In this document: positions 1 to 59,586 of the stretch, one piece after another | How the letters are laid out: each line of letters begins with the position of its first letter | Numbering within the stretch: position 1 is the first letter of the stretch | NCBI RefSeq assembly: GCF_004138165.1 | Contig: NZ_RYFF01000020.1 | Location: forward strand, 33,982-93,567 | Reading direction: 5' to 3' | Length of the DNA: 59,586 nucleotides | Origin: Candidatus Chloroploca sp. Khr17 | GTDB taxonomy: Bacteria > Chloroflexota > Chloroflexia > Chloroflexales > Chloroflexaceae | Position numbers and translations under genes: made by a program | Notes under the pieces: generated by a model | The model's database searches: none | Seen by the model: the letters and a program-made list of their open reading frames with translations, nothing else | Told to the model about the DNA's origin: nothing

Positions 1-3000
1 CCGGCGGCGGGGAACTGGGTCTGGATTCGCTTCATGCCGGAGAGTGCGGGGAGTCATCTGCGGTATGTGCGGGTGAGTTATGGCGGGAATACCTACGGGC
101 GCAGTCTGGACGTGCAGACAAGCGCCCTGCTGGTCGAAGACAGTACGATTGTTCGGTCGAATGGTAGCGGTATCTATAACGAAGGCGGCACCGTCACGGT
201 GCGCAACAGCGCTCTGCTCGACAGCACCAGTGGGGCGCAGGTCAGCGGGGGCCAGTTGCTGATCGAAAATAGCTTGATCAGCGGCAACAGTGAGGGTGTT
301 GCGGTCAGTGGCTCGCCTGCGGTGACGATTACCAACAGTTCGCTGGCTGACAACAGCAGTTATGGAGTCAACAATAGCAGTACGACCGTGATGGTGCAGG
401 CGGGGAATAACTGGTGGGGCGCGGCTTCGGGGCCGTACCACCCTACGCTCAATGCCGCTGGTCAGGGCGCCCGCGTGAGTGACCGGGTTGTCTTTAGCCC
501 GTGGCTTGGCGCGCCGCCCGCAGGCGTCGAACGACGCTATACCGTTGGTGGGCGGGTGACTTTCGACGGAGTTGGGCTGGCGGGCGTAACCGTCTCGGAC
601 GGTACGCGCAGTGCGGCGACCGATGCGAGTGGAGTCTACCTGCTGAATGCGGTGCCGGTGGGCGACTATACCCTAACCCCGGCCCGCGCTGGCTACAGCT
701 TTACCCCGGCAACCCGGGCGATCAGTGTCACGAATGACCTGAGTGGTCAGGACTTCAGTGCGACGACGACGAGTGGGCCGTCGCCAACGCCGACCGCGAC
801 AGCAACGAGTGTGCCGCCAACGGCGACATCTACCTCTACGGCAACGAGTGTGCCGCCGACGGCAACATCTACCTCCACGGCAACGCCGACGACAACCAGT
901 GTGCCGCCAACCCCAACTGCGACGGCAACTGGTGGCCCGTCGGCGACGCCGACACCAACGATTGTCGCTGCGCCAATCTGTGGCGCAACGGTGCAGGAAG
1001 TCAACGGGACGATCAATGGAGTGGTCACCTGGACGGCGGGCACGGTCTATGTGCTCAACGATGTCTATGTCAACAGCACGGCCACGCTGATCATTCAGCC
1101 GGGTACCGTGATCAAGGGGCGGGCCAACTCGCGCCTGCGGGTTGATGGACGCCTGTTCGCCGATGGAACGGTTGCCAATCCGATCTATTTCACTTCGTAC
1201 TACGATGATAGCCTGTGTGGTGACACTGATGGCAATGGAGCTTTGCCTCCGCCGGCAGCGCAGGACTGGGGCTTCATCCAGTTCAACTCGATCAGCAACG
1301 ATACGAGCAGTTTGACGCGGGCGGTGTTGCGTTATGGTGGCAAGGGTCAGGACACGGCGGCAAGTGGCGTTGTTCGGCTGGTTGATGCCGGGCCGAACCT
1401 GGCGAATCTGAGTATGAGCCAGAACTATCGCAATGGGGCTGAGTTGGTTTATACCGGGTCGGGTTGGAATACCACCACGCTCAACAGTCCCAGTGTCGTC
1501 TACTGGCTGAGCAGTGCGCTGGTGGTGAATGCCAACCAGACCTTGACGCTTGGGCCGGGGGTGAAGGTCAAGGGGGCGGCTCTGTCACGCCTGATCGTGA
1601 ATGGCACGCTCACGGCTGATGGTACCGTGCAAGCACCGCTGGTCTTTAGCTCGGAGAAGGATGACACCGTCTGTGGCGTTGGCGCGTCCGATGAGCCGGT
1701 CTGCGACATGGACAATGCCGTAGCGACACCGACGGCCCAGAACTGGGGCTACATCCAGTTTGGCGCGGGCAGCAACGATATCAGCAGTCTGACGCGGGCG
1801 GTGCTGCGTTATGGCGGGCTGGGCCAAGACACGGCGGCAAGCGGGGTGGTGCGGCTGGTGGATGCCGGGCCGAACCTGGCGAATCTCAGCATGAGCCAGA
1901 ACTACCGCAACGGGGCCGAGTTGTCCTACACCGGGGCGGGCTGGAATACCGCCACGCTCAACAGCCCCAGTGTCGTCTACTGGTTGAGCAGTGCGCTGGT
2001 GGTGAATGCCAACCAGACCTTGACGCTCGGGCCGGGGGTGAAGGTCAAGGGGGCGGCCCTGTCACGCCTGATCGTGAATGGCACGCTCACGGCGGATGGC
2101 ACGGCCCAGGCACCGCTGGTCTTCACCTCTGAGAAGGACGATACCGTCTGCGGCGTTGGCGCGGCTGATGAGCCGGTCTGCGATATGGACAATGCCGTGG
2201 CGACCCCGGCAACCCAGGACTGGGGCTTCATCCAGTTTAGCGCGGGCAGCAACGATACGAGCAGCCTGACGCGGGCGGTGCTGCGTTATGGCGGCAAGGG
2301 TCAGGATACGGCAGTGGGTGGGGTCGTGCGGCTGCTTGATGCTGCCCCGACCTTGAGTTACAACCTGCTGCGCACAAACTATGGTGGCGTCGAGTTGCTC
2401 AACGGTGCGTTGCCAGCACTTACCTGCAACGACTTCGAGCAGAACCAGCAGTTTGGCATGCGGAACGCGCTGCCGGCCACGGCGGTGACCGCCGAGAACC
2501 AGTGGTGGGGCCGTGCGACCGGGCCTACCCACGCCGGCAATGCGGGCGGCAATGGCGATGTGGTGTCGGATGGTGTGGACTACAACCCGTGGCGGAGTAT
2601 GCCGTGTACCTATACCGGTGAGCCAACCCCGACGCCGACCGTGACCACGACGAGCCAGCCAACCGCGACGGCGACGGCAACGAGTGTGCCGCCAACCGCG
2701 ACAGCGACGGCGACGAGTGTACCGCCAACCGCTACCGCGACGAGCGTGCCACCGACGCCAACATCCACGGCAACCTCGACCACTGTGCCTCCGACGCCGA
2801 CGGGCACAGCGACCGCCACCGCGACGAGCGTGCCACCGACTGCGACGGCGACCGCTACCGCGACGAGCGTGCCGCCAACCCCGACAACAACACCGATGCC
2901 AACGGTCGAGCCGGGTACCTGGCAGGCAACGGGCAGCATGCAGACCGGACGGGCCTGGCATACGGCTACGCGCCTGGCCGATGGTCGCGTGCTCGTTGCT

Positions 3001-5646
3001 GGTGGAAGTGCCGGTGCGTGGGGCACAGGGCTGCAGAGCGCCGAGATCTATGATCCGGCCACAGGAACCTGGACGCCCACGGGCAATATGAGCCAGGCTC
3101 GTTTTGCCCATACAGCGAACCTGCTGCCCAATGGCAAAGTGCTGGTTGCTGGTGGTGAAGGTGCTGGTTGGCTTGCCAGCGCCGAGATCTATGATCCGGC
3201 GACGGGCACTTGGAGTAGAACCGGTAATTTGCAGCGTGGACGGTCAATGCATACGGCAACGCTGTTGCCCAATGGCAAGGTGCTGGTTGCTGGTGGGTAC
3301 GGCGGCGGCGATCTTGCTAGTGCCGAACTCTATGACCCGGTCACTGGTCAGTGGAGCACCACCGGGAGCATGAAGACGGCGCGGATGCGCTATCCGGCGG
3401 TGCTGTTGACGAACGGCAAGGTGCTGGTTGCTAGTGGCTCGCAGTTTGGCGGGGGCACCTATCCAACGACGACTGGCGCCGAGATCTATGATCCCGCAAC
3501 TGGTCAGTGGAGTGACACCGGCAGCCTGAATATCTCGCGCCACCATCATCAGGCAGTGGTGTTGCCCAATGGCAACGTGCTGGTCGCCGGCGGCCAGAAT
3601 CTTCCGAATGCGAATAACGTGTTGAGCGCCGAGTTGTATGATCTGGCGAGCGGTCAGTGGAGCATGACCGCCTCGATGCAAGAGCCTCATACCAATATTG
3701 GTCCGATGGCGGTGCTCTTGTCAAATGGTCAGGCGCTGATGAGTGGCGGTGGGGCTCAGGAGTTGGGCAACGCGATTGTGCTGAGTGAACTCTACAATGC
3801 GACGACAGGTACCTGGAGTCGTACTGGTGATCTGCGTGAGGGTCGAAGTTCGCATGCGGTGGTGGTGCTGAACAATGGCTTGGTACTTGCTTCTGGTGGC
3901 TTCACAACCTATGGCGTTGGCCTGGCTACGGCCGAACTCTATGCGGTTGCGCAGAACCCTGGGGCGATCACGGTTGATGCCATCACACCACGCGAAGGTT
4001 CCGCCGGTCAGACGATCCGCGTGACGGTGCAGGGCACTGGTTTTGCCACGACACCGCCACCGACGGCGCGGCTCGTTGGGGTGGCAGGCTCATTTGCGCT
4101 GACCGAGGTCACGGCGCAAGGTGCGACCAGTTTCGCGGCAACGGTGCCGGCGACGGTGCCGCCTGGTGCATATGATCTGGTGGTGGACACAAATGGGCAG
4201 ACCGCGACCTTGCCCAACGCCTTCACGGTGCTGGCCGCCGCCCCGGCGGTGACCAGTGTCTTGCCACCGTCGGCGCTGAATGATGTTGAGACCGAGATGC
4301 TGGTGCAGGGGCGCAACTTTGCGGCAGGCGTTGGCGTGCGCCTCGGCACGACCAATCTTGAGACGACGCGCATTGATGGTGCAACGCTGCTCGCGGTGGT
4401 ACCGGCGGGTCTTGCGCCGGCAATCTACGACGTGGTCGTGACGAATCTCGGTGGTGGCGAGGCGCAACTTGCGCAAGCCTTCACCGTGGTTGATGCGACT
4501 GATGCAACCTTCGATGACCTCTTTAGCAGCAGCGATCAGCTTTGGATCAACCCGGTCTTGCCACGGGCGAATGAGCCTTTTGAGGTGGGTCTGGTGGTGC
4601 AACGCAGTGGGGGCAAGACGACCCTCACTGATATACCGGTCACCTTCCGCCGTGACTCGGTGACTGGCCCAGTCTTGGGCACGGCGACGGTGCCGTTCCT
4701 CGATCCACCGGCGAGCAGCGAGAGTACCACGCCGCTGAGCATCACGCTGCCAAACGCTGGGATCGTGACGCTCTATGCGATCATTGATCCCGAGGGCACG
4801 CTCACCGAAAGCACGACGACCAACAATGTGATCAGCCGGACGATGCTGGTGGCGGTGGCCGCCCGTGACCAGACGCCACCAGTCGTCACTGGCATTGGCA
4901 TCAATGGGGGTGCCGCGACGACCGTCGTGACCCGCGGCATAACGATCAATATCAGCGCTCTTGACCCATCGCCAAATGCCAGCGGGGTGCGGTCAGTCCA
5001 TGTGATCGAGTATGTCTACAACGAAGGCGCGCAGCGCTGGGTGCCGATGGCGAGTTCGGGCTGGTTGCCCTACAACCAGACGCCCGAAAGCTACCGCTGG
5101 ACCCTGGCACCGTTGCCAGGCATGCACTACCTGCAGGTACGGGCGCGAGACATGGCGAACAACATCTCGATCGGCCAGGCGCGTCGCTTGATCACCTACG
5201 AACCAGCAACTGACCGGATCAGGCGACGCCAGACGCGCATCTACCGCTATGAGGTCGGGGCGGGCCAGGAATTCCGGGTCAACCTGGATGTACTCTCGGG
5301 CGATGCGGATCTCTATGTCTGGTCATCTGATCCGCAGCAATCGGCCTGGGTGAGCAACCTGCCAGGCAGCGCCGACGAGCAGGTGAGCATCCCGGCTAGC
5401 CAGGTGGTACCGGGAGTGTACCAGGTCGAGGTCTACGGCTACACGGCGGCAGAATACCTGCTGACCACCTCGCTTGGCGGTACTCCGGCGTCGGCGCAGA
5501 TGTTGGGTGGTGGACTGGCCCAAGCGAAAGATTTGCCTGTAGCACCGTTGTTGCCAGTGAATGCGCAGCCGGATGCGCTGGTAGGCGATGTACCGCCAAT
5601 CGAAGCCGAGGTCTATCGGGTGTACTTGCCGTTGAGCTTGCGGTAA
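1..5646 (+). CDS. Giant secreted multidomain protein. The 5' end is truncated by the window edge, since the frame is open from nt 1. It contains parallel beta-helix repeats, a carboxypeptidase-regulatory-like fold, Thr/Pro linkers, a ~160-aa module duplicated 2.3x, a six-blade Kelch-like propeller, IPT/TIG-like Ig domains and a pre-peptidase C-terminal (PPC) domain. Its C-terminus is ...VYLPLSLR.
   Basis: Single 5.6-kb ORF with strong high-GC codon bias. Beta-helix repeat motifs of the NSxLxDxxSGAQVSGG type; Kelch-like blades (GRAWHTATRLADGRVLVAGG...) repeated about 6x; (TSVPPTAT)n linkers; a PPC-like block YRYEVGAGQEFRVNLDVLSGDADLYVWSSD. Confidence 0.8.
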   Translation, partial: PAAGNWVWIRFMPESAGSHLRYVRVSYGGNTYGRSLDVQTSALLVEDSTIVRSNGSGIYNEGGTVTVRNSALLDSTSGAQVSGGQLLIENSLISGNSEGVAVSGSPAVTITNSSLADNSSYGVNNSSTTVMVQAGNNWWGAASGPYHPTLNAAGQGARVSDRVVFSPWLGAPPAGVERRYTVGGRVTFDGVGLAGVTVSDGTRSAATDASGVYLLNAVPVGDYTLTPARAGYSFTPATRAISVTNDLSGQDFSATTTSGPSPTPTATATSVPPTATSTSTATSVPPTATSTSTATPTTTSVPPTPTATATGGPSATPTPTIVAAPICGATVQEVNGTINGVVTWTAGTVYVLNDVYVNSTATLIIQPGTVIKGRANSRLRVDGRLFADGTVANPIYFTSYYDDSLCGDTDGNGALPPPAAQDWGFIQFNSISNDTSSLTRAVLRYGGKGQDTAASGVVRLVDAGPNLANLSMSQNYRNGAELVYTGSGWNTTTLNSPSVVYWLSSALVVNANQTLTLGPGVKVKGAALSRLIVNGTLTADGTVQAPLVFSSEKDDTVCGVGASDEPVCDMDNAVATPTAQNWGYIQFGAGSNDISSLTRAVLRYGGLGQDTAASGVVRLVDAGPNLANLSMSQNYRNGAELSYTGAGWNTATLNSPSVVYWLSSALVVNANQTLTLGPGVKVKGAALSRLIVNGTLTADGTAQAPLVFTSEKDDTVCGVGAADEPVCDMDNAVATPATQDWGFIQFSAGSNDTSSLTRAVLRYGGKGQDTAVGGVVRLLDAAPTLSYNLLRTNYGGVELLNGALPALTCNDFEQNQQFGMRNALPATAVTAENQWWGRATGPTHAGNAGGNGDVVSDGVDYNPWRSMPCTYTGEPTPTPTVTTTSQPTATATATSVPPTATATATSVPPTATATSVPPTPTSTATSTTVPPTPTGTATATATSVPPTATATATATSVPPTPTTTPMPTVEPGTWQATGSMQTGRAWHTATRLADGRVLVAGGSAGAWGTGLQSAEIYDPATGTWTPTGNMSQARFAHTANLLPNGKVLVAGGEGAGWLASAEIYDPATGTWSRTGNLQRGRSMHTATLLPNGKVLVAGGYGGGDLASAELYDPVTGQWSTTGSMKTARMRYPAVLLTNGKVLVASGSQFGGGTYPTTTGAEIYDPATGQWSDTGSLNISRHHHQAVVLPNGNVLVAGGQNLPNANNVLSAELYDLASGQWSMTASMQEPHTNIGPMAVLLSNGQALMSGGGAQELGNAIVLSELYNATTGTWSRTGDLREGRSSHAVVVLNNGLVLASGGFTTYGVGLATAELYAVAQNPGAITVDAITPREGSAGQTIRVTVQGTGFATTPPPTARLVGVAGSFALTEVTAQGATSFAATVPATVPPGAYDLVVDTNGQTATLPNAFTVLAAAPAVTSVLPPSALNDVETEMLVQGRNFAAGVGVRLGTTNLETTRIDGATLLAVVPAGLAPAIYDVVVTNLGGGEAQLAQAFTVVDATDATFDDLFSSSDQLWINPVLPRANEPFEVGLVVQRSGGKTTLTDIPVTFRRDSVTGPVLGTATVPFLDPPASSESTTPLSITLPNAGIVTLYAIIDPEGTLTESTTTNNVISRTMLVAVAARDQTPPVVTGIGINGGAATTVVTRGITINISALDPSPNASGVRSVHVIEYVYNEGAQRWVPMASSGWLPYNQTPESYRWTLAPLPGMHYLQVRARDMANNISIGQARRLITYEPATDRIRRRQTRIYRYEVGAGQEFRVNLDVLSGDADLYVWSSDPQQSAWVSNLPGSADEQVSIPASQVVPGVYQVEVYGYTAAEYLLTTSLGGTPASAQMLGGGLAQAKDLPVAPLLPVNAQPDALVGDVPPIEAEVYRVYLPLSLR
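1261..2340 (+). repeat. Intragenic tandem duplication of about 477 bp per unit, 2.3 copies, with units starting at about 1261, 1738 and 2215. Nucleotide identity is above 90%.
   Basis: Near-identical DNA blocks, for example 1383-1670 against 1863-2150. They encode the repeated protein module QDWGFIQF...VCDMDNAVATPTA. Confidence 0.85.
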
Positions 5647-5675
5647 GAGTGCGTTTGGATGCCGTGCGTACGGAG

Positions 5676-5703
5676 GCCAGGGTAACTGGCCTCCGTACGT
5701 ACG
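5676..5703 (+). terminator. Perfect GC-rich hairpin 30 nt after the stop of the first giant gene: cgtacggaggccag-ggtaa-ctggcctccgtacg. There is no clear U-tract.
   Basis: 14-bp perfect stem with a 5-nt loop, read directly from the sequence. Confidence 0.5.
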
Positions 5704-5828
5704 AGGGCAACGGCATTATACGAAACCGGATACAACGGGGCACCCGCAAGGGGTACCCGTACCGGGGTGGGGCACCCGCCAGGGGTGCCCCTACAGGGCC
5801 GGGGGGCGGGCCCGGTGTAGGGGCACCC

Positions 5829-5958
5829 CTGGCGGGTGCCCTGGCGGGTGCCTTGGCGGGTGCCTTGGCGGGTGCCTTGGCGGGTGCCCTGGCGGGTGCC
5901 TTGGCGGGGTGCCCTGGCGGGTGCCCTGGCGGGTGCCCTGGCGGGTGCCCTGGCGGGG
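5829..5958. repeat. Tandem array of about 11 copies of the 12-nt unit CTGGCGGGTGCC(Y), with two 13-nt variants. An inverted copy of the same motif lies immediately upstream (5767-5830), forming a long hairpin or cruciform.
   Basis: Direct read of ctggcgggtgccctggcgggtgccttggcgggtgcc... The same 12-mer in reverse complement sits at 5772-5790. Confidence 0.8.
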
Positions 5959-6184
5959 TGCATACACGGAAGATGCAATCGCCCTGCGTACGATGTGAGC
6001 TATCATTGACACGAGAACTATAATAAAGATATGATGGCTCATCAGGTGATGAAAGGAGACACAACGCACTCAAATCCAGTTGGTTGTAACACACTCACAT
6101 GCATTTATATATCTTTCTCGCTGATGTGAGGTCAGTGATACCTGTTTCTGGGCAGATACCACGGCCACAAACAAGGTGAATATC

Positions 6185-9100
6185 ATGCAAGCCTCGTCGC
6201 GCCCTTCTCTTTCACCACGTTCATTGATCTTTTTGGGTCTGCTTGTTGTTGGTCTTGTGCTTGTTGGCTTTGCGCCCTTTGCCAGAGCCGCGCCGGGCTT
6301 CCCTACGGCCCCCGAGACGTTTGATGGTACCAGTCTTCCTTCTGGCTGGACTGTCGTCAATGTCCGCACTGATGCCCCCTATCCGATTGATGACCCCTAT
6401 CCCTTGCCCAATGATAGCCATGGATGGCGCTTTGATAACCCCGGAGCACGCCGGAATGTGACTGGTGGCACGGGTAATTTTGCCATTGCTGATAGCGACC
6501 ATGCTGGTCGTGGCAAAACGATGGATACGCAGTTACGCACGCCAACGTTCAGCCTCGAGGGCGTTGCTGCGGCCCGTCTCCAGTTCAATACCACCTTTCG
6601 TGCCTATGATCAGTCGACCGGCGATGTCGATCTGAGCATTGATGGTGGGCAAACCTGGACGACGATCTGGCGTACGACGAGGACGGTGCATGGGCAAGTC
6701 AAGGTCACCCTGCCCGCCAGTGCGCTCAATCAAACCAAGGTCAAGGTACGCTTCCGCTACTATAATGCCACCTGGGACTGGTACTGGGCCATTGATAATG
6801 TTGCCATTGTTATGGTTAATCTCCCCAATCCACCCGATGGCTTGCAGGCGACGCTCAAGGGTAGCGAGATTCAGTTGAACTGGAATGCCGCGCCCAATGT
6901 AAGCCGCTATGTCATCGAGCGTTCGCCTGATGGCACGAACTGGGCGACGATCGCTGAGGTTTTTGGTTCCCAGACACGGTTCACCGATACGCAGGGCTTG
7001 GTCTGTGGCCTCCCTTATCGCTATCGCCTGCTGGCGCGCAATGTGGCCGGCCTGTCACAGCCAAGCGCACCCGTAACCGCGACGACCGCCTCGTGTGATC
7101 GCCCGACGACGCTCAATGAGACTTTTACGGCCACCACGCTGCCTAATGGCTGGACAGTCGCGCCATCCTCGGGGGCGACCTGGTCGTTCAATAATCCGGG
7201 TGGACGCTTGAATTGGACCGGGGGGACAGGCAATTTTGCGGGTGTCGATAGCAACCGCGCTGGTGGTGCGTCGGTGGATGCCTCACTTGTCTCGCCTTCC
7301 CTCAACCTGAGCGATCAACCCAGTGTTGTCTTGCAATTCAAGACTTTTTTCTGGGCTTATCGACGGGCGACCGCTGGGGTTGATGTCAGTACCGATGGCG
7401 GAGAAACCTGGGTCAATGTCTGGCGACGAACCGGGTTGTTTTGGGGTCCCGTCACGCTCGATCTCTCTTCACGGCTGGCCGGCAAGAGCGTAGCGATGGT
7501 GCGCTTCAGCTACTCCACTCATGCGTACAATAATTCGTACTGGCAGGTTGACGATGTGCAGTTGCTGGCGATGAGCCCACCTGTCGCGCCGACCAATTTG
7601 CGTGGTTCCCTCCTGACTTCAGGTGACATAAGTCTCACCTGGGATGGCCGTGGGAGCCAGACCTTTGAACTGGAACGGGCGCTCGGCAGCAGTGGCAGTT
7701 TCCAGAAGATTGCCGAACTTGATCACGGCGTCACGAGCTTTATTGATACGACGGTTGCCTCGGAAACGCTCTATCGCTACCGTGTTCGTTCACGCAACGC
7801 GGTCGGCGTCTCGGCTTATAGCAATCTTGTTTCGCTCACCAGTGGCAATCGCAATGTACGAATGATTGACATAACAATTTCGTATTACGCGAATAGTGCG
7901 ACGGCACAGGCTCGCCGCCAGGCGATCGAAGCGAACGTGCGCTACTTTGCCGATAGCATCTACGAGATGTCCAACGGGGCGAATAAACTTCGTCGGGTGA
8001 CGATCTATACGGGTGGTGCCTTTGCCAATCAGGCGGATATTGTCTGGGTCGCGAATTGCTGGCCCAACGCCCATCTTTCAGGCTATGGCACGCCAGGGTT
8101 GCGCATTCAGCACTGTGATACGTTCCATGCGGCCAATTTCATGAACAGTGAGGTTGGCTATCGTCAAGGTGGCTATGTCCTTGGTCATGAAATGGGCCAC
8201 TACTTCTACTCGGTCTACGATGAATATCGGGGCAGCAGCCCGTCGACAGCCTGGATTGGTTTTCCGCGCTTGACTGATACCCCGGTGAATAACTCAGTAA
8301 TGAATAGTCAGTGGTATGCTGTGGACGGCAATCTCAACTGGCTCAACTTCTCGACTCTACGCAACAATACCGGCAATACGGCGCAGCACCGGGTCTATGC
8401 TGCCAGTGCCTGGCAAACCCTTGCCCGCCCCTTGTACCAGGATCCACGCAATGGTACACGGATGACGGCACCGGTGCGCCTCTTCCATCCTGAACTGGCG
8501 GCGGTTGCGCCGGCATTAGGGCAGGCGCCACGGATCGATCTGACCAGTCCCACTGCCCAGGCCAATGCACGCAACGCATTGAATTTCGTCTGGGTTGGCC
8601 AGTCAGGGAGCCCGCGCCTGCAGCAAGCCAATGCTGAAATGGCACTGCAGTTTGTGGTGGACACCTCGACGCAGATGAGCGAGGCGCAACTGGCTTCGAT
8701 CAAGGCGAATCTGAAGAATCTGGTTGACCAGGCGGCTGACACGACGATGATCGGCCTGCTGACCTATGCCGATACGGTGACGGTTGTGCAGCAGCCGGTG
8801 CTGCTCGACAGCGAGGCGAGCCGTACCGCGCTCAAGGCAACGCTTGATGGTCTGATGCTGAGCAATAGCGCTGCCGTGTTGACCGGCGAAGCGTTGGAAG
8901 CCGCGCTGGGGGTTGAGGGTGCTGCCGGTATTCCCGACAACGCGGTGCGTGCGGTCTATCTCTTTAGCGCCGGGATGTATACGGGCGCAAGCCATCCTTT
9001 TGCGCAGGTTGGCGCGTATCAAGATGCCGCCGTTACGCTAGAGACCTTTGATCTGGGACGCGATCCGCAACTTGCGGCAGAACTCTTCCAGATCGCGACG

Positions 9101-10432
9101 GCAACTGGCGGCGACTACTTTAGTGTCGCCGATACGACCGCCCTGCAGATGGGCTTGCGTGACGTGACCCATCGTGTATCACCCGTCGTTGACGTAGGCA
9201 TCGCCACCGGCTCGGGTGAGATGACGAATGGCACGCCGTATGAGGCGACCTTCTATGTTGATGCCAGCCTTGGCACCCTTGATCTCGATGTGATCTTCAG
9301 TGGCCTGCCCGCTGAGGCTACGCTCACGCTCACGCGACCTGATGGCACTGCGAGTGGAGCCATCTTTGCAACCTCTGGTGTTGATGATGGTTTTGGTGGT
9401 CAGTTTACGCTGGCCAGCACGCGCATCACTAATCCCGCCCTTGGTACCTGGACAGTGCGGGTGACCACAACGAGTGCCCGCAGCCGTGTCGCCTTCTGGG
9501 CTGACGGTGCGCCGCAAGCCGATGAAGGCACGTTCTTTGCCCACGTTCGTTCGCTGACGGGCAAGACAATCGCCGCCCCTGAGGCGCTCTTGATCGATGC
9601 GATGGTTGCCCAAGACTTCCCGATCACTGGTGGTGGTATCCGTGGCGAAATCACGCTGCCTGACGGCACGACCGTGCCGGTGGTCTTTACCGATGATGGC
9701 GTGGCCCCCGACTTCCTGGCGAATGATGGGCACTACAGTGCACTGATTGATTACCGGGGTGACGGTGCCTATTCCATTGCGGCCTTTTTCGATAACGACA
9801 ACGGGCAAGCCGTCTTTACCGAAGAGGCGGTTGCCCCATCCACGGCGCCCGATGGCTCCGTCCGGGAAGCTCAGACCTACCCGGTCGAAGGCAACTTCCA
9901 GCGGTACGCCACCACGAAGGTCTTTGTGACGGGATGGCAACCTGACGATCACGCGGATGATATGTTCGCGGCAACGCAGGTGTCGCCCGATAACACCCCG
10001 TTTGATGGGCGCATTGATCGTGCCGGCGACGTTGACATCTTCAAGGTTGACGTACCGGCTGATTACAGCGACGCGCTGGTACTGCGCATCGCGCAACTGG
10101 CCTTGGGCATGGATCCGGTTCTGACCGCCTTTGACACCGATGAGACCTGGTCAATCGACCGCTCGCTCGCCGATGCCACGGGTGACATGATCAGTGTCAG
10201 CCTGCCGAATAGTGCAGGGACAACGGTCTATATTGCGGTCAAGCATCACAACGCCGCCGCAACCACTGGCCTCTACGAGCTATCGGTGGGGCCACTGCTC
10301 GCCAATGAAGTGCCGGGTAACCTTGATCCAAAAGGTGCAGAGAATGCAATCTTCCTGCCCATGCTCCGGGTACCGGCACAAGGTATCCCGAATGCAGTGC
10401 ATGCGGTCTATCTGCCGCTTACGCTCCGGTGA
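6185..10432 (+). CDS. Secreted multidomain zinc metalloprotease. It has a signal peptide, MAM/FN3-like beta-sandwich domains, a zincin HExxH catalytic domain, a possible vWA-like domain and a PPC domain. Its C-terminus is ...VYLPLTLR.
   Basis: ATG at 6185 follows an AAGG Shine-Dalgarno sequence. The ORF track starts at GTG 6176. N-terminal hydrophobic signal LIFLGLLVVGLVLVGFAPFARAAPG; zincin motif VLGHEMGHYFYSVYDEY; PPC-like block GRIDRAGDVDIFKVDVPADYSD. Confidence 0.8.
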   Translation: MQASSRPSLSPRSLIFLGLLVVGLVLVGFAPFARAAPGFPTAPETFDGTSLPSGWTVVNVRTDAPYPIDDPYPLPNDSHGWRFDNPGARRNVTGGTGNFAIADSDHAGRGKTMDTQLRTPTFSLEGVAAARLQFNTTFRAYDQSTGDVDLSIDGGQTWTTIWRTTRTVHGQVKVTLPASALNQTKVKVRFRYYNATWDWYWAIDNVAIVMVNLPNPPDGLQATLKGSEIQLNWNAAPNVSRYVIERSPDGTNWATIAEVFGSQTRFTDTQGLVCGLPYRYRLLARNVAGLSQPSAPVTATTASCDRPTTLNETFTATTLPNGWTVAPSSGATWSFNNPGGRLNWTGGTGNFAGVDSNRAGGASVDASLVSPSLNLSDQPSVVLQFKTFFWAYRRATAGVDVSTDGGETWVNVWRRTGLFWGPVTLDLSSRLAGKSVAMVRFSYSTHAYNNSYWQVDDVQLLAMSPPVAPTNLRGSLLTSGDISLTWDGRGSQTFELERALGSSGSFQKIAELDHGVTSFIDTTVASETLYRYRVRSRNAVGVSAYSNLVSLTSGNRNVRMIDITISYYANSATAQARRQAIEANVRYFADSIYEMSNGANKLRRVTIYTGGAFANQADIVWVANCWPNAHLSGYGTPGLRIQHCDTFHAANFMNSEVGYRQGGYVLGHEMGHYFYSVYDEYRGSSPSTAWIGFPRLTDTPVNNSVMNSQWYAVDGNLNWLNFSTLRNNTGNTAQHRVYAASAWQTLARPLYQDPRNGTRMTAPVRLFHPELAAVAPALGQAPRIDLTSPTAQANARNALNFVWVGQSGSPRLQQANAEMALQFVVDTSTQMSEAQLASIKANLKNLVDQAADTTMIGLLTYADTVTVVQQPVLLDSEASRTALKATLDGLMLSNSAAVLTGEALEAALGVEGAAGIPDNAVRAVYLFSAGMYTGASHPFAQVGAYQDAAVTLETFDLGRDPQLAAELFQIATATGGDYFSVADTTALQMGLRDVTHRVSPVVDVGIATGSGEMTNGTPYEATFYVDASLGTLDLDVIFSGLPAEATLTLTRPDGTASGAIFATSGVDDGFGGQFTLASTRITNPALGTWTVRVTTTSARSRVAFWADGAPQADEGTFFAHVRSLTGKTIAAPEALLIDAMVAQDFPITGGGIRGEITLPDGTTVPVVFTDDGVAPDFLANDGHYSALIDYRGDGAYSIAAFFDNDNGQAVFTEEAVAPSTAPDGSVREAQTYPVEGNFQRYATTKVFVTGWQPDDHADDMFAATQVSPDNTPFDGRIDRAGDVDIFKVDVPADYSDALVLRIAQLALGMDPVLTAFDTDETWSIDRSLADATGDMISVSLPNSAGTTVYIAVKHHNAAATTGLYELSVGPLLANEVPGNLDPKGAENAIFLPMLRVPAQGIPNAVHAVYLPLTLR

Positions 10433-10455
10433 AAGATGGGCGCTGCGTTAGATCC

Positions 10456-10510
10456 ATAATGAATGGGTGGAGACGAGGGGCGTAGCTCCTCGTCTCCACC
10501 CATTCATTAT
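10456..10510 (+). terminator. Long hairpin with a 23-bp stem, 24 nt after the metalloprotease stop.
   Basis: ataatgaatgggtggagacgagg-ggcgtagc-tcctcgtctccacccattcattat. Confidence 0.6.
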
Positions 10511-10637
10511 AGGCTCATGGTACAATACGAGCCAGCAAGAATTGTGCAAGAAAGATCCACCGAAACGCGCCAATGATCAGCATACGGGCCGGCCAGATGA
10601 GCGGAACAGCGGTGGAACGTGAGAAACAGAGAAGCGT

Positions 10638-13433
10638 ATGAGCGAATGGCTGCAGTTTCATGGCCCCAATGCGGGCTACTTGATGGAGTTGTACGAACGC
10701 TATCAGGCCGATCCTGCGTCGGTTGATGCGGCAACCCGCGACTTTTTTGCGGCGTGGACGCCTCCCGGGGCCGAGGTGCGCGATAGCGAGCACGGGGCCG
10801 GGCTTGATGTGACGCGCATTGTTGGCGCGGCACGCCTGATCCGCTATTTGCGTGAATTGGGTCACGTGGCGGCCCGCATCGATCCGTTGGGGAGTGACCC
10901 GCCCGGCGATCCGGGGTTGGAATTGATCTCGCATGGGGTGACCCAGGCTGACCTCGCGATGTTGCCCGCCCATATTATCCGCGGGCCTGTGGCGACCCAT
11001 GTCCGCAATGCCGCCGAAGGGGTCGAGCGTTTGCGCCAAATCTATTCGGGGGCGATTGGCTATGAGACCGATCAGATCCAGAACTGGGAAGAACGGAACT
11101 GGATCCGTGAGTCGGCTGAGAGTGGTCGCTTTGGCTTTGATCTCGATACCGACCGCCAGCGTGAGTTGCTCGACCGCCTGACTGAGGTCGAGACCTTCGA
11201 GCGCTTTTTGCATAAAACCTTCCCCGGCCAAAAGCGGTTTTCGATCGAGGGCACCGATATGCTGGTGCCCGTGATTGATGCGATTATTCGCAATGCCGCT
11301 GCTGGTGGTACCCGTGAGGTCGTGATCGGCATGGCTCACCGTGGCCGGATCAATGTGCTTGCCCATATTCTTGGCAAACCATATTCGTCAATTCTGAGTG
11401 AATTTCATACGCCAGATTATACAAAAGATACCTATCTGGGCTGGACGGGTGATGTCAAGTATCACCTTGGCGCACGCAAGGCCTATCGTGAGAGTGGTGT
11501 CTCTGAGATGCCGATTACCCTCGCGCCCAATCCGAGCCACCTGGAGTATGTGAATCCGGTGATTGTCGGGCGTGCCCGCGCTGCCCAAGAGAAACGTACG
11601 CGCCCTGGCTATCCCGAGGAGGACGAGAAGGAGTCACTCGCCATCCTGATTCACGGCGATGCGGCCTTCCCCGGGCAGGGGATCGTCGCCGAGACCCTCA
11701 ATATGTCGCGGCTGGAAGGCTATCACGTTGGCGGAACAATCCATATTATTTTAAATAATCAGATCGGTTTTACCACCGATTATCAAGAATCACGCTCAAC
11801 GCTCTATGCTTCTGATCTTGCCCGCGGCTTCGAGATGCCGGTCGTGCATGTCAATGCGGATGACCCCGAGGCGTGCATTTCGGTCGCTCGGATGGCCTGG
11901 GCGTACCGCGATAAGTTCCAGAAGGATATCTTGATTGACCTGGTCGGCTACCGGCGTTGGGGCCACAACGAGGGTGATGAGCCGGAATTTACTCAGCCCC
12001 GGATGTATGAGAAGATCCGCAATCACCCGACAGTACGTGAGATCTGGGCCCGTGAGTTAGAGCGCCGTGGTGTGATTACCCACGAAGAGGCCCAGGCCCG
12101 CGTCGAGGCCGTGATGCAGCGGCTGCAACAAGCATTTGATACGGTGCGTGAGCGTCAGCGCCTCGCGGCCAGCCTGCCACCGACCGAGGAGTTGCCGCCT
12201 GCCCCTCTCGCCAACCCCTTGCGTGAAACGATCTTTGCCAAGCCGATCTCGGCGCAGAAGTTGCTTGAGTTGAATGAGGCGTTGCTCGATCGCCCCGAAG
12301 AGTTTATTGCGCACCCCAAGCTTGAACGGATGTTGCAGCGGCGGCGTCAGACGATCCATGACCACGCTGGGATTGAGTGGGCGCATGCCGAGGCGCTCGC
12401 TTTTGCGGCGATTCTGGCCGATGGTACGCCGATCCGTATGACTGGACAGGATAGTGAGCGTGGTACTTTTAGTCAGCGCCATCTGGTGCTGCACGATTCG
12501 CTGACAGGCGAACGCTTTGTTCCGTTGCACCATATGCCCCAGGCCCGCGCTGCGTTCGCGCTCTACAATAGTCCGCTCTCAGAGGCGGCGGTGCTTGCCT
12601 TTGAGTATGGCTATAGCACCCATGCCCCCGGTACGATGGTGCTGTGGGAGGCGCAGTTTGGCGATTTTGCCAATGGGGCGCAGGTGATCATTGATCAGTT
12701 CATTGTCGCCGGGCGCTCGAAGTGGGCCGTTGATCCTGCTCTGGTGCTCTTGTTGCCGCATGGCTACGAGGGTCAGGGCCCCGAGCATTCGTCGGCACGT
12801 CTCGAACGCTTTTTGCAACTCGCCGCCACGGATAATATCCGGGTGGCGAATCCGACCACGGCGGCGCAGTATTTCCACTTGTTGCGCTACCAGGCGTCGG
12901 CGCTGGCGCTGCATCCGCGCCCGCTGATTGTGATGACGCCCAAGAGCCTGTTGCGCAATCCGCGCTCGAATTCGTCACTTAGCGACCTGACGGCTGGCCC
13001 TTTCAAGCCGGTGCTCGATCGCGGGGCCGATGCGCCTCCTCCCGAAGATGTGACCAGGCTCATTCTCTGTAGTGGCAAGGTCGCAATTGACATGTTGGCC
13101 TCGGGCGAACTCGAACGGGCCGGGGGCAGCGTTGATCTTGTGCGCGTCGAGATGCTCTATCCGTTCCCCGAGCACGATCTGCGGACGACGCTTGAACGCT
13201 ATCCCAATCTGCTCGAGGTGATCTGGATGCAGGAAGAGCCACAAAATATGGGCGCATGGTCGTATATCGCCCCACGGTTGCAGGCGATCCTCGACCCTGA
13301 CCTGACGTTCCGTTATGTCGGCAGAGGTGAGTCGGCTTCAACCGCCGAGGGTATGCATAGTCTCCATGCCCGCGAGCAGCAGCGTATCTTGCGTGAAGCT
13401 GTCGCCGGGGTTGTGGTCAGTACGATAAGGTAA
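10638..13433 (+). CDS. sucA: 2-oxoglutarate dehydrogenase E1 component.
   Basis: 931 aa. ThDP-dependent E1 hallmark blocks HGDAAFPGQGIVAETLNMS, GYRRWGHNEGDEP and the transketolase-like C-terminal half. The length and domain order are typical of OGDH E1. Confidence 0.93.
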   Translation: MSEWLQFHGPNAGYLMELYERYQADPASVDAATRDFFAAWTPPGAEVRDSEHGAGLDVTRIVGAARLIRYLRELGHVAARIDPLGSDPPGDPGLELISHGVTQADLAMLPAHIIRGPVATHVRNAAEGVERLRQIYSGAIGYETDQIQNWEERNWIRESAESGRFGFDLDTDRQRELLDRLTEVETFERFLHKTFPGQKRFSIEGTDMLVPVIDAIIRNAAAGGTREVVIGMAHRGRINVLAHILGKPYSSILSEFHTPDYTKDTYLGWTGDVKYHLGARKAYRESGVSEMPITLAPNPSHLEYVNPVIVGRARAAQEKRTRPGYPEEDEKESLAILIHGDAAFPGQGIVAETLNMSRLEGYHVGGTIHIILNNQIGFTTDYQESRSTLYASDLARGFEMPVVHVNADDPEACISVARMAWAYRDKFQKDILIDLVGYRRWGHNEGDEPEFTQPRMYEKIRNHPTVREIWARELERRGVITHEEAQARVEAVMQRLQQAFDTVRERQRLAASLPPTEELPPAPLANPLRETIFAKPISAQKLLELNEALLDRPEEFIAHPKLERMLQRRRQTIHDHAGIEWAHAEALAFAAILADGTPIRMTGQDSERGTFSQRHLVLHDSLTGERFVPLHHMPQARAAFALYNSPLSEAAVLAFEYGYSTHAPGTMVLWEAQFGDFANGAQVIIDQFIVAGRSKWAVDPALVLLLPHGYEGQGPEHSSARLERFLQLAATDNIRVANPTTAAQYFHLLRYQASALALHPRPLIVMTPKSLLRNPRSNSSLSDLTAGPFKPVLDRGADAPPPEDVTRLILCSGKVAIDMLASGELERAGGSVDLVRVEMLYPFPEHDLRTTLERYPNLLEVIWMQEEPQNMGAWSYIAPRLQAILDPDLTFRYVGRGESASTAEGMHSLHAREQQRILREAVAGVVVSTIR

Positions 13434-13480
13434 GCCGTCTCCAAGCTAAACTACTCACCGGTGTGGACAGTTTAGCCCCC

Positions 13481-13534
13481 GGGAGCGCGGGCGGCTCGCC
13501 CGCAAGTGCTTGCGGGCAAGTCGCCCGCGCTCCC
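13481..13534 (+). terminator. Imperfect 26-bp GC-rich hairpin between sucA and sucB. It could be a partial terminator or attenuator.
   Basis: gggagcgcgggcggctcgcccgcaag-tgc-ttgcgggcaagtcgcccgcgctccc, with 2 mismatches. Confidence 0.4.
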
Positions 13535-13599
13535 AGGCGAAGGGTGAACAGTTACGCTTCAAATAGGGTGTTTTGTGAGTGACTTTGCGGAGCAAGCAT

Positions 13600-14928
13600 A
13601 TGGCATATGAGATCAAAGTTCCAGCGCTTGGTGAGTCGATTGTGGAAGCGATTGTGGCACGCTGGTTGAAGCAAGCGGGTGAAGCGGTTGCCGCTGGTGA
13701 GCCAGTCGTTGAACTTGAAACCGATAAGGTGAATCTTGAAGTTGCGGCTGATCATGCCGGGGTGATCGGGGCGCTGCTGGTGCAAGAGGGGGCGACGGTC
13801 GGCATTGGCGATGTCCTGACGACGATTATCCCCGGTGCTGCCACGACGATCGTGCCCCCGCCGCCTGCCGCTATCGCGCCCCATAGCGAGAATGGTGCGC
13901 ACGCCACGCAAGAAGAAGCGGTGAGTATGCCCGGTGGGGTTGTCGCTACCCCAACGGCCCAGAAAGTGGCCGCGCAGCATGGCATTGACCTGCGTACGCT
14001 CAGCGGAACTGGTCCTGATGGGCGCATTACGAAAGAGGATGTCCTGCGGAGCGTGGAGGCGCCTGCGACCAGTACCATTGCGGTACCTGTGGCACCTGCG
14101 CGCCCCCAACCAGTTGCCCCCCCACGAGCGGCACCGGTAGCACCTGTTCCTCCCATTGCTGCCCCGGCCCCGACCCCTATCGAGTATGCACCAACGCCAG
14201 CCCCAGTGGTCGCGTCGGGGGGCGATGGTCGCCGTGAGGAACGGCAACGCCTGACCCGGCGCCGCCAGACGATTGCCCGTCGCCTGGTCGAAGCGCAGCA
14301 GACCGCTGCGATGCTCACAACCTTTAATGAGGTTGATATGAGCAGCGTGATGGAGTTGCGCAAGCGCCATAAGGATGGCTTCAAAGAGCGCCACGGGGTC
14401 AACCTCGGGTTTATGTCGTTCTTTACCAAAGCCGTAGTCGGGGCACTCAAGGCCTTTCCGACAGTCAATGCCGAAATTCAGGGCGAAGAGGTGGTGATTA
14501 AGTACTACTACGATATCGGGATGGCGGTTGGCGTTGAAGAGGGCCTGGTGGTGCCGGTGGTGCGCGATGCTGACCGCAAGAGCTTTGCGCAGATCGAGCA
14601 AGAGATTGGCGTGCTGGCGGGCAAAGCTCGCAATGGTACGCTGAGTCTCGCTGAATTGATGGGGGGCACGTTCACCATTACCAATGGTGGCGTCTATGGC
14701 TCACTGATGTCCACGCCTATTCTCAATGCGCCGCAAGTTGGCATTCTCGGTCTCCACAAAATCGAAGAGCGCCCGATTGTGCGCGAGGGTCAGATTGTGA
14801 TCCGCCCGATGATGTACCTGGCACTTAGTTATGACCATCGTCTGATTGATGGGAGTACGGCGGTGCGCTTCCTCGTGCGACTCAAAGAATTGATGGAAGA
14901 TCCTGAAGCCTTGCTGCTTGAGGGATAA
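13600..14928 (+). CDS. sucB: Dihydrolipoamide succinyltransferase E2 component, with a single lipoyl domain.
   Basis: Lipoyl-lysine motif ETDKVNLEV; Ala/Pro linkers; E3-binding PSBD block [31 protein letters not shown]; catalytic DHRLIDG. ATG at 13600 follows a GGAG Shine-Dalgarno sequence. The ORF track's GTG at 13579 is probably not used. Confidence 0.92.
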
Positions 14929-14934
14929 TCCGTT

Positions 14935-14982
14935 TGTGCGTCGTGCGCGGTGCCAGCAAGCTGGCACCGCGCACGACGCACA
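14935..14982 (+). terminator. Perfect 22-23-bp stem hairpin between sucB and lysA.
   Basis: tgtgcgtcgtgcgcggtgccagc-aag-ctggcaccgcgcacgacgcaca. Confidence 0.6.
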
Positions 14983-15021
14983 GGGTAGTCGAAGCGATCG
15001 GCCTATTGAGGAGCAACACTG

Positions 15022-16323
15022 ATGTACGTGTGGCCCGAGACGGTTGCGGTGGGTGATGGGCGGCTCGCGGTTGGGGGATGCGATCTGGTTGCGCTGGCTG
15101 AACAGTATGGGACGCCGCTCTATGTCTTTGATGAGGTGACGCTGCGCGGCGCGATGCGCACCTATCGGGCGGCGTTTGCCGAAGCCTACCCGGCGCAGCA
15201 TCGCGTCCACTATGCAAGCAAGGCGTTGCTCAATACGGCGCTGGCCCAGATTGTTGCCGAGGAGGGCCTCGGCTTGGATGTGGTCTCGGCGGCTGAGTTG
15301 TGCGTGGCCCAGCGAGCCGGGGTGCCGATGGGGCACGTGCATCTGCATGGCAATGCGAAAAGTGAAGCCGAATTGGTGCGTGCGATGACATGGGGCGTCG
15401 GGGCGATCGTCGTTGATAATCTCGATGAGCTTGGCTTGCTCGAGGCGTTGACCAGGCAGTGCGAAGAACCGCAAGGGGTGTTGCTGCGCCTCGCCCCCGA
15501 TATTGCCGCCCAGACGCATGCCCATATTGCGACCGGTAGCAGTGACGCCAAATTCGGTTTACCACGTGAGGCGCTTGACACCGCCGTTAGGCGCATCCTG
15601 GCGGCCCCTGGACTGCATTTGCTTGGTCTGCATGCCCATATTGGCTCGCAGCTCTTTCGGCTTGATCAGTTGCAGGCGACGGTGCAGGTTCTGGTCGAAG
15701 CGGCGGTACAGGTGCGTGATCAGTATGGGTATACTGTGACCGAGTTGAGCCCCGGTGGTGGCCTGGGGGTTCCGTATACGACCGAGCAACCGCCGACGGA
15801 CCTTTGTGGCTACGCGACGATGCTTGCCGCGACCCTGACAGATGCGTGTACGCGGGCGAACTTCCCCCTACCCAGGTTGACGATCGAGCCGGGGCGTTCC
15901 ATTATTGCGCGGGCGGGCGTTGCGCTCTATCGAGTCATCGGACGCAAATATGCGCCCGATGGACGGCTGCTCTACCTGCACGTTGACGGCGGTATGGCCG
16001 ACAATTTACGCCCGGCGCTCTATGGGGCGCAGTATAGTGCGCTGCTGGCCAATCGTGCCGACGAGCCAGCGGATACGGTCGTGGCGGTCGCAGGCCGGTA
16101 CTGCGAATCTGGTGATATTCTGTTGCGTGAGATAGCCCTGCCATCCGGCGCACCTGGCGACATCGTAGCGATTGCTACCGCAGGTGCGTATACGTTGAGC
16201 ATGGCGAGCAACTACAATCTTGTTCCACGCCCCGCCGTGCTCTTGCTCGATGCTGGAACAGTTCGGCTGATCCAGCGCCGCGAGACCGAAGAGGAGTTAC
16301 TTGCGCGTGACATCGTGCTGTAG
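15022..16323 (+). CDS. lysA: Diaminopimelate decarboxylase, a PLP-dependent fold-III (alanine-racemase-like) decarboxylase.
   Basis: 433 aa. PLP-Lys block YASKA; GGGLG; EPGRS; CESGD. GAGGAG Shine-Dalgarno sequence upstream of the ATG. Confidence 0.85.
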   Translation: MYVWPETVAVGDGRLAVGGCDLVALAEQYGTPLYVFDEVTLRGAMRTYRAAFAEAYPAQHRVHYASKALLNTALAQIVAEEGLGLDVVSAAELCVAQRAGVPMGHVHLHGNAKSEAELVRAMTWGVGAIVVDNLDELGLLEALTRQCEEPQGVLLRLAPDIAAQTHAHIATGSSDAKFGLPREALDTAVRRILAAPGLHLLGLHAHIGSQLFRLDQLQATVQVLVEAAVQVRDQYGYTVTELSPGGGLGVPYTTEQPPTDLCGYATMLAATLTDACTRANFPLPRLTIEPGRSIIARAGVALYRVIGRKYAPDGRLLYLHVDGGMADNLRPALYGAQYSALLANRADEPADTVVAVAGRYCESGDILLREIALPSGAPGDIVAIATAGAYTLSMASNYNLVPRPAVLLLDAGTVRLIQRRETEEELLARDIVL

Positions 16324-16334
16324 CGGGGTAGGTG

Positions 16335-17681
16335 ATGCAAAATCATTTCTTTTATCGTGGCCCGATCCGTGATCGGCGCTACCTCTATGGGCGCGAGCCG
16401 CTGCTCGAGCGTGCGCTCGCCTTCATTACCTCTGGACAGAGTGTGGCGCTGATTGGCCCGCGACGCATTGGCAAGACCTCGCTGCTACTTCAGCTTGGTG
16501 ATCCAGCGTTATATGCGCAGATCGGGCATGAGGTCAGCAGGCTCCATTGTGTCTACCTCGACTGCCAGAGTCTCATTCAGGCTAGCCCTGAGATGATCTA
16601 TGGGCGGCTACTTGCCGCGATCGGCGAAGGATCGGAGGCTGCTTCAGCGGGGTGCCGTGCGGATGGCAGCGAAGGCGTAGCGTTTGCCCAGTTCGAAGCA
16701 GCCATTGAGTACGCCAGCTCCAACGGCTATGCGTTGATTTTTTTGCTCGACGAGTTTGAGAGTTTGCTTGCGAATACGCAGCTTGATCATGCTTTCTACA
16801 CGAGTCTGCGGGCACTAGCTACAACGCAGAGGGTCGTCTATGTGCTTGCTTCGTCGTGCCCCTTGCTTGAACTCGACCATGTGCATCTTGAGGCGTGGAA
16901 CGTCGCGTTGCTCAACGACTTTGCAGTTATTCACCTGGGGTTACTCTCGGTTGAAGCGAGTCGTCTGCTGTTGCAAGAGTTGTCAGCGCGAAGTGGTTTT
17001 GCCTTTGATGAACCGTTGATCGAACAGTTGCTTGAACTGGCCGGCTGCCATCCTCTCTTGCTCCAGATCGCCGGTTACCATGCGATCGATTTGCTGAAGA
17101 CCGATGAGCTCCAGCATTCTTGTGATGTGCAGATGCTCGAGCGTGCCTTTCTGAGCGAAGCCGCCGCACAATGGAGTGCCATGTGGCATCGGTTGAACCT
17201 TGAGAGTAAACAGATGCTGGCCCTCTTTGCGCTGCTCGCCCCGACCTATCCAGCTGCGGTGCGTCGCCTCGAAGCCTGTGGTCTTGTGATGCAGGGGGCC
17301 GATGGGCAACCAACGCTGCTCTCGGTAGCCTTTCGTCGTTTTGTCGCGGAACAAGAGGTTCCCGGCGTGATCCAAGTGCCACCGGTGACGCTTGTGCCGT
17401 CACTCAAGACAGCCCTGTTGCGCGGTGAGCCATTGCCCTTGCCGCCGCAGCAGTTTGAGCTCTTGAGCTATCTGGTCGAGCATCGCCAGCGCATCGTCTC
17501 ACGTGAAGAATTGACCGCGGCGCTCTGGGGGCGTTACGATGCAGCGAGCCTTGAGAGTCTGCGTACCGCGTTGCGCAGTCTGCGCGAGGCGCTGGGCGAA
17601 GACCAGGGCTGTATCCAGATTCTCCGCGGGCACGGCTGCCAGTTTGTTGCGCTCGATCTTCCGGTTTTGCTCCTCCAATGA
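16335..17681 (+). CDS. AAA+ (ORC/Cdc6-like) ATPase fused to a C-terminal OmpR/CadC-type winged-helix DNA-binding domain. It is a putative transcriptional regulator.
   Basis: Walker A GPRRIGKTSLL; Walker B IFLLDEFE. C-terminal block QFELLSYLVEHRQRIVSREELTAALWG is trans_reg_C-like. Starts 12 nt after the lysA stop. Confidence 0.7.
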   Translation: MQNHFFYRGPIRDRRYLYGREPLLERALAFITSGQSVALIGPRRIGKTSLLLQLGDPALYAQIGHEVSRLHCVYLDCQSLIQASPEMIYGRLLAAIGEGSEAASAGCRADGSEGVAFAQFEAAIEYASSNGYALIFLLDEFESLLANTQLDHAFYTSLRALATTQRVVYVLASSCPLLELDHVHLEAWNVALLNDFAVIHLGLLSVEASRLLLQELSARSGFAFDEPLIEQLLELAGCHPLLLQIAGYHAIDLLKTDELQHSCDVQMLERAFLSEAAAQWSAMWHRLNLESKQMLALFALLAPTYPAAVRRLEACGLVMQGADGQPTLLSVAFRRFVAEQEVPGVIQVPPVTLVPSLKTALLRGEPLPLPPQQFELLSYLVEHRQRIVSREELTAALWGRYDAASLESLRTALRSLREALGEDQGCIQILRGHGCQFVALDLPVLLLQ

Positions 17682-17950
17682 TCCGCCAAACTTCCCTGTT
17701 TGCTCCCTCCACAAACTGAGCGGCGATGGGCTATCATAGACTCAATCCCAGCAAAACATTGCTTCCAGATCGCTCCTTGTTCGTGTTTTGGACACTCTTA
17801 TGCTCAGCGAGCCTCCCTGGTTGAGGTGCAACTGCCGCGCCTTCTGCCACTCCCCCTCCGTTGCCCAGGTGCCCCCTTGACAGGGCTTGCAGTTGCCCCA
17901 AACGCCAGCAGCAAGGCCCTGATGAGTACAGCGCAAAGGAATGGGTCAGC

Positions 17951-20134
17951 ATGGGAAGGGAGCAACCCCGTCGGTTCTCTGGTCGCACGTCGGGTCGTTT
18001 GATCGGGTTATGGCTGCTTGTGGTGCTGCTTGGGGGCGCGTTGGCCTTGCCCTCGCTCTTGGCTGCAGCGTCACGTCAGGCGAGTCTCGCCAGTTGTGCC
18101 CAGGTTCCCGTGGTCGAAGCGGGTACCGAGTTGGCGCAGTCTTTCGCCCAGACGGCCTCAGGGGCAGCCTGGGTTCGTTTGATGGTCGAACAGGATCAGC
18201 GCTATCGGCTCGAGGTGAGTGAGGCTGCCGCGCTGCAACTGAGTCTCTATGACCATTGTAGCCGTGGTGGCGCATCGTTTGCATTATCGAATGGCACGCT
18301 TGAGTTTACCGCGCTGCGTGATGGACCACTCTTTTTGCTTGCCGAGCGCAACGGGCGTGCTGTGGCGAGTGAGGCGAGTTTTGCCGTCAGTCTGGCCCCC
18401 GCCGCGCCGCATCGCCCGAACCTCGCCCAGAGTCAAGAGGTGCCCGAGGCGGTGCAACGCCGGGCGATTGAGTTTCTCGAAGAGTTGCGCGGCAGCGACC
18501 TTGCCCCGGAATGGGTCGAGGCTCGCCTGAGCCGCGATGTGCGCATCATCTATCGCCCTGATCTGCAAACTCCAGCCTATTACGAATTTAGTGTTGAAAA
18601 ACCAGGGCCAAATGGCTATGATCCGGCTGGGTTTATTCAGCTTGCCGCCGGCGAGCATGATTATCCGGTAGCGCACTGGGATGTCTCGGGCATGTCGCCG
18701 ACCCAGGAGTTGGCCGAAATTGCGCCGCTCGGGGCGAGACTGACCGAGTTTTACAAGCTCGATGCGCTCTCGTATGCCTCGGAGTATGAAGCGATCACGC
18801 CGGTGGGGATCAGCGCCGTGGTCGATGATGTCGTGAACCTTGGCGATCTGCCGCAACGCATTCCGGGTCTGAGCGATCTGCCGCAGGAAGAAGCCGAACT
18901 GGTGACCGAAGGCGTCGACTCGGAGGGCAATGTGGAGCGTGAAGGCCCCGAAGAATTGCCGCTGAGCGAACAGGAAGAGTGGCCTTCATGGGAAGCGTTG
19001 AAGAAGGAGTATGAGACCGCCTACGCACCGTTGCTTGCCGCCCAGACGCAACGGGTCGAAGAGACCTGGAAACTGGATCAGAACCTGCGCACCAACGGCG
19101 AGACGTTGATTCGTGGGGATCTCCGTGAGGTCTTTGGTTTGCCGAATCAGCCGATTACCGCGATCAATGTGACGGGCGACGGTACCACAGCGCAGTATCT
19201 CCAGCAGGAGCAACTGACCGAAGAGACGCAGTTGCGCGGTGTTCGGCTGGTGGTGCTTGATGAGCCCACCGATCCCGCAACGCTGCTGCCGGTCAATGTT
19301 GAAATTACTTATGGAAGCGGTCTTTCCGAGACAGTCAAGTATGCGATTGCCAACAGTCAGGCCCTTGGTCTGACGGGAAGCAATGTCGTCTATTTGCCGG
19401 TCGTCACGCAGGGTGGTGCTGGTACCGCTGAAGTTGCGCTGAGCCAGACCGGGGCAGAGCTCAACGGATGGGGCCCGTGGCAATACTGGTGGGCCGACGG
19501 CAATGCTGGCGGCATTCGCTACGGCCAGTTTACTACCGGCGGTTGTGCCAGCGGCTGTGGTGCCACGGCCTGGTCGATCCTCTTTGCTTGGGTTGACCGA
19601 CGGGCAGCCGAGAATCACCCGCTCTGGCGCAATCACTGGGGGCTCTACCGCGAAAATGGTGGCCTCGGCAGCAATGCTGTTGCACCGTTGAGCCAGGATA
19701 CCGGTGTGCGCAATATGACGAGCGAGATCCGTGGGCAGATAGGCACCTTCTGTATTGCCGGCAGTGGGGCGACCTGGCCGTGGCGGATGATTGATGCGTC
19801 CAAGTATGTGCGGCCACGGGCAAGCACCTCGTGGCGCATGAATACGCGCTATGATCCGACGGGGCTCTGCTGGTTTGGGGCATGTGACCGCAACCGCAAC
19901 CTTGCCCGTGATCAGATCATCAATCGGCGTGCGCCAGCCGTGGTTGGGACCGGCTGGTTGCAACATTACCCGGTCGCCTATGGCTACGCCCAGCGCCGCA
20001 AGCGCTCATGCTTCCTCTTTATCTGCAATACGAGCTATCAGCGTAGCTTCTATGTCAACAACGGCTGGTATGGCAACAATAACGGCTGGACAAGTGCCGA
20101 TGTCTGGTTTGCTGGGGTCTATAATAATCCGTGA
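17951..20134 (+). CDS. Secreted or membrane-anchored hypothetical protein of about 727 aa. The C-terminal region has a Cys/His-containing block reminiscent of papain-fold thiol peptidases. That assignment is speculative.
   Basis: Start placed at the ATG before a hydrophobic segment (GRLIGLWLLVVLLGGALALPSLLAAA). The ORF track's earlier M at 17861 lacks any signal-like features. C-terminal motif GGCASGCGATAWSILFAW ... HYPVAYGYA. Confidence 0.55.
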   Translation: MGREQPRRFSGRTSGRLIGLWLLVVLLGGALALPSLLAAASRQASLASCAQVPVVEAGTELAQSFAQTASGAAWVRLMVEQDQRYRLEVSEAAALQLSLYDHCSRGGASFALSNGTLEFTALRDGPLFLLAERNGRAVASEASFAVSLAPAAPHRPNLAQSQEVPEAVQRRAIEFLEELRGSDLAPEWVEARLSRDVRIIYRPDLQTPAYYEFSVEKPGPNGYDPAGFIQLAAGEHDYPVAHWDVSGMSPTQELAEIAPLGARLTEFYKLDALSYASEYEAITPVGISAVVDDVVNLGDLPQRIPGLSDLPQEEAELVTEGVDSEGNVEREGPEELPLSEQEEWPSWEALKKEYETAYAPLLAAQTQRVEETWKLDQNLRTNGETLIRGDLREVFGLPNQPITAINVTGDGTTAQYLQQEQLTEETQLRGVRLVVLDEPTDPATLLPVNVEITYGSGLSETVKYAIANSQALGLTGSNVVYLPVVTQGGAGTAEVALSQTGAELNGWGPWQYWWADGNAGGIRYGQFTTGGCASGCGATAWSILFAWVDRRAAENHPLWRNHWGLYRENGGLGSNAVAPLSQDTGVRNMTSEIRGQIGTFCIAGSGATWPWRMIDASKYVRPRASTSWRMNTRYDPTGLCWFGACDRNRNLARDQIINRRAPAVVGTGWLQHYPVAYGYAQRRKRSCFLFICNTSYQRSFYVNNGWYGNNNGWTSADVWFAGVYNNP

Positions 20135-20165
20135 GACAAGGGGGCCATAGGCCCCCTTGTCTCAC
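20133..20165 (+). terminator. Hairpin immediately at the stop of the preceding gene. A second hairpin follows at 20188-20208 (gtgggggcc-tac-ggcccccac).
   Basis: gagacaagggggcc-atag-gcccccttgtctc. Confidence 0.55.
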
Positions 20166-20240
20166 GTTCAGCCTTCGGCTAGGGAGGTGGGGGCCTACGG
20201 CCCCCACGCCCTGCTGGGATAGCGCAGGAGAAGCAGCATC

Positions 20241-23200
20241 ATGACACGGATGACCTCGTATGCGCTTGGGATCACGATGGTGGGCTTGATCGGCCTGCTG
20301 GTAAGCCTGGGAACCGCACTTGGGGCGGCATCGAGTCGTAGCGGGACTCAAGCCTTTGCGCTAGCCTCAGGTATACGAGCGCCCCTCTCTCCTGCCCCTA
20401 TCGGGACGCCCATCGCTGTATCGCACGGTGTGGCGGATACGACGTTGCCGGATCTGGTGATTACGGCGCTTAATCTGACGCCATCCGACCCTGGCGAGGG
20501 AGGTACTGCCGATATTGAGGTGGTGGTCAAAAATCAGGGCACCGCCGCAACGTCGGGCCGCTTCACTATCTATCTCTATGTTGAACCGACCGATGAACCG
20601 CCAACTGAGCAGACTGAGTATACGACCTTTGCTGGCTATGCGCTGACGTTGCCCCCCGGGGGGACGTTTAGCTTTACCCGGTTTGACCAGCAATTTACGC
20701 GCACACCGCCGACGGTCTATGCCTGGGTTGATCCGCCATGGGAAAATTTCATTACCGAGTTAAATGAAGCAAATAATCTCTTTCCACAGGTTGCTACTGG
20801 GGTTGATACCTTTGAAGATGATGATACGTGTGTTCAGGCGAAACCCATTCTAACCGATGGGACGCCACAGAGTCGCAATTTCTTTCCGAATTCGGGGCGT
20901 GAACGTGATGTTGATTGGGTGACGTTCAATGCGGTCGGTGGTGTCACCTATGCGGTCGAAGCGAGTCCGACCGGCGTTGATGCTGATCCAATTATTGAAC
21001 TCTACAGTACCTGTACAGGGGCACCGAGTTTTAGCAATAAAGTCATTACCGAATTCACTGCCCCTGCCGATGGCCCGATCTTTTTGCGGGTTCTTAATAA
21101 CAAGACCGACGCTGGGCCTGATCATCCTTACACGCTTCAGGTAACGAACGATAGCGCCTGCCCGAATTATTTCGAGCCAAATAATAGTGCCGCTACCGCT
21201 GGCGATTTGCCGCTTGCGACCGTGCAAACTCACAGCTTTTGCAAGCCTGCCGATCACGACTGGGTACGCCTGGCGGTTGAGGCGGGGGCCAGTTATCGTG
21301 TGGTTGCGACGAACGTCGGGCCACGAGCGAACGCGATCCTTGAACTCTATCGTACGCTTGAGGCGGCAACGAGTGCGGCAAGCGGGGCTACCATCGAGTT
21401 TATTGCGGCAGAAACCGGCCATGTCTATCTCAAAGCGGCCCAGGTTGAGCCTGAGGTTGCTGGTAGTGGCACTGAATATACCCTGCGCGCCGAGCGTCTG
21501 AGTGCCTCGGGGTGTACGCCGGATAGCTTTGAAGATGACGATACGCTTGAACAGGCCGGTTCAATTGCGGCTGATGGAACCACCCAGACGCGCAATGTCT
21601 GCCCTGAAGGCGATCTGGATTGGATCAGTTTTACGGCCAATGCGGGAACGACCTATACCATCGAGACGCTGAATCTGGGTGAAGCGGCTGATACCGTGAT
21701 GTGTCTGCATACCAGCACTGGTGAACAGATCGCGTGTGATGATGATGGCGGCACCGGCAAAGCCTCGCGCCTGAGCTTTGAACCGCCCGTGAATGGCAGC
21801 TATCTGTTGCAGATCAAGGATTTCTCGCCAACTGTTGCGGGTGATCTGACCAACTACGATCTCAAGGTGACACAACGCATTTGTCAGCCCGATGTCTTTG
21901 AGGATGATAATAGCCGTGATAGTGCGCGGGTCGTTGTTGTTGGAAGCGCAGCAACCAACCGCAACTTCTGCCCGGCAGGTGATGAAGACTGGATCGCCTT
22001 TGTCGCTGACGAAGGCAAAAATTATCTGGTCGATGCGATTGCGCTCGGTGCCGAAGCCGATACGCTCGTTGAGTTGTACGACGCCAACCAGGTCTTGCTC
22101 GCGCTCAATGACGATTTTACCCCCGGTACCAGTTCGCAGGTGAGTCTGGCCGAGGCTCGTGCAGGCAACTATTTTGTCCGGGTACGCCAGTATAATCCGA
22201 GCTACCAGGGCATCGGCACCGAATATTCGTTGCGTGTCCGCGAAGGTACTGCGGTACCTCCGCCGACGCCTTCCCCTGGCCCAACCCAGGGACCCTCGCA
22301 ACCCCCAGGGGAGACCGACGTGCGGACGTTGATCCTCTTCAACGAGACGCGTTTTGGGCAGATCCATAGTGTCGTCGAGGCCACTGAAGTTTTGACGCGC
22401 CTTCAGGCTTTAGCGCAACATCCGCAGGTGAGCGGCGAGCTTGTTTTGCTTGACGATAATGCCCAGGTTCAGGCTGCTTATGCCGCCTGGACGGCCGATC
22501 TTGGCAATGTCGAAAAAGCGAATCAGGTGACGGCCGCCATTCGTGCGGTTGTTCTGACCTATCAGCAACAGCGGAGTGGCCTCGCATATCTGGTGCTGGT
22601 TGGCGATGATCGGGCGCTTCCGATGCGGCGCATCTTCGATACCACCCCACGCTCATCAGAACGAACCTATCCGCATGTCAGTACGAACAATCCCGCCGGA
22701 GTGGCCCTCAAGGAGAACCACTATCTCACCGACGACTACTTTTCAGATCGCGAGCCAGCCGAGGTTAACGGGCGCGAGCTCTTCATCCCTGATCTCGCCA
22801 CCGGACGCCTAGTTGAAACGCCTGCCGAGATCATCGCTCAGCTCGACGCCTTTCTCGCACGCCAGCGCACCACAGTGACCAATACCTTGATCACTGGTTA
22901 CGATTTTGTGCAGGATCTTGCCGCGGCCGATTGCGACGACTGGCGAGCCGATCTGGGCATTCCCCGCATTGATTGCACGCTGATCGGCGATACCTGGACG
23001 GGCGATCAACTGCGTGCGTTGCAACCACGCACAACGTCGCCGTTTAATATTCAAATCTTCAATGGTCACGGAACCCACTATGCCCACGGGGTACCGGTGG
23101 GCAATGCGTTGCGCGCCAACGAGGTTGCCGAGGGCACCGCCGATCTACGTGGTGGCCTGATCTATTCGCCCGCCTGTCATGCTGGACTCAATTTGCCCCC

Positions 23201-24395
23201 GGCCAATGAAACGAACCCGCTTGATCTGCCGCAGGCCTTTGCCGGTCGCGGGGCCAGTTATATTGGCAATACCGGCTATGGCTGGGGTATGCGCAGTGCC
23301 GTCGGTCTCTCGGAACGCATGATCCGGCTCTATACGCAAGAACTGCTCAAAGGCACGCGGGCGAGCATGGGCCAGGCGCTGGCGACAGCAAAAAGCCTCT
23401 ATTTTCAGCAGGGCCAGTCTTTTTCCAGTTATGACGAAAAGGTGATGCAGCAACTGGTCTTTTATGGCTTGCCGATGTATGAAATCGAGACCGGGGCGGT
23501 GCTCTCGGGCCCGGGCAATGAATTCCCCGGGGTCGGGTTCACCCCGATCCTGCCGGGTGGCGGCGCCGCACTGATGAGCAATGGCTCAGTCTTGACCGGC
23601 TCGGTGGCGATTGACTTTCGCAACGCCGAGAATCTTGCGCTGTCAGAGACCGACGATGGCGGCTATTATGCGTTGAATGGTTCGGTGCAGACGGTACCGG
23701 GCTTGCCAGTGCAGCCGTTGCACTTTGGCAACGTGACGGCCCCCAACCTGGAGGCTCGCGGAGTCTTGTTGCTCGAGGCGACCTATCAGGAAGCCGAGCC
23801 GTTCGATCCGCTCATTGCGGCCCCCTTCAACGAATATCAACCCGATAATGAGCCTGGCGAGCTGGCCCAGGCCCGTGGGCTCTTCCCGCTTGTCCCAGTC
23901 TCGATCCAGCGCCATAACCAAACGTCGAGCCTGGTAACGCAACTTGGCCAGTATGATGCGGATCTGGGATCTTTGCGCCTGCTGAACGACGTCAATGCCG
24001 AAATCTACTACAGCCTCTCAGAGGAGCAGTTTTCACGCGAAACGACCGTCATTGACGGCATTACCCGTGTTGGCACTCCTCAGGTCGAAATTAAAGTTGG
24101 TACTGTTGAAGTTGCCGGGATCGAACGAGTTGTCTTGTCGTATATTCAAGACATCAACCAGGCCGCCCGCCAACTGCAATCAATGGATCTCACCTACGAT
24201 CCACGCTCACAAAAATGGGTTGGCTCGTTCCAGGGTGACACCAACTCGCGCTATCTCGTTCAGATCGTTGACAAGGCGGGCAAGATCACCGTTGCCGCCA
24301 ACAAAGGCCAGTATTACACTCCGGGCCTCGTGACTGCCGCACCGGATACGTCGTGTACCGGCCGTTGTGTGTTCCTCCCGCTGGTGAGTCGTTGA
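20241..24395 (+). CDS. Giant secreted protein. It has a signal peptide, a CARDB-like domain, five tandem PPC-like beta-sandwich domains, and a C-terminal clan CD (caspase/gingipain/CHAT-like) cysteine peptidase domain. Its C-terminus is ...CVFLPLVSR.
   Basis: AGGAGA Shine-Dalgarno sequence then ATG. The His-Gly ... Ala-Cys dyad is present (FNGHGTHYAHG ... GGLIYSPACHAG). The repeated PPC blocks each begin with FEDDDT/FEPNNS/FEDDNS. Confidence 0.8.
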   Translation: MTRMTSYALGITMVGLIGLLVSLGTALGAASSRSGTQAFALASGIRAPLSPAPIGTPIAVSHGVADTTLPDLVITALNLTPSDPGEGGTADIEVVVKNQGTAATSGRFTIYLYVEPTDEPPTEQTEYTTFAGYALTLPPGGTFSFTRFDQQFTRTPPTVYAWVDPPWENFITELNEANNLFPQVATGVDTFEDDDTCVQAKPILTDGTPQSRNFFPNSGRERDVDWVTFNAVGGVTYAVEASPTGVDADPIIELYSTCTGAPSFSNKVITEFTAPADGPIFLRVLNNKTDAGPDHPYTLQVTNDSACPNYFEPNNSAATAGDLPLATVQTHSFCKPADHDWVRLAVEAGASYRVVATNVGPRANAILELYRTLEAATSAASGATIEFIAAETGHVYLKAAQVEPEVAGSGTEYTLRAERLSASGCTPDSFEDDDTLEQAGSIAADGTTQTRNVCPEGDLDWISFTANAGTTYTIETLNLGEAADTVMCLHTSTGEQIACDDDGGTGKASRLSFEPPVNGSYLLQIKDFSPTVAGDLTNYDLKVTQRICQPDVFEDDNSRDSARVVVVGSAATNRNFCPAGDEDWIAFVADEGKNYLVDAIALGAEADTLVELYDANQVLLALNDDFTPGTSSQVSLAEARAGNYFVRVRQYNPSYQGIGTEYSLRVREGTAVPPPTPSPGPTQGPSQPPGETDVRTLILFNETRFGQIHSVVEATEVLTRLQALAQHPQVSGELVLLDDNAQVQAAYAAWTADLGNVEKANQVTAAIRAVVLTYQQQRSGLAYLVLVGDDRALPMRRIFDTTPRSSERTYPHVSTNNPAGVALKENHYLTDDYFSDREPAEVNGRELFIPDLATGRLVETPAEIIAQLDAFLARQRTTVTNTLITGYDFVQDLAAADCDDWRADLGIPRIDCTLIGDTWTGDQLRALQPRTTSPFNIQIFNGHGTHYAHGVPVGNALRANEVAEGTADLRGGLIYSPACHAGLNLPPANETNPLDLPQAFAGRGASYIGNTGYGWGMRSAVGLSERMIRLYTQELLKGTRASMGQALATAKSLYFQQGQSFSSYDEKVMQQLVFYGLPMYEIETGAVLSGPGNEFPGVGFTPILPGGGAALMSNGSVLTGSVAIDFRNAENLALSETDDGGYYALNGSVQTVPGLPVQPLHFGNVTAPNLEARGVLLLEATYQEAEPFDPLIAAPFNEYQPDNEPGELAQARGLFPLVPVSIQRHNQTSSLVTQLGQYDADLGSLRLLNDVNAEIYYSLSEEQFSRETTVIDGITRVGTPQVEIKVGTVEVAGIERVVLSYIQDINQAARQLQSMDLTYDPRSQKWVGSFQGDTNSRYLVQIVDKAGKITVAANKGQYYTPGLVTAAPDTSCTGRCVFLPLVSR

Positions 24396-24424
24396 CCTAA
24401 GCTTTGTGACAAAGGGTGACTGTT

Positions 24425-25918
24425 ATGCGTATGTTATTCACGGCCGTGCTGGTCTTTGCCGTCGTTGTGCTCGTTGCGACGACGCGCTATCCAGCCGAAG
24501 CTCAGGGAACCTTGAGCGCCAGTACCAGTTTCAACTACCAGGGTGTGCTGACGACTGATGGAGCACCAGCCAGTGGAAGCTTCGATCTGCGCTTCATTCT
24601 CTACACTGCTGCCACCGGCGGCTCGCAAGTTGGTGCGAGTCTTTTGCGCGAGGATGTCACGGTCAACCGTGGGCTCTTTGTGGTAGCGCTTGATTTTGGA
24701 GATGTCTTTGATGGCGACCCGCGTTTTCTCGAAATTGCGGTGCGCCAGGGTGGTTCCACGGGTGAGTTTACGATCCTTTCGCCCCGCCAGGAACTGACCA
24801 GCGTGCCGATGGCGATCTTTAGCCAGAATAGCGTCAACAGCCAGAATAGCGTCAACAGCCAGAATAGTGTCACGAGCGAAAGCACCAATGCTTTGCGTGA
24901 GCAACCCATCGCCGAGACTGCGCCAACCAGCGGCCAGGTCTTGAAGTGGAACGGGACAGCCTGGTCACCGGCGGCTGACAATAATACAACCTACAGCGCT
25001 AGTACCGGGTTATCGCTTGCAGGCACCACCTTTAGTGTCAACTTTGGTGGCAATGGCAGCTCGAGCCTCATAGCCCGGGCGGATCACACCCATCTTGGCT
25101 CATTGTGGCGCGGTGATGTTGGGTTCACCGCGCTGTGGGTCGAAAACCAGTCGACGGTGAGTGGCGCTTCGGGGGTGGTCGGCATCAGTGTCGCGGCGAA
25201 CGGCTTGAGTGGGCGGAGCACGTCGGGCAACGGCGTGAATGCGGTCAGCACGTCGGGGAATGGGGTGAATGCCAGCAGTTCCACAGGTACCGGTGTGCGT
25301 GGCGTCAGTTCGGCTGACAATAGCGTCGGGGTCTGGGGTCGCAATAGTTCCGGGGGATGGGGTGGCTATTTCGAGGGTCGTGTCACCGTGGTGGGCACCT
25401 TGAGCAAGTCGGGCGGCTCGTTCTTGATTGATCATCCGCTCGATCCGGCCAATCGCTATTTGAGTCACTCGTTTGTCGAGTCGCCCGATATGATGAATGT
25501 CTACAATGGCAATGTCGTGCTTGATGCCAACGGACGCGCCGAGGTCACGTTGCCCGACTATTTCGAGGCGCTCAATATCGAGTACCGCTATCAGTTGACG
25601 CCGATTGGCGGCGCGGCCCCCAATCTGCATATTGCCGAAGAGATCGTTGACAACCACTTTGTGATTGCCGGGGGTTCAGCGGGGCTCAAGGTCTCGTGGC
25701 AGGTGACGGGCATTCGCAATGACCCGTGGGCACGCGACAACCGGATCATTGTTGAGCAGGAAAAGATCCCGGCCGAACAGGGCACCTTCCTCTATCCAGG
25801 GGCGAATCCTGACGTGACAGTACAGCCGCAAACAACGCCTGGCGAGCCAGGGCCAATGGTCCCGGCTTCATCTGGTACGACGGTAGATGTCCCTGCGCCT
25901 GCTGATGTGTCCCGCTAG
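24425..25918 (+). CDS. Secreted hypothetical protein with short peptide repeats (SQNSVN x3; SGNGVNA x2) and a conserved-looking C-terminal domain of unknown function.
   Basis: N-terminal signal MRMLFTAVLVFAVVVLVATTRYPAEA. An 18-bp DNA tandem repeat lies at 24826-24879. No recognisable catalytic motifs. Confidence 0.6.
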   Translation: MRMLFTAVLVFAVVVLVATTRYPAEAQGTLSASTSFNYQGVLTTDGAPASGSFDLRFILYTAATGGSQVGASLLREDVTVNRGLFVVALDFGDVFDGDPRFLEIAVRQGGSTGEFTILSPRQELTSVPMAIFSQNSVNSQNSVNSQNSVTSESTNALREQPIAETAPTSGQVLKWNGTAWSPAADNNTTYSASTGLSLAGTTFSVNFGGNGSSSLIARADHTHLGSLWRGDVGFTALWVENQSTVSGASGVVGISVAANGLSGRSTSGNGVNAVSTSGNGVNASSSTGTGVRGVSSADNSVGVWGRNSSGGWGGYFEGRVTVVGTLSKSGGSFLIDHPLDPANRYLSHSFVESPDMMNVYNGNVVLDANGRAEVTLPDYFEALNIEYRYQLTPIGGAAPNLHIAEEIVDNHFVIAGGSAGLKVSWQVTGIRNDPWARDNRIIVEQEKIPAEQGTFLYPGANPDVTVQPQTTPGEPGPMVPASSGTTVDVPAPADVSR

Positions 25919-25937
25919 CGATGGAAAGGCAAGCCTC

Positions 25938-28157
25938 ATGCAACGCACATCGCTTTTCGGGGTGATTATTGGTGGCTTGTTGCTCGTGCTGACGATCACG
26001 ATGGTGGCGGCCCAGGCCGGTTTTGGCTTGCCGTGGGTAGCGGTCAGTGGTGGCGGCGGCACGAGTAGCAGCGGCTCGTTTGCGGTTCAAGGTTCGGTTG
26101 CATATGACAGTAGCCCACCCCTGAGCAGTGGCGTCTACACGCTGACCGGCGGTTTCTGGCCCGGCCTCAATGACGAGGCCCCGATGTTGAGTGCCGTCGA
26201 GCCCACGGCAGCGCGCAGTGTGGTGCCAGTTGCGTTGGCGCTGACGGGCAACTATTTTCAAGTTGGGGCGACCGTGACGCTCGGCACGACGGCGCTGGAA
26301 AATGTGACGACGATCAGCGCCTCGCGCATCGAAGCGGTGATCCCCGCCGGGGTAGCTGCCGGGGTCTACGCGCTTGAGGTGCGCAACCCCGACGGGCAGA
26401 GTGTCACGCTTGATGATGCCTTTACCGTCGAATTGCCCAACCTGCGCATTTTGCAAGTCCAACCTGATCAGGGTGCCAATCAGCAACCCGTCGAGATTGT
26501 CATTGCCGGCGAGGATTTCTCGCCAGCGGCTGAGGTTCGGCTTGGTGAAACGCCGCTGACCGTCATCCACGATAGCACGACCCGCATGCGCGCAACGGTG
26601 CCGGCTGGACTTGACCCGCAGGCCTATCCATTGACCGTGATCACGCCCGGGGTCGCTCAGGCAACGCTTGAGAATGCCTATACCGTCGTGGTACAGGCTT
26701 CAGCGGGGGCCGACAATTTTGAGCCAGACAATACCTGTGCGACCGCAAAAACGATTAGCATTGACGGCGTCGCCCAGGCGCGCACGTTTCATCGTACCGA
26801 AGATGTTGACTGGGTCGCCTTCAGCGCCGAAGCAGGACGGCGCTATCTACTGGTAGCTCGCCCACCCGCAGGTTCCCCCGCCAGTCTTGCGGTCGAACTG
26901 TATGATCGGTGCGAGAGCGACCCAACAGGTGGGCAGAATAACACCTTTAGCAACGGCGTCAGCATCTCGTTTGATGCTGCAATCACAGGCACGATCTACC
27001 TCAAGGTGATCAACCGCGATCCAAGCATCTTCGGATCAGAGGTCGCGTACGACCTCTCGGTGCGCGATCTCACGACGATCACCACCGCTGAGGCGCGAGG
27101 TGCAGTGATCATTGTTGCTGGCAAGTTGCGCGACAATGATGATGTGCAACAGCAGATCCACGGGGTCGCACGCAATGCCTATCAACTCTTCCGCGCCAGC
27201 GGGTATGACGACGATCATATTCAGGTACTGGCGACTGATCCAACGCTGGATGGGTACGATGCCCCGGCCACGCTCACGAACCTGCGCAACGCGATCACCA
27301 GCTGGGCGCGTGAACGGGTCGTCTCGAGTAGCCCCCTGACCATCTACATGGTTGGCCATGGTGACGAAAATCGTTTCTATGTTGATGAGACTGCGGGGCA
27401 GCAGCGTCTCGAACCCGAGCAACTCAACGAGTGGCTGAATCAACTCGAAACAGCCCGCCCCGGACTCAAGGTCAATCTGATCATCGAAGCCTGTTTCGCC
27501 GGCAGCTTCATTCTCGACCCGGGCAGCCTCAGCAAAGTCGGGCGGGTGGTCATCGCCTCATCGCCTGCCGACAACGTGGCCTATGCCTCGCCCGAGGGGG
27601 CCTATTTCTCGGATACCTTCCTTGCGTCACTCGCCTCATACAGTCTCTACGAGAGCTTTCTTGACGGCAAAGCGATTGCCCGTGCGACCTATCCCGACCA
27701 GATCGCCTGGCTGGACGATAACGGGAATCGGGTGCCGAACGAAGCCGCCGACGGGCAAGAAGCGCAGCAGCGGAGTTTTGCGCTTGCAACCCTGAGTGAC
27801 GATCTCAACTTCCGCCCGCTCATTGTCGAAGCGACCTTTGTGCGCACCGAGGGCAGCAATGGTACCATCAGTGCGGTGGTACGCGACGATCATGGCGTCG
27901 AAGAGGTCTTTGCCCAGATCTTCCCACCCTCATACCAACCACCCGATCCACAGTCAGGGCTGGTCACGGTAGCCGTACCCTTTGTCACCCTGACCCCGCT
28001 GGGCAATGATCGGTACAGCGTAAGCTACGACGGCTTCACCGAAGAAGGTGACTATCGCCTTGTCATCCAGGCCCGCGACAATGACGGATCCAATGCCTTG
28101 CCCGCTATTGCCACCACGGGCGGGCAGCGGGTCTATTTGCCATTGACGATCAGGTAG
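25938..28157 (+). CDS. Secreted legumain-like (family C13, clan CD) cysteine peptidase. It has a signal peptide, two IPT/TIG-like domains, a PPC domain, and a C-terminal Ig-like region. Its C-terminus is ...VYLPLTIR.
   Basis: Legumain signature blocks IYMVGHGDENRFYVDE (His) and NLIIEACFAGSF (Cys; compare legumain EACESGS). PPC block NFEPDNTCATAKTI...DVDWVAFSAEAGRRYLL. Confidence 0.75.
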   Translation: MQRTSLFGVIIGGLLLVLTITMVAAQAGFGLPWVAVSGGGGTSSSGSFAVQGSVAYDSSPPLSSGVYTLTGGFWPGLNDEAPMLSAVEPTAARSVVPVALALTGNYFQVGATVTLGTTALENVTTISASRIEAVIPAGVAAGVYALEVRNPDGQSVTLDDAFTVELPNLRILQVQPDQGANQQPVEIVIAGEDFSPAAEVRLGETPLTVIHDSTTRMRATVPAGLDPQAYPLTVITPGVAQATLENAYTVVVQASAGADNFEPDNTCATAKTISIDGVAQARTFHRTEDVDWVAFSAEAGRRYLLVARPPAGSPASLAVELYDRCESDPTGGQNNTFSNGVSISFDAAITGTIYLKVINRDPSIFGSEVAYDLSVRDLTTITTAEARGAVIIVAGKLRDNDDVQQQIHGVARNAYQLFRASGYDDDHIQVLATDPTLDGYDAPATLTNLRNAITSWARERVVSSSPLTIYMVGHGDENRFYVDETAGQQRLEPEQLNEWLNQLETARPGLKVNLIIEACFAGSFILDPGSLSKVGRVVIASSPADNVAYASPEGAYFSDTFLASLASYSLYESFLDGKAIARATYPDQIAWLDDNGNRVPNEAADGQEAQQRSFALATLSDDLNFRPLIVEATFVRTEGSNGTISAVVRDDHGVEEVFAQIFPPSYQPPDPQSGLVTVAVPFVTLTPLGNDRYSVSYDGFTEEGDYRLVIQARDNDGSNALPAIATTGGQRVYLPLTIR

Positions 28158-28181
28158 GGGCACGGCGGTGCCATGACCCAA

Positions 28182-28193
28182 CGGAAGAATTGG
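28182..28193 (+). promoter_or_regulatory. Candidate extended -10 element (TGgTATAAT). A hairpin at 28248-28282 follows in the 5' leader of the membrane-protein gene.
   Basis: aattggtataatagag, followed by tgtgtgctcgtgg-ctctg-ccacgagcacgcaca. Confidence 0.3.
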
Positions 28194-28299
28194 TATAATA
28201 GAGCCATGGCGTTCGCACCCCTTACGCGGGGATGGAAAAGGTGGTATGTGTGTGCTCGTGGCTCTGCCACGAGCACGCACATACCACCTTCACAATGAT

Positions 28300-30030
28300 A
28301 TGTTCTATGCGATTGGCGTGCTTGTTCGGGCACGTTTGCAGATCACACGCAATAATCTCATCCGAAGCTCGCTCGGCAACAAAATTGGCCTGGCTTTCCT
28401 CTTGGTGTTAGGCAGCCTGGCGATGTTGGGGCTCTATAGTTTCACCCGTTTTACGGTGAGCCTTTTACGCGATCCTGAGTTCGCGGCGCTTTTGCGTGAG
28501 GCCGCCGAGACGACCCCCGGGTTGCCTACGGCGATCGCGCCGTTGCTGGCGGCTGTGCCGAGCATGATTATGCTCATAGCGCTGACCCTGCTGATCTTTT
28601 CCAGTTTTACCAGTCTGCTCAATTCCCTCTATTTGGCGGGTGATCTTGATATGTTGCTGGTCGCGCCGGTGCCGATGCGGGCGGTCTTTGTGGTGAAGTT
28701 TTTTGGTGGTTTGCTCACGCAGTATCTCATCCTCTTTGTGCTGCTCGCCCCCGTGCTCGTTGGCTATGGGCATGGGATGGCCTACGGGTTTTTCTATCTC
28801 GTCAGTGTCTTGGTAGCCTTGCTCGTGGTGCCTTTTTTGCCGGCGGGGTTGGGGGCGATGCTGGTGATGGGTGTGGTTCGCATCATCCCCGCCCGTCGCG
28901 CCCGCGAGTTGGTGAGCATCCTGGGCGGGCTCATCGGGGTGACGTTCTTTCTCTTGTCGCAGTTCAGTCGACAATTCATCGCTTCAGTTGCTGGCCCCGA
29001 TACACTTGCCCTGCTGTTGCTCCTTGATATGCCGCTGTTGCCCTCGACCTGGGCAGGCCGTGCGCTCGTGGCGTCCGGCGAAGGTCAGTGGCTGACTCTG
29101 CTCGGGTATGGTTCGCTCTTTCTGGGCACGTCGCTGGCTGTTTTTGCCGCCTGTCTGGTGCTGGCTGAACGACTCTACTATGATGGCTGGAGCAACCTCG
29201 CCAATCAGGGGGGCAAGCTACGGGCGCGCAAGGCGATCGAGCGGAACGCCTGGCTGCCGGGGCGCACCCTGGTCGCGCGGCTCCTCCCGAGTGAAGCCCG
29301 GGCGCTGCTCGCCAAAGATCTGCGGCTCTTTTTTCGCGATTTGCGCAATCTACAGGCGCTCATCTTTCCGCTTGCGCTCGCCGGGATCTGGACGTTCCAG
29401 GCGCTGACCACGCCAAATACGCTTGAGTCCCCCGCCGTCGCGTGGGCGCTCCCATTTGTGCAACTGCTCAGTGCTGGCATTGCTTTTTTCATCTGTCTCA
29501 GCATTTCAAGCGTGCTTGCCGGTACCGGGATCAGCCGCGAGGGCAAGGCCTTCTGGCTCCTCAAACTTGCCCCGATCAGCGCCAGCAGGCTCTTGCTTGG
29601 CAAGATGACCCTGGCCTTCCTGCCCTTTCCGGTGATCGGGACGGCCTTTCTGTTGATTCTGGCGCTGGTTGGGCATCAATCGCCTGGCATCTTCGTGCAG
29701 CAGTGGGTTCTCTTGATGCTCGTAGGGCTCGGCTGCGCCGCCTTTGGCATCGGCCTCGGCGCGGCGTTCCCCCGGCTCGACTGGGAAAATCCACAGCAAC
29801 AGGCGACCTGGCAGAGCGGGTGCCTCAGCACGATCTTCTACCCGCTCTACCTCGGGTTGATGCTGCTGCTCGTCGCGGGTAGCGGGTCGCTCGGTGTGGT
29901 GCTTGGCGGCGGCGTCGCCGGCTTTGGCATCCAGCTCACTGGCTGGTCGGCTGCCGCGATCGTTACGCTGGGTGTGATCTGGAGTGGTCTGAAGATCGGG
30001 GTAAAAGGGTTAGACCGGATCGAATTGTAG
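28300..30030 (+). CDS. Polytopic integral membrane protein of about 577 aa with at least 10 predicted TM helices. It is possibly an ABC-2 or putative-ABC-exporter-type permease. No ATPase partner is adjacent.
   Basis: Long hydrophobic helices throughout. Start set at the ATG after the leader hairpin; the ORF track starts at 28246. Confidence 0.6.
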   Translation: MFYAIGVLVRARLQITRNNLIRSSLGNKIGLAFLLVLGSLAMLGLYSFTRFTVSLLRDPEFAALLREAAETTPGLPTAIAPLLAAVPSMIMLIALTLLIFSSFTSLLNSLYLAGDLDMLLVAPVPMRAVFVVKFFGGLLTQYLILFVLLAPVLVGYGHGMAYGFFYLVSVLVALLVVPFLPAGLGAMLVMGVVRIIPARRARELVSILGGLIGVTFFLLSQFSRQFIASVAGPDTLALLLLLDMPLLPSTWAGRALVASGEGQWLTLLGYGSLFLGTSLAVFAACLVLAERLYYDGWSNLANQGGKLRARKAIERNAWLPGRTLVARLLPSEARALLAKDLRLFFRDLRNLQALIFPLALAGIWTFQALTTPNTLESPAVAWALPFVQLLSAGIAFFICLSISSVLAGTGISREGKAFWLLKLAPISASRLLLGKMTLAFLPFPVIGTAFLLILALVGHQSPGIFVQQWVLLMLVGLGCAAFGIGLGAAFPRLDWENPQQQATWQSGCLSTIFYPLYLGLMLLLVAGSGSLGVVLGGGVAGFGIQLTGWSAAAIVTLGVIWSGLKIGVKGLDRIEL

Positions 30031-30090
30031 CGTCGCATTTCGCATGGCCCACAAGCCAGTGACGCCGCGAGCAACCGGGCGGGCACCCGT

Positions 30091-30126
30091 CAGACCTCAC
30101 AGGTCTTGCAGACCTGTGAGGTCTCG
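30091..30126. terminator. Palindromic hairpin of the R1 family (agacctcacaggtct-tgc-agacctgtgaggtct), about 60 nt after the membrane-protein gene.
   Basis: 15-bp perfect stem. The same core recurs at 55021-55060. Confidence 0.5.
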
Positions 30127-30185
30127 CCCGTGTTACCCATACCGGATTATGTACTGAAAACCATAAGTAGTTTGGAACTAAATCT

Positions 30186-30290
30186 CCCGGTAGCGCCGCC
30201 GACCACGAAGAACCCTCACGAATATACGAAGCCAGGCTTTGTGACGCAATTATTCGTTGTTTCGTGGCCCCAATTCGTGGACGGCAACAC
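30186..30290. repeat. Copy A of a ~100-bp nested palindromic repeat (R2 family: CCGCCGACCACGAA...TTCGTGGACGG).
   Basis: Outer arms ccgccgaccacgaa / ttcgtggacgg. Related copies at 31866-31970, 59217-59312 and a half-copy at 53915-53960. Confidence 0.8.
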
Positions 30291-30321
30291 CCTTTGCGCC
30301 TTTGCGCCTTTGCGTCAAATC
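30291..30321. repeat. R3 repeat: CCTTTGCGCC(TTTGCGCC)TTTGCGTCAAA.
   Basis: Also at 56213-56251 and in reverse complement at 54985-55005. Confidence 0.7.
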
Positions 30322-30324
30322 ATC

Positions 30325-31791
30325 TCAGAGACTCGTCACCAAGCCGGGTCGTACGATCACATTCTGCCAGACTTGCTGGCGATCATTCTGCGTTACGACG
30401 ACCGTGTAGCTCCCTGGGGGCAATTCAACGGCCCCAAACCAGCCATCGGCGCTGGCGGTAAGATCGCGCAGCCAGGTGCCTTCGTGGATGAGCGTAACCC
30501 GCGCATCGGGCGTGAGCACGCCGTCAATGGCGGCCATGCCTTGCAGATGGCCGGCGGTCGGGGCGACGATCCAGGGCCAGTCGGGGGCGCGGGCTGGTTG
30601 GGCAAAGACGGTGGCGCGCAGTTGATCCATAAAAGCCCGGCGCGACTCGTCATTGCTGCCGGCAAAGGCCCCTGCATACGAAAAGAAGGCGACCCCAGAG
30701 AGCACGCGCCCTTGCTCATCAGGCGTCAATGCACGGGCAACCTGGCTGATATTCTGCTCGGGCGTATTAAGCCACGAGCCGATCCCAGCGACAATCGTGC
30801 GCCGTCCAGTATTGGCGCGATCAAAAGCCAGCCAGCCATCGTACCACTCACGTGAACGCGGCACGCCTTCGGCAAAATAGTGCATCGGGATCGCCACGTC
30901 AATGATGCCCTCGGCCAACCAGGCAGGCCAATCTTGAAAAACTGTGCTATAGGCCGACGAACGCCCCCAGTTGCCATCGTTGCCCAGGCTCCCCCAGGTA
31001 ATCGTGGCTGCACTCACCTCGATGGATGGCTTGATCGCCTTGGCCCGTAGATAGAGCCGTCGCGCCAGTTCGGTGACACGATCCCGCCGCCACTGGCTCC
31101 ACGCCGGATCACTCGGCTCTGGCCGGCTGTTGAGCGGGCGGCCCGTCGCCCGGTTGAAGCGCTCGACGCTCACCTGATTGTAGCCATAGCTTTGCCCCCC
31201 AAAACGAATATAATCCCAGTGGAGGCCATCGAGCGTAGGGTACGCCCGCAGCAGATGTTCGACCACCCGCTCGGTATGGATAATCGCCTCGGGATGCCCA
31301 AAATCAAAATCGCCGATCTGCTGCCCCGCATACGTCGCCGTCGTCCAGCGGGCCGTGCCCTGCGCCCGTGGGCCGTGGGCAGTACAGACATGATCCGGAT
31401 GGCCCCAGAGCCGATCCGAGGTACGACAGACAACCGAAACGACCAGCCATGCATGAACGCGCAACCCCTCTTCGTGGGCGCGAGCCAGCAAATAGCCAAG
31501 CGGATCAAACTCGGCGGCAGGGGCGAGGCGCGGATCGGCCGCCCGGGGTTCGATGGCATTGTTATACCAGGCGTCCCCGTGGCGACGCACCTGCACAATG
31601 ATCGTATTGGCCCCGGCCCGCTTCACATTCGCCACCAACTCATCGACCTGCGGATGATTATGGAAACCGGGATTGAGACTATCAACCCAAAAGGCCCGCA
31701 TCTGCTGCACCGGCTCTTGTGCCTGTACCCCCGGGGTGGGCAACGCCGTGATCAGCAGCACGAACACGAGCAACGAAAGAATGAATCGCAT
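30325..31791 (-). CDS. Secreted glycoside-hydrolase-like family 10 (GHL10/YngK-type) protein.
   Basis: N-terminal signal MRFILSLLVFVLLITALPTPGVQA. MRAFWVD ... NTIIVQVRRHGDAWYNNAIEP blocks typical of GHL10 proteins. The ORF track's TTG at 31812 is an alternative start. Confidence 0.65.
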   Translation of the reverse strand: MRFILSLLVFVLLITALPTPGVQAQEPVQQMRAFWVDSLNPGFHNHPQVDELVANVKRAGANTIIVQVRRHGDAWYNNAIEPRAADPRLAPAAEFDPLGYLLARAHEEGLRVHAWLVVSVVCRTSDRLWGHPDHVCTAHGPRAQGTARWTTATYAGQQIGDFDFGHPEAIIHTERVVEHLLRAYPTLDGLHWDYIRFGGQSYGYNQVSVERFNRATGRPLNSRPEPSDPAWSQWRRDRVTELARRLYLRAKAIKPSIEVSAATITWGSLGNDGNWGRSSAYSTVFQDWPAWLAEGIIDVAIPMHYFAEGVPRSREWYDGWLAFDRANTGRRTIVAGIGSWLNTPEQNISQVARALTPDEQGRVLSGVAFFSYAGAFAGSNDESRRAFMDQLRATVFAQPARAPDWPWIVAPTAGHLQGMAAIDGVLTPDARVTLIHEGTWLRDLTASADGWFGAVELPPGSYTVVVTQNDRQQVWQNVIVRPGLVTSL

Positions 31792-31865
31792 AGAGATTAG
31801 CCTTTGCGCCAAATCATTACAAAACGTACGTTACAGGCTACTTACTGGTCTGTCAACAGAGTTTT

Positions 31866-31970
31866 CCGATAGCACCGCCGACCACGAATACTGATCACGA
31901 AGAAACGAATATGGGCGTTGCGGTGCGGTATTCGTTTCTTCGTGCCCCCAATTCGTGGACGGCTGAGGAC
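31866..31970. repeat. Copy B of the R2 nested palindromic repeat.
   Basis: caccgccgaccacgaatactgatcacgaagaaacgaata...tattcgtttcttcgtgcccccaattcgtggacgg. Confidence 0.8.
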
Positions 31971-32000
31971 GCCAGAAAACTTAATTCACAAACTACGTAC

Positions 32001-34742
32001 CTACCCGGTTGAACCGAGCCCATCCGCAATCGCGTTGACCGTCAGCAACAGCCGGGTGAGCAAGGTGGCGTCGACTTCAGTGCCTGTGGCCCGCTTGGTG
32101 CGCCACTCACCGAGCAACGTGACTTGCTGACGGTGCAACAGGCGTAGCCCCGGCGTACGAACCTGGATCATGGCATGGACGTTGGGCCGTCGCTGGTCCA
32201 GCGGTGCGCCATAGATCTCTTCCAGAAGCGTGACGGTGCGGTCGTACTCGGTCAAAATGATCTTCTCCAAGCGTTCGCGTAGTGCGCGCTCTTCGACAAG
32301 ATCGCTGTACCAGCCCATAACTTCAGTATCGGCGGTAGCGACGCTGGTAGCTGCGTTGCTGAGGATGTAGTGCAGGGGTGCCCAGGTAATCAGGTGTTCG
32401 CTCAGCGCCGCAAAAGCCGCTTGATCTTCACTTTTCAACCGTTCGAGGGCGCTTCCAACTCCATACCACCCAGGCAGAAAAAAGCGCGCCTGGCTCCAAC
32501 TAAAGACCCACGGGATCGCGCGCAAGTCAGCCAGGGTAGCCTGACCAGACCGACGGGCCGGGCGCGAGCCAATCCGGCTCTCTTCCAACACATCGACGGG
32601 CGTGGCCTGACGATAAAAGCGCAGGAATCCGTCACTACTCAGCAGCGTCGTATAGGCCTCACGACTCCAAGCGGCTAGGCGATCCATCGCCGGTTCGAGC
32701 GGATGGGTTGTCGCCGTACCGAACCGCTCACGCATTGTGGTACGGGTGACACCAGCCAGAAACAGCTCAAGGTTGTAGCTTGCCGTGACGGGGTTGGCAT
32801 ATTTTTGCGCAATCGTCTCACCCTGTTCGGTAATGCGCACATCGCCACCAACTGATCCGGCGGGTAGCGCCTTGAGGAAGCGATGCGTCGGCCCGGCCCC
32901 TCGACTGATCGTGCCACCGCGCCCGTGGAAAAAGCGAATCCGCACGCCCCGCGCCAGGCCGACGGCAGCGAGGGCCGCCTGAGCACGATAGAGCGCCCAC
33001 AGGCTCGCGATCAGGCCCCCATCTTTGTTACTGTCACTATAGCCAATCATCACCTGCTGGATAAGATCCGCCGCGCCGGTCTGGCGCCGTTGCTCTTCCA
33101 GACTGCGCTGGGTCATTGGATGATCGAGAAAGGCTGCAAGAATGCTCGGGCTGCGCTCGAGATCTTCAATCGTCTCGAAGAGGGGCACCACCGACAGCGG
33201 GCAGGCAAGACCATCCGGGGTCGCAACGAGCAAGCCGGTCTCACGCGCAAAGAGATAGACGGTGAGCAAGTCAGCGACATTGCGGGTCATGCTGACGATA
33301 AGCCCGCCCAGACCCGCCGCGCCATAGGTGTGCAAGGCAATCCGGATCGCCCGATAACTACTGAGGATCATATCGGCTTCGGTGCCGACGCCTGCTCGCG
33401 CACGGGTAAAAGGCCGTGGCGAAACGAGTTCGCGGGTCAACAGATCCATCCGACGTGCGACATCCCAGGTTGTCACATCATGATCAGCAAAACCGGCGGC
33501 AGCGAGCAATTGCGCAAGCGCACGGTCGTGAACCGCACTATTCTGGCGAATGTCGAGCCGCGCGAGGTGGAAGCCAAAGGTATGAACATTACGGATAACT
33601 GGTGTCACCAGATGCGCCACGAGGCTCCCTGCCCCGATCATCTCCAGGGACTGCGCGAGGATCTGCAGGTCGCGCACCAGTTCCTCGGCGCGCTGATAGA
33701 CGTGCGCCGCAGGAGCATCAGGGAGGCGTGCGAGCATCAGATTGATCCACTGACGCCACGGCTCATTGGGATTACGGGCAAGCGCGTGCGCCCCTCGTTC
33801 GCCCAATTGGGAGGCGGCGATCGTCATCTGATCGACCAAGAGCTGCGGGGCAGCCTGCAACTGATCAGAGAGACTCAAGTAGCTCGCCAGATCGCTCAAC
33901 TGGTCGTGGAGCAGACCAAGCGCCTGGCGGCGGAGCTCTGCAAGTGTCTCGGTTGTCACCTCGGCGGTCACCAGCGGATGCCCATCACGGTCGCCACCGA
34001 CCCAGGTACCAAACTGGAGCGACGGAAGGGCCTCGGGAGCCTGGAGCAGCGTCGGATTGAAACCAGCTGCTTGCCAAGCCTGGCGCACCCGTGCATCGAG
34101 CATAGGAAGAACGGAGGGAAAAACCGTCCGCAGATAATGAATAATATTGCGTCGCTCTGAAGCAACATCCGGCTTCGCGAGAAAGATCTCGCCGGTACGC
34201 CAGAGCGCAATCAGACGAATCACCGCCTCGTCACGGATCGCCTGCTGCTCATAGGGGGTCCAGTGCGGATTAGCGCGCTTGAGCAACAGCAGATAGAGAG
34301 CACGGTGATGTTCAAGCACCGTCGCACGTTTCGCCTCAGTCGGATGCGCCGTCAGCACAATCTCAACGCGCATCGTTGGCAACGCCGCAGCCAGCGCCGC
34401 CTCATCGAGGCCGTGGGCCTGTAACTGCGCCAACGCCTCACCCCAAAGCGCAGGCACCGCCGCGAGACCAGCGCGGGTCTCGGTCGTACGGCGATACTGT
34501 ACAGCAGCGCGTTGTTCAACCATACTCAACAACTGAAACGCGATCGAAAGCGCCTGCACCAACCGCTCGGGCGGCAAATCGGCGCGAGGAGGATCATCCT
34601 GCGGCGGCGTAATCCAGGGCAACACCCTAGCAAGATCCGGCTCACCAGAGTCAAGCAACGCCTCACGCAGACAATCCATCAGAAAAGAAAGCTCGTCGGA
34701 AAACGTCGCCGGATCAACGGTCGACAAATTCACCAGGGTCAT
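32001..34742 (-). CDS. ppc: Phosphoenolpyruvate carboxylase.
   Basis: About 913 aa. PEPC signature blocks VLTAHPTE and FHGRGGTISRGAGP. GGGAGGA Shine-Dalgarno sequence 7 nt before the ATG at 34742. Confidence 0.93.
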   Translation of the reverse strand: MTLVNLSTVDPATFSDELSFLMDCLREALLDSGEPDLARVLPWITPPQDDPPRADLPPERLVQALSIAFQLLSMVEQRAAVQYRRTTETRAGLAAVPALWGEALAQLQAHGLDEAALAAALPTMRVEIVLTAHPTEAKRATVLEHHRALYLLLLKRANPHWTPYEQQAIRDEAVIRLIALWRTGEIFLAKPDVASERRNIIHYLRTVFPSVLPMLDARVRQAWQAAGFNPTLLQAPEALPSLQFGTWVGGDRDGHPLVTAEVTTETLAELRRQALGLLHDQLSDLASYLSLSDQLQAAPQLLVDQMTIAASQLGERGAHALARNPNEPWRQWINLMLARLPDAPAAHVYQRAEELVRDLQILAQSLEMIGAGSLVAHLVTPVIRNVHTFGFHLARLDIRQNSAVHDRALAQLLAAAGFADHDVTTWDVARRMDLLTRELVSPRPFTRARAGVGTEADMILSSYRAIRIALHTYGAAGLGGLIVSMTRNVADLLTVYLFARETGLLVATPDGLACPLSVVPLFETIEDLERSPSILAAFLDHPMTQRSLEEQRRQTGAADLIQQVMIGYSDSNKDGGLIASLWALYRAQAALAAVGLARGVRIRFFHGRGGTISRGAGPTHRFLKALPAGSVGGDVRITEQGETIAQKYANPVTASYNLELFLAGVTRTTMRERFGTATTHPLEPAMDRLAAWSREAYTTLLSSDGFLRFYRQATPVDVLEESRIGSRPARRSGQATLADLRAIPWVFSWSQARFFLPGWYGVGSALERLKSEDQAAFAALSEHLITWAPLHYILSNAATSVATADTEVMGWYSDLVEERALRERLEKIILTEYDRTVTLLEEIYGAPLDQRRPNVHAMIQVRTPGLRLLHRQQVTLLGEWRTKRATGTEVDATLLTRLLLTVNAIADGLGSTG

Positions 34743-34981
34743 AGGCACATCCTCCCGCAGTCAAACCGAGCGCAAAGGCACATCTCTCACGCTATGATGC
34801 CACATTCTGGTAGTTCATGCCAGGGGCATTTGCCTGGTGGGAGGGGCGGCAGGCACGAACAGAAGCTGACATCGCTGAGGTTGGAAGAGACCTGTTTCGT
34901 CGATTCGGCGCTGCACGAGAGTGAGTTGGATCTGGGACGAGTCATTCAAAGCCGAGCCAACGCAACAGTTGTTACGCTCCA

Positions 34982-35455
34982 TTATCCCGATGATCTTCTA
35001 TAAGGGGCGCAGTGCCTGGACGTATTCGCTGCAGTGACCGCCAGCGTCATGCCGATCAAACCAGCGGCGAGCAGCATCGCCGCTGGTTCCGGCAAAAAGA
35101 TCCAGGGGATCCCGCTCGCTGACAAGAAAAAGACCAGGATGAGCGGGATGCTGAGGATCACCAGGGCTGCAAAGGCGATCAACGCGATGGTCGCCAGGCT
35201 GTAGAGCGTTGGATCAACCGTTGCAATGACCAGCGCCGAACGCCATTGCGCACGCGAGGAGATATAGCTGAAGCCCAGGGCTACCAGGATGACCGCCATG
35301 AAGAGCCCGTGTGCCAGGGCGGTCGGCAAAAGTACCAAAATACCGAGACTTTCGTGGCCTCCGGGTTCGCCATCCGTAGAGAGCCCATAAATGCAATGCC
35401 TAATCCGGGGTGTGGCATCTTTATTGATGATGCCACACCCTCTCTGGATCGTCAT
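34982..35455 (-). CDS. Small hydrophobic membrane protein, hypothetical. The start is uncertain.
   Basis: The ORF has 3-4 hydrophobic helices and no recognisable motifs. Confidence 0.35.
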   Translation of the reverse strand: MTIQRGCGIINKDATPRIRHCIYGLSTDGEPGGHESLGILVLLPTALAHGLFMAVILVALGFSYISSRAQWRSALVIATVDPTLYSLATIALIAFAALVILSIPLILVFFLSASGIPWIFLPEPAAMLLAAGLIGMTLAVTAANTSRHCAPYRRSSG

Positions 35456-35600
35456 CGGCCCATTGCAACAACAAACTAGAGATAAGCTAACGGTAGCGTA
35501 ATGAGGACGTGTGCGTGTCTTTCACCATTCAGCAATCTCATTCGTGATGATCTTCTGCTTGTGGCGGTGGCCGACAACCAGAATTTTCTCTAGTCTCATG

Positions 35601-36896
35601 CTATCGCCAATCGGCGATCATAATAGCGCTACCTCTGGAAGGAATGCCTCCTCCGCCAGCAACTCTTCGGCCATTGCCGTCGAGAACAGTAATAGTCACT
35701 TCTTGACCTACTTGCAAACCACATAAACGAGCATTCCCACCAGTATCAAAGCGACCACTTAGACCAATTCCATCCACCACGAAGTACCAACCTGCAGGAG
35801 TAATACCATTAATTTTAACCGAGATGCAACGAGGATCGTCATTGTAATTCACTACTCTGAACCGAAGCCTCTTAGCTTCAGGTTGAGGTGCTGGTACGGG
35901 TGTTGGTGGAGGTCTGAGACGATCTAAGGCTGCTTGCGCAACTGATGTATTTGAAATAGGGAGAGCGACAGCTTTGGCATAGATGCGTCGAGCATCACTA
36001 AGATTACCTTGCCGTTCGAGTTGTTCGCCATATGCAATGTATGCATCATAGAGCAGAGCATTGCTATCAAGAAAATTCGCTTGTATTGCAGCTAACTCCT
36101 CGAACTTAATTGCTGCATCACGCCATTGACGCTTCTTGTTCAATGCTACTCCATCAAGGTAGAGTACTAAGATTTGCTGCTGAGCAAGAGCCAACTGATG
36201 TGACGGATCAACGGCAAGCGCTGCATTGAATTTATCAAGTGCATCAACTGGCTGCTCTCCCCTAATGAGTTGAATTCCCCAATTGTAGTAGGTAGAACTC
36301 AACTTTTCGGTTACATCTAGATAGTTTCTGTCACTCTGGTAAATGGACTGAAAAGCATCGGCTGCATCACGCCATCGCTCTTTGGTGTAAGCATCGACTC
36401 CTTTCCTATAGTTTAGTGCGTTTACCGTTCGGGTATCTGGGGTTGGAGATCGTGCCGCGATAGAGGTTCTGGACGGAGAAGTTCTGGGTGTAGCTGAGGG
36501 CCTTTGTTGCTCTGGTCTAGAGGTCGGTTGAGTGCGCACCGGTGTAGCGGTATCAGCGCTGGCTACTACTACAGCAGCTGGCTCACGATTAGGCGACTGG
36601 CTAACCTCGGGAGGAGGTGTGCCATTACGCCCAATGATTACACCAATCAGCACCCCCACAATGAGCAAGACACCAACCCCGATTGCGATCACAATTGGTG
36701 GAAAAGTTCGTTGTGCTATGCCTCGTGTAGGCGGTGTTGACCGTTGAACCTGCTTTTCAGGAACATCAATCGGCCCCACCTCTTTCTGCTGGAGATACTG
36801 TTGATACTCTTCATCATTAGCATCGATCTCACCGTGTTTGTTAAATGTGGGCATAAACATCCTCGCCTGGCAAAAACGTGCGGTTAATTCCACCAC
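35601..36896 (-). CDS. Single-pass membrane protein with a Pro/Thr-rich linker and TPR-like repeats. It is the last gene of the minus-strand island.
   Basis: TM segment FPPIVIAIGVGVLLIVGVLIGVIIG, followed by TPR-like helical repeats. GC content is lower than the flanks. Confidence 0.55.
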   Translation of the reverse strand: MVELTARFCQARMFMPTFNKHGEIDANDEEYQQYLQQKEVGPIDVPEKQVQRSTPPTRGIAQRTFPPIVIAIGVGVLLIVGVLIGVIIGRNGTPPPEVSQSPNREPAAVVVASADTATPVRTQPTSRPEQQRPSATPRTSPSRTSIAARSPTPDTRTVNALNYRKGVDAYTKERWRDAADAFQSIYQSDRNYLDVTEKLSSTYYNWGIQLIRGEQPVDALDKFNAALAVDPSHQLALAQQQILVLYLDGVALNKKRQWRDAAIKFEELAAIQANFLDSNALLYDAYIAYGEQLERQGNLSDARRIYAKAVALPISNTSVAQAALDRLRPPPTPVPAPQPEAKRLRFRVVNYNDDPRCISVKINGITPAGWYFVVDGIGLSGRFDTGGNARLCGLQVGQEVTITVLDGNGRRVAGGGGIPSRGSAIMIADWR

Positions 36897-36931
36897 AACT
36901 GACTACAGATAAGAATACATAAGCGTACAAA

Positions 36932-37774
36932 TCAACGTGTTAAAGCGCGTTGAACCATTGCCGAAGGGCGCAGAGCTTGATCACTCTCGAGAAACGCCCG
37001 CGCCATCCGCATGGGTTGGTAGCGGCGCGAACCTACCACCACGACACTATCCTCAAGCGGATCCGCTAGATCCCAACGCCCCAGTCCATGACGTACCAGT
37101 ACCTCGCCGATGTAAGCACCAAATGTACGTACATTGGCTGTAAGCAGATCTTCATCCCGTAGGAATGTACGATGTTCATTGTCTACATTGAACTCGAAAC
37201 GTTCCAGGCTCTCGACGGAGTAGTCGAGAGCAAGATCTTCATAGAGTGCCGTACGAAAACGTTCAGCTAGGGTAGCCGGTTCGAGCTCTTCCGCATCCGT
37301 GTCTTCATCATACGTATCACCATTGAAGGCACGGTAGATGAGCTCAATGGTAGCTTGGAGGTGCGCTATCGTCTGAGTCACTGTTGCGGCCGTGAACGTT
37401 GGTAGTGGACGATCACAGATCAAGCAGAGGTCACGATCATGATCGAAAGATAGACATGCATCCACTAAGTCATTGTTCATTTGGCTCATTATCAATGCAA
37501 GGGGACTGATATCTTCCCCTTCCTCAGCCGCATACAAGGGCGTTATGCAAAAACGCACATACTCATCGCCAAGTGGCCCTATCTGGGGATATGCCATAAG
37601 ACGGAATGTGCCGCTCGTAGTAGGCCCAATCGGACACTCGATGTCGAAATAGATAATAGGTTGATCGCTATCAGGATCTTCAACGTCGTAGACAAGCCCT
37701 GCTGTGGTGAAAGCAGTCGTAAAAGATATAGACACAGGCTTACTCCTATTACGGTATCTGACGAATTTCCACAT
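36932..37774 (-). CDS. Acidic cytoplasmic hypothetical protein of 280 aa.
   Basis: ORF with reasonable codon usage. No recognised motifs. Confidence 0.5.
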   Translation of the reverse strand: MWKFVRYRNRSKPVSISFTTAFTTAGLVYDVEDPDSDQPIIYFDIECPIGPTTSGTFRLMAYPQIGPLGDEYVRFCITPLYAAEEGEDISPLALIMSQMNNDLVDACLSFDHDRDLCLICDRPLPTFTAATVTQTIAHLQATIELIYRAFNGDTYDEDTDAEELEPATLAERFRTALYEDLALDYSVESLERFEFNVDNEHRTFLRDEDLLTANVRTFGAYIGEVLVRHGLGRWDLADPLEDSVVVVGSRRYQPMRMARAFLESDQALRPSAMVQRALTR

Positions 37775-38390
37775 TTTTACGCTTCGCGGCTGTAATACGC
37801 TGCTTGATTATCGCATTTTGTTCAGGTGTGGTGTTCTTTGGCTTTGGAACCGCGACAACAAGATTGCTATTCTTGCTGGATAAAGCGTTTAATTCGGGAT
37901 TTTTATTTGATTTAAACTTCTTGTCCTTATAAGATTTGACTTGTGATATCTTTCTGTTGAGATTTTTTTGATCAACACCAGCGATACCCTTTACCGGTCG
38001 ATAATTTTCAATCAATTCAAATTTAAATTTTTTCGGATCAGTACTCCGCTTTAGCACCCTAAGTGTGTCAACACGTTTTCTATTCTCAAGTGCTACTTCA
38101 GAGAAAACATCTCCGCGCTTAATTTGCTTATAGTTTGGCGGTGTTTTTCCCTGCAAAGTAGTTGCAGACTTCGGTTTGCGATTGTGTAATTTTGCATGGT
38201 AATTTGTGGAGATTTTGTTGAATTTATGTCCATTAGCTGTATTTCGCCGCAGTTGTGTTCGCTTAAGCTCATTTGACGAAGAGACATTGCGTGCGGCAGC
38301 TTTCATTTTTGTTTTGGAGATCGGAACGGAGATGCTACTTCTATTTACTTTGGGTGTGCCATGCGTAGATTTGCTGCCAACTTTTTTCAT
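37749..38390 (-). CDS. Extremely Lys-rich basic low-complexity protein of 213 aa.
   Basis: MKKVGSKSTHGTPKVNRSS... with over 20% Lys. The coding DNA is only about 37-40% GC against the ~62% genome background. Confidence 0.5.
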   Translation of the reverse strand: MKKVGSKSTHGTPKVNRSSISVPISKTKMKAAARNVSSSNELKRTQLRRNTANGHKFNKISTNYHAKLHNRKPKSATTLQGKTPPNYKQIKRGDVFSEVALENRKRVDTLRVLKRSTDPKKFKFELIENYRPVKGIAGVDQKNLNRKISQVKSYKDKKFKSNKNPELNALSSKNSNLVVAVPKPKNTTPEQNAIIKQRITAAKRKNVEIRQIP

Positions 38391-38410
38391 TTCACACCCC
38401 TATACATTCA

Positions 38411-38977
38411 TTACTTCTTACGCACAATCTTTGGTCTGCCCTGGAAACGTCCGAGCCGCCGCGCCTGTTCGATATGCTGTTCGTTGCGCTCTTGCATCTG
38501 TGCAGCTTCAAAATCGCGCAGGATCTCGTCGGGTTTCTGTAGTGGTTCGGCATGGGGCATAAACATGCTGCTGAGTGCTGCCAACCCCACGAGACCATCA
38601 ACTGTCTTCACCGCAGTGTAGGCTTTGGCCTGATTGAACTTGCCTTTGAACCAATTTAGTTTAGATATTTGATTCGGTGTGGGGGATTTTGGCTGATTCG
38701 AGCCACGAACAGTAGGGTGCTGCAGACCTCCTCGCACGTTGCGTGTTGGCAACGTACTGCTTGGCTTCGCCTTAACTTGTTTTAGTGGTGGCGTCCGAAC
38801 CTTTGATGTTGGGTGCTTCGCCAGTTTGCGTGTCGCTTGCTGCAACTTGACTGGTGTAACCCGCTGCCGGGCGGTTGTTGAAGCAACTGGTTGTAGAGCA
38901 CGTACTGGCGGCGTAGGCTTTGGGGTATTGGGGTTGCTCACACCTGCCCCACTTTTAGTACTCCGATTAACCTTCAT
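38411..38977 (-). CDS. Basic Lys/Pro/Thr-rich protein of about 188 aa. It is a probable paralogue of the preceding gene (shared KVNRS N-terminus).
   Basis: Its ATG overlaps the TGA stop of the upstream ATPase gene (ATGA), which indicates translational coupling. Confidence 0.5.
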   Translation of the reverse strand: MKVNRSTKSGAGVSNPNTPKPTPPVRALQPVASTTARQRVTPVKLQQATRKLAKHPTSKVRTPPLKQVKAKPSSTLPTRNVRGGLQHPTVRGSNQPKSPTPNQISKLNWFKGKFNQAKAYTAVKTVDGLVGLAALSSMFMPHAEPLQKPDEILRDFEAAQMQERNEQHIEQARRLGRFQGRPKIVRKK

Positions 38978-41787
38978 GCGCCTGCTCCAATCAACATTTG
39001 CAGCACCTGGGCATCTACGGGTAAGCCCGAGTTGCGCATCCAATCAGCAGCCAAACGCAGGTAGACCCGTCGCACTTCGGCGTAGCGCGGGTGCGCACCA
39101 AATCGTGCCGTACAGATCTGCTCAATCTGGGTATGGTCCAGGGCACGATCTCCATAGCCCCCCAGAACATCTTCAATCGTTTCAGGCAAGCTATACCCAT
39201 CTTGTGCAAGCACCCACTTAGCTGCGGCATGGGGATCGTCCGGTAGGATGCTAACGGTCTGCACTTGGTTTGGCATCGGTGGCTGCCAGAGCGCCGCTGG
39301 CGGCATCTGCAACGGGCGGCGGGCCATCATCGCCTTCACGGCCTCATCGGAGTCATCAAAGATCGGGCGATCATCGGGCGTCTGAAAACGATCCAGGTAG
39401 TTGCCAACCTGCACGAAGATCGGGCGACTATCGGGGCCTCGTACAATCACTTGGCCCTGCCCGAGTGAGCGTACGTATTCGCGCTGACGCTCATTCAGGT
39501 TCATCACCTCACAGAAGAGCTTAAAGCTCTCCTGATCTTCGAGCCGATGCATGATTTTGAGGTTCGTATTGCCTAGCGCACCATTGACCAGTTGGGTTGG
39601 GATCTGCTCAGCGATCAAGATCCCTTCCCCAAACCCGCGCACCTCAGCCAAAATATTGGCGAAATCCTCTCCACCACGACTCCGTGCGTCAGCAAGATCT
39701 TCGCTACCCTTGTGTCCAGCCGACATAAGCCGATGGGCTTCTTCGATCAGAGTCATGTGCAGTTGTTTGCCGCGTTGTTCGGGTGGGAGGCGTTTGTAGC
39801 GGCTCTGCAATTCTTGGGTCAGTTGTACCAACAAAAAGGCCATAATCAGGGCGCTATCTTCGGGGGAGCCAACCCTTCCTAATTCCATGACGGTTGGCCG
39901 TGAGAGCACTACACTGAGCGGGGCTGGAGCCGTGGTATTGACAATTGTCCCTGCATTGAGCAGAAGATCACGCATGCGAATTTCGGCTGATTGGCGTACC
40001 CGGTCTTTGGCCTCCTCATCAAAGCCCGCCGTCATCAACTCGCTCACCGCAACGAGCGTCGTGTAGAACGCAGCCAAGGTGGGGGTGCCTACCCCCGGAT
40101 CGCCCCCCTTGCCCTGTTCGAGATTCCAACCTGCATCGGTATAGACCTGACGCAGGGCTGCGCGATAAATCGCTGGCAGAGGATCCCACATCGAGAAGGC
40201 GGCCATAAAACAGCGCATCAACAAACTGAGATGGGTCTTAAGCAAGATCCCCTCTGCCACGTAGAAGGGGTTGAAGCGGAAAGGCGTGGTGGTTTCATCA
40301 CCCAGCGTAAAAATTAGCAGATCGTCGGCCATTTGTGGGTCGGCCATGAGTAGCCGATAGTCCGGTTTGTCAATTGGGTACATCACCAGGAATGGTACCT
40401 GGTGGTCGGCCCAAAGTTGGGCCAGCATGTGCAGGCATGTGTTAGTTTTACCGCTTCCCGTAGCCCCTGCGATGAGACCGTGGCGGTTAAGGTCACGGAT
40501 CGGAATTTGCATATACTGGCCAGTACGCGTGCCACGATGGATGATCTCACCGAGGTTCAAACAGGGCACGTTGGTGAGCAGGCGATCGGTTGGCAAAACG
40601 AATGGCTCGTCGCGTACCTCAAGCCCGGGTAGATAACCACTCTCGGGGGGGATCGGCAGACGGAAGGCCCCCGCCGCTTGGTCGGTACTGACGAGATAGC
40701 GCAAGCGTACTGTCGCCTGATCAACGCGTGTTGGCCCCCAGGCTCCGTACTCAAGAAACGCAAAGTTATAACGTGCAATCGCCAGATCTTGATCATCCTT
40801 AGGGCTTTCGCTGGCCCATTGACGTGGCTCCGGCGTATTGTTTTGAATCAACTCGGAACCCAGCGCTTCCATTACATCATTAGGTGCATAATCCGATCCT
40901 ATCACTTGGATTTTTATGCGGAATAAATGATTTCTTTTGTTGATCAGAGGCATAAAGGTACGGGAAATATCATCAAAGCGTTCACGGCGATACAAATCAA
41001 ACCATGATTTGGACTCAACTTCTGCTGTGAGATTGCGATAACGTGAGAGCAGTAAGTTAATCTGGAGTAGCTCTTCGTGGAAGAGCACTGTTGGTCGCAA
41101 GCAGATGCTTGCGACACAGGTTTGCTCTTGTTGCACCAGCGTTTCTAAGAAGCGGCCAAAAGCAGAAGCATCAAAAACTGGACTAAAGGGATGTGGGAAG
41201 TAGCCAATGGCATCAGTACCTGCGTATGGATCAAAATCCTCAAACTTGCGAATCTCGACCAATTGGTTCATGCCTACCTGTTCAATGGGAATAGGTAACA
41301 TTGAACGCATGAAGTCGTCTTCGCCTAACGGCTCTAATGGGTAGTTGAAAGGATCTTCGAGAGGGTAGTGACTACGAAACTTGCACCAGAGCTGCCAGCA
41401 CAGATTTTTGGCGCGATTGCGGTTGGGATGGAAAGCCTTGCCAAGAAAGACAATCTCAATGGTTGGGCGATGTCCTGTCACTTGACTTGGTCGAGCAATA
41501 AACCGCAGATCGAAGGCGGCACTACCCTCGGCAATCATCCGAGCGTTGATCAAATCATTCAGGAAGCGGATTTGACGCAGCGTAATCAACCGAATACGAC
41601 TCAGTTCACCTCCACTGAGCGTACGCGTGAAATCGCTGGTTAAAAAACTAGGAATGAACGGCACCCGTGCTGCAAAGATAGCGTGCGCCCCCTGCTGGCG
41701 AGTGACTTGCACCCCACTACCCCCCCAACTCTCGGCATAGTGGAACTCATCGGGATTGCTGACGTAGATGAACGGCTCTTGCAACAT
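38974..41787 (-). CDS. HerA/FtsK-superfamily (DUF87/AAA_10-type) P-loop ATPase of 937 aa with a large N-terminal extension.
   Basis: Walker A GATGSGKTNT; Walker B plus EAH block HMTLIEEAHRL; sensor KIMHRL. AGGAAGG Shine-Dalgarno sequence upstream. Confidence 0.75.
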   Translation of the reverse strand: MLQEPFIYVSNPDEFHYAESWGGSGVQVTRQQGAHAIFAARVPFIPSFLTSDFTRTLSGGELSRIRLITLRQIRFLNDLINARMIAEGSAAFDLRFIARPSQVTGHRPTIEIVFLGKAFHPNRNRAKNLCWQLWCKFRSHYPLEDPFNYPLEPLGEDDFMRSMLPIPIEQVGMNQLVEIRKFEDFDPYAGTDAIGYFPHPFSPVFDASAFGRFLETLVQQEQTCVASICLRPTVLFHEELLQINLLLSRYRNLTAEVESKSWFDLYRRERFDDISRTFMPLINKRNHLFRIKIQVIGSDYAPNDVMEALGSELIQNNTPEPRQWASESPKDDQDLAIARYNFAFLEYGAWGPTRVDQATVRLRYLVSTDQAAGAFRLPIPPESGYLPGLEVRDEPFVLPTDRLLTNVPCLNLGEIIHRGTRTGQYMQIPIRDLNRHGLIAGATGSGKTNTCLHMLAQLWADHQVPFLVMYPIDKPDYRLLMADPQMADDLLIFTLGDETTTPFRFNPFYVAEGILLKTHLSLLMRCFMAAFSMWDPLPAIYRAALRQVYTDAGWNLEQGKGGDPGVGTPTLAAFYTTLVAVSELMTAGFDEEAKDRVRQSAEIRMRDLLLNAGTIVNTTAPAPLSVVLSRPTVMELGRVGSPEDSALIMAFLLVQLTQELQSRYKRLPPEQRGKQLHMTLIEEAHRLMSAGHKGSEDLADARSRGGEDFANILAEVRGFGEGILIAEQIPTQLVNGALGNTNLKIMHRLEDQESFKLFCEVMNLNERQREYVRSLGQGQVIVRGPDSRPIFVQVGNYLDRFQTPDDRPIFDDSDEAVKAMMARRPLQMPPAALWQPPMPNQVQTVSILPDDPHAAAKWVLAQDGYSLPETIEDVLGGYGDRALDHTQIEQICTARFGAHPRYAEVRRVYLRLAADWMRNSGLPVDAQVLQMLIGAGA

Positions 41788-41806
41788 ACGGGTGCCTTCC
41801 TGATCA

Positions 41807-43195
41807 CTAAGCGTAAGCGGTCATAACGGCTTCGACCAGCACAAGTAGATCGCACTGGGGCGTCCAGTTAGCGAGCGGTTCAGGCATGAAGCGCTGCTCT
41901 TGTCCATCGAACTCTACAAACATAGTTGGAGCCTCTTGGGGATACCGAGCCGTACAACTAAAATAGATGCCGAGGGTGTGCCCAAGCTGATCACGCAGGC
42001 TGACACTGACCAGGAAGACGTTCGCATCTTCGTGTAGGGCGGCGTTTAGTCCCTGTGCTAGCATTGCGCCTATCTCGTTGCGCAGGCGTTCGCCAGCACC
42101 TGCGCCGCTGAAGCGTGCGACGGGTGACGGTAAAGCGGGAACAGTCACACCATACATCCCTCCGAGAGTAGCTGTAGGTGGGGCTACGGCCTGTCCGGTG
42201 AGCGCCCCAAGCAACACCTGTTGAAGGTCATTGCTACCTGCCGCCGATGTCCCCATCGGCAGCATCCCCGCCTTCGCCATCTCGGTCAGGGCCAGTAAGC
42301 GTTGTCCATCTGTTTGCGCTTTATCACCAAAGACACGCGTGTACATGTCTGGATTGGTCAGCAAGAGATATTGCGGTGTCAATTCAATCATGCGCGAGAT
42401 ATTCATCTGTGTGAGCGCCTGTGCCATCGCAATCTCGGCCTGCGAGTTCGCCTGGATCTTCGCGACCTCGGCATCAGTTTGCGCCTCGCGGGTACGCATA
42501 TAAACGTCACGTAATTTCTTGTCCAGTTCTTCAGCACCCGCAATACGCGTGATCTGGACGTTCGAGACTCGTATTCCCAAGTTGTCTTCAATGCCGCGTT
42601 GCTGCAATTGCTGTGCAACCATGTAACCTGCATGACCGCCCGCCTGGAAATCCTGGTATTTAGCAATTGATGCAGTGATCGAACGAATTGATTCCATCAC
42701 CGTATCATAGAGCCTCGTGAGCGGCTGTTCGACGACAAGCGCAACGTGTTCAGGATGAATTATCTGATAACTGACTGCAACATCGAGATCAACTGGCAAT
42801 GCAATCTTCTCACCCTGGGGCGGCTGATAGAAAATCGTAAACTCCTTCGTCGTTGTTATATCCAGCGTGCGCTCACGCGTATTGACCACGTAGAGATCAA
42901 TGCGATTCATCACGGGAAACGAGAGCGCGTGATAACTCCCTTCTTGCAGCACTTCGAGCACTCTGCCATCCCCGGTCACAACGACGGTAGTGCCAGCCAT
43001 AACCCGAAAGATACGAAAGATACTGGTGAAGACATTGTTATGAACACGTACTGGACCAAAGACAAGGGGTGAATTACTTAGATCAGCAAACGGTTCACGC
43101 AGGAAGTCATCAAGCGAGCCCTGTCTGCTCGCTGCTTCCTTATCGTTAACGTGACGACGGTTTAGGGGCATGGTCTGGTCACGGTTAGTTCCCAT
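41807..43195 (-). CDS. SPFH/band-7 (stomatin/prohibitin-like) domain protein with a C-terminal UEV/RWD-like (inactive E2) domain.
   Basis: SPFH core VVVTGDGRVLEVLQEGSYH...DLDVAVSYQI plus a coiled-coil segment. C-terminal block GIYFSCTARYPQEAPTMFVEFDG carries the YPxxxP flap and lacks a catalytic Cys. Start placed at the ATG with an AGGAAGGAG Shine-Dalgarno sequence at 43195. Confidence 0.7.
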   Translation of the reverse strand: MGTNRDQTMPLNRRHVNDKEAASRQGSLDDFLREPFADLSNSPLVFGPVRVHNNVFTSIFRIFRVMAGTTVVVTGDGRVLEVLQEGSYHALSFPVMNRIDLYVVNTRERTLDITTTKEFTIFYQPPQGEKIALPVDLDVAVSYQIIHPEHVALVVEQPLTRLYDTVMESIRSITASIAKYQDFQAGGHAGYMVAQQLQQRGIEDNLGIRVSNVQITRIAGAEELDKKLRDVYMRTREAQTDAEVAKIQANSQAEIAMAQALTQMNISRMIELTPQYLLLTNPDMYTRVFGDKAQTDGQRLLALTEMAKAGMLPMGTSAAGSNDLQQVLLGALTGQAVAPPTATLGGMYGVTVPALPSPVARFSGAGAGERLRNEIGAMLAQGLNAALHEDANVFLVSVSLRDQLGHTLGIYFSCTARYPQEAPTMFVEFDGQEQRFMPEPLANWTPQCDLLVLVEAVMTAYA

Positions 43196-43229
43196 ACGAG
43201 CCAACTCCTTCCTGAGGCGCACAAGGTTG

Positions 43230-44453
43230 TTAGGTTTGATTGGGTAATATGCTAAGCTGAATGACCGGAAGATCAGCCAAGATGTCCGAAGCTTCGGCGG
43301 CTGCTTCTTGTTCACTCATCTTGAGGCTTTCGGCTACGAAAGCTGAATAGTTGCACACCGGACATTGAGCATTCTTCGGCACATCAATGAAGAGGCTCTC
43401 TAACGGCTGTTGAAAGATCCACTCCGCACGATTACCGAAGAGGAGCCAGTTCGTCGGCAGATCCGGTAGCGTGTTCTGCTTATCGCGCAGAAGCGTTAGT
43501 AACGCCATACGCGCCATTAACAGCGCAATCATACCCACATCAACCCCTAGACCTGGCTGAGCCAGTAATTCTTCCATACGTGCGGGATCTTCGTAACCCA
43601 GCGAGAAATCCTGTGTAGCGGCAGGGGGAGGGCCAAAAAAATCGGCAATGACGGTCTGAAAACAGGCGTAGCAAGCACCCTCGGAGGGAATTGCACGGAA
43701 GATATCACCCCCAAAGGCGCGATTGTAGGCTGCGGCATAGATAGCCGGGATCCCTCTTGGCCAGCACACGGTATTGACCGCCAACTTTGAGTCTTCATGA
43801 TCAGTAGCGACCACAACCAGATCACACCCGGTAACAATGGTAGCTAGTTGATCCTCATGGCCTAACACGTTCAACTCGTAGGTCTCGACGGTAATTGCGG
43901 GCGAGATGTCGTAGAGCAGATCGCGCAGGGCACGGGTCTTATAGCGCCCGATATCGTGGAGGCCACACGCATGACGTGCAATATTGTGAACTTTGAGCCG
44001 ATCAAAATCCACCAACCGCATCTGCCCTACTCCGCAACGAGCAAGCTGGCTCGCCACCACTGAACCACCTGAGCCGAGGCCAATCACGGCAATGCACGTA
44101 TTGGCGAGGCTGCTCACTTCAAAGATGCCGTGCATACGTGAGGCATAGTCAGTATGCAAACGGATGACGTTGCAGGAAATCGTTTCCCATCCAGTAGCCT
44201 TGCTTTGCCAACCAGCAACCTGATCTGGCAACTCATCGTCAATGTTGAGGACTATTTCTTCCGGGGCCAGTTCTGTTGTTGGCGGTACAGGGCTGCGATA
44301 CCAGCGACCTAGGTACGCACCGGACGCCTCAAGGATTCCCCTGATTTGCACGACATCGCCATCGTCATAACGGTAGCCGTAGAGCTTGCCCTCTGTCTGT
44401 GCAGCAGTACCAAGCAACTGGTTAATCAAGCTATCAGGAACGGTAAGAAACAT
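43230..44453 (-). CDS. E1-like ubiquitin-activating enzyme of the ThiF/MoeB/HesA family, with an N-terminal extension and a C-terminal Cys cluster.
   Basis: VIGLGSGGSVVASQLARCGVGQMRLVDFDRLKVHNIARH (GxGxxG plus a D-x-D ... NxxR block); LVVVATDH; CPVCNYS. Confidence 0.8.
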   Translation of the reverse strand: MFLTVPDSLINQLLGTAAQTEGKLYGYRYDDGDVVQIRGILEASGAYLGRWYRSPVPPTTELAPEEIVLNIDDELPDQVAGWQSKATGWETISCNVIRLHTDYASRMHGIFEVSSLANTCIAVIGLGSGGSVVASQLARCGVGQMRLVDFDRLKVHNIARHACGLHDIGRYKTRALRDLLYDISPAITVETYELNVLGHEDQLATIVTGCDLVVVATDHEDSKLAVNTVCWPRGIPAIYAAAYNRAFGGDIFRAIPSEGACYACFQTVIADFFGPPPAATQDFSLGYEDPARMEELLAQPGLGVDVGMIALLMARMALLTLLRDKQNTLPDLPTNWLLFGNRAEWIFQQPLESLFIDVPKNAQCPVCNYSAFVAESLKMSEQEAAAEASDILADLPVIQLSILPNQT

Positions 44454-44464
44454 CGGCAGACTCC

Positions 44465-45865
44465 CTATTGCAGTGGCTTCCCTTGATCTGGTTGAACCGA
44501 TGTTGGAAATACATAGCTGCGGTTGAACTCAGCGCAGAGGTCAGCCGCACTACGACAGGCCAGTTCAACTTGACGTACGATCAGACGACCTTGAAATTCG
44601 AGCAACTCACCAATGCGCTGGGATGGACGTGGTTGGGTCAAGGTTTCAAGCACATTGCGCACTACATCACGTAGGCGTATATGGGTACGCCAACCACCAG
44701 GAAAGAGTTGTTCAGTCACAATACGTACTACGTTATCATCACTCAACACGACTTGGACTTCAGGCGCTTGCTGCGGAAACTGTGAACCAGGATCAAGCTT
44801 AATAGCTTTGATCTGTAGCGGCTCTGTTTGCGCAACTGGCGCGACATTTACCATCCCCTCCGGCGTTTGCTGGGGTGCTGGGATTATCTCAGGGATATTC
44901 AGGGTCATTAGGGGCGGATGCGTAAAGGTAATCGTATACCAAACTCCGTTATCATCGCGCGTATGTACCTCCAGATGCGCCCCAGATCGCAAGGTCTGGC
45001 AGTACTGTTCCAGATCCTGTTGTTCGCGTGCAAAGCGGCCAGGAAGGGGAGGGATTGGCGGAATGCTTGCATCAGGTGGTGAACCTGAGAAAGGTGGTAT
45101 TTCAGGCGGCACGAAATCAGTCGCTGAACGACGAGTGTAAGAGGAACTTTCTAGATCGATGACCTCCAGGGTATCAGGAGGTTCCACATCTAGTGTGTAA
45201 GGTGAGGTATGTGGCTGCACCGGAGGATGGGAATGCAGATTGGCCCGGGCAGCACGGAGATCGGCCGGGTTGACTCCCCAGCGATCAGCAGTTCCTGATG
45301 TTGCGTGAGGAGGTTTTGGCGCAACTGTCTGTTGTTCTAGCGCAACCAGACCATCCAACAAGACGCGAAGGTCGCCTTCGACAAGCTCACATGGCACAGG
45401 CGTCGCACTCATCGTCTCACGGGGATAGTAGTGCCCATGGAGCAGAAATGTACCATCTTCAATGGTTACAAGTGGGGTGAAGATACCGTGGGGCAAATGA
45501 TAGGACTCATCGCTCAAGATATCGACCACCTGAAGCGTATCACCCGAACTTGGCCGATGCAAACCTGGCGGATGCTTATGCCACTCACCAACATAATCAA
45601 CGTGGTAGGTGGCGTAGTGCTGACGCCACGTTTCCAGGTCGCGTTGGCGAGCAAGTGCATCTGGAGCATAGGTATGCGCCCGTCGGTCGGCATTGCTACC
45701 AGGACCAGAGGCTGCCACAACGACGAGGTGGAGTCCATCGGGGAGTTGGAACATACGTCCAACCAGGATGCCGCCGGTCTCACGTCCAGGGCTCGTACAT
45801 GCCTCGTCGTACATCCGCTGATAGACATCTTGTTGGGCCAGATAGACGGTATTTGGTACTGGCAT
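44465..45865 (-). CDS. JAMM/JAB (MPN+) metalloprotease, a deubiquitinase-like protein, with a long Pro-rich C-terminal extension.
   Basis: ETGGILVG (Glu) and GEWHKHPPGLHRPSSGD (HxHx7SxxD). The start follows the E2 stop by 1 nt. Confidence 0.8.
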   Translation of the reverse strand: MPVPNTVYLAQQDVYQRMYDEACTSPGRETGGILVGRMFQLPDGLHLVVVAASGPGSNADRRAHTYAPDALARQRDLETWRQHYATYHVDYVGEWHKHPPGLHRPSSGDTLQVVDILSDESYHLPHGIFTPLVTIEDGTFLLHGHYYPRETMSATPVPCELVEGDLRVLLDGLVALEQQTVAPKPPHATSGTADRWGVNPADLRAARANLHSHPPVQPHTSPYTLDVEPPDTLEVIDLESSSYTRRSATDFVPPEIPPFSGSPPDASIPPIPPLPGRFAREQQDLEQYCQTLRSGAHLEVHTRDDNGVWYTITFTHPPLMTLNIPEIIPAPQQTPEGMVNVAPVAQTEPLQIKAIKLDPGSQFPQQAPEVQVVLSDDNVVRIVTEQLFPGGWRTHIRLRDVVRNVLETLTQPRPSQRIGELLEFQGRLIVRQVELACRSAADLCAEFNRSYVFPTSVQPDQGKPLQ

Positions 45866-45866
45866 G

Positions 45867-46322
45867 TTAGTCTGCCTCAATTCCAGGCCAATAGGTTTTC
45901 CCTGACTCAAGCCAGGTTTCGTAGGCAAAGAACCAAGCGGCGGCTACCGCGATCACGGTTGCTGCCGTGGTTTGCTGGGCAAACGAACGATCACCAGGGT
46001 AGTAGAGGCATAGGTGTCCATCGTTATACTGGTGCTTGAGGCGGCCTGCTTGCTCGTCCTTCCAGACGGTAATCGCTGGGTTAATGGGATAAACTTTAGG
46101 CGGATCATCGGGAAAGTTGTCAGGATAGTAGAGTGCAATCTCATAGCGCCTTTCGCGATTACTCTCTAAGGTGCCGATCCAGACCAACTGGTTACTATCA
46201 CGCACGAGCTGAAACTGGGGAAAGCGCGTTTCCATAGCTCTCTTTTCCAGTACGAGTCGTGCGGGATTAAGGTCATACCACGCTGCATACCAGCGCATCG
46301 GACGGAGAATAGTTTGGCCCAT
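45867..46322 (-). CDS. E2-like ubiquitin-conjugating enzyme with a prokaryotic UBC fold and a catalytic Cys.
   Basis: ALYYPDNFPDDPPKVYPINP flap plus HQYNDGHLCLYYPGD. This is analogous to the UBC HPN...GxICL active site. Confidence 0.75.
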   Translation of the reverse strand: MGQTILRPMRWYAAWYDLNPARLVLEKRAMETRFPQFQLVRDSNQLVWIGTLESNRERRYEIALYYPDNFPDDPPKVYPINPAITVWKDEQAGRLKHQYNDGHLCLYYPGDRSFAQQTTAATVIAVAAAWFFAYETWLESGKTYWPGIEAD

Positions 46323-46387
46323 CGTAACTACCCTTATTCGTTGCTGCTTAACAGTGCTTTAGATGTCTATGTCCACAAGTGGATCGT

Positions 46388-46588
46388 TTATGCTCGTGTA
46401 AATAGGGCAAACCAGCGCTGCGGTTTAAGCACTGTCTTGCTCTGTGGATCGGTCTGCGCGACCTTGGGATCTTCTGGGACGTGCATCTTGCCATCCGGAC
46501 TGACGACAACTTCCTGTGCGGTGGCAAGACGCTTCTTAAGTTCTTCCAGGCTGGATTGTGGGCTACGAGGGGGTTGTGGCGTGCTCAT
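46388..46588 (-). CDS. Small hydrophilic ORF of 66 aa in the 318-nt gap between the membrane UEV gene and the E2 gene. Its coding status is doubtful.
   Basis: MSTPQPPRSPQSSLEELKKRL... There is no beta-grasp-like hydrophobic pattern and no C-terminal GlyGly. Confidence 0.2.
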   Translation of the reverse strand: MSTPQPPRSPQSSLEELKKRLATAQEVVVSPDGKMHVPEDPKVAQTDPQSKTVLKPQRWFALFTRA

Positions 46589-46640
46589 GGTGGTGTACCT
46601 CCTGGGATTTGCTGACACGACTGGTATACGTACAAGGGAA

Positions 46641-47357
46641 TTAGATAATACGTTCGGTATATTGTGCCCAAACCGACTGTTGCGTCGGTGGCTGGTTCGT
46701 GACTTGAGCATAAGAAATGAGGCCCAAAAGGTTGTTGACCACTGCCAGCAGTGAACTATTGCCATTCCAACTGCGCAGAACAGACGAATCAAGTGCGAGG
46801 TGATGTTCGGCTAGTTCACCACAGGCATCAAACCCGAGCATGGTGGCAATGAGCTGCGGTGCGATAATTGGATAGTCATCCGTACAAATGAGATGGATCG
46901 AGACATTCTCCCCATCACTCCGTGCCACCCGGATCTGAACACAGTACTCTTCGACATCCGGGCGCCCGGCGAGGCTCACCGCCTCGTAACCATTACTGCG
47001 TAACTTCGCTACTTCTTGCGTCAAACGTTGCACCACATTTATTGGGGTAACATCAATCACTTGGCGACTTGCAACTGGGGTTCCGGCTGGTGTAAAACCA
47101 CCCGCGCCGGAACTCCAGGTTGGTACCTGCGATGAAAGCGTCGAAGTGTCTTCATGGATTGGCATTGGAGGCGGGCGCATGGTGGGACTAGCCGGTGGGA
47201 GAATGAACGCTTTACCCTGTTTTGATGTTACTTCTGATTGGCTCGTTGTGGCGCGTCGCCCACTCCCGCCTCGTTGGAGTACGAAGACAACGAGGATCAG
47301 GACGACGAGAACGAGGACGCCCCCACCAGCAATGATCAGCAGAATTGATGTATCCAA
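46641..47357 (-). CDS. N-terminally membrane-anchored protein with a C-terminal UEV/RWD-like domain.
   Basis: TM segment ILLIIAGGGVLVLVVLILVVFVL. The UEV-like block EEYCVQIRVARSDGENVSIHLICTDDYPIIAPQL has no Cys at the catalytic position. TTG start preceded by an AGGAGG Shine-Dalgarno sequence. Confidence 0.6.
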   Translation of the reverse strand: MDTSILLIIAGGGVLVLVVLILVVFVLQRGGSGRRATTSQSEVTSKQGKAFILPPASPTMRPPPMPIHEDTSTLSSQVPTWSSGAGGFTPAGTPVASRQVIDVTPINVVQRLTQEVAKLRSNGYEAVSLAGRPDVEEYCVQIRVARSDGENVSIHLICTDDYPIIAPQLIATMLGFDACGELAEHHLALDSSVLRSWNGNSSLLAVVNNLLGLISYAQVTNQPPTQQSVWAQYTERII

Positions 47358-47365
47358 GACGCCTC

Positions 47366-49150
47366 CTAGCGGGGTATGATGCGTACCAGATAAGTCGCAC
47401 TGGTACTCAGATCCAGGTTCGCTTCGCCTACCATCGGCAATTCCGCCAGGCTCAGCAAGTAACGTCCACTGGGTAGGGCCGCACTCGCGACACCTGTCTG
47501 ATCAGTCACGATCTGGCGATTGCCGCTCGATCCCACAAGGTTGAGTACCAGATTAGAGGTAGGTGCAATAATCAGCAGATTGACCGGATCGCCATTGATC
47601 TGCGTTGCGAGACGACGATCCGTAAGCAAACGCGTCCATTCAGATGCATCGAGTCGGGTTGTAATGATTTGATAGGCACTCGTGCTTGCAAGCAAAGCTT
47701 CGGCTTCGCGCTTGAGTTGGCGCGCACTTTCCCCACGATCCTCTGCAACCTGAGCAAGGCTAAGTGCGGCGTTGGCCTGAGCGAGCGCGTCGGTGCCAAC
47801 TGTCCCGCCGCGTTCGAGCAAGGCTAGACCGTAACCGACATAAGAATCGTAGAGCCACTGCTCGACGGTGCGTACCGCAGGGTCGCTTGTGTTAGGCCTT
47901 AATTGCACGGCCTGTTCAAGTTCGCTGATCAGGGCGGGCCATGTAGCGACACTTGCATCGCGGAATTGTGTCGCCCGTGCAATCCACTTCAAACGATCAG
48001 CTAGTCCTTCAAGATCTTGCTCCAGAGTTGCAGCAAGTACATAATGCTCGTGAGACTCAATGACATCCGTGGCAAAGAGGAGGTCACCCCATGCCAGCTG
48101 GGCTTGTGCCAAGCGGGTCTTGACGCCTATCGCTGCTTCAGGACTCTGCGCTTCAGGGTGGAGAACATGGATCTGTTCAAGCAGGGCTACTACTTGTGCC
48201 CAACTTGCCGTGGTATTCACTGCCCATAGTTGCTCGGCCTCAGTCCAGAGCGTCTTCGTCCGGGCTTCGATAACAGCAACTAGTCCAGCCTGAGCATCAG
48301 AGGAGGCTGGATCAAGCGCGAGAGCCTGGCGAAACATGGCTTCCGCCTGATCAAGTTGGTTCGCTTCGAGGAGTGCGGACGCATAACGCTCATAGGCGGT
48401 GATGAGCGGGATTGGATTGGCAACCAGGCTACCGCAACTACCACCCACCCCGCTCTGACCACGGTTGTGCATTGCTTCGAGGGTATGGGTTACTTGCGCG
48501 AGGGATTCGCGATCACCGACTGCATAGGCTTGAGCCACGAACTGCTGCTCGGAAGCGCACGGATCGTAGAGCAAGGTATAGTAGAGTAGCAACCCCCCGG
48601 CAATGAGCAGGGTGACACCTCCACCTACCACGGCTAAGATCTTCCCTGTGGCGGAACGACGCGTTGGGGTAGGAAGGGGACGTTCTTCACGAGGTGGCAA
48701 CTCCTTAGGGAATGGCACATCAAGTGGTGGCATGGGGGCCACCGGTTCAGCAATGCGTGCAAGCCGTAGATTGGAACTCTGTACGCTGTCCTGGACTTCC
48801 AGAACGATTTCGTAGAGCATCTGGCGACTCGACCAACTGAGACGGGTTTTTGACTCGACATCAATCGGGAGTTCTTGTAACTCGCCGTAGCTTGTTGTGC
48901 CGGGTGTGGTCACGGTGACCACAAGATTGGGCGCCGTAGCTGGAAAATTTGCATCAAGCTGGAAGTAGAGATGCACCGGCTGTGGCCCTTCGTGCGTGTC
49001 ACGAACCAACTCTACTGTTAAGTAGTAGCGCTGAGCACTCGCGTCCTGCTGGAGGTCGCAAGCATAGCCCATATCACGGATGGCCTTGACCTCTTGACCA
49101 ATGCGCTCAGCGTGACTTTGGTCAGCGGCCATGGGGGGGAGGGATGACAT
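47366..49150 (-). CDS. N-terminal UEV/RWD-like domain, then one TM helix, then an extracytoplasmic TPR-like helical-repeat region. 594 aa.
   Basis: YYLTVELVRDTHEGPQPVHLYFQLDANFPATAPNLVV; TM segment ILAVVGGGVTLLIAGGLLLYYTLLY; TPR-like repeats. Confidence 0.65.
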   Translation of the reverse strand: MSSLPPMAADQSHAERIGQEVKAIRDMGYACDLQQDASAQRYYLTVELVRDTHEGPQPVHLYFQLDANFPATAPNLVVTVTTPGTTSYGELQELPIDVESKTRLSWSSRQMLYEIVLEVQDSVQSSNLRLARIAEPVAPMPPLDVPFPKELPPREERPLPTPTRRSATGKILAVVGGGVTLLIAGGLLLYYTLLYDPCASEQQFVAQAYAVGDRESLAQVTHTLEAMHNRGQSGVGGSCGSLVANPIPLITAYERYASALLEANQLDQAEAMFRQALALDPASSDAQAGLVAVIEARTKTLWTEAEQLWAVNTTASWAQVVALLEQIHVLHPEAQSPEAAIGVKTRLAQAQLAWGDLLFATDVIESHEHYVLAATLEQDLEGLADRLKWIARATQFRDASVATWPALISELEQAVQLRPNTSDPAVRTVEQWLYDSYVGYGLALLERGGTVGTDALAQANAALSLAQVAEDRGESARQLKREAEALLASTSAYQIITTRLDASEWTRLLTDRRLATQINGDPVNLLIIAPTSNLVLNLVGSSGNRQIVTDQTGVASAALPSGRYLLSLAELPMVGEANLDLSTSATYLVRIIPR

Positions 49151-49207
49151 AGCAACTACTCTCTTGTAAGCGACGCGAATGCCCAGCGTTGACGAGCCTT
49201 ACGAAAC

Positions 49208-50017
49208 TCAGATCCGGCCATAGAGATCAGTAACAATCGTTGCCAGACGACACGAACCGTCCCAGGGGAAGAAGATTCCGGAACCAATATTGAGCGAGGT
49301 GCCATGGCGCTCGACAACCACGGAAGGTGGTTGCTGAGGGTAAGTTGGCTCACACACCATATAGATCGTCGTCCCATCCTGTGGTCGGGTAACGGTTACG
49401 CAGCACGTGCCGTCTTGGAGGGTATTGATCTGGACGGTGCCAAATTGGGCCAGTGCTATGCGCTCACCAGCGATACGCTCGGCGAGATCCAAACTAGGAC
49501 GAGGTGTGGCTCCCCCTACCGTCTGGTGCGGGCTAGGTGGTGGATCAGGTGGTAGTAATGGCCCCGAACTACGTAGCCCAGCAGTAGGGGAGGCGTTCGT
49601 TCTAGCTATGAGTCCGCTCGTCCGGAGATTGCCGTCCGACCTAGAGGCTATAGTAGGCCCGCGGCCCATTGAACTGCCAAGCACGAGGCCAAGCAGTAGG
49701 CCGGGAGCTGTCCCAAGCAGCATTGCCACACTGTACATACGCAAACTCCCAAGGGCTAGTCCTAGATTATCGCTCAGCAGCATATTTAGGACACCACAAA
49801 GCAGCACAAAGACGAGCGCACTAGCTGCGGGGCCAACGAAGATCGCCCAGTGGTAACCTTGTGCGACACGCCCGCGTAAGAGTAGACCTCCACCCAGGCC
49901 CCCGATGATCAGCCCGATCATTGCCAGAGCTAGAACCACCAGCGGGTTCGTGCTGATCAATAGGCCCATGCCCAGGAAGAAGAGACAACTGACGATGATA
50001 ACCATTGCTGCAAGCAT
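49208..50017 (-). CDS. Four-TM membrane domain fused to a C-terminal UEV/RWD-like domain.
   Basis: N-terminal 4 hydrophobic helices. C-terminal block TTIYMVCEPTYPQQPPSVVVERHG. Confidence 0.6.
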   Translation of the reverse strand: MLAAMVIIVSCLFFLGMGLLISTNPLVVLALAMIGLIIGGLGGGLLLRGRVAQGYHWAIFVGPAASALVFVLLCGVLNMLLSDNLGLALGSLRMYSVAMLLGTAPGLLLGLVLGSSMGRGPTIASRSDGNLRTSGLIARTNASPTAGLRSSGPLLPPDPPPSPHQTVGGATPRPSLDLAERIAGERIALAQFGTVQINTLQDGTCCVTVTRPQDGTTIYMVCEPTYPQQPPSVVVERHGTSLNIGSGIFFPWDGSCRLATIVTDLYGRI

Positions 50018-50020
50018 GGG

Positions 50021-52735
50021 TTATTCCTCCAGGCTAACAGTAATTTTGTAGTATTTCGATTTCTCGAAGCTAAACTCAATTGCTGTTGATCGAATTTTTG
50101 TTTCACCACCTACTGATTCCACTGTCAGTCTATTGCGGCCATCAATATTCATAAACTTAAAGCTTACACGAATTTCAGAATCTCCTCCTCTTAAAATTGC
50201 ATCACTAGGCCCTACGAGAAGTACATTAACATTTGGAGGCGGCGTTCCACCATTGGCTTCGGTCATCTCATTCTCTGAAATTTCACTAATTGCGATTCTA
50301 TATAGGGGCCATGTAGCTTCCTCAGCCGTTTGGGTTTGGGTTTGGGCTTGCGCCAGAGCCTCCGCTTGTGCGGTAGCAGCAACAGCAGAGGCTGTGGCTT
50401 CAGCATTAGCGGTGGCACTAGCAGCAGCAGCAGCAGCAGCAGTAGCGCTGGCCTGGGCCACAGCCGTGGTCGTTTGCGCCTGTGCGGTTGCGGCGGGGTT
50501 AGGTGTGGGGCGGGGTGTAGAGACATCAGCAGCCAAGGCACGATTAGCACTTTCCTTTAGCTTGGCAACTGTCTCTGCTGTCTCTGCTGTCTCTGCTGAG
50601 CTCGGCCTGACGGCTTCACTACCAAAGTCGTCGAGTTGCTCCAGCAAGCTTAATGCGTCTAAGACCGCACGCCAATCAGTACGATTGAGCGCCTCTTCAA
50701 CTTCAGACCATAACTCATCGGCCTGCGTCTGGGTAGTATTGGCATCATCAATGGACTGATCTAATGCATCATCACCACGCTCATTCGTACGCAAAAAATC
50801 TGCATTTACCCTGGCTTCATTGATCTGAGCCTGTGCATCGTCAAGCTTCCCATCCCGCCAGAGAGCACGGGCATATTTTAGGCGGGTCTCAGACTGGATT
50901 TTAGCCACGTCTGATATGCGTGGATCACCTCCTTGAAATGCAACAGGATCCGGTAAAAGGCCAGTAGTTGCTACAATTTCGTCAAGGATCCTCACCGCCT
51001 GTTGCCAATTACCATCGTCTACTGCTTTATCGTAGCTGGCCCACTCGGCCTCTAACCGCTGCACGTCACCAAGAGCATCAACAGCTTGACGGATCTCAGT
51101 ACGTAGTGCGCTGAGTTCCTCCTGTAAGGAGCGCGAGATTTGGCTGTCATTGCCTTCCGGCCAATTAGTAGATAACAGCGTTCGTGCCTCTACCAGTTTC
51201 TGTGCTTCCACGTTTTCAGTATCAATCTTTGTACGCACCTCGGCCATGAGCACTTTCACGAACCAATCGTTAGCTCGTTGCTTCGCTTCGTCATCCATAC
51301 TCAAAGCAGCACGCTGAGCCTGCTTCGCTACCTCGCGTGCGAGGTCGAACTCAGGTGGCTCAGCAGCAAGATAATCGTTGATTAACAGTAGGCGCGCATC
51401 ATGGATCAATTGCGTGATGTCGCGTCCTCGTGGGTCCGTAGTTTCACCTTCTTTAAGTCGTTCCTGTAACTTAGCAATGCGCTCTGAAAGCGAGAGGTTA
51501 GGATTATCTATTTCGATCCACATAGCGATGGCGGTCTGGGTTTGGGTAGCCTGAAGAGCAGCAGTCGCCGTTGCGTCGCTCGCTGTCTGATCCAGAGTTA
51601 AAGTTGCGCTAGGTGTCTGTTCGATCCCAGTCAATGGTTCCTGGCCCTGTGGTTGACCAACCTGCTCACCACTGGACCAGATCTGCCAACCGACAAAGCC
51701 AAATAAACCAAGCGCTACGAGTGATAAGGCCGCAACGAGAACAACAAAGCCTCCATTCTGGCGTTTCCTTGCCGCAGTTCTCGATGGCGGCGAAACCGGG
51801 CTAGGCGTTGATGGATGCACGACAGGAGCAATGGGCAGTGCAGCGGCGACGGGCATCGCACGAAGAACGCCCTCGACTACATCAACCAAGTGTGAATTGC
51901 CGTTATGATAGGTCCACTGGTTAATCACACCATCATCGTTCTGTGGCAACGCAGTGCCAGCCCGTTCAATGGCTACCAGGGCCGGTGGTACTCGTGGGAA
52001 GTCATTCGGGGCCATCAGATAGATCGTGAGATCAGGATGCTGGTTCGTGCGGACTTCAAAGAAGAAATTCGTATCTTGGCTCTTCAGCGTCACCTGATAG
52101 CCCCGCTCACGAAGCAAACGATGCTCTTCGCCAATACGATCATTGATCGGTGGGCTGCTTGCACCATCAGCTCGCTCGCGCTGGATCAGAGGATGCTCAT
52201 CATCAATTTCATGCACACGTGAAGCCTGAATTTCTACAAAAGGCTCACGCCGTTGCGCCATTTGGCGACTCATGTAGTAGTAACGGATGGTAAACTCACC
52301 GCGATCAACCCAGACAATCGGGTTAATGATCTCATTGATTTTATAGGCCGGATCGCGAAAGACGGCATGGGCAGTGGCGACATCACCCGCACTAAATGTC
52401 TGGTAACGTGCAGGATGTTTATGCCATGTGCCGATATAATCTGTTTTCGGGTAGCGGGCGTGATATTCTTGTAACTTACCGTTAACATAGTCAATGTCGG
52501 GATTAAATTCCACCGGATGGTGATACGCATTTTCACCCGGCCCAGTGGCTGCAATGATCAATAGCTGAACGATCTCTTCCCCATCAAGACGTCGTCCAAC
52601 CAGGATGCCCCCAGTCTCATTTTCCAAACTCGTTGTACTACCTCGCCGGGCTTCCTCTTCAATCAGGCGGCGGGCTGAACGCGTGATATAAATCTTACCA
52701 GGGAGCGGTGACTTCTGGGTACTGAGCTGTGACAT
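50021..52735 (-). CDS. First gene of the island, 904 aa. It has a JAMM/JAB protease domain, a UEV/RWD-like domain, one TM helix, and a long coiled-coil/Ala-rich extracytoplasmic region with a small C-terminal beta-domain.
   Basis: ETGGILVG and GTWHKHPARYQTFSAGD (JAMM); FFFEVRTNQHPDLTIYLMAPNDFPRVPPALV (UEV flap); TM segment FVVLVAALSLVALGLFGFVGWQIW. The last 270 nt are very low in GC. Confidence 0.75.
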   Translation of the reverse strand: MSQLSTQKSPLPGKIYITRSARRLIEEEARRGSTTSLENETGGILVGRRLDGEEIVQLLIIAATGPGENAYHHPVEFNPDIDYVNGKLQEYHARYPKTDYIGTWHKHPARYQTFSAGDVATAHAVFRDPAYKINEIINPIVWVDRGEFTIRYYYMSRQMAQRREPFVEIQASRVHEIDDEHPLIQRERADGASSPPINDRIGEEHRLLRERGYQVTLKSQDTNFFFEVRTNQHPDLTIYLMAPNDFPRVPPALVAIERAGTALPQNDDGVINQWTYHNGNSHLVDVVEGVLRAMPVAAALPIAPVVHPSTPSPVSPPSRTAARKRQNGGFVVLVAALSLVALGLFGFVGWQIWSSGEQVGQPQGQEPLTGIEQTPSATLTLDQTASDATATAALQATQTQTAIAMWIEIDNPNLSLSERIAKLQERLKEGETTDPRGRDITQLIHDARLLLINDYLAAEPPEFDLAREVAKQAQRAALSMDDEAKQRANDWFVKVLMAEVRTKIDTENVEAQKLVEARTLLSTNWPEGNDSQISRSLQEELSALRTEIRQAVDALGDVQRLEAEWASYDKAVDDGNWQQAVRILDEIVATTGLLPDPVAFQGGDPRISDVAKIQSETRLKYARALWRDGKLDDAQAQINEARVNADFLRTNERGDDALDQSIDDANTTQTQADELWSEVEEALNRTDWRAVLDALSLLEQLDDFGSEAVRPSSAETAETAETVAKLKESANRALAADVSTPRPTPNPAATAQAQTTTAVAQASATAAAAAAASATANAEATASAVAATAQAEALAQAQTQTQTAEEATWPLYRIAISEISENEMTEANGGTPPPNVNVLLVGPSDAILRGGDSEIRVSFKFMNIDGRNRLTVESVGGETKIRSTAIEFSFEKSKYYKITVSLEE

Positions 52736-53202
52736 GCATCCTCCGAGACGACATGGGGTGCGAACGTTAGGACATCACTTTCTGATGAACATAATCTTGA
52801 TTCTTGAATAAGGTTCAGCGTCTTAATCTTGGTGAGCGATCTCTCTCTATAATCTTAGTAACAATCTTTGGAGGTTTGCGCTTGTGTTTTTTGCTCTGGT
52901 TGATCAAGGTGGTCAGGCTTGAACGCAGGGAAGCAGCGCACGCGGGCATGGTGACCGTGGTCGCTCGGTGAACGAACGAGATTCTTCAGTTCTTGGTTCG
53001 CATATGTACCGCAATTGCAGCTTCGGGCCGTGAACCGCGCGGCTTGTGGGCAGCGAAGGCTACCTGCGTGGCCTGATCCAGCCGACGAAGGTCGGCTTTG
53101 CCATGCGTCGCCGCCGCGTTGACGCCGACGGTCTGGGCGGATGGGTGCGTTCTGCCGGTTGGGGAATTTGCGCGCCTGGCTTTAGTGTCGTATCATGATA
53201 CT

Positions 53203-53469
53203 ATGGAGCTAAGCAGTCGCCACCGCAAGATGCTACGGGCCGTTTTTGCTGATCCCGTTCGCGCTGACGTGAAGTGGGCGGACGTTGAGACGCTGCTGCA
53301 TGCGCTTGGTGTCGACATTGGCGAAGGAAGAGGGTTACGCGTCCGGATCCAACTCAACGGTGTGCGCGCCGTCTTTCATCGACCGCATCCTATCCCGGAT
53401 ACCGACAAAGGTGCGCTTAGGTCATTACGACGGTTCCTAATAGAAGCAGGTGTGAAGCCGGAGGAATGA
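53203..53469 (+). CDS. hicA: HicA-like (YcfA family) type II toxin, an mRNA interferase.
   Basis: KMLRAVFADP...DVETLLHALG...GVRAVFHRPHP...ALRSLRRFLIEAGV fits the HicA pattern GSH...HP...vtvPhP...l..aGl. Start uncertain; the ORF track begins at 53098. Confidence 0.6.
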   Translation: MELSSRHRKMLRAVFADPVRADVKWADVETLLHALGVDIGEGRGLRVRIQLNGVRAVFHRPHPIPDTDKGALRSLRRFLIEAGVKPEE

Positions 53470-53472
53470 GCC

Positions 53473-53793
53473 ATGCTGCAGTATAAGGGCTATACGGGTC
53501 GCGTTGAGCTTGATGATGAGGCTGGCATTTTCCATGGAGAGGTGCTCGACCTCCGTGATGTGGTCACCTTCCAGGGAAGGAGTGTGGACGAGTTAGTCCA
53601 AGCCTTTCGTGACTCGATCGATGACTATCTCGACTTCTGCAAAGAACGTGGCGAGGAACCGGATAAGCCTTTCACGGGACGGTTGATGCTTCGCCTGCCG
53701 CCTGAATTGCATCGGAAGGCCTATGTTCGGGCGCAGCGTGAGGGCAAGAGTTTGAACCAGTGGATTAGTGATAAGCTGGCGGAGGTCAGCTAA
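53473..53793 (+). CDS. hicB: HicB-family antitoxin, with an RNase-H-like fold and a C-terminal ribbon-helix-helix.
   Basis: Starts 4 nt after the hicA stop. Blocks MLQYKGYTGRVELDDEAGIFHGEV...FQGRSVDEL and a C-terminal SLNQWI. Confidence 0.7.
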   Translation: MLQYKGYTGRVELDDEAGIFHGEVLDLRDVVTFQGRSVDELVQAFRDSIDDYLDFCKERGEEPDKPFTGRLMLRLPPELHRKAYVRAQREGKSLNQWISDKLAEVS

Positions 53794-53914
53794 CCCTGCT
53801 TGAAAGCTGAGTGCGAAACGGTTCTCGGCTGCGCAAACACGTATAATGCAGTGCTAGGGGACTTGTTTGGGGGCCGCGCCCAAGCGACAATCACAAATCT
53901 GCAATCTACAATCC

Positions 53915-53960
53915 CCCTGCCCCTATTCGCTTATTCGTGAGGGTTCTTCGTGGTCGGCGG
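53915..53960. repeat. Half-copy (left arm, reverse orientation) of the R2 palindromic repeat.
   Basis: attcgtgagggttcttcgtggtcggcgg is the reverse complement of ccgccgaccacgaagaaccctcacgaat in copy A. Confidence 0.6.
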
Positions 53961-54152
53961 TGCTCCCAGAAAACTTTTGTTACGCACTACTACCTTGTCC
54001 CGCCTAAGCATAGTGTCTAATTCTTAACGGAATCTGCCCCTCTGCTGATGCGTTTCTGCTGTATACTTGCAGGGTAGAAAAGCACGTCTTGCCCTGCCCT
54101 TCGGCAGGGTGCTTCTCACTTCTGGCTCCGGTGTTGAGCGTCGCTTCCCAGT

Positions 54153-54956
54153 ATGAAGAGTGCACCTATGGACTATCAGCATCCCTCCGTCGATCAGATG
54201 ACGTTGCACAAGATAATTGCCCAGTGCAATGCTGAATTTGGGTGGGGGCTCAGTGCAAGTGAGCTTGAGTCTTATGCGCAGTCGCTTGTGCGCTGTCTGC
54301 CTGAGCATGTCGATCAGGTGAAGCTTACGCAGATGGTGCTGTATTATCATCAGGATCATCAGCAGGTTGCGGCGCTGCAAAATAGATCCCATCCAGACCA
54401 TGATCAGTTCTGGACGATCTGGTTGCATGACGTGGCGCAGGTGATTAACCGGGGTAAGATGGCGTCACTTGGCGATCATGCGCTTGATGCTGATGATCTT
54501 GCCCAGACGGCGCTCGATGAAATGTCACGCTCGCTCAAGAATTTCAAATACCAGAGCAGCCTGAAGACTTGGGTGTATAGATTAGTTGTGCAGACTTCCC
54601 GCCGGATGCTGCGCGATCTTCGTGCGAAGAAGCGTCCGCGTGGGGTTGCGTCGTTAGATGAGTTGCCTGAGGAGGCGTTGGCGCTCTGTGATGCTTGTGA
54701 GCCCGATGAAGAAGCATGTGGCGAGATGTTGATTGGGTTGACGTGCGCGTTGCTTGAGCGGATCAAAGATCAACGTATGGCTCAGATCTTCTATCTTGCC
54801 GCCGTTGATGACCTCTCGACTGCGCAGATCGGCAACATCGTGCATCTCCATCCGTCACGGGTGCGGGCGTTGTTGCAGCAGGCTCGCACGTTGTTGCAAG
54901 AACGCCCGGAAATTCAGGCGTGGCTCGCGGATCACGAAGCTTCCCCGTTCGTCTAA
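54153..54956 (+). CDS. Sigma-70-family (ECF-like) RNA polymerase sigma factor with an N-terminal extension of about 100 aa.
   Basis: Region-2 block DDLAQTALDEMSRSLKNFKYQSSLKTWVYRLVVQTSRRML. Region-4 HTH LSTAQIGNIVHLHPSRVRALLQQARTLL. Confidence 0.75.
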   Translation: MKSAPMDYQHPSVDQMTLHKIIAQCNAEFGWGLSASELESYAQSLVRCLPEHVDQVKLTQMVLYYHQDHQQVAALQNRSHPDHDQFWTIWLHDVAQVINRGKMASLGDHALDADDLAQTALDEMSRSLKNFKYQSSLKTWVYRLVVQTSRRMLRDLRAKKRPRGVASLDELPEEALALCDACEPDEEACGEMLIGLTCALLERIKDQRMAQIFYLAAVDDLSTAQIGNIVHLHPSRVRALLQQARTLLQERPEIQAWLADHEASPFV

Positions 54957-54984
54957 GCCCAATGCGCTGTAACAAAGATGTTTT

Positions 54985-55005
54985 TTTGACGCAAAGGCGC
55001 GAAGG
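54985..55005. repeat. R3 repeat in reverse complement (tttgacgcaaaggcgcgaagg).
   Basis: Reverse complement of ccttcgcgcctttgcgtcaaa. Shares the flanking CATCAAR with the copy at 56213. Confidence 0.7.
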
Positions 55006-55020
55006 CTTGATGTATCTCCA

Positions 55021-55060
55021 GTTAAGAGCTCACAGGTCTGCCAGACCTGTGAGCTCTTAA
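55021..55060. terminator. 19-bp perfect-stem hairpin of the R1 family, after the sigma-factor gene.
   Basis: gttaagagctcacaggtctg-cc-agacctgtgagctcttaac. Confidence 0.6.
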
Positions 55061-55280
55061 CGCTATGCCTTGCAAACCCGTCTTCGGATCTGTTTTTCTG
55101 TGCTGATTGATTCATATTACTTTGTGACCCTGAATTTCTCATGTTACTCTACGTTCAGGTTTGCAAGCGCTTTTCTGAATAAATTGTTACAAAGAAGGTA
55201 GCGAAGTAGGGTTAGTTGATGCAGCGCATGACATGTGCTATGCTACTCTACCGTTTGAGAAATGAAGATAGAGTGATCCT

Positions 55281-56084
55281 ATGAGTCTTGTAAACGATAT
55301 ATGTACGGACATTCTTGAGTGGCTCGCTGGGCGTCAAGATCCGTCTTCACTGGAATTACCCTCACAAGCGTGGTGTGACCACGTTGCTGTCTGCCCTCGC
55401 TGCCGTGCCGCGTTGCTGTTGCTGATGACGGATCTGCTTGAGGTGCCTCGCGATATAGCCGCGACGTCGTGTGATCAGTGTCAGGATGATCTGGCGGCGT
55501 ATATTGATCTGGAGCGCTACAAAGGGACGCAACAGGCCATCCGTTCCTATCCCCATGTCTGGTGGCATCTCTGGGTTTGCCGTGATTGTTCTGAAACCTA
55601 TCGGATGGTGCTCGCCCTGCAAGAGGCAGAGGCTTCGGGTTTGTTGCCACCGATGCCGCTGGATAAGATGGTTCAACCCGTGACGCCGCAGCCGACGACG
55701 CCCGTGCCTCCACCGGCGACCCAGTTACAACCAACGCTCCGCCATATTACACTGCCCCGCATCTGGTTTGCCCGCATGTTGGCGCCGCAGCTTGGGGTTG
55801 CCTGGGGAAGCGATGATGCTGAGGACGAGACGATTCTGCACGAGGCTGAAGATGCGGGGTACCAGTTCTATGTGGGTATTCACCGTACTGATGACCATTG
55901 GTTCATCGCGGTGACGATTCAACCGCCGCTTAGTGGTGATGCGCTGGTGACGTTTGGTTCAGAGCGTTTTCGTGCGCCGTTTGATCTGCGAGGTGTGGCC
56001 AAGGTTGGGCCGATTCCTCCCGCCTTGCTGACGAGCCCAATTGGCCCGGATATGGCGATTGCACTGGAGGTGGGTGGGGTCTGA
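55281..56084 (+). CDS. Zinc-finger (ZAS-type) anti-sigma factor, cognate to the upstream sigma factor.
   Basis: N-terminal Cys/His cluster CDHVAVCPRCRAALL...CDQCQDDLAAYID...HLWVCRDCSETY. Typical sigma/anti-sigma gene pairing. Confidence 0.6.
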   Translation: MSLVNDICTDILEWLAGRQDPSSLELPSQAWCDHVAVCPRCRAALLLLMTDLLEVPRDIAATSCDQCQDDLAAYIDLERYKGTQQAIRSYPHVWWHLWVCRDCSETYRMVLALQEAEASGLLPPMPLDKMVQPVTPQPTTPVPPPATQLQPTLRHITLPRIWFARMLAPQLGVAWGSDDAEDETILHEAEDAGYQFYVGIHRTDDHWFIAVTIQPPLSGDALVTFGSERFRAPFDLRGVAKVGPIPPALLTSPIGPDMAIALEVGGV

Positions 56085-56212
56085 GGGGGTTTTTAACGCA
56101 GAGGCGGTGAGGTGGGGAGGCGCAGGGATGGGGCGCTTTTTTGAACGCAGAGGCGCATCTGCCGGCGGTGACGGTTGACTCGTGTTGGCGCGAAGTTGCG
56201 CATACAGCTCCA

Positions 56213-56251
56213 TCAAACCTTCGCGCCCTTGCGCCTTTGCGTCAAATAAGG
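56213..56251. repeat. R3 repeat immediately upstream of the acetyltransferase start codon.
   Basis: catcaaaccttcgcgcccttgcgcctttgcgtcaaataagg. Confidence 0.7.
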
Positions 56252-56261
56252 ATAAGATGCG

Positions 56262-56726
56262 ATGAATATTCACTACCTCACGGCGGAGGATCTCCCGCTG
56301 ATGGATGGTCTGCTCACCATGTTTGGTGAGGCGTTCGATGATCTGGCAACCTACACCGCGCACTGTCCCGATGCAGCCTATCTGCAACGGTTGCTGAGCG
56401 ACGACACGTTTATCGCCCTGGCTGCGGTGAAGAACGGCACGGTGATCGGCGGGCTTGTCGCGTACGAATTGCGCAAATTCGAGCAAGCGCGGAGCGAACT
56501 CTATATCTATGATCTCGCGGTTGCCGCTGCACATCGCCGCGCCGGCGTTGCGACCGCCTTGATTCGGGCCTTGCAAGCGATCGCGGCCGCACGCGGCATC
56601 ACCGTCATCTTCGTGCAGGCTGACACTACCCCCGACGACGAAGCGGCGCTGGCACTCTATAGCAAGCTCGGCACGCGGGAGGATGTCGTGCATTTTGATC
56701 TGGGGGTTGAAGCAGAGGCCCAGTGA
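56262..56726 (+). CDS. GNAT-family aminoglycoside N(3)-acetyltransferase, AAC(3)-I-like.
   Basis: Strong block-wise similarity to AAC(3)-Ia (aacC1) as remembered: FIALAAV...VIGGLVAYELRKFEQARSELYIYDLAVAAAHRRAGVATALI...VIFVQADTTPDDEAALALYSKLGTREDVVHFD. Confidence 0.8.
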   Translation: MNIHYLTAEDLPLMDGLLTMFGEAFDDLATYTAHCPDAAYLQRLLSDDTFIALAAVKNGTVIGGLVAYELRKFEQARSELYIYDLAVAAAHRRAGVATALIRALQAIAAARGITVIFVQADTTPDDEAALALYSKLGTREDVVHFDLGVEAEAQ

Positions 56727-56805
56727 GATAACCCCCTACAACTGTAGTATTAGGGGCTGTCTGAAAAGGGTGGCAGCATCGTTCGCCACCACGTGGTGTA
56801 CCCTT

Positions 56806-56831
56806 GGAGGGCCGGCTAAAGCCGGCCCTCC
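56806..56831. terminator. Perfect hairpin ggagggccggc-taaa-gccggccctcc between convergent genes. It is nested inside a 14-bp long-range inverted repeat (56753-56766 / 56847-56860).
   Basis: Direct read of the sequence. Confidence 0.6.
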
Positions 56832-56932
56832 GAAGCAAACCGGCGACTTTTCAGACAGCCTTTTAGGGGCGCAGTACCTAGATCTATGAAAGGGAACTGC
56901 TCGACCCTCTCAGAACCCACCAACTCGGCCAA

Positions 56933-57145
56933 CTATGCGTGCATACACACCGCAATGTTGATCACAGCCGGTTCGTTTTCGAGGGTGCCATCGTCGGCGA
57001 CTCGGTGGCGCTCACACCCCCCGCCCTTGAAGAATTTGTCATGCATCGTTGAGACGATGATGCCATCCTCGTCGGGGCAAGCTTGCTGGTCTAACTCACG
57101 CAGAACCGCTTCGAGGCTATACGTGATCGTTGTCGCTACATGCAT
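56933..57145 (-). CDS. Small 70-aa Cys-containing ORF immediately downstream of the radical-SAM gene on the same strand. It is a candidate modified-peptide substrate, but this is very uncertain.
   Basis: Only positional evidence: 25 nt from the rSAM stop, with 3 Cys residues. Confidence 0.2.
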   Translation of the reverse strand: MHVATTITYSLEAVLRELDQQACPDEDGIIVSTMHDKFFKGGGCERHRVADDGTLENEPAVINIAVCMHA

Positions 57146-57169
57146 CGCATCCTCCTCTTGAATGAAAGC

Positions 57170-58324
57170 TCAGATGGCAAGCTCGCACAGATCACACGCG
57201 TCGAGTTGGTGATTGATCTGCTCACGCAGCATAAGTACTGCTTGCGATTCCTGCCAGATCTCGCGGAACGAACGCTCGGTCAGCCGACCGAGCGGATAAC
57301 GCGACAGCCGCTTCATCTTCAAGCAGGGCAGCAGGCGACCATCTTCGCAGATCGAAAAAAATGAGAACCCCGCTCGGCAGAGCTTCGGCCTGGGTGGTGC
57401 GGCGTTCGGTCGCGCCTGCGCACGCAGATACTCCTGCAACTGCGACGCATCAAGCCGTTCAACGAGATTGTCCGTCCCGCCGTCATCCCGGGGAAAGATC
57501 TCGGCATCAAAGTGAACCGGTATCCCCATGGGATCACCGATCTCGTCGCGCACCTTGTGGTACGTCGCATAATTCGCCTTCATCACCGAACAATTGATGC
57601 GTAAATCGAAGCCTGCTGCGCGCAAGAGATGCAGCGCGTGCAGGGTTTTGTAATAAGATCCCGGCGCATTGGTGATTTGATCGTGGATCTCTGGCTCGGA
57701 ACTGTAGAGGCTGAGATGAATCCGGTAGATATTGTTCAGTTCCTGTAGGGCACGCACGACCGTTTCGTCGATCAGGGTGCCATTCGAATTGATCCGCACC
57801 ACAAACTTCTGCGCATCCAAGTAACGCAGCAACTCAAGGATATCCTTGCGAAAGAAGAGTTCCCCCCCAGTCAGCACCAAGCCTAGCGTCCCACTGTCGC
57901 GCAGGTCATCAAGAATACGGCACACCTGTTCTGTGCTGAGCGTATCCTGTTTGGTCTCGAAAAGACCGTAACAATGGCGACAGCGCAGATTGCAGCGCGA
58001 GGTCAGTTCGAAGTGGCCGCTCAGCGGAATATGGTTCTTGAACGCCCAGAGATGCAAGGCACCGATATCAATGGTGTGCGCTTGCTCGTCGCGTGCGTTG
58101 GGGTGCGGCCTTGACGGAGGGAGTTCGGCAGGCTCGTCGAGCATACCAAGGTGTTGCAGGCGGGCATAGAGGGGATGGCGACGATCCGGCTCGTCGGCCT
58201 GGACGCACTCCTTCCAGAATTGGAGGGACGGCCCCTGGAGCATGGCGACTTGCCTGGTCTTGACATTCATCAGGACAGCAAGCGCCTCACCATAGATGCG
58301 GTAGACAACGGCTTTCGCAATCAT
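57170..58324 (-). CDS. Radical SAM enzyme with a C-terminal SPASM/twitch domain. It is a peptide- or protein-modifying maturase type.
   Basis: CNLRCRHCY (CxxxCxxC); C-terminal Cys clusters C..G...C.DG....C and CDLCE. The ORF is open upstream to 58513; the ATG at 58324 gives a plausible ~105-aa N-terminal RRE-like region. Confidence 0.7.
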   Translation of the reverse strand: MIAKAVVYRIYGEALAVLMNVKTRQVAMLQGPSLQFWKECVQADEPDRRHPLYARLQHLGMLDEPAELPPSRPHPNARDEQAHTIDIGALHLWAFKNHIPLSGHFELTSRCNLRCRHCYGLFETKQDTLSTEQVCRILDDLRDSGTLGLVLTGGELFFRKDILELLRYLDAQKFVVRINSNGTLIDETVVRALQELNNIYRIHLSLYSSEPEIHDQITNAPGSYYKTLHALHLLRAAGFDLRINCSVMKANYATYHKVRDEIGDPMGIPVHFDAEIFPRDDGGTDNLVERLDASQLQEYLRAQARPNAAPPRPKLCRAGFSFFSICEDGRLLPCLKMKRLSRYPLGRLTERSFREIWQESQAVLMLREQINHQLDACDLCELAI

Positions 58325-58630
58325 AAGCCCCCCACACGCACTAAAGAACCTGAGAAGGAACGCTGCGCGTCCATCTTGCTGGCACATGCCGCCAGCGTGC
58401 GGCGGTGTGCTGCCGTAGGTGACAGGATGGTGCGTACACAAACCTGTTGTACCAGGATGCGTAACCAGGATGAGGGCCAGAAAATCTGCTTCAAAATTGA
58501 AGACAGATTTCATGATGATTTTATCCTACTACGCTCCGTAGCTCTTGTCAAGTAGTGCGAACACAGAGCTAGGGCTGTTGCAAAGTCATTTCGATCGTTC
58601 GCAGATTACGCAGATTAGGTTTCTACCTTA

Positions 58631-59216
58631 TTGTCGCAATCTGGCTCACCTTGGCCGATGATGAGCAACCCGACAGATACCATCTACGTCAACCGTGGTG
58701 GGCCATACTTCTTTCCAGGAACCGAAGATGCCATCCAGAACTCCTGGAATATGTGGTGGACGGCGTTTGCTGTGCGCAATGGCTTGAATCCCTTTGAAAC
58801 ACCCCTGCTTTACTACCCCGAGGGCGTAGAGCTCTATCTACAAACAGTCAATTACGCGACAACGGTGCTCGTTTTACCCTTATGCGTGCGGAGCATCCGT
58901 CGCTGCTCAATCAGATCGCCCATCAGCAGCCAATCCTCGCTGGCTATGTCGCCAGGGCGCCTCAGCGTTATGATGCGATGAACTATGTCCCACTGATCAA
59001 TGGTTTGGGGCGTATGAAAGCCTGGCCTGACACTAACATTGTGGCAATGGATCAGGCAAGTTATCAAGCACAACAATGCTTTTATCGCCTACGCCACGTT
59101 GTTATAGCCGAACATCTGGTGATAGCAGACGAACGAGCCCAGGTGATGGAGGAGCACCACAGCCTTGTCGGAGGAGCGCCGCGAAGCATCGCTACCGTCG
59201 AGACGCCCGAGACTCG
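58631..59216 (+). pseudogene. Possible frameshifted or truncated gene remnant. Two overlapping ORFs of 116 and 176 aa run into a copy of the R2 repeat.
   Basis: The frame changes at about 58880. The downstream ORF reads through the repeat element. No recognisable family. Confidence 0.2.
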
Positions 59217-59586
59217 GTCGCACCGCCGACCACGAATACTGATCACGAATAAACGAATAGGGGCGGTGCGCTCTTCGTTGCTTCGTGGCCCCATTCGTGG
59301 TCGGCGGCGCGTTCATCGCCACGTCCAGGGTCACGCTCGCCCCGGCGGTGAGGTTCGGCACGACCTGCTGTGCCCGGATCACCGAGTGACTGGGACGCGG
59401 TTCGGCGGGTGAGGGGTCCGCCGCCCCCGCCTCGTCGAAGTGCTTGGCGAGCAGCGAGAAGTCGCGCAGGTTGATCACCCCATCGCCGCTGAAGTCGGCC
59501 CGCCCATCGTAGCCCGTACTGCCGCTGCTCCGCCCGAAGGTGCTCGCGAGCACCGAGAAGTCGGGCAACGAGACGCGATTGTCATT
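59089..59586 (-). CDS. C-terminal fragment of a gene that starts beyond the right window edge. It encodes dockerin-like Ca-binding repeats, and its 3' end reads through the R2 repeat.
   Basis: The frame is open to the window edge. Two dockerin-like segments: LPDFSVLASTFG and DFSGDGVINLRDFSLLAKHF. Confidence 0.3.
   Translation of the reverse strand, partial: NDNRVSLPDFSVLASTFGRSSGSTGYDGRADFSGDGVINLRDFSLLAKHFDEAGAADPSPAEPRPSHSVIRAQQVVPNLTAGASVTLDVAMNAPPTTNGATKQRRAHRPYSFIRDQYSWSAVRPSLGRLDGSDASRRSSDKAVVLLHHLGSFVCYHQMFGYNNVA
59217..59312. repeat. Copy D of the R2 nested palindromic repeat.
   Basis: caccgccgaccacgaatactgatcacgaataaacgaata...cttcgtggccccattcgtggtcggcgg. Confidence 0.8.

Follow-up and report, generated by a model that had tools for sequence, protein, structure and literature searches.

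Genes and terminal boxes at the locus

The 59.6-kb stretch of Chloroploca DNA analysed here (the window) encodes four large proteins, cargo 1 to cargo 4, that end in nearly the same octapeptide, the YLP box (Table 1). The first-pass annotation had reported this likeness directly before the stop codon, and all four + strand ORFs end exactly as it described. Cargo 1 combines beta-helix, Kelch propeller, TIG, CARDB and PPC domains, with a Pro-rich linker ahead of its box. Cargo 2 contains choice-of-anchor J, fn3, VWA and choice-of-anchor X domains, and its designation as a metalloprotease is borne out by the HEMGH motif at residue 671. In its AF2 model, the pLDDT is about 30 over the last 35 residues, which follow well-folded beta domains. 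The name "clan CD peptidase" proposed for cargo 3 found no support, only CARDB and PPC domains being detected; domain searches gave no annotation for its C-terminal half. Cargo 4 has TIG/choice-of-anchor Z repeats and was correctly described as legumain-like, given its match to Pfam Peptidase_C13 (30.6 bits; cutoff, 22.8). All four carriers had been considered secreted. A signal-peptide-like start is present in three of them (calls are heuristic, not from SignalP), while the N-terminus of cargo 1 lies outside the window. The YLP box is absent from the GHL10 protein (30325–31812) and from the protein at 24425–25918.

Table 1 Positions of carrier genes, YLP boxes and peptidase features in the window
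Feature	Position (nt)	Strand	Description
Cargo 1	1–5646 (also 34–5646)	+	Giant protein, cut off at the 5' window edge
YLP box 1	5620–5643	+	VYLPLSLR; stop TAA directly after
Cargo 2	6176–10432	+	Secreted HEMGH metalloprotease; signal peptide, NCBIfam and Pfam domains
YLP box 2a	10346–10369	+	AIFLPMLR (in AIFLPMLRV, 10346–10372); degenerate upstream copy
YLP box 2b	10406–10429	+	VYLPLTLR; stop TGA directly after
Pro-peptidase	17951–20134 (also 17861–20134)	+	Secreted C10-like cysteine peptidase
Junction YLP box	19388–19411	+	VYLPVVTQ, then GGAGT; 243 residues before the stop
Peptidase domain	19478–20131	+	Streptopain-like (C10 fold, clan CA) predicted cysteine peptidase
Gln556	19526		Candidate catalytic residue
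Cys566	19556		Candidate catalytic residue
His702	19964		Candidate catalytic residue
Asn733	20057		Candidate catalytic residue
Cargo 3	20241–24395	+	Secreted 1384-aa protein; CARDB and four PPC-type repeats
YLP box 3	24369–24392	+	VFLPLVSR; stop TGA directly after
Cargo 4	25938–28157 (also 25887–28157)	+	Secreted legumain-like protein (Peptidase_C13)
YLP box 4	28131–28154	+	VYLPLTIR; stop TAG directly after

Box 1 has Ser at a position that is usually V or I. The second, degenerate copy reported for cargo 2 does exist, 20 residues upstream of the terminal box instead of 25, and its counterpart in the alignment with the cargo 2 orthologs (P0021–P0038) is their only, terminal box. Orthologs of cargo 4 terminate in VYLPLTRR, VYLPLTLR or VYLPLLAR. 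Across all six frames of the window, [FY]LP[LM] occurs only seven times; in four cases exactly three residues separate the match from the stop of a long ORF, and the degenerate copy accounts for a fifth.

Four similar tails in one window might reflect chance, a recent duplication of the tail or a DNA repeat that provides the ends of ORFs, and nothing beyond this likeness speaks for such an origin. The synonymous codons differ among the four box genes, three stop codons are in use and the downstream DNA is unrelated; therefore, the similarity lies at the peptide level and is not that of a DNA repeat. About 1.8 × 10−6 such C-termini are expected from the amino-acid composition of the window proteins, against four observed. 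The box is also conserved in orthologs at 35–94% identity and on unrelated scaffolds in other lineages. Taken together, these data refute an origin by chance, duplication or DNA repeat, which we consider close to impossible. The box is under peptide-level selection.

Relationship to the NCBIfam YLP-box models

The motif had been taken as undescribed, but it is precisely what two curated NCBIfam models cover, NF050076 (sort_motif_YLP) and NF053834 (ultrashort_CTERM), which share the name "YLP-box putative sorting motif-containing protein". The existence of the signal is thus no discovery; it is catalogued by NCBI as a putative sorting tag of Chloroflexota secreted proteins. Our literature search found no paper on the YLP box, its mechanism or its partner, and the NCBIfam entry says only "putative". 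The 10- and 11-position models align end-to-end with the window tails, their last positions (10/10 and 11/11) falling on the terminal Arg, and nothing differs in kind. By score, two of the four window tails pass, one is marginal and one is unreported by HMMER. The cargo 2 tail, with both copies, passes both models (18.1 bits against a cutoff of 10, and 16.9 against 15), the best NF053834 stretch being box 2a, and the cargo 3 tail reaches 13.1 bits with NF053834 (cutoff, 10). The cargo 4 tail scores 14.2 bits with NF050076, just below the cutoff of 15, and the cargo 1 tail, missed by the HMMER filters, gives no report against either model. The shortness of the models explains why one of these tails falls short of its cutoff and the other goes unreported. 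Among 48 collected tails, 26 match NF050076 and 25 match NF053834, and no other family recurs. What is new here is the near-terminal, disordered-tail character of the box and its interchangeability with T9SS and MYXO-CTERM signals, as well as its presence at the predicted activation junction of a family of streptopain-like peptidases that had no annotation before.

Consensus, position and distribution of the box

The consensus of the YLP box is hydrophobic-[YF]-L-P-hydrophobic-[VI]-x-[RK], followed by 0–4 residues. It lies within three residues of the C-terminus in 39 of 140 homologs (0.04 expected), and a stricter pattern finds 36 terminal and six internal boxes, where 6.1 are expected anywhere by chance. 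The strict C-terminality assumed at first does not hold: relatives have 1–4 trailing residues (21 in one case), and one protein family has an internal box. The box is near-terminal, not strictly terminal. A ligand that keeps a fixed register to the free C-terminal carboxylate, of the PDZ or PTS1 type, is ruled out by these trailing residues and by the conserved internal copy.

The box is widespread in Chloroflexota. It is found in Chloroploca, Viridilinea, Chloroflexales, Oscillochloridaceae, Thermoflexales, Caldilineaceae and unnamed MAGs, and it extends beyond the paralogs of one genome, so that the refuting case of one-genome paralogs named in the first-pass annotation does not apply. The carriers comprise VWA/HExxH, S8, M28, M14, C13, Kelch and RCC1-type scaffolds, and the linkers preceding the box are variable or Pro/Thr-rich. 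Whole tandem clusters of genes for signal-peptide-bearing hydrolases have the box (loci L005–L008, L010, L011 and L013). A signal-peptide-like N-terminus is present in 14 of 15 strict-pattern carriers, and the remaining one probably represents the C-terminal fragment of a split gene. The earlier view that the motif is a peptide signal under selection, present on multidomain exoproteins that have signal peptides and differ in catalytic scaffold, is upheld. Two boxes in tandem are present in P0003, as in cargo 2.

In keeping with the choice-of-anchor domains of the window proteins, homologs from other phyla have T9SS type A domains (38 bits; cutoff, 23) or MYXO-CTERM-class signals at their ends, and some Chloroflexota homologs end in SLH domains (P0074). 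The box is positionally interchangeable with known sorting signals, and the presence of T9SS or MYXO-CTERM signals at the same position supports a role in sorting or processing. The same replacement favours an address function over an element of export or quality control. Such an element, a mini stop-transfer, a SecYEG pause or a degron, would time the release or turnover of very large exoproteins through its hydrophobic stretch and basic residue. The box does resemble a miniature tripartite architecture (a signature, two or three hydrophobic residues, then R/K or RR), and most carriers are very large. Small carriers of 283 and about 330 aa exist as well, however, and the copy located 243 aa before the end of the pro-peptidase cannot act as translocation finishes. 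We regard this explanation as very unlikely.

A YLP box at the junction of a streptopain-like pro-peptidase

A fifth copy of the box, overlooked in the first pass, is located in the pro-peptidase gene. The protein encoded by 17951–20134 starts with a signal or anchor sequence, and its N-terminal region closes with a beta-sandwich; the box follows in a disordered linker, ahead of the peptidase domain. In the structure model, the junction box lies inside a segment (68–94) with pLDDT < 50. It is conserved in L001–L003 and in 46 of 126 long family members, and 44 of 53 boxes fall in a junction window that corresponds to 5.7% of the sequence. Only here, in the disordered linker that joins the pro-region to the catalytic domain, is the box consistently internal. 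The basic residue is dispensable there, which also speaks against the export or quality-control element. Homologs in other phyla have the same pro-peptidase architecture without the box.

The peptidase domain is streptopain-like in fold (clan CA), its catalytic Cys and His are conserved, and the candidate catalytic residues in Table 1 are conserved in the family. Its match to Pfam PF01640 is below threshold (12.9 bits against a cutoff of 26, E = 0.13), with an alignment covering profile positions 19–193 of 194; matches at E < 1 were obtained for 7 of 46 family members. In Chloroploca, Caldilineaceae and a third lineage, the gene has YLP-tailed cargo genes around it; it is absent from eight other cargo-centred loci.

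These observations allow the peptidase to be the cognate enzyme of the YLP box, which would release itself by cutting the box in its own linker and then cleave or transpeptidate the cargo boxes. Transpeptidation may, in that case, attach the co-encoded exoproteins to an envelope acceptor. The position-specific junction box, the location of the gene among YLP cargo and the conserved catalytic residues permit this assignment, and it is weakened by the family members without a box in other phyla and by the eight cargo loci that lack the gene. On balance, we consider it improbable. The peptidase could also be simply one more YLP substrate.

Proposed function of the YLP box

The YLP box is a short linear peptide; its carriers are Sec-exported multidomain proteins, most of them hydrolases, and it lies on their disordered C-terminal tails. 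We propose that, after export, a lineage-specific factor reads the box and thereby sorts, processes or retains the carriers at the filament surface. Most likely, the box would be processed proteolytically, perhaps with attachment by sortase-type or legumain-type transpeptidation as a coupled step. Processing is favoured by the internal box, which occupies the linker between pro-region and catalytic domain where an activation cleavage is expected. No recurrent protease, sortase or membrane-enzyme family was found in cargo loci L005–L007 and L010–L014, and this lack of a partner enzyme in the gene neighbourhoods weakens the proposal. It is further weakened because proteins without a transmembrane segment have no obvious means of membrane retention until processed, in contrast to every established signal of the sortase and exosortase type, because tandem copies are superfluous for a single cleavage, and because some secreted proteins have no box. 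We nevertheless regard post-export reading of the Chloroflexota YLP box for sorting, processing or retention, with processing as its most likely mechanism, as the probable explanation. We infer alike the cleavage of the box, the anchoring following it and the identity of the enzyme.

Alternatively, the uncleaved box may bind a receptor, an S-layer protein, a cell-wall polymer or the filament's shared outer layer, with beta-strand addition as one possible mode, and thereby hold secreted hydrolases close to the cell. As a hydrophobic, strand-like 7-mer that contains one aromatic and one basic residue, the box sits on a flexible tether, as would suit a docking peptide, for which internal placement and 0–21 trailing residues are tolerable and tandem boxes would raise avidity. 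SLH, a non-covalent wall-binding domain, takes the same position in some Chloroflexota homologs, and Chloroflexota filaments have an outer layer and an S-layer-like lattice (preprint 10.1101/2025.08.19.671072). Non-covalent docking leaves unexplained, however, why cargo boxes are almost always within four residues of the end, with internal ones at chance level, and why the zymogen junction is the one internal site; no candidate receptor was identified. We consider docking less probable than not by some way, yet the most credible of the rivals to processing.

Chloroflexota filaments have an unusual envelope, made up of one membrane, a shared outer layer and an S-layer-like lattice. The box appears to tag a large share of the secreted hydrolases of Chloroflexota, including whole gene clusters. 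Its near-terminal and interchangeable character and the junction copy turn an annotation label into a testable cleavage-site hypothesis with a named candidate enzyme.

Comparison with known sorting systems

Like sortase LPXTG, exosortase PEP-CTERM, archaeosortase PGF-CTERM, rhombosortase GlyGly-CTERM and myxosortase MYXO-CTERM, the YLP box is a putative C-terminal address on Sec-exported surface proteins. It shares with these tripartite signals the "choice-of-anchor" domain families and the order of signature, hydrophobic residues and basic residue, and a MYXO-CTERM-class signal takes its place in a Myxococcota homolog. Whereas tripartite signals span about 25–35 residues, the YLP box has eight and no transmembrane helix, so that their membrane-retention step cannot operate. 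As the first-pass annotation stated, no transmembrane helix or basic tail comes after the motif; between the LP and the stop there are just two or three hydrophobic residues and a single basic one. A signal of the sortase, exosortase, archaeosortase, rhombosortase or myxosortase type was rejected because the helix of about 20 residues and the basic cluster are missing.

The T9SS CTD is likewise a C-terminal address on secreted hydrolases, and in homologs it stands where the box does; P0044 and P0054 have true T9SS CTDs. It is a folded beta-sandwich of about 70–100 aa that requires an outer membrane, whereas the YLP tail is eight residues in a disordered segment. The last 35 residues of cargo 2 are predicted to be disordered and an NCBIfam search of the window proteins gave no T9SS match (TIGR04183 or related models), in line with the earlier exclusion of a T9SS CTD. 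The T9SS CTD is cleaved by PorU, a clan CD cysteine peptidase that acts as a sortase.

Streptopain (SpeB) and interpain A, zymogens of family C10, differ from the window peptidase, whose similarity to the family is under the Pfam threshold, whose pro-region is far longer and whose junction, in Chloroflexota, bears a YLP box. Ultrashort precedents are the C13 asparaginyl ligases (butelase, with Asn-His-Val) and the omega site of GPI transamidase, in which a few C-terminal residues suffice for cleavage and ligation by a cysteine peptidase. Both C13 and C10-like cysteine peptidases are co-encoded in the window cluster. Because a conserved Asn or Asp is missing from the YLP box, a legumain-type reader is unlikely. 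If the C10-like peptidase were the cognate enzyme, it would constitute a sortase-like system comprising a clan CA protease and an eight-residue signal without a membrane-spanning segment. Among the systems compared here, the YLP box is the shortest candidate sorting signal and has no membrane anchor; therefore, the way in which it is read would be a new principle in bacterial protein sorting.

Four near-identical C-terminal octapeptides

The window has a series of large ORFs on its + strand, and the four octapeptides that the first-pass annotation had read at C-termini of these ORFs, here called YLP boxes, are confirmed in the translated sequences (table). The pattern [FY]LP[LM] occurs only seven times in all six frames of the 59.6-kb window. 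Four of these matches lie exactly three residues ahead of the stop codon of a long ORF, and a fifth, AIFLPMLRV, is a degenerate upstream copy in the metalloprotease. Judging by the composition of the proteins encoded in the window, chance alone would give about 1.8e-6 such C-termini. The codon spelling of the eight box residues differs among the four genes, all three types of stop codon follow the boxes, and the downstream DNA is unrelated. These differences rule out a DNA repeat or terminator as the source of the tails and, together with the tiny chance expectation, confirm the box as a peptide-level feature; that chance or duplication produced the tails is vanishingly improbable.

Features of the window and of two related loci (nucleotide coordinates; terminal tails are followed directly by the stop codon)
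Coordinates	Strand	Feature	Tail or box	Remarks
1-5646	+	Beta-helix, Kelch, TIG, CARDB, and PPC domains	VYLPLSLR	Partial; ORF open at 5' edge of window
6176-10432	+	HEMGH metalloprotease; choice-of-anchor J, fn3, VWA, choice-of-anchor X	VYLPLTLR	
10346-10432		Box duplication in the Chloroploca-lineage metalloprotease tail	AIFLPMLRV, 11 residues, VYLPLTLR	
16332-17681		STAND-type NTPase fused with OmpR-type winged-helix domain		Just upstream of cargo cluster
17861-20134	+	C10-like peptidase	VYLPVVTQ-GG, internal	Start probably 17951; just upstream of cargo 3
20241-24395	+	Cargo 3; CARDB and four PPC-type repeats	VFLPLVSR	
24425-25918		Secreted 497-aa protein between two box-bearing genes	No YLP box	No domain match; NSVNSQ tandem repeats, Gly/Ser-rich repeats
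25887-28157	+	C13 protein; TIG/choice-of-anchor Z repeats, Peptidase_C13 (legumain-like)	VYLPLTIR	
28246-30030		12-TM membrane protein, Pfam ABC_tran_2/12TM_1		89 nt downstream of last cargo gene
30325-31812	-	GHL10 glycoside-hydrolase-like protein	No YLP box	Signal peptide
35601-52735	-	Low-GC island		GC 0.48-0.54 vs about 0.58-0.64 for most of + strand half
54153-54956		ECF-type sigma factor		
55281-56084		Unannotated 267-aa ORF		
57170-58513	-	Radical SAM/SPASM enzyme		
L005, 3292-6679		Apparent split gene: M14 peptidase (780 aa, no tail), then 330-aa ORF	YLP tail on 330-aa ORF	330-aa ORF without signal peptide
L009, 5268-11188		Apparent split gene: VWA protein, its C-terminus resembling the pro-region of the C10-like family		Box and peptidase domain start 62 nt after VWA protein

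Signal peptides are present in all three carriers whose N-terminus lies inside the window. The GHL10 protein has a signal peptide and no box; thus, the tag is not universal among the exported proteins of this organism. Residues 1-680 of cargo 3 have CARDB and the four PPC-type repeats in common with the C13 protein, and residues 681-1384 gave no Pfam match at E ≤ 1. The label "clan CD peptidase", which cargo 3 had initially received, finds no support in Pfam, NCBIfam, or the comparison with the C13 protein. The nearest genomes are those of Candidatus Chloroploca asiatica and Ca. C. mongolica (93-94% protein identity) and an Oscillochloridaceae MAG. All of these relatives, Chloroploca and Oscillochloridaceae alike, belong to the phylum Chloroflexota and are filamentous anoxygenic phototrophs.

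The motif, initially taken to be undescribed, is already curated. Comparison of 44-residue tails with NCBIfam gave matches to two models that bear the description "YLP-box putative sorting motif-containing protein", namely NF053834 (ultrashort_CTERM) and NF050076 (sort_motif_YLP). When the tails are cut to 20 residues, these models, which are 10 and 11 positions long, align end to end, and their last position falls on the terminal basic residue. The metalloprotease tail scores above the curated cutoff of both models and the cargo 3 tail above that of NF053834; the C13 protein tail is 0.8 bit short of the NF050076 cutoff, and neither YLP-box model reported a match to the tail of the protein at the 5' edge. 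The two models match 26 and 25 of 48 tails from relatives, and no other family recurs. We found no publication on a bacterial YLP box in the literature, the myxosortase preprint included. The YLP box is known as a database annotation and is uncharacterised. The window adds four new members and one junction copy to this motif class; the finding is real and biologically meaningful, and the signal itself is not new.

Distribution and consensus of the YLP box

In a set of 120 metalloprotease homologs, a terminal box is present in nearly all orthologs (35-87% identity) and also in many S8, M28, and M14 proteins that share only accessory domains with the query; the Streptomyces and Micromonospora homologs lack it. 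In orthologs of the C13 protein the tail is retained, with variation restricted to the x positions (VYLPLTRR, VYLPLTLR, and VYLPLLAR), and farther homologs end in LYMPLVAKP or in two box copies. A box ending ≤3 residues from the C-terminus is present in 39 of the 140 collected proteins, against 0.04 expected, with no residue after the box in 23 cases and 1-3 residues in 16. A stricter pattern gave 36 terminal and 6 internal boxes, against a chance expectation of 6.1 at any position. The boxes share the consensus [VLI]-[YF]-L-P-[L/I/T]-[V/I]-x-[R/K], and a Tyr is common two positions ahead of it.

Contigs of other lineages have entire tandem clusters of genes for secreted peptidases in which almost every gene carries the box. 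Box-bearing genes number three in the related loci L005, L007 (one with 21 trailing residues), and L013, five in L006 (tails including IFLPLVMRNFGP and LFLPCVLAFRNFAGR), two in L008 (Caldilineaceae), and four in L011, and the box is on five of the six genes checked in L010. In a subset of the loci, 14 of 15 strict-pattern carriers had a signal-peptide-like N-terminus, and the one remaining carrier is apparently the 3' piece of a split gene. Box carriers with a named source come from Chloroploca, Viridilinea, Chloroflexales, Oscillochloridaceae, Thermoflexales, and Caldilineaceae. The tails are not confined to the paralogs of one genome, the case that by the first-pass annotation would have refuted a sorting signal.

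The single box of the metalloprotease orthologs aligns with the first (AIFLPMLRV) of the two Chloroploca copies, and two copies have arisen independently in P0003, a homolog in L010 (LYMPTVLNGG...VFLPTLLR). L011 also has the box on a 500-aa protein without domain matches. The splits in L005 and L009 may be real fissions or may result from frameshifts or assembly errors.

Structural context of the tail

An AlphaFold2 model was made for the last 269 residues of the metalloprotease, using an alignment with 15 orthologs. The beta domains are confident to about residue 234, and the last 35 residues, including both boxes, have a pLDDT of about 30, so the tail is not the final strand of a folded domain. 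The linkers ahead of the box vary in both length and sequence or are rich in Pro/Thr. Together, the low-pLDDT tail and these linkers mark the box as a flexibly tethered linear motif. In agreement with the first-pass annotation, it is not a T9SS-like CTD, which is a folded domain.

A streptopain-like peptidase family with an internal box

The C10-like peptidase has no terminal box; its copy, kept in three related genomes, lies 243 residues ahead of the stop. The 240 residues past this box gave a sub-threshold Pfam Peptidase_C10 match (E = 0.13, profile positions 19-193 of 194), and PDB sequence searches gave no match. A homolog search found 75 relatives without Pfam annotation, and in an alignment of 46 of these Gln, Cys, and His are invariant and Asn nearly so. 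An exhaustive profile search found 636 cluster representatives at E ≤ 0.001. Among the 126 long forms in the best 150 of these 636, 46 have a YLP-like box, which is the sole box in 42; the usual distance from the box to the catalytic Cys motif downstream is 55-75 residues, and 44 of 53 boxes fall inside a junction window spanning 5.7% of the sequence. Long forms in other phyla, such as that of Hyalangium, keep the two-part architecture and have no box, and forms of about 217 aa are the bare domain without a signal peptide.

The domain (P0161-P0224 among the collected proteins, 636 representatives) constitutes a sizeable family without a Pfam or NCBIfam model. A large number of members stand alone at about 217 aa and begin MSWTYYWA...GC.VGCG.VAW, and the members seen in Planctomycetota and Myxococcota are longer forms. 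A Thermoplasmata archaeon MAG and an unclassified bacterium are among the sources with a name.

In Chloroploca (the window and L004), the C10-like gene lies amid cargo genes with YLP tails. Two C10-like paralogs of a Caldilineaceae MAG adjoin a C13 protein (tail QLFLPLVTR), a 1443-aa protein (AYLPMVNR), and a CARDB/PPC giant, and in L009 the gene directly follows that for a VWA protein. It is absent from the eight other cargo-centred loci.

Neighbouring genes

The 12-TM protein was rejected as a partner because it is absent from other cargo loci. It stays with the cluster only in L004, a contig with identical genes, and no ATPase gene adjoins its own. Trans_reg_C regulators are located upstream of the L007 and L008 cargo clusters, as in the window; they may reflect regulatory linkage or coincidence. 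The low-GC island encodes a HerA-like ATPase (padloc mad8/HerA), an SPFH/Band7 protein, TPR proteins, a Cap2-like CBASS-type E1-E2 protein (E = 5.6e-41), two JAB (Cap3-like) proteins, one of 903 aa, and several ORFs without matches, and is probably a horizontally acquired anti-phage defence island. The region 54153-58513 may be a peptide-maturation locus.

Proposed role of the box and comparison with known sorting signals

On balance, we favour the YLP box as a sorting or processing signal. Cargo boxes are almost always ≤4 residues from the end, and in the only family whose box is internal, it lies in the flexible linker at which a pro-peptidase is normally cut for activation. Taken together, the near-terminal boxes and the zymogen-linker box would most simply mark a proteolytic processing site of a Chloroflexota-specific system. 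A conserved cut a few residues from the C-terminus would make most sense if coupled to transfer onto an acceptor, as we infer here. The main rival, in which the box would be a non-covalent docking peptide, is rather unlikely in our judgement. A role in export timing or as a degron seems very improbable. Recognition that depends on the free carboxylate, as in PDZ or PTS1 ligands, is excluded because the distance from box to carboxylate varies and the internal copy is conserved.

Clan CD or C13 peptidases were rejected as readers because neither Asn nor Asp is conserved in the box and because they carry it themselves. We doubt that the box is read by the C10-like peptidase, which may instead be just another substrate. 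The model of this peptidase predicts no pose of the box in the active site; its box-bearing linker is disordered, and the model therefore speaks neither for nor against such binding. Specificity in clan CA enzymes is dominated by a hydrophobic S2 pocket; by analogy, and speculatively, such a preference would suit a cut one or two residues past the conserved [L][V/I] pair. The added value of this analysis lies in the box anatomy and in the tie to the streptopain-like family, with which the mechanism becomes testable.

The window proteins have three "choice-of-anchor" domains, and homologs from other phyla have known signals at the position of the YLP box. P0044 and P0054 have T9SS type A sorting domains there (38.5 and 37.8 bits, cutoff 23), P0020 has a MYXO-CTERM-class signal at the C-terminus, directly following a choice-of-anchor Z repeat, and P0008 has a marginal signal of this class. 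Some Chloroflexota homologs end in SLH domains (P0074). At the level of sequence comparison, the positional swap with known signals is the strongest argument that the YLP box is an address and not a structural accident.

Follow-up and report, generated by a model that had tools for sequence, protein, structure and literature searches.

A structured intergenic region of Candidatus Chloroploca is very probably one copy of a small, MITE-like mosaic element

The BOX element of Streptococcus pneumoniae is hypervariable in length between strains, and similarity of terminal repeats is the sole ground on which a transposase partner has been assigned to it (Croucher et al. 2011, PMC3049150). Most descriptions of MITEs call them AT-rich, and for the Correia and ERIC elements incidental effects on neighbouring transcripts are possible (PMC3049150). 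Insertion sequences of the ISAs1 family are recognized by a 14-22-bp terminal repeat starting with CAGGG and by a 10-bp direct repeat (PMC11946415). A published example, ISArsp11, combines a 10-bp direct repeat with CAGGGCTGATGCAAAGTCG as its terminal repeat (PMC6305408).

Chloroploca is a genus of filamentous phototrophs in the Chloroflexota. The region studied here lies in a stretch of 59,586 nucleotides from Candidatus Chloroploca sp. Khr17, and this whole stretch is called the window. Positions 5704-5986 very probably represent one copy of a small, non-coding mobile element, a MITE-like mosaic that is specific to Chloroploca, most likely was mobilized in trans by an ISAs1-type transposase and carries an array that would have expanded by slippage. 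The element is bounded, multi-copy and intergenic, with terminal inverted repeats, 10-bp duplications and presence/absence polymorphism. A single copy is found in the window (Table 1).

Table 1 Coordinates of the element copy, its parts and its flanking features in the window.
Feature	Position	Strand	Details
Stem-loop	5663-5703	+	Arms 5663-5680 / 5686-5703, 18 nt, 94% complementary, 5-nt loop
MITE-like mosaic element copy (very probable)	5704-5986	+	282 bp at 5704-5985; end A, hairpin units, 12-mer array, end B
Left terminal inverted repeat, degenerate, AGGGCAACGGCATT	5704-5717	+	Consensus AGGGCGATTGCATC; 4 mismatches in 14
End-A subterminal sequence ATACGAAACCGGATACAAC	5718-5736	+	AT[AG]CGAAA[CT]CGGA in 8 of 10 other end-A copies
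Extra 32-nt small-hairpin unit, GGGGCACCC-GCAA-GGGGTACCC...	5737-5768	+	Tandem duplicate of the left arm unit
Long hairpin module	5770-5841	.	Perfect 26-nt arms 5770-5795 / 5816-5841, 100% complementary, 20-nt G+C loop
Minisatellite, ten YTGGCGGGTGCC units	5829-5949	+	Loop and 3' arm of the mini-hairpin; one 13-nt unit (5901-5913)
End-B subterminal junction CTGGCGGGGTGCATACACGGAA	5950-5971	+	Conserved in end-B copies; last, non-repeated "variant unit"
Right terminal inverted repeat	5972-5986	-	Perfect match to CAGGGCGATTGCATC
Predicted right 10-bp target-site duplication CGTACGATGT	5987-5996	.	Left side retains only CGTACG(A), 5698-5704
Promoter-like site of the downstream gene, TTGACA-18-TATGAT	6006-6035	+	11/12 matches; conserved in mongolica
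Downstream secreted protein gene	6185-10432	+	1415 aa; start ATG 6185; signal peptide, fn3 and VWA domains, HEMGH motif

An initial annotation had described three features in this region, a stem-loop, an inverted repeat and a 12-mer array. All three are present, with slightly different coordinates. The inverted repeat had been given as 25-30 bp long, with a spacer of ~10 nt and a centre at ~5797; it does exist, with arms of 26 bp, but its spacer measures 20 nt and its centre lies at ~5805. The spacer is partly self-complementary, which gives a smaller effective loop, and each 26-nt arm is itself a 9-bp mini-hairpin. Tandem Repeats Finder placed the array at 5827-5957 (period 12, 10.8 copies, 95% matches, score 225), close to the ~11 12-mers with two 13-nt variants described at 5829-5958. 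The second of these variants, CTGGCGGGGTGCA at 5950-5962 after the ten array units, is the conserved, non-repeated end-B junction to the right end of the element, and it is present in other copies of the family. The 13-nt units disrupt any reading frame through the array. Units with a T variant are clustered within it, as local duplication would give.

The inverted repeat does have the 12-mer as its half, as had been stated: reverse-complemented, the 12-mer matches a segment of the left arm, so that the region is indeed built of a single motif in both orientations. Allowing at most one mismatch, the 12-mer had 12 matches in the 59.6-kb window against 0.54 expected, 11 of them in this locus and one elsewhere. 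For the hairpin-unit pattern, five matches were found against 0.02 expected.

The stem-loop touches the left end of the element but lies outside it, and the upstream Kelch/PPC gene (ORF 34-5646) has its stop codon 17 nt ahead of it. This stem-loop had been labelled a terminator hairpin at 5676-5703. A perfect 14-bp core exists, although that position was approximate (core arms 5667-5680 / 5686-5699). The G+C-rich stem is present and conserved, but it is not followed by a T-run; for want of a T-tract the terminator scan made no intrinsic-terminator call, and the structure is not part of the element. The corresponding stem-loop of Ca. C. mongolica (locus L039) has been kept, with one A-T pair replaced by G-C and one G-T pair replaced by G-C in a compensatory manner. 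It is probably a 3' mRNA hairpin or terminator-like structure of the upstream gene, separate from the element.

On the right-hand side, the promoter-like site is located beyond the element, 20 bp past its right end. The downstream gene, which encodes a secreted HEXXH protein, is a neighbour of the element and not a component of it. Its product is most closely related to a protein of Ca. Chloroploca sp. M-50 (87% identity), the next matches having at most 52% identity; beyond the former, no close homologue was found in the protein collection. The window copy sits between two genes for large secreted or surface proteins.

The initial annotation had suggested searching for further CTGGCGGGTGCC arrays in the genome. 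We scanned one genome per species for two adjacent units, TGGCGGGTGCCYTGGCGGGTGCC, as an exact pattern. The search was positive in Chloroploca: 18 of the 38 matching stretches came from Ca. Chloroploca asiatica B7-9 and Ca. C. mongolica M50-1. By the array search alone, at least nine loci were found in C. asiatica and at least six in C. mongolica, and the element family occupies at least 15 other sites in these two species. Many of the Chloroploca matches were situated at contig starts or ends, and four of them (L009, L012, L025 and L028) are certain contig ends. Short-read contigs frequently end within the arrays, and four contig ends halt after exactly six units (70 nt), as is to be expected of a repeat collapsed in assembly. 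In the Chloroploca genome paper these repeats go unmentioned.

A wide taxonomic spread of the array was rejected. The matches outside Chloroploca came from Gemmatimonadota, Proteobacteria, Actinomycetota, Bradymonadia and Anaerolineaceae, and all ten that were checked, out of 20, were coding KAPA-type repeats within long, low-complexity ORFs (KAPAKAPA-type). These checked matches are a codon-level coincidence and unrelated to the element. Metagenome contigs were scanned with a degenerate pattern spanning both element ends; this pattern gave four chance matches inside unrelated sequence, and the family was not found there.

For the definition of the element boundaries, 19 ends (11 of end A and eight of end B, 17 of them outside the window) were aligned inward from YAGGGCGATTGCATC. 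Their flanks are unrelated. Each end shows unrelated flank up to Y, then AGGGCGATTGCATC, after which the A and B types diverge. The first base of the terminal repeat varies, with CAGGGCG... at nine ends and TAGGGCG... at nine ends. A canonical copy therefore has 15-bp terminal inverted repeats, YAGGGCGATTGCATC, and two unlike subterminal ends. End A has the consensus AGGGCGATTGCATC-ATACGAAACCGGATACAAC and end B the consensus CTGGCGGGGTGCATACACGGAA-GATGCAATCGCCCT, the outermost 14-15 nt of the two being inverted repeats of each other. The interior is composed of at least one G+C-rich hairpin module, followed by a YTGGCGGGTGCC run that adjoins end B.

The copies are non-coding and range in size from 141 bp to several hundred bp. 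In the minimal complete copy (L015:6902-7042, 141 bp), the two ends enclose one hairpin module and one 12-mer unit, and the copy is bordered by an 11-nt direct repeat. Three asiatica elements that had been split between contigs could be re-paired by their identical 10-nt flanks: TAGTCTACCT (L001/L008), CAGGTTAGAC (L025/L017) and GCGCCTTCAG (L028/L021). As ~25 pairings were possible and a given 10-mer match has a probability of ~1e-6 by chance, these flanks are real target-site duplications. Altogether, target-site duplications of 10-11 bp were seen at four intact copies.

The window copy follows this plan, with a damaged left end. Its ends A (5718-5736) and B (5950-5971) agree with the consensus of the asiatica copies, and its first 13 end-A bases are identical in four other copies (L003, L012, L015 and L033). 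All ten other end-A copies have AGGGC[G/A]ATTGCAT[C/T] ends, each with at most one substitution from the consensus; the subterminal end-A motif is matched by eight of the ten, with a deviating end in L021. The duplication at the window copy is partial, 6-7 of the 10 bases remaining on the left. Because of its damaged left end, the window copy is probably immobile now.

Several members of the family (L003, L017b and L023) are without one of the terminal repeats or are made up of multiplied hairpin modules, so that the family may have spread in part by other means than classical transposition. The hairpin modules inside the element, which are G+C-rich, could be of the REP/REPIN type and spread by a RAYT or by recombination, the terminal-repeat shell being just one carrier. 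Each module comprises two inverted, G+C-rich palindromic units of 24-26 nt, ~12-23 nt apart, like a REP doublet. Modules occur in tandem, sometimes without one or both terminal repeats (as in the three members just named), the orientation of the loop relative to the ends goes both ways, and the mosaic architecture is reminiscent of BIMEs. We nevertheless consider this origin unlikely. Most readable copies carry the 15-bp terminal repeat and the intact ones also the 10-bp duplications, neither of which belongs to REP/REPIN sequences. Furthermore, no RAYT gene was seen in the loci examined, and outside this locus the 59.6-kb window has no hairpin motif, although REPs usually occur densely. The properties by which we tested for a MITE (terminal repeats, a duplication, short dispersed non-coding copies and polymorphism) were all found; a matching autonomous IS was not, in the loci and metagenome contigs searched.

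All copies are intergenic. Their neighbours are unrelated genes, of which both 5' and 3' ends are faced, and no orientation bias of the copies relative to the neighbouring genes was found. This placement, without consistent orientation, fits a selfish element in permissive intergenic DNA.

The polymorphism was seen at the orthologous site in mongolica. Locus L039 is syntenic with the window, having the Kelch-repeat gene, the downstream gene, sucA, sucB and a PLP decarboxylase in the same order. The intergenic region is only 254 bp long there, compared with 538 bp in the window. It retains the 3' stem-loop, the promoter hexamers and a 150-nt leader that is highly conserved; neither the inverted repeat nor the array occurs there, 280 nt (window positions 5718-5997) being missing. 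Since the promoter and the leader were kept in their absence, the structure is dispensable for the downstream gene.

The mongolica site reads ...CGCACGT-AACGGCATT-GCTCATCATTGACA. Its 9-mer AACGGCATT is exactly what makes the left terminal repeat in the window idiosyncratic, is found in no other end-A copy, and occurs elsewhere in the loci examined at about chance frequency. On the simplest reading of these sequences, the element would predate the species split, and mongolica would have deleted nearly all of it and kept a 9-nt scar. Alternatively, the element may have been inserted beside a repeat-like target in the window lineage. Whether by insertion or by deletion, the orthologous site is polymorphic for the presence of the element.

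The comparison with mongolica bears directly on the interpretation preferred in the initial annotation, in which the array is a set of phased, iteron-like binding sites for a regulator or a nucleoid-associated protein. Many identical direct repeats, together with inverted copies of one motif, are what such a set would look like. Yet a 12-bp period is out of helical phase, the number of units is unconstrained (from one to at least 12), and the array is missing from the orthologous mongolica promoter region, where promoter and leader are conserved. The motif always occurs within the frame of the mobile element, and the window offers no further sites, apart from the one match outside the locus at up to one mismatch. 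A binding array is thus very improbable, and a regulator-binding or nucleoid-organizing function gave way to a bounded, multi-copy element with terminal repeats and target-site duplications. A control region dedicated to the protease was likewise not borne out, as other copies lie near unrelated genes and the mongolica orthologue retains promoter and leader with no array.

Unit number does vary, as had been proposed under the idea of a slipped-strand copy-number switch. Among the copies, there are between one and at least 12 12-mer units. An orthologous element of asiatica (L012 and L006) and mongolica (L013), with left flanks 96% and right flanks 83% identical, differs between the species in the counts and patterns of both 12-mers and hairpin modules. 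Both assemblies fail at this element, one with a contig break and the other with an N-gap. In a second orthologous pair (L003/L023), whole hairpin modules differ in number. The 32-nt units of the left side have been multiplied too, with one extra unit in the window (5737-5768) and two in L025.

This variation, among orthologous as well as paralogous copies, is the part of the switch proposal that stood; its other part, dedicated control of the protease, was unsupported, given the array-free mongolica promoter. A contingency (phase-variation) locus, in which slippage of the 12-mers alters the promoter context and tunes the downstream secreted HEXXH protein, would accord with the differences in unit number between copies and, at an orthologous copy, between species. 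It would also accord with the strong promoter-like site 49 bp downstream of the array, and the closest analogue, the BOX element, is able to modulate the genes beside it (PMC3049150). Against it, the array ends those 49 bp ahead of the -35 hexamer and lies neither in the -35/-10 spacer nor in the coding sequence, the orthologue in mongolica keeps this promoter and leader while lacking an array, and the other copies stand beside unrelated genes, facing 3' ends as often as 5' ends. We regard such a locus as decidedly improbable.

A mobile element whose array expands by slippage would explain the same variation. The 12-mer corresponds to the loop and 3' arm of the element's mini-hairpin, GGGCACCC-CTGGC-GGGTGCCC, and the single 5' arm could pair with any of the repeat units. 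Misaligned pairing of this kind would lead to replication slippage or unequal exchange, by which a hairpin half-site would become a minisatellite that is not equally long in all copies. We infer slippage as the cause of the array expansion from this arrangement.

The element is predicted to fold tightly. As DNA, its predicted fold has -105.6 kcal/mol (z = -6.9), and as RNA the region 5647-6000 gave z = -9.6. A structured RNA (sRNA, attenuator or terminator) acting on the flanking genes would be in keeping with so stable a predicted RNA fold, and transcribed MITEs elsewhere in bacteria are RNase targets or attenuators (PMC3049150). We searched Rfam with the whole window, with nothing at the gathering threshold, and by E-value with 5500-6400, with nothing real; only sub-threshold miRNA-hairpin look-alikes appeared. 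In 14 Chloroploca modules, the hairpin arms were too conserved for informative covariation: only two positions vary, mismatched as often as matched, and a selected structure is neither supported nor opposed by them. The hairpin has no T-tract, and the structure is dispensable in mongolica. An RNA function of this sort is therefore highly unlikely.

With regard to mobilization, the element fits the ISAs1 signature in both of its parts, the terminal repeat being 15 bp long (with CAGGG at nine ends) and the duplication 10 bp. A tblastn search with E. coli YhhI (ISAs1 / H-repeat transposase) matched a mongolica contig whose beginning encodes 155 C-terminal aa of such a transposase. This ISAs1-type fragment has its own end, CAGGGCTTGAGCAAAGTC, 15 nt from a copy of the element, and its homologues are annotated as "transposase YbfD/YdcC". 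A full relative of 1327 bp has the ends CAGGGCATGAGCAAAGTC. Within the genus or close to it, the ISAs1 copies seen (L032, L046, L048 and L050) carry the terminal repeat CAGGGCWTRAGCAAAGTC, which has only CAGGGC....GCA in common with the element ends and differs from them after position 6.

The ISAs1 relatives of the YhhI-type fragment were rejected as the autonomous partner, their ends not being those of the element. No autonomous element with identical ends was found in ~440 kb of loci or in the metagenome contigs. Judging by the signature of the ends, an ISAs1-family DDE transposase acting in trans would most likely have moved the element.

Together, inverted repeat and array are very probably selfish repeat DNA and not a control region dedicated to the protease. 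The array is not a CRISPR, as the initial annotation had already recognized (its units run head-to-tail without spacers), nor is it a conserved promoter array or an Rfam RNA. Any effect of the element on the downstream gene would be incidental, because the promoter and leader are intact and are conserved in a species without the array. It is decidedly improbable that the host has co-opted such copies as self-expanding contingency loci beside genes for large secreted or surface proteins, or that the element moves in a hairpin-dependent manner new for ISAs1-like ends. If they were co-opted, transcription, or else read-through out of the upstream gene, would be adjusted by the length of the array.

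An eye-catching "structured regulatory region" is in this way explained as belonging to a MITE-like repeat family, undescribed and genus-specific, of phototrophic Chloroflexota, of which it is one copy, and such arrays should not be annotated as regulator sites. The family is a practical source of contig breaks and N-gaps in published Chloroploca drafts. It also supplies natural examples of a minisatellite born from one hairpin arm, and it would be a rare candidate for a MITE with ISAs1-type ends. For strain typing, the variable arrays could be of use as markers. General knowledge of gene regulation or of transposition is unchanged by this result.

Among described systems, the pneumococcal BOX element (boxA-boxB(n)-boxC) is the closest functional analogue. 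Both are small, non-coding, dispersed, intergenic composite repeats that fold tightly, and in both, two different end modules form terminal inverted repeats around a tandem module of variable number. Both also differ in length from strain to strain, and for either the transposase partner has been deduced solely from similar terminal repeats. There is no sequence relationship between them, and the internal unit is ~45 nt long in BOX but 12 nt in the Chloroploca element. Unlike BOX, the latter is very G+C-rich, derives its unit from half of its own hairpin, and has a 10-bp duplication, ISAs1-like ends and a host in the Chloroflexota.

With IS-derived MITEs that have ISAs1 ends, the element shares the (C)AGGG start, the 15-bp repeat, the 10-bp duplication, the short length (141 to at least 282 bp) and the lack of coding capacity; the genus also possesses genes for ISAs1-type transposases. 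It differs in that about half of its ends start with T instead of C, in that the ISAs1 copies' repeats part from its own beyond the sixth position, and in not being AT-rich, as MITEs are usually described.

The REP/BIME/REPIN sequences of Proteobacteria resemble the element in their pairs of G+C-rich, imperfect inverted palindromes, arranged as a mosaic with other short motifs, and in their intergenic position, often near the 3' hairpins of genes. REP and REPIN sequences depend on a RAYT and have no terminal inverted repeats or target-site duplications, whereas the Chloroploca element has both; nor are they known to carry 12-nt minisatellites, of which it carries one. The Correia elements of Neisseria and the ERIC elements of Enterobacteria, 100-150 bp in length, are likewise hairpin-forming intergenic MITEs bounded by terminal repeats. 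They are unrelated in sequence, have different duplications (TA for Correia) and have no internal variable tandem array like the one that distinguishes the element in Chloroploca.

Comparison with the syntenic C. mongolica locus (L039) showed that the stem-loop 3' of the upstream gene is kept, with a compensatory change from A-T to G-C and a second pair change from G-T to G-C. The stem-loop has no T-tract; it may stabilise the mRNA, or terminate transcription independently of a T-tract. In the downstream HEXXH/VWA gene, the 5' leader is better conserved between the same two loci than the start of the coding sequence. This leader contains an inverted repeat, gave no match in Rfam, and may be a cis-regulatory leader. 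The upstream Kelch/PPC/CARDB gene carries large internal tandem repeats, with periods of 477 nt (2.3 copies) and 141 nt (1.8 copies), as well as short repeats resembling Thr/Pro linkers. Its mongolica orthologue encodes a far shorter protein (1404 aa vs 1870 aa).

In C. mongolica, contig SIJK02000030.1 begins within an ISAs1-type insertion sequence, so that it carries the C-terminal part of the transposase together with the end CAGGGCTTGAGCAAAGTCAGAGCC; 15 nt separate that end from a copy of the MITE-like element. In full-length relatives (L050:1192-2518), the transposase is split into two ORFs.

In Gemmatimonadota, Proteobacteria, Bradymonadia and Actinomycetota, long arrays of the 12-nt unit TTGGCGGGTGCC also lie within genes whose products have KAPAKAPA repeats of lysine, alanine and proline. 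These arrays in other phyla were rejected as kin of the element, being a coding coincidence, and can mislead DNA-pattern searches. A second short dispersed motif, common to two window sites and one C. asiatica locus, is probably another small repeat family. A different tandem duplication in C. mongolica, a further repeat, sits upstream of a hairpin-module cluster.

Coordinates of the features in the window and at other loci
Feature	Window	Other loci	Strand
3' stem-loop of upstream gene	5663-5703	L039:~9765-9805	
5' leader of HEXXH/VWA gene, ~150 nt	6036-6184	L039:9860-10000	
Inverted repeat in leader (CTCACAT / ATGTGAG)	6094-6100 / 6124-6130		
Internal repeats, Kelch/PPC/CARDB gene	1252-2342, 2658-2889, 3109-3365		
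ISAs1-type insertion sequence, partial (C. mongolica SIJK02000030.1)		L032:1-490	
Coding TTGGCGGGTGCC arrays		L002, L007, L010, L018, L022, L027, L031, L034	
Motif CGCC(T/C)TTGCGCCTTTGCGTCAAA (CCTTTGCG repeats)	~30283-30320, ~56210-56245	L015 ~260-290	
Tandem duplication, ~130 nt (CACCCCGCTGCGCCAGCAATGTCACCCCGAGCGCAGCGAGGGGTCTTCC...), C. mongolica		L023:5888-5480	-
HerA-like ATPase / SPFH / ThiF / JAB gene cluster	38974-45928		-

Elsewhere in the window, a low-G+C stretch (36-39 kb, 47-48% G+C), whose ORFs had no match in Pfam, adjoins a gene cluster. Its genes code for a HerA-like ATPase (937 aa), an SPFH/Band-7 protein, an E1-like enzyme of the ThiF family and a prokaryotic JAB deubiquitinase-like protein, and it resembles an island for ubiquitin-like conjugation or for defence.

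Follow-up and report, generated by a model that had tools for sequence, protein, structure and literature searches.

R2, a nested-palindrome repeat family of Candidatus Chloroploca that is probably a non-autonomous MITE-type element

The window analysed here is a stretch of 59,586 nucleotides from Candidatus Chloroploca sp. Khr17 (contig NZ_RYFF01000020.1). Its left end is occupied by a plus-strand ORF (34-5646) for a giant secreted-type protein of 1870 aa with Kelch, beta-helix, CARDB, and PPC domains, which supplies most of the direct-repeat families of the window (D2-D13); these are protein-coding repeats, unrelated to the family described below. Near the middle, a GHL10 gene (30325-31791, minus strand; Pfam PF02638) lies between a PEP carboxylase (PEPC) gene and an ABC gene, and its spacer with the latter is convergent. 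Further on, a minus-strand run (38974-52735) encodes a HerA/FtsK-like ATPase, a Band-7 protein, a ThiF (E1-like) protein, two large JAB-domain proteins, and an RWD/TPR protein, and looks like a ubiquitin-like conjugation or anti-phage-type island. A hicA-hicB toxin-antitoxin pair (53098-53793, plus strand) and a sigma-factor gene come next, and the right edge of the window holds the remnants of two genes.

A palindromic repeat family, R2, is present between these genes as four copies, c1 to c4 (Table 1). At the positions where the initial annotation had placed them (30186-30290, 31866-31970, 59217-59312, and, for a half-copy, 53915-53960), the sequence matches its description, and the GHL10 gene is indeed bracketed by two of them, c1 and c2. 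The unit is, nevertheless, larger than the ~100 bp first proposed: the complete element measures ~150 bp, with additional outer inverted arms around the reported core. The half-copy c4, located between hicB, which lies immediately upstream, and the sigma-factor gene, is also a half element at the place given, with a larger extent (53912-53989 instead of 53915-53960). Its outer arm is matched by nhmmer at 53962-53992, as is the solo outer-arm module next to c2 (31821-31845). The lost outer arm of c1 has its place taken by an unrelated (CGCAAAGG)n module (30289-30324). A covariance model of R2, built from 14 copies, scores c2 at 104 bits, c1 at 94.7, c3 at 90.3, and c4 at 28, and finds no further copy in the window. 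The core 14-mer CCGCCGACCACGAA, searched with up to two mismatches on both strands, gives seven matches against 0.76 +/- 0.85 expected (none of 100 shuffles reaches seven), and a de novo repeat search independently recovers the family (direct families D14, D16, and D17; inverted pairs I1-I3 and I5). All R2 copies except one are intergenic.

Table 1. Features of the R2 family and of other short repeats; positions refer to the window unless a locus is named.
Feature	Position	Strand	Description
c2, complete R2 element	31846..31995	minus (better-folding strand)	150 bp, sole complete one in the window; outer arm, core arm, loop, core arm, outer arm
c2 left flanking 5-mer CTTAC	31841..31845		putative target-site duplication; four of five positions equal to 31996-32000
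c2 right flanking 5-mer CGTAC	31996..32000		adjoins the PEPC stop codon (32001-32003)
Solo outer-arm module	31820..31840	minus	TAGCCTGTAACGTACGTTTTG on the minus strand; 5 nt from the c2 end
c1	30168..30288	minus	one outer arm and the complete core hairpin; second outer arm gone
c1 flanking 5-mer ATAAG	30163-30167
c3	59216..59312 (about)	minus	core-only hairpin with perfect CCGCCGACCACGAA/TTCGTGGTCGGCGG arms, without outer arms
c4	53912..53989	plus	half element with a loop remnant, a single core arm, and a single outer arm
c4 flanking 5-mer CTACC	53990-53994
c2 flanks		minus	GTACG / GTAAG
L028 flanks			ATGAG / ATGAA
L031 flanks			ATGAG / ATGAG
L016 flanks			CTCAG / CTCAC, nested insert removed
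Second family, window	30289-30324, 31800-31819, 54982-55006, 56225-56249		(CGCAAAGG)2-3 then TCAAATCATC
Second family, elsewhere	L003 6569-6604, 969-997; L031 4810-4836, 6947-6977; L040 399-425; L072 9959-9994		(CGCAAAGG)n-TCAAATCATC
Third family	~5715-5990; L016 7562-7765; L040 2196-2272		~205-280 bp, ends AGRRCGATTGCATC / GATGCAATCG, internal GGGCACCCGCAAGGGGTGCCCCTACA palindromes
Array in third family	5810-5970		expanded 12-nt tandem array (GGGTGCCYTGGC)n
Fourth repeat	30092-30124, 55025-55057; L049 2186-2223		33-nt perfect palindrome AGACCTCACAGGTCT-TGC-AGACCTGTGAGGTCT
Hairpin near c3	59176-59196; L016 7948-7968		GACGG-YAGCGA-WGCW-TCGC
Hairpins I8, I9, I11, I13	10456-10510, 13478-13537, 14935-14982, 28238-28290		near-perfect and unique; 23-29 bp stems, 2-3 nt loops
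Spacer hairpin, mongolica	L072 11469-11524		perfect 27-bp stem TTGCAAGGCCCGCACCACTGGCAAGCC / GGCTTGCCAGTGGTGCGGGCCTTGCAA

Each outer arm consists of TAGTYTGTGAAC, 4-5 variable nucleotides (N4), GTTTYCCGG, and TAGCR, with the complement on the opposite side. The core arm follows, CCGCCGACCACGAA-N7-CACGAA-N4-CGAA, with three CACGAA/TTCGTG motifs per arm, then a loop of ~17 nt and the inverted arms. Terminal inverted repeats (TAGTYTGTGAAC...GTTCACAGACTA) and fully inverted arms are found in c2, in the L028 and L031 copies, and in the reconstructed L016 copy. Of the two 7-nt internal loops, which lie on opposite sides, one is TACTGAT or GAACCCT and the other GCCCCAA, and R2, therefore, has a polarity. 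The best-conserved part is the internal core rather than the extreme termini; in a four-way alignment of the window copies, the left core is invariant. The complete element is self-complementary over nearly its whole length and has no coding capacity, the ORFs that overlap copies being spurious or read-through.

The nested hairpin predicted by the initial annotation is borne out by folding. Complete c2, folded as minus-strand RNA, reaches -70.4 kcal/mol (z = -6.7), and as plus-strand DNA -34.3 kcal/mol (z = -5.5), values equalled by none of 200 shuffles in either case. Folded on their own, the arms are no more stable than shuffles (z = -0.02, +1.51, and +1.17), so that the hairpin needs both arms and R2 contains no REP unit, unlike a classical REP.

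The family extends beyond the window. A core-pattern scan covering one genome per species, with many chance matches in GC-rich coding DNA, gave, among the matches listed, true copies in Ca. Chloroploca asiatica (L016, L031, and L040) and Ca. C. mongolica (L003, L028, and L049), and a diverged form in an uncultured Chloroflexia genome (L020 and L026). Three more diverged clades (L065-L071) were obtained from other Chloroflexia contigs by a metagenome scan. The closeness of some copies is illustrated by c2 and the mongolica L028 copy, which are 90.6% identical over 149 bp and non-syntenic. When the asiatica and mongolica loci are compared with the window by BLAST, only R2 and several other short repeat families match, and flanks never do, which places the outside copies at non-orthologous sites. 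Copies confined to the window, without conserved termini or target-site duplications, would have counted against the initial interpretation; copies were found in two named Chloroploca species and in metagenomes, with conserved termini and 5-nt direct repeats resembling target-site duplications. Neither the viral contigs nor the plasmid collection contains an R2-like sequence, so nothing indicates a phage or plasmid origin. The Rfam search of the whole window at the gathering threshold returned no family, and a permissive search around c1 and c2 returned only miRNA-precursor and CRISPR noise (E above 2). Searches of the literature on Chloroploca repeats and on RAYT or MITE in Chloroflexi retrieved no description of R2, and the Chloroploca genome paper gives none.

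Comparison with a sister species offers presence/absence information. The GHL10 protein is 96% identical to its counterpart in Candidatus Chloroploca sp. M-50 (C. mongolica), in which a 21-kb locus (L072) is colinear with positions 20220-34848 of the window (14.6 kb) at 90-92% nucleotide identity; synteny stops at 34848, between PEPC and the 38974-52735 island. The window, therefore, belongs to a sister species of C. mongolica, a filamentous anoxygenic phototroph of the Chloroflexales. Both GHL10-flanking copies, c1 and c2, are missing from L072. Measured from the GHL10 start at 31791 in the window, the PEPC-GHL10 spacer is 209 bp long, versus 69 bp in mongolica, and the GHL10-ABC spacer is 294 bp versus 77 bp. 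The covariance model finds no R2 copy in L072 or in the loci of more distant Chloroflexaceae, and manual alignment indicates that the solo outer-arm module of the window is the orthologue of a solo module kept in the mongolica spacer (L072 9934-9957). A more distant outgroup with the same GHL10/ABC arrangement (L073) lacks c1; its spacer is just 9 bp long, and the c1 difference is, therefore, polarised as a gain. Outgroup polarisation applies to c1 only, and the c2 difference would fit either a gain in the window or a loss in mongolica. A short-read contig of 1.6 kb carrying an identical GHL10 gene breaks off inside the repeat at both ends, in the way that multi-copy repeats typically stop assemblers.

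At the c2 site, the minus strand of mongolica reads TAG-GCACG-TGGTCTGTCAAC... when empty, and that of the window TAG-GTACG-(150-bp element)-GTAAG-TAGCCTGTAAC... when filled; the 5-mer, thus, occurs once in the empty site and twice in the window. Direct 5-nt flanks, given in Table 1 on the minus strand for c2 and on the matching strand for the others, are found on all four full-length copies (c2, L028, L031, and L016), identical in four or five of the five positions, with one mismatch in three of the four pairs. The background for at least four matches in five at such spacing in the window is 0.0176 per site, and the flank statistics rest on these four copies. An extension of the inverted repeat is ruled out as the source of the 5-mers, which are direct and not inverted in all four elements. 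They co-vary within elements and follow a loose consensus, CTYAY, in either orientation relative to R2. Three of the four full-length elements adjoin another outer-arm module exactly 5 nt away, with the right-hand 5-mer in between, and part of the 5-mer signal could, hence, be a preferred context rather than a duplication. Together with two R2 elements in tandem at L031, these adjoining modules suggest that insertion is drawn towards existing element ends. The L016 copy is itself split by an unrelated, nested 205-bp inverted-repeat element, a member of the third repeat family of Table 1, with a 12-nt duplication, GTGTCGTTCGCC.

The right-edge copy c3 was initially thought to disrupt genes by insertion. 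Instead of a simple insertion, it is a truncated core lying where two gene remnants meet. On the plus strand, the ORF at 58631-58981 represents the N-terminal remainder of a predicted ~700-aa protein family (best representative P0178, 76% identity) of unassigned function and without a Pfam match. Within the pseudogene (58585-59181, plus strand), tblastn places residues 1-101 at 58585-58888 and residues 466 to ~582 at 58891-59181, so that ~360 internal codons (residues 102-465) and the last 110-120 codons are lost. Homology stops at 59181, 41 nt short of the R2 core. On the minus strand, a presumably truncated dockerin-domain ORF, for which no homologue of the fragment was detectable, reads through c3 and stops at 59089, and the GC content jumps from about 0.5 on one side of the copy to about 0.7 on the other. 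What the two genes lack does not lie beyond the repeat, which identifies the site as a rearrangement or deletion junction. Two small features were also observed in this region. The short hairpin listed in Table 1 lies beside R2 copies in two genomes, has its loop inverted between them, and may be another small palindromic module. Upstream of a radical-SAM/SPASM gene, ~129 bp (58355-58484) are absent from the 90%-identical Logan contig L080, a further small indel that separates close relatives. The contigs with homologues of this gene, L080 and L081, stop short of the c3 and c4 sites.

Multi-copy dispersal, terminal inverted repeats, 5-nt direct flanks, presence or absence between sister species, and nesting are all directly observed for R2. 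With the small size, the absence of coding capacity, and the tandem and half copies, they form the defining set of a bacterial MITE, and R2 is, in our judgement, probably a non-autonomous MITE-type DNA transposon of Chloroploca and related Chloroflexales. The MITE/REP-like, non-autonomous character proposed in the initial annotation is, thus, supported by the outside copies, the conserved termini, the 5-nt flanks, and the absence from the sister species; of the two labels then offered, MITE fits better than REP, as isolated arms form no hairpin and the flanks are direct repeats. A transposase domain was likewise said to be missing, and none occurs in 37 ORF or segment translations covering most large ORFs of the window, three large ORFs in 20241-28157 lying outside this set; R2 would, therefore, be mobilised in trans. 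The loci of 8-21 kb examined contain no autonomous partner with the same termini. We infer that a transposase encoded elsewhere in the genome recognises the inverted ends, with the triple CACGAA/TTCGTG subterminal repeats perhaps constituting its putative binding sites; the family of this enzyme and any effect of R2 on neighbouring genes would likewise be matters of inference. R2 would enter intergenic CTYAY-like sites and duplicate 5 bp, and copies would then decay through arm loss, splitting by nested repeats, and use as deletion endpoints, leaving the half and core-only forms. R2 is, in sum, a previously undescribed family of an already familiar type of bacterial repeat, with three mildly unusual traits: a subterminal repeat in triplicate, a conservation maximum that lies internally, and insertion next to existing ends.

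The second of these traits sits uneasily with a DDE-type MITE, for which an internal core as the best-conserved part is unusual, and it is one of several points in favour of the main rival reading, the REP/REPIN one. According to it, R2 is a REPIN-like or 'TIR repeat' whose movement proceeds through hairpins of single-stranded DNA and depends on a RAYT/TIRYT tyrosine (HUH) transposase (IS200/IS605 superfamily) rather than on a DDE enzyme; we consider this reading unlikely. Such an origin would suit a conserved core that is internal and not at the tips, the frequent half copies or 'singlets' (c4, c1, and L003) alongside doublet-like long hairpins, and the BIME-like mosaic of R2 with other palindromic modules. 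RAYT-like genes bracketed by long terminal inverted repeats, which themselves make up repeat families, have, moreover, been documented (PMC3733652). GTAG or GTGG stands at the outer boundary of eight of 11 outer-arm modules, and the GTAG tag defines GTAG REPs (Di Nocera et al. 2013, PMC3733652); however, this motif straddles the boundary between the flanking 5-mer and the terminus, is missing in the other three modules, and is possibly a coincidence. Also in its favour are the asymmetry of the internal loops and the better folding of the complementary strand (12 of 14 copies), but this strand asymmetry is largely an ascertainment artefact, because the collection scans demanded one exact arm and pushed divergence onto the other; only the smaller strand differences of the Chloroploca copies are free of this exact-arm bias. 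The remaining evidence argues against the REPIN reading: single arms form no stem-loop above chance, leaving no REP unit, direct 5-nt flanks are unexpected from HUH single-strand transposition, and neither the window ORFs scanned nor the loci examined revealed a Y1 (RAYT) transposase.

A second alternative, compatible with a mobile origin, is that R2 acts mainly at the RNA level, as a 3' hairpin stabilising or terminating the mRNA of the upstream gene, and that its spread and retention reflect this function. ERIC, REP/BIME, and Correia elements act as 3' hairpins in mRNA stabilisation or termination. If the better-folding strand is assumed to be the functional one, all four window copies lie just downstream of a gene on the same strand (GHL10, PEPC, the dockerin ORF, and hicB), c2 beginning 5 nt past the PEPC stop codon, and the L003, L031, and L040 copies are placed likewise; nevertheless, the orientation sample is tiny and the L028 copy lies between divergent genes. 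Long perfect hairpins routinely occur right after genes in this genome, and the mongolica GHL10/ABC spacer has a different hairpin, with a 27-bp stem, in place of c1. From these two observations, co-option of R2 as a 3' hairpin is plausible but unproven. Within the stem, G.U accounts for 20 cells and broken cells are few, although the search design, with its one exact arm, confounds the G.U excess. The covariation term is negligible (-0.72 kcal/mol), with double changes in just three pairs, there is no U-tract, and no Rfam family matches. A main role in RNA is, on balance, improbable. An intrinsic (Rho-independent) terminator, in particular, is rejected, the hairpin having no U-tract and no scan match: a terminator scan of 29900-32200 gave no site at c1 or c2, and T-runs are absent behind the hairpin on both strands. 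Nor did the scan show a promoter at the copies.

The hairpins that follow genes deserve description in their own right. Four near-perfect, unique ones (I8, I9, I11, and I13) directly follow plus-strand gene stops, carry no U-tracts, and resemble a genome-wide habit; the one at 28238-28290 is 87% conserved in mongolica (L072 13285-13337). The content of the GHL10/ABC spacer has been wholly exchanged between these ~91%-identical species, the window having other palindromic elements where mongolica has its perfect hairpin.

Three more repeat families accompany R2 in these genomes (Table 1). The second, (CGCAAAGG)n-TCAAATCATC, is placed directly against gene starts or stops and is common to all three Chloroploca genomes; in mongolica, 8 nt separate it from the downstream GHL10 ATG, whereas its window copy adjoins both c1 and the stop codon of GHL10. 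The third is the family whose L016 copy is nested inside an R2 element, and its window copy contains the expanded tandem array. One copy of the fourth, a perfect palindrome, shares the convergent spacer with c1. A much broader reading can be built on such modules, namely an undescribed, phylum-specific nested-palindrome system of filamentous Chloroflexales composed of R2, (CGCAAAGG)n, the GGGCACCC... element, and short perfect palindromes, in which an unrecognised dedicated enzyme would insert modules beside existing ends, via single-stranded hairpins and reading the triple TTCGTG, while the host would use the modules as 3'-end RNA hairpins. This is very unlikely; were it true, R2 would represent a new pairing of element and enzyme with end-targeted insertion, beyond another MITE.

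A further and likewise very unlikely reading sees R2 as a host-maintained array of double-stranded DNA sites for a protein (e.g., a nucleoid-associated or regulatory protein on the TTCGTG triplets), spread by recombination or gene conversion. It draws on the strict retention of the three CACGAA/TTCGTG motifs per arm in divergent clades whose outer arms differ, and on the intergenic placement of the copies with its single exception. Nevertheless, the cross-clade conservation of one arm came from the search pattern itself; the direct 5-nt flanks, the clean presence/absence point, the tandem copies, and the nested insertions point to insertion events; and the neighbours (PEPC, a glycosidase, a toxin-antitoxin pair, and a sigma factor) are functionally unconnected. 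An integron attC reading, raised by the two co-oriented palindromes bracketing GHL10, was rejected. An attC site is an imperfect palindrome that ends in R''/R' (RYYYAAC/GTTRRRY) and belongs to an array of co-oriented cassettes beside an integrase; the R2 ends TAGTYTGTGAAC/GTTCACAGACTA are unlike GTTRRRY, GHL10 alone is bracketed, neighbouring genes carry no more copies, the array structure is missing, and no integrase occurs in the ORFs scanned.

To our knowledge, small mobile repeats are poorly catalogued beyond Proteobacteria, Firmicutes, and Cyanobacteria. R2 and at least three co-resident repeat families show that Chloroploca genomes hold a population of miniature elements that is active or was so until recently. 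These reshape intergenic regions between ~91%-identical species, break short-read assemblies, sit right on stop codons and also in front of genes, PEPC and GHL10 among them, and mark deletion junctions. R2 is useful for annotating genomes, for telling strains or species apart, and for tracking down the responsible transposase.

MITEs that are palindromic over their whole length include ERIC/IRU (Enterobacteriaceae, ~127 bp), Correia/NEMIS (Neisseria, 100-155 bp), and RUP (Streptococcus pneumoniae). R2 shares with them a non-coding unit of 100-170 bp whose terminal inverted repeats fold it into a single long hairpin, an intergenic location often right behind stop codons, short target duplications, full-length copies beside internally deleted or half forms, and presence or absence among close relatives. 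It differs by having no sequence similarity to them, by belonging to a different phylum (Chloroflexota), by its 5-nt flanks and CTYAY preference, where Correia and RUP use TA, by three CACGAA repeats per arm with the best conservation internal, and by new copies tending to insert at a distance of 5 nt from an outer-arm module already present. The descriptions of ERIC/IRU, Correia/NEMIS, and RUP follow PMC3733652 and general knowledge. With REPs, REPINs, and BIMEs, R2 has in common extragenic palindromes, long-hairpin doublets together with singlets, a mosaic with other short repeats, a bias towards unidirectional or convergent spacers, and, perhaps, the GTAG often seen at the outer end, whereas its half-units are not self-complementary stem-loops and it has direct flanking 5-mers.

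Mu-like, Tn7-like, and Tn402-like DDE transposons make 5-bp duplications and carry several transposase-binding repeats per end. As a lead only, miniature derivatives of these resemble R2 in the 5-nt duplication, the short direct repeats within each end, and TGT near the ends, although the TGT of R2 lies 5 nt inside the tip defined by the flanks, and the ends are likened by description and not by sequence; no transposase of the Mu, Tn7, or Tn402 type was found in the window ORFs scanned. Overall, the architecture of R2 is closest to that of ERIC/IRU and Correia-type MITEs and, more distantly, to that of REPINs.

Follow-up and report, generated by a model that had tools for sequence, protein, structure and literature searches.

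Organization of the operon

The window (the whole stretch of DNA that was analysed) comprises 59,586 nt from Candidatus Chloroploca sp. Khr17. Two genes for basic proteins, A and B, lie on its reverse strand at the 3' end of a ubiquitin-like operon, where the initial annotation had placed them; genes for E2, JAB, E1 (ThiF), SPFH, and a HerA-like ATPase are all present. The features that concern us here are:

45867-46322, reverse strand: E2, CBASS-type (PADLOC E2, 2e-24; the E2 of a metagenomic relative, L001, is precomputed as PF26395, E2-CBASS)
44465-45928, reverse strand: JAB peptidase (Pfam Prok-JAB, 2.5e-8; PADLOC JAB, 2e-15)
43230-44453, reverse strand: E1/ThiF (Pfam ThiF, 5e-35; PADLOC E1-E2, 6e-41)
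43230-46322, reverse strand: E2/JAB/E1 context block, the upstream part of the operon
38974-41787, reverse strand: P-loop ATPase of the HerA/FtsK superfamily, 937 aa, directly upstream of A
38974-38977, reverse strand: ATGA start/stop overlap of the ATPase and A genes, read from the sequence (translational coupling)
38411-38977, reverse strand: ORF A, 188 aa
37749-38390, reverse strand: ORF B, 213 aa
36932-37735, reverse strand: protein C, 267 aa, with a GTG start 7 nt after AGGAG; candidate cognate partner of B
35601-36854, reverse strand: last gene of the operon, a single-pass membrane protein with TPR repeats (TM/TPR; Pfam TPR_2 and TPR_14)

The operon is of a rare ubiquitin-like type known only from filamentous Chloroflexota, and no description of an E1/E2/JAB-SPFH-HerA operon was found in full-text literature searches. 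Besides SPFH, several RWD-like membrane/TPR proteins are encoded, and next to E2 lies a small protein, a candidate modifier, whose KPQRWF end is invariant and whose extension varies (0-6 residues). Pfam scans of the larger proteins of the operon detected no CD-NTase/cyclase and no cyclic-nucleotide-sensing effector, and the operon contains no CdiA/CdiB-like gene. No excess of terminators is seen, and Rfam, tRNA, tandem-repeat, and promoter/terminator predictions gave nothing informative in the region.

The order ATPase-A-B-C-TM/TPR is common to the window, L001, and Oscillochloris trichoides (L002), with tight or overlapping junctions at all three loci. The start of A (ATG, 38977-38975) overlaps the stop of the ATPase gene (TGA, 38976-38974) as ATGA. 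The same 4-nt overlap occurs in L001 (GTGA), L002 (ATGA), and a more distant relative, L005 (ATGA). NCBI annotates A as a protein of 176 aa from an internal GTG; since the stop-overlapping start is kept in all three loci, the 188-aa form is favoured. Further downstream, C starts 13 nt past the stop of B, and the likely start of the TM/TPR protein, MPTFNKHGEID, matches its orthologues. These follow C in both relatives, with only the start of the gene in L001 and a duplicated gene in L002.

In Pfam, the ATPase matches HerA_C (4e-8), FtsK_SpoIIIE, DUF87, and the TraG/TrwB P-loop; PADLOC matches include mad8 (1e-18), HerA (5e-10), and several other HerA models, and NCBIfam matches include the CedD DNA-translocating ATPase (5e-13) and HerA, the latter with 29 bits against a cut-off of 800. 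The HerA models match the P-loop core only, and about 400 N-terminal residues have no recognised fold. The protein is 78% identical to its counterpart in L001 and 74% to that in L002.

Distribution and reality of the genes

A and B belong to no named family in scans of Pfam, PADLOC, NCBIfam, and PHROG, in line with the initial annotation, and PADLOC, NCBIfam, and PHROGs offered no usable match for C either. Word-based homology searches returned only A itself for A, and B itself plus one metagenomic orthologue for B. A profile of A found only Khr17 and L001 among 5.8 billion proteins, and an exhaustive HMMER search of 1.84 billion representatives with the B domain found only the two sequences already known. 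Sequence-profile searches of the PDB with A, B, and C gave chance matches only (e.g. ribosomal proteins, epimerases), and C was not found in viral contigs or plasmids. The sole homologues sit inside the same E1/E2/JAB-HerA operon; therefore, A and B are not common HU/H1-like proteins.

When genomes and metagenomes were scanned with the ATPase, only Oscillochloris, L003, L004, and L005 were recovered. L003 is an actinobacterial ATPase, 31% identical and in an unrelated context, and L004 is a truncated contig. L005 lacks A, B, and C and has a CHAT-like protease region in the operon instead. The effector part of the operon is therefore variable.

Divergence in the C-terminal domains of A and B follows the order third > first > second codon position, with values for the first, second, and third positions of 0.25/0.20/0.51 in A and 0.34/0.21/0.72 in B. 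Together with the gene order kept in three loci, this identifies both ORFs as genuine conserved genes.

Composition of A and B

Both proteins had been described as hyper-basic, with more than 20% Lys/Arg. Both are indeed hyper-basic (pI 11.7 for A and 11.0 for B), but only B exceeds 20% (24.4%; A, 19.1%). Lys accounts for 10.6% of A and 16.9% of B, compared with a background of 1.9% across the 32 long ORFs of the window. The GC content of 37-45% attributed to both genes holds for B (39.1%) and not for A (52.9%), which is akin to the rest of the operon (52-57%), and the value of about 62% given for the genome departs from the window mean of 57.2%. A low-GC patch does exist; however, it comprises the genes for B, C, and the TM/TPR protein (GC3 0.37-0.46) and excludes A (GC3 0.51), while flanking genes have GC3 of 0.61-0.74.

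The proposed paralogy of A and B did not survive, as BLASTP of one against the other gives E = 1.6 and the N-terminal motif is missing from the orthologues. The shared word itself is real, MKVNRST in A and TPKVNRSS in B, but the orthologues of A and B lack KVNRS. In shuffled sequences, a shared 5-mer turned up at any position in 5% of cases, and in 0.1% when both copies had to fall among the first 25 residues, the test being post hoc. The picture of low-complexity, unstructured proteins is incomplete, since each protein ends in a distinct conserved domain.

Every orthologue of A and B contains 10-17% Lys, and so does the non-homologous protein that occupies the B position in Oscillochloris, even where GC3 reaches 0.91. 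Therefore, Lys itself is maintained, and its abundance is not merely a reflection of AT-rich DNA. The composition of the tails is conserved without conservation of their sequence.

Domains of A, B, and C

A and B each consist of a polybasic N-terminal tail and a C-terminal domain:

38648-38977, reverse strand: N-terminal tail of A, ~110 aa, pI 12.0, rich in K/R/P/T, with zero acidic residues
38411-38647, reverse strand: conserved C-terminal domain of A, ~75 aa, 49-64% identity among three orthologues
38121-38390, reverse strand: N-terminal tail of B, ~90 aa, pI 11.8
37749-38120, reverse strand: C-terminal domain of B, probable PD-(D/E)xK (restriction-endonuclease-fold) domain of the EC869 CdiA-CT type

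The tail of A shows 27-32% identity to its orthologues, with indels, and Lys amounts to 10-11% at all three loci, including L001 at GC3 0.91; the tail of L001 A holds H1-like runs such as SPAKAAKAVPA. The C-terminal domain of A is made up of a hydrophobic helix, VDGLVGLAALSSMFM, a helix DEILRDFxAAQxQERN, and a basic end PKI(V/T)RxK, and it has no match in Pfam, NCBIfam, PADLOC, PHROG, or the PDB. Hydropathy over 19 residues is 1.2-1.45, which is borderline for a membrane helix and under the usual threshold; the idea that A is a clear membrane protein was therefore set aside.

B is a stand-alone ORF with its own RBS-like sequence. Its tail is poorly conserved in L001. Its C-terminal domain matches PF21111 (CDI_toxin_EC869_like) with 19.2 bits and E = 0.0015, below the gathering threshold of 27 bits, over B residues 142-209 and profile positions 58-120 of 123; the L001 orthologue scores 13.8 bits (E = 0.07). 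The AF2 model of B is of low confidence (pLDDT 47), and the secondary structure it predicts, beta3-alpha-alpha-beta-alpha-beta, is that of the restriction-endonuclease fold; all Foldseek matches of the model in the PDB are non-significant (E >= 0.1). No variation between the two orthologues is seen at E98, D108, K123, E125, and E128. The canonical D...(D/E)xK triad could not be mapped onto B, which contains no ExK and no obvious (D/E/S)xK triplet; in 4G6U, the catalytic E...D...SxK residues are E177, D198, S209, and K211 (PMC9086364). The C-terminal domain is probably a PD-(D/E)xK nuclease of the EC869 CdiA-CT toxin type, and DNase activity is presumed for the B of the window.

In Oscillochloris, the B slot is filled by a protein of unrelated sequence with the same size and plan, namely a polybasic tail of ~75 aa followed by a YraN/UPF0102 endonuclease domain (PF02021, 24.7 bits against a cut-off of 23.6; NCBIfam YraN, 3e-8) with an intact D...EVK motif, GIDII...FTEVK. 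The protein is as basic as B and is Lys-rich (14.2% K), and its tail shows no similarity to the B tails by BLASTP. The B of the window has no YraN/UPF0102 (PF02021) match, and hhalign between the two B types is not significant (probability 0.1%). The GC3 of the B gene is below that of its neighbours in all three loci (0.37 versus 0.57, 0.71 versus 0.94, and 0.51 versus 0.69), which fits a swappable cassette.

C is acidic (pI 4.25) and has no Lys in the window and 0-1 Lys in 267 residues across the three loci. The Lys-free state of C was considered as a statistical anomaly and dropped, as the proteome contains only 1.9% Lys; another operon protein, of 269 aa, is likewise without Lys. The N-terminal half of C is YbjN/T3SS-chaperone-like, and the C-terminal half is a conserved domain with no recognised fold. 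In Foldseek, the best match of C is DR_1245 (4h5b; probability 0.99, E 0.06, TMt 0.53, from a low-confidence model with pLDDT 52). DR_1245 is homologous to YbjN and resembles the chaperones of T3SS (PMC3575483). Pfam YbjN (PF10722) matches the L002 orthologue only, with 18 bits (E = 0.0034) against a gathering score of 22 bits, and hhalign of C against E. coli YbjN is not significant. The N-terminal half is 48% identical to that of L001, which has the same B type, and 23% identical to that of L002, which has a different one, whereas the C-terminal half is 63% and 59% identical, respectively. The divergence of the N-terminal half therefore coincides with the replacement of the B domain, in one replacement event among three loci, and the ATPase remains conserved there (74%).

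Comparison with known systems

The closest counterparts of B are the EC869/TA271-type CdiA-CT toxins (PF21111; 4G6U, 4ZQU), which are paired with CdiI immunity proteins. B differs in being a stand-alone cytoplasmic protein of 213 aa and does not form the tip of a CdiA filament, which is giant; it lacks a VENN/pretoxin region and CdiB, a polybasic tail replaces the cytoplasm-entry domain, and the host belongs to the Chloroflexota. Its Pfam score is sub-threshold, and the E/D/SxK active site (PMC9086364) cannot be mapped. C may correspond to the immunity genes of contact-dependent inhibition, which lie directly downstream of the toxin gene and diverge with the toxin type; its N-terminal half differs with the type of B over that single replacement. 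It is YbjN-like and carries a further conserved domain at its C-terminus, and the searches made with C pointed to no CdiI similarity. The predicted alpha-beta3-alpha-beta-alpha order of the N-terminal domain of C is the same as in DR_1245, a partner of the ssDNA-binding DdrB. C is acidic, and the neighbouring genes encode proteins with long, basic, disordered stretches of the sort that these chaperones hold; compared with YbjN, it is twice the size, and its second domain is the better conserved.

In archaeal HerA-NurA and the anti-phage HerA systems (NCBIfam HerA; PADLOC HerA and mad8), as in this operon, a HerA/FtsK ATPase is encoded beside a nuclease, predicted in the present case. This arrangement suggests that the ATPase loads DNA onto the nuclease or activates it. 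The present ATPase differs in its length of 937 aa and in a HerA match that is confined to the P-loop core and far under the cut-offs; B matches neither NurA nor any other defence-nuclease model, and A and B have no PADLOC match. The ATPase-coupled A, the acidic C, and the E1/E2/JAB setting are extra to such machines. The closest models for E1, E2, and JAB are those of type II CBASS Cap2 (E1-E2) and Cap3 (JAB); however, E1 and E2 are encoded by separate genes, no cyclase was found in the Pfam scans of the larger proteins, and RWD-like membrane/TPR proteins, SPFH, the HerA-like ATPase, and the A-B-C tail are present instead. A and B themselves do not resemble beta-grasp Ubls, which have an exposed or processable C-terminal Gly, as they end in PKIVRKK and EIRQIP, respectively, and match no Ubl family.

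Proposed function and alternatives

We give roughly an even chance to the proposal that the operon ends in an effector module, consisting of a nuclease (B), its neutralising partner (C), and an ATPase adaptor (A), and not a duplicated pair of acceptors. B would be a DNA-targeting PD-(D/E)xK nuclease with a catalytic domain of the EC869 CdiA-CT type; the early suggestion of nucleic-acid-binding effectors thus came near the mark for B. Its Lys-rich disordered tail of ~90 residues may bind DNA nonspecifically, be held by the acidic partner, or both, and C may act much as an immunity protein does, as the cognate neutraliser or chaperone of B. A, the translation of which is coupled to that of the HerA/FtsK-like ATPase, may be an adaptor or DNA-binding subunit of the ATPase. 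As HerA-nuclease machines suggest, the ATPase would load DNA onto the nuclease or feed it in, and the E1/E2/JAB machinery encoded upstream may control the release of the module. We infer the B-C and A-ATPase interactions as well as the link to conjugation; the tie of A, B, and C to the E1/E2 enzymes lies in their co-operonic position.

It is conceivable, as the initial annotation suggested, that A and B are acceptors dedicated to E1/E2 through their Lys-rich tails, switched by conjugation and JAB deconjugation, which would be compatible with B being a nuclease. A Lys content of 5-9 times the proteome background, its retention at 10-17% throughout the orthologues (including L001 at GC3 0.91) and in the non-homologous Oscillochloris slot protein, the near absence of Lys from the partner C at three loci, and the candidate modifier with its invariant KPQRWF end beside E2 all speak for such a role. 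However, Lys-rich tails are expected equally for binding to DNA or to an acidic chaperone such as C, proteins without any Lys are not unusual in this proteome, and the CBASS-type E1/E2, the closest relatives, are known to conjugate the C-terminus of a cognate enzyme and not a free Ubl (PMC10097602), so we regard the acceptor role as unlikely. There is a slim chance that both ideas combine, such that the tails of A and B are the operon's own conjugation substrates, to which the CBASS-like E1/E2 attach the JAB-trimmed KPQRWF protein, and its addition or removal frees the nuclease from C or passes it to the ATPase. If so, these multicellular Chloroflexota would possess a ubiquitination-like switch, complete within the operon, that acts on a DNase effector and uses a modifier ending in Phe and not Gly. 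Export appears quite unlikely: A and B would be substrates of a protein-translocating ATPase comparable to T4SS coupling proteins or EccC of the T7SS, C would be a secretion chaperone, the membrane proteins of the operon would take part, and the toxin B, with A, would be unfolded and delivered to neighbouring cells. Weak matches of the ATPase to TraG/TrwB coupling-protein, conjugative ATPase, and EccC P-loop models, the predicted T3SS-chaperone-like fold of C, the fact that EC869-type domains are otherwise delivered toxins (PMC9086364), the conserved basic end of A, PKI(V/T)RxK, and the SPFH and several TM/TPR proteins of the operon agree with it. On the other hand, the secretion-ATPase matches involve the P-loop only and are far under the cut-offs, the DNA-translocating HerA/CedD-type models score better, the ATPase translation has no obvious membrane segment, no channel component was found, and proteins of the YbjN family need not be secretion chaperones (PMC5398634).

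The basic composition, a pI of 11-12, and the H1-like runs in the L001 A tail might also point to histone-like or nucleoid proteins of the Lys/Ala/Pro-rich H1/Hc1/AlgP kind that adjoin the operon by chance. This is very unlikely, given that no histone-like, HU, or H1 family in Pfam or NCBIfam is matched, that homologues occur inside this operon only, in three genomes among billions of proteins, that both A and B end in a conserved domain that is not of a histone kind, and that the start of A is coupled to the ATPase stop at every locus. Low GC, low-complexity translations, and the lack of family matches could, finally, mean chance open frames in AT-rich non-coding DNA. That reading is almost certainly wrong, and conservation refutes it: both frames are open, with similar length and order, in three genomes at local GC from 39% to 72%, third codon positions diverge more than first and second ones, and the C-terminal domains are 49-64% identical. 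RBS-like sequences and start/stop coupling are present as well, and no Rfam, tRNA, or tandem-repeat alternative was found.

The general importance of the effector module is uncertain, as the family is exceedingly rare: billions of proteins yielded two or three genomes that have it. It nevertheless offers a concrete and testable output for a bacterial ubiquitin-like system without a CBASS cyclase. Should B prove to be an EC869-type DNase, this would mean the reuse of a toxin domain of contact-dependent inhibition as a stand-alone effector with a polybasic tail. The plan of a Lys-rich tail plus a nuclease, kept across non-homologous genes, provides a clear example of selection acting on composition over sequence.

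Gene layout, composition, and coding status

The tail of the minus-strand operon contains the following genes, of which A and B are adjacent hyper-basic ORFs.

38411-38977 (-), protein A, 188 aa
37749-38390 (-), protein B, 213 aa
36932-37735 (-), protein C, acidic, 267 aa; GTG start 7 nt after AGGAG
35601-36854 (-), TM/TPR gene, the final gene of the operon

The ATG of A overlaps the TGA of the upstream gene, a 937-aa HerA-like ATPase, as ATGA, in agreement with the initial annotation. B starts 20 nt past the stop of A, with GGGGTG in front, and C starts 13 nt past the stop of B. Orthologous loci on a Logan metagenome contig (L001) and in Oscillochloris trichoides DG6 (L002) have the same gene order, E2-JAB-E1-SPFH-ATPase-A-B-C-TM/TPR. 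A start/stop overlap joins ATPase and A in each of the three loci (ATGA, GTGA, and ATGA), which favours the 188-aa form of A over the 176 aa annotated by NCBI and argues for translational coupling of ATPase and A. The TM/TPR gene of L002 is a tandem duplicate (14840-15739 and 15781-16995, +), with the C-terminal domain of ~100 residues missing from the first copy.

In every segment compared, divergence by codon position follows pos3 > pos1 > pos2, which indicates that both ORFs are under protein-coding selection. With the synteny in three loci, A and B are real genes, as had been assumed, and a non-coding reading is excluded. Searches for RNA families, tRNAs, and tandem repeats gave no alternative reading of the A/B region.

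Both proteins are strongly basic (A: pI 11.7, K+R 19.1%, Lys 10.6%; B: pI 11.0, K+R 24.4%, Lys 16.9%), the mean Lys content of the window's 32 long ORFs being 1.9%. The low-GC patch ascribed to both genes holds for B (39.1% GC, GC3 0.37) but not for A (52.9% GC, GC3 0.51), which is typical for the whole operon (GC3 0.46-0.57). Because the GC3 of the operon (35601-52735, -, ~17 kb) is 0.37-0.57 and that of the flanking genes 0.61-0.74, the entire operon is a lower-GC island; B, C, and TM/TPR form its lowest-GC part.

The proposed paralogy of A and B was not borne out: similarity by BLASTP is not significant (E = 1.6), and the KVNRS word thought to be a shared N-terminal motif is missing from the orthologues of both. 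In about 5% of shuffles, the two proteins share a 5-mer such as KVNRS by chance; when the word has to lie in the N-terminal 25 residues of each, the rate is 0.1%, a nominal value from a post hoc test.

Protein A

The N-terminal ~110 residues of A are polybasic (pI 12) without acidic residues. This tail is 27-32% identical between loci, with many indels, and retains 10-11% Lys even in L001 (GC3 0.91). The C-terminal ~75 residues form a conserved domain (49-64% identity) that comprises a hydrophobic helix, VDGLVGLAALSSMFM, borderline as a membrane helix (hydropathy 1.2-1.45 over 19 residues), a second helix, DEILRDFxAAQxQERN, and a basic terminus, PKI(V/T)RxK. This domain had no match in the searched family libraries or PDB sequences, and a profile of A searched against 5.8 billion proteins found Khr17 and L001 proteins and nothing else; by these searches the domain is a true orphan. 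A may act as a stoichiometric partner of the HerA-like ATPase.

Protein B as a putative nuclease

The first ~90 residues of B form a poorly conserved polybasic tail, and the remaining ~125 are conserved with L001 (residues 40-213 align at 57% identity). Exhaustive HMMER searching of 1.84 billion cluster representatives found only the two proteins already known, from the window and L001; the domain is an orphan by sequence. Its sole Pfam match is PF21111, the EC869-like CDI toxin restriction-endonuclease domain (E = 0.0015; 19.2 bits against a 27-bit cut-off), against which the L001 orthologue gave E = 0.07. Foldseek results were non-significant, with EndoMS and 4zqu_A within the top four; two different methods nevertheless pointed to one and the same small family. 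Also among the matches listed for B are FokI, N.BspD6I, Shedu, Can1, EcoT38I, MUS81, and Hef, all nucleases with the REase fold. The structures 4G6U and 4ZQU are Zn-dependent PD-(D/E)xK DNases with the active site E177/D198/S209/K211 (PMC9086364). Since these residues could not be mapped onto B, in which D108, K123, E125, and E128 are invariant, its catalysis is put forward as a prediction.

Between A and C, L002 carries a gene for a 219-aa protein whose similarity to B is undetectable in both tail and domain. It has a ~75-residue polybasic tail (14.2% Lys over the whole protein) and a YraN/UPF0102 PD-(D/E)xK endonuclease domain with GIDII...FTEVK intact (Pfam, 24.7 bits vs a cut-off of 23.6; NCBIfam YraN, 3e-8). 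Given a shared plan without sequence similarity, what is conserved in the B slot is the plan of a Lys-rich tail plus a REase-fold nuclease, filled by exchangeable cassettes. GC3 of the B-slot gene is distinctly below that of its neighbours in all three loci, which fits a more recent acquisition.

Protein C as a candidate partner

C is acidic (pI 4.2-4.7) with 0-1 Lys. The window proteome is very Lys-poor (1.9% K vs 6.5% R), and a second operon protein (49208-50017, -, 269 aa) is also Lys-free like C of the window; therefore, the lack of lysine is only mildly unusual.

Between the window and L001, where the B type is the same, the N-half of C is 48% and the C-half 63% identical; between the window and L002, where it differs, the values are 23% and 59%. 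The ATPase has diverged to a similar degree in the two comparisons (78% and 74% identity). The N-half of C therefore changes in step with the nuclease cassette, as would be expected for a cognate binding partner. A single-sequence AF2 model (pLDDT 52) gives the N-domain as alpha-beta3-alpha-beta-alpha, and the best Foldseek match is DR_1245 (prob 0.99, E 0.06). This YbjN homologue resembles T3SS chaperones and has a DNA-binding protein as its partner (PMC3575483). The L002 orthologue of C has a weak match to Pfam YbjN (E = 0.0034).

Proposed mechanism

In the most likely scheme, B would be a DNase effector kept inert by the acidic, chaperone-like C; the Lys-rich tail of B would bind DNA non-specifically and/or give C something to hold. 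The ATPase, on the model of HerA-nuclease machines, would engage DNA on behalf of B, and E1/E2/JAB would form an upstream control layer acting by conjugation. Synteny, coding selection, tails that keep their composition while their sequence drifts, replacement of the cassette, and the accompanying change in the N-half of C are shown by the data; catalysis, the physical contacts, and control by conjugation are predicted. The joint proposition that B acts as a nuclease effector partnered by C, and that A and B are not paralogues, is one we regard as evenly balanced. Overall, the operon tail is best read as a toxin-type REase nuclease with a partner, in an unusual architecture, within an apparently undescribed Ub-like/HerA operon; the initial annotation is confirmed in part as an observation and supported in part in its interpretation.

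The Lys-rich tails may instead, or in addition, be Lys acceptors for conjugation, as initially suggested; maintained Lys richness and the Lys-poor partner C both fit this, and it can coexist with the nuclease reading. In an export model, the toxin and its chaperone may work jointly with an ATPase of coupling-protein type; the similarities underlying this model are confined to the P-loop. That A and B are histone-like nucleoid proteins is unlikely, since the family is confined to this operon and A and B each carry a C-terminal domain of their own.

Operon context and relatives

The operon's E1, E2, and JAB are closest to CBASS Cap2/Cap3 models; however, Pfam scans of its larger proteins found no cyclase. 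Among named families, the ATPase, a member of the HerA/FtsK superfamily, best matches the DNA-translocating ATPases CedD and HerA, and PADLOC mad8. In the parts of the full-text literature covered, including comparative-genomics papers on prokaryotic Ub-like systems, this operon type was not found.

A more distant relative locus (L005; ATPase 58% identical) is without A, B, and C, and its operon instead includes a CHAT-like protease region; therefore, the effector part of the system varies. The ATGA-coupled ORF at its ATPase stop (12886-13188, +) encodes 100 aa, strongly acidic and low-complexity, whereas A is polybasic, and a transposase fragment (13369-13683, -) follows. L005 may have lost the tail module or had it replaced.

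In all, the operon encodes two JAB proteins, an E2 with an active-site Cys (HLCLYYP), an SPFH-RWD protein, and at least six proteins with RWD/UEV-like 'YPxxxP' domains; several have TM segments and TPR repeats. Just upstream of E2 is a small conserved ORF of ~62 aa, ending in an invariant KPQRWF plus 0-6 variable residues (ALFTRA, AR, SA, or none). The ORF or module lies as follows.

Window, ~46388-46590 (-)
L001, 570-758
L002, 5255-5443
L005, ~2870-3058 and 6267-8399

This ending has the pattern of a peptidase-trimmed modifier precursor, but is Phe-terminal rather than Gly-terminal. L005 carries the same module (...VRPIRWF|AGP...) within a protein of 710 aa, flanked by an RWD-like N-terminus and the CHAT-like protease region. 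The module may represent the moiety that the operon conjugates, or a site cut by JAB. The N-terminus of the E2 (gene at 45867-46322, -) contains ...LRPMRWY, or RPMRWH in L002. This resembles the KPQRWF end of the small ORF and could reflect a common recognition element or a duplication remnant.

Upstream of the operon, a 123-aa ORF (53098-53469, +) has a C-terminal part that gives a HicA-toxin-like impression in translation, and is followed by an ECF sigma/anti-sigma pair (54153-56084).
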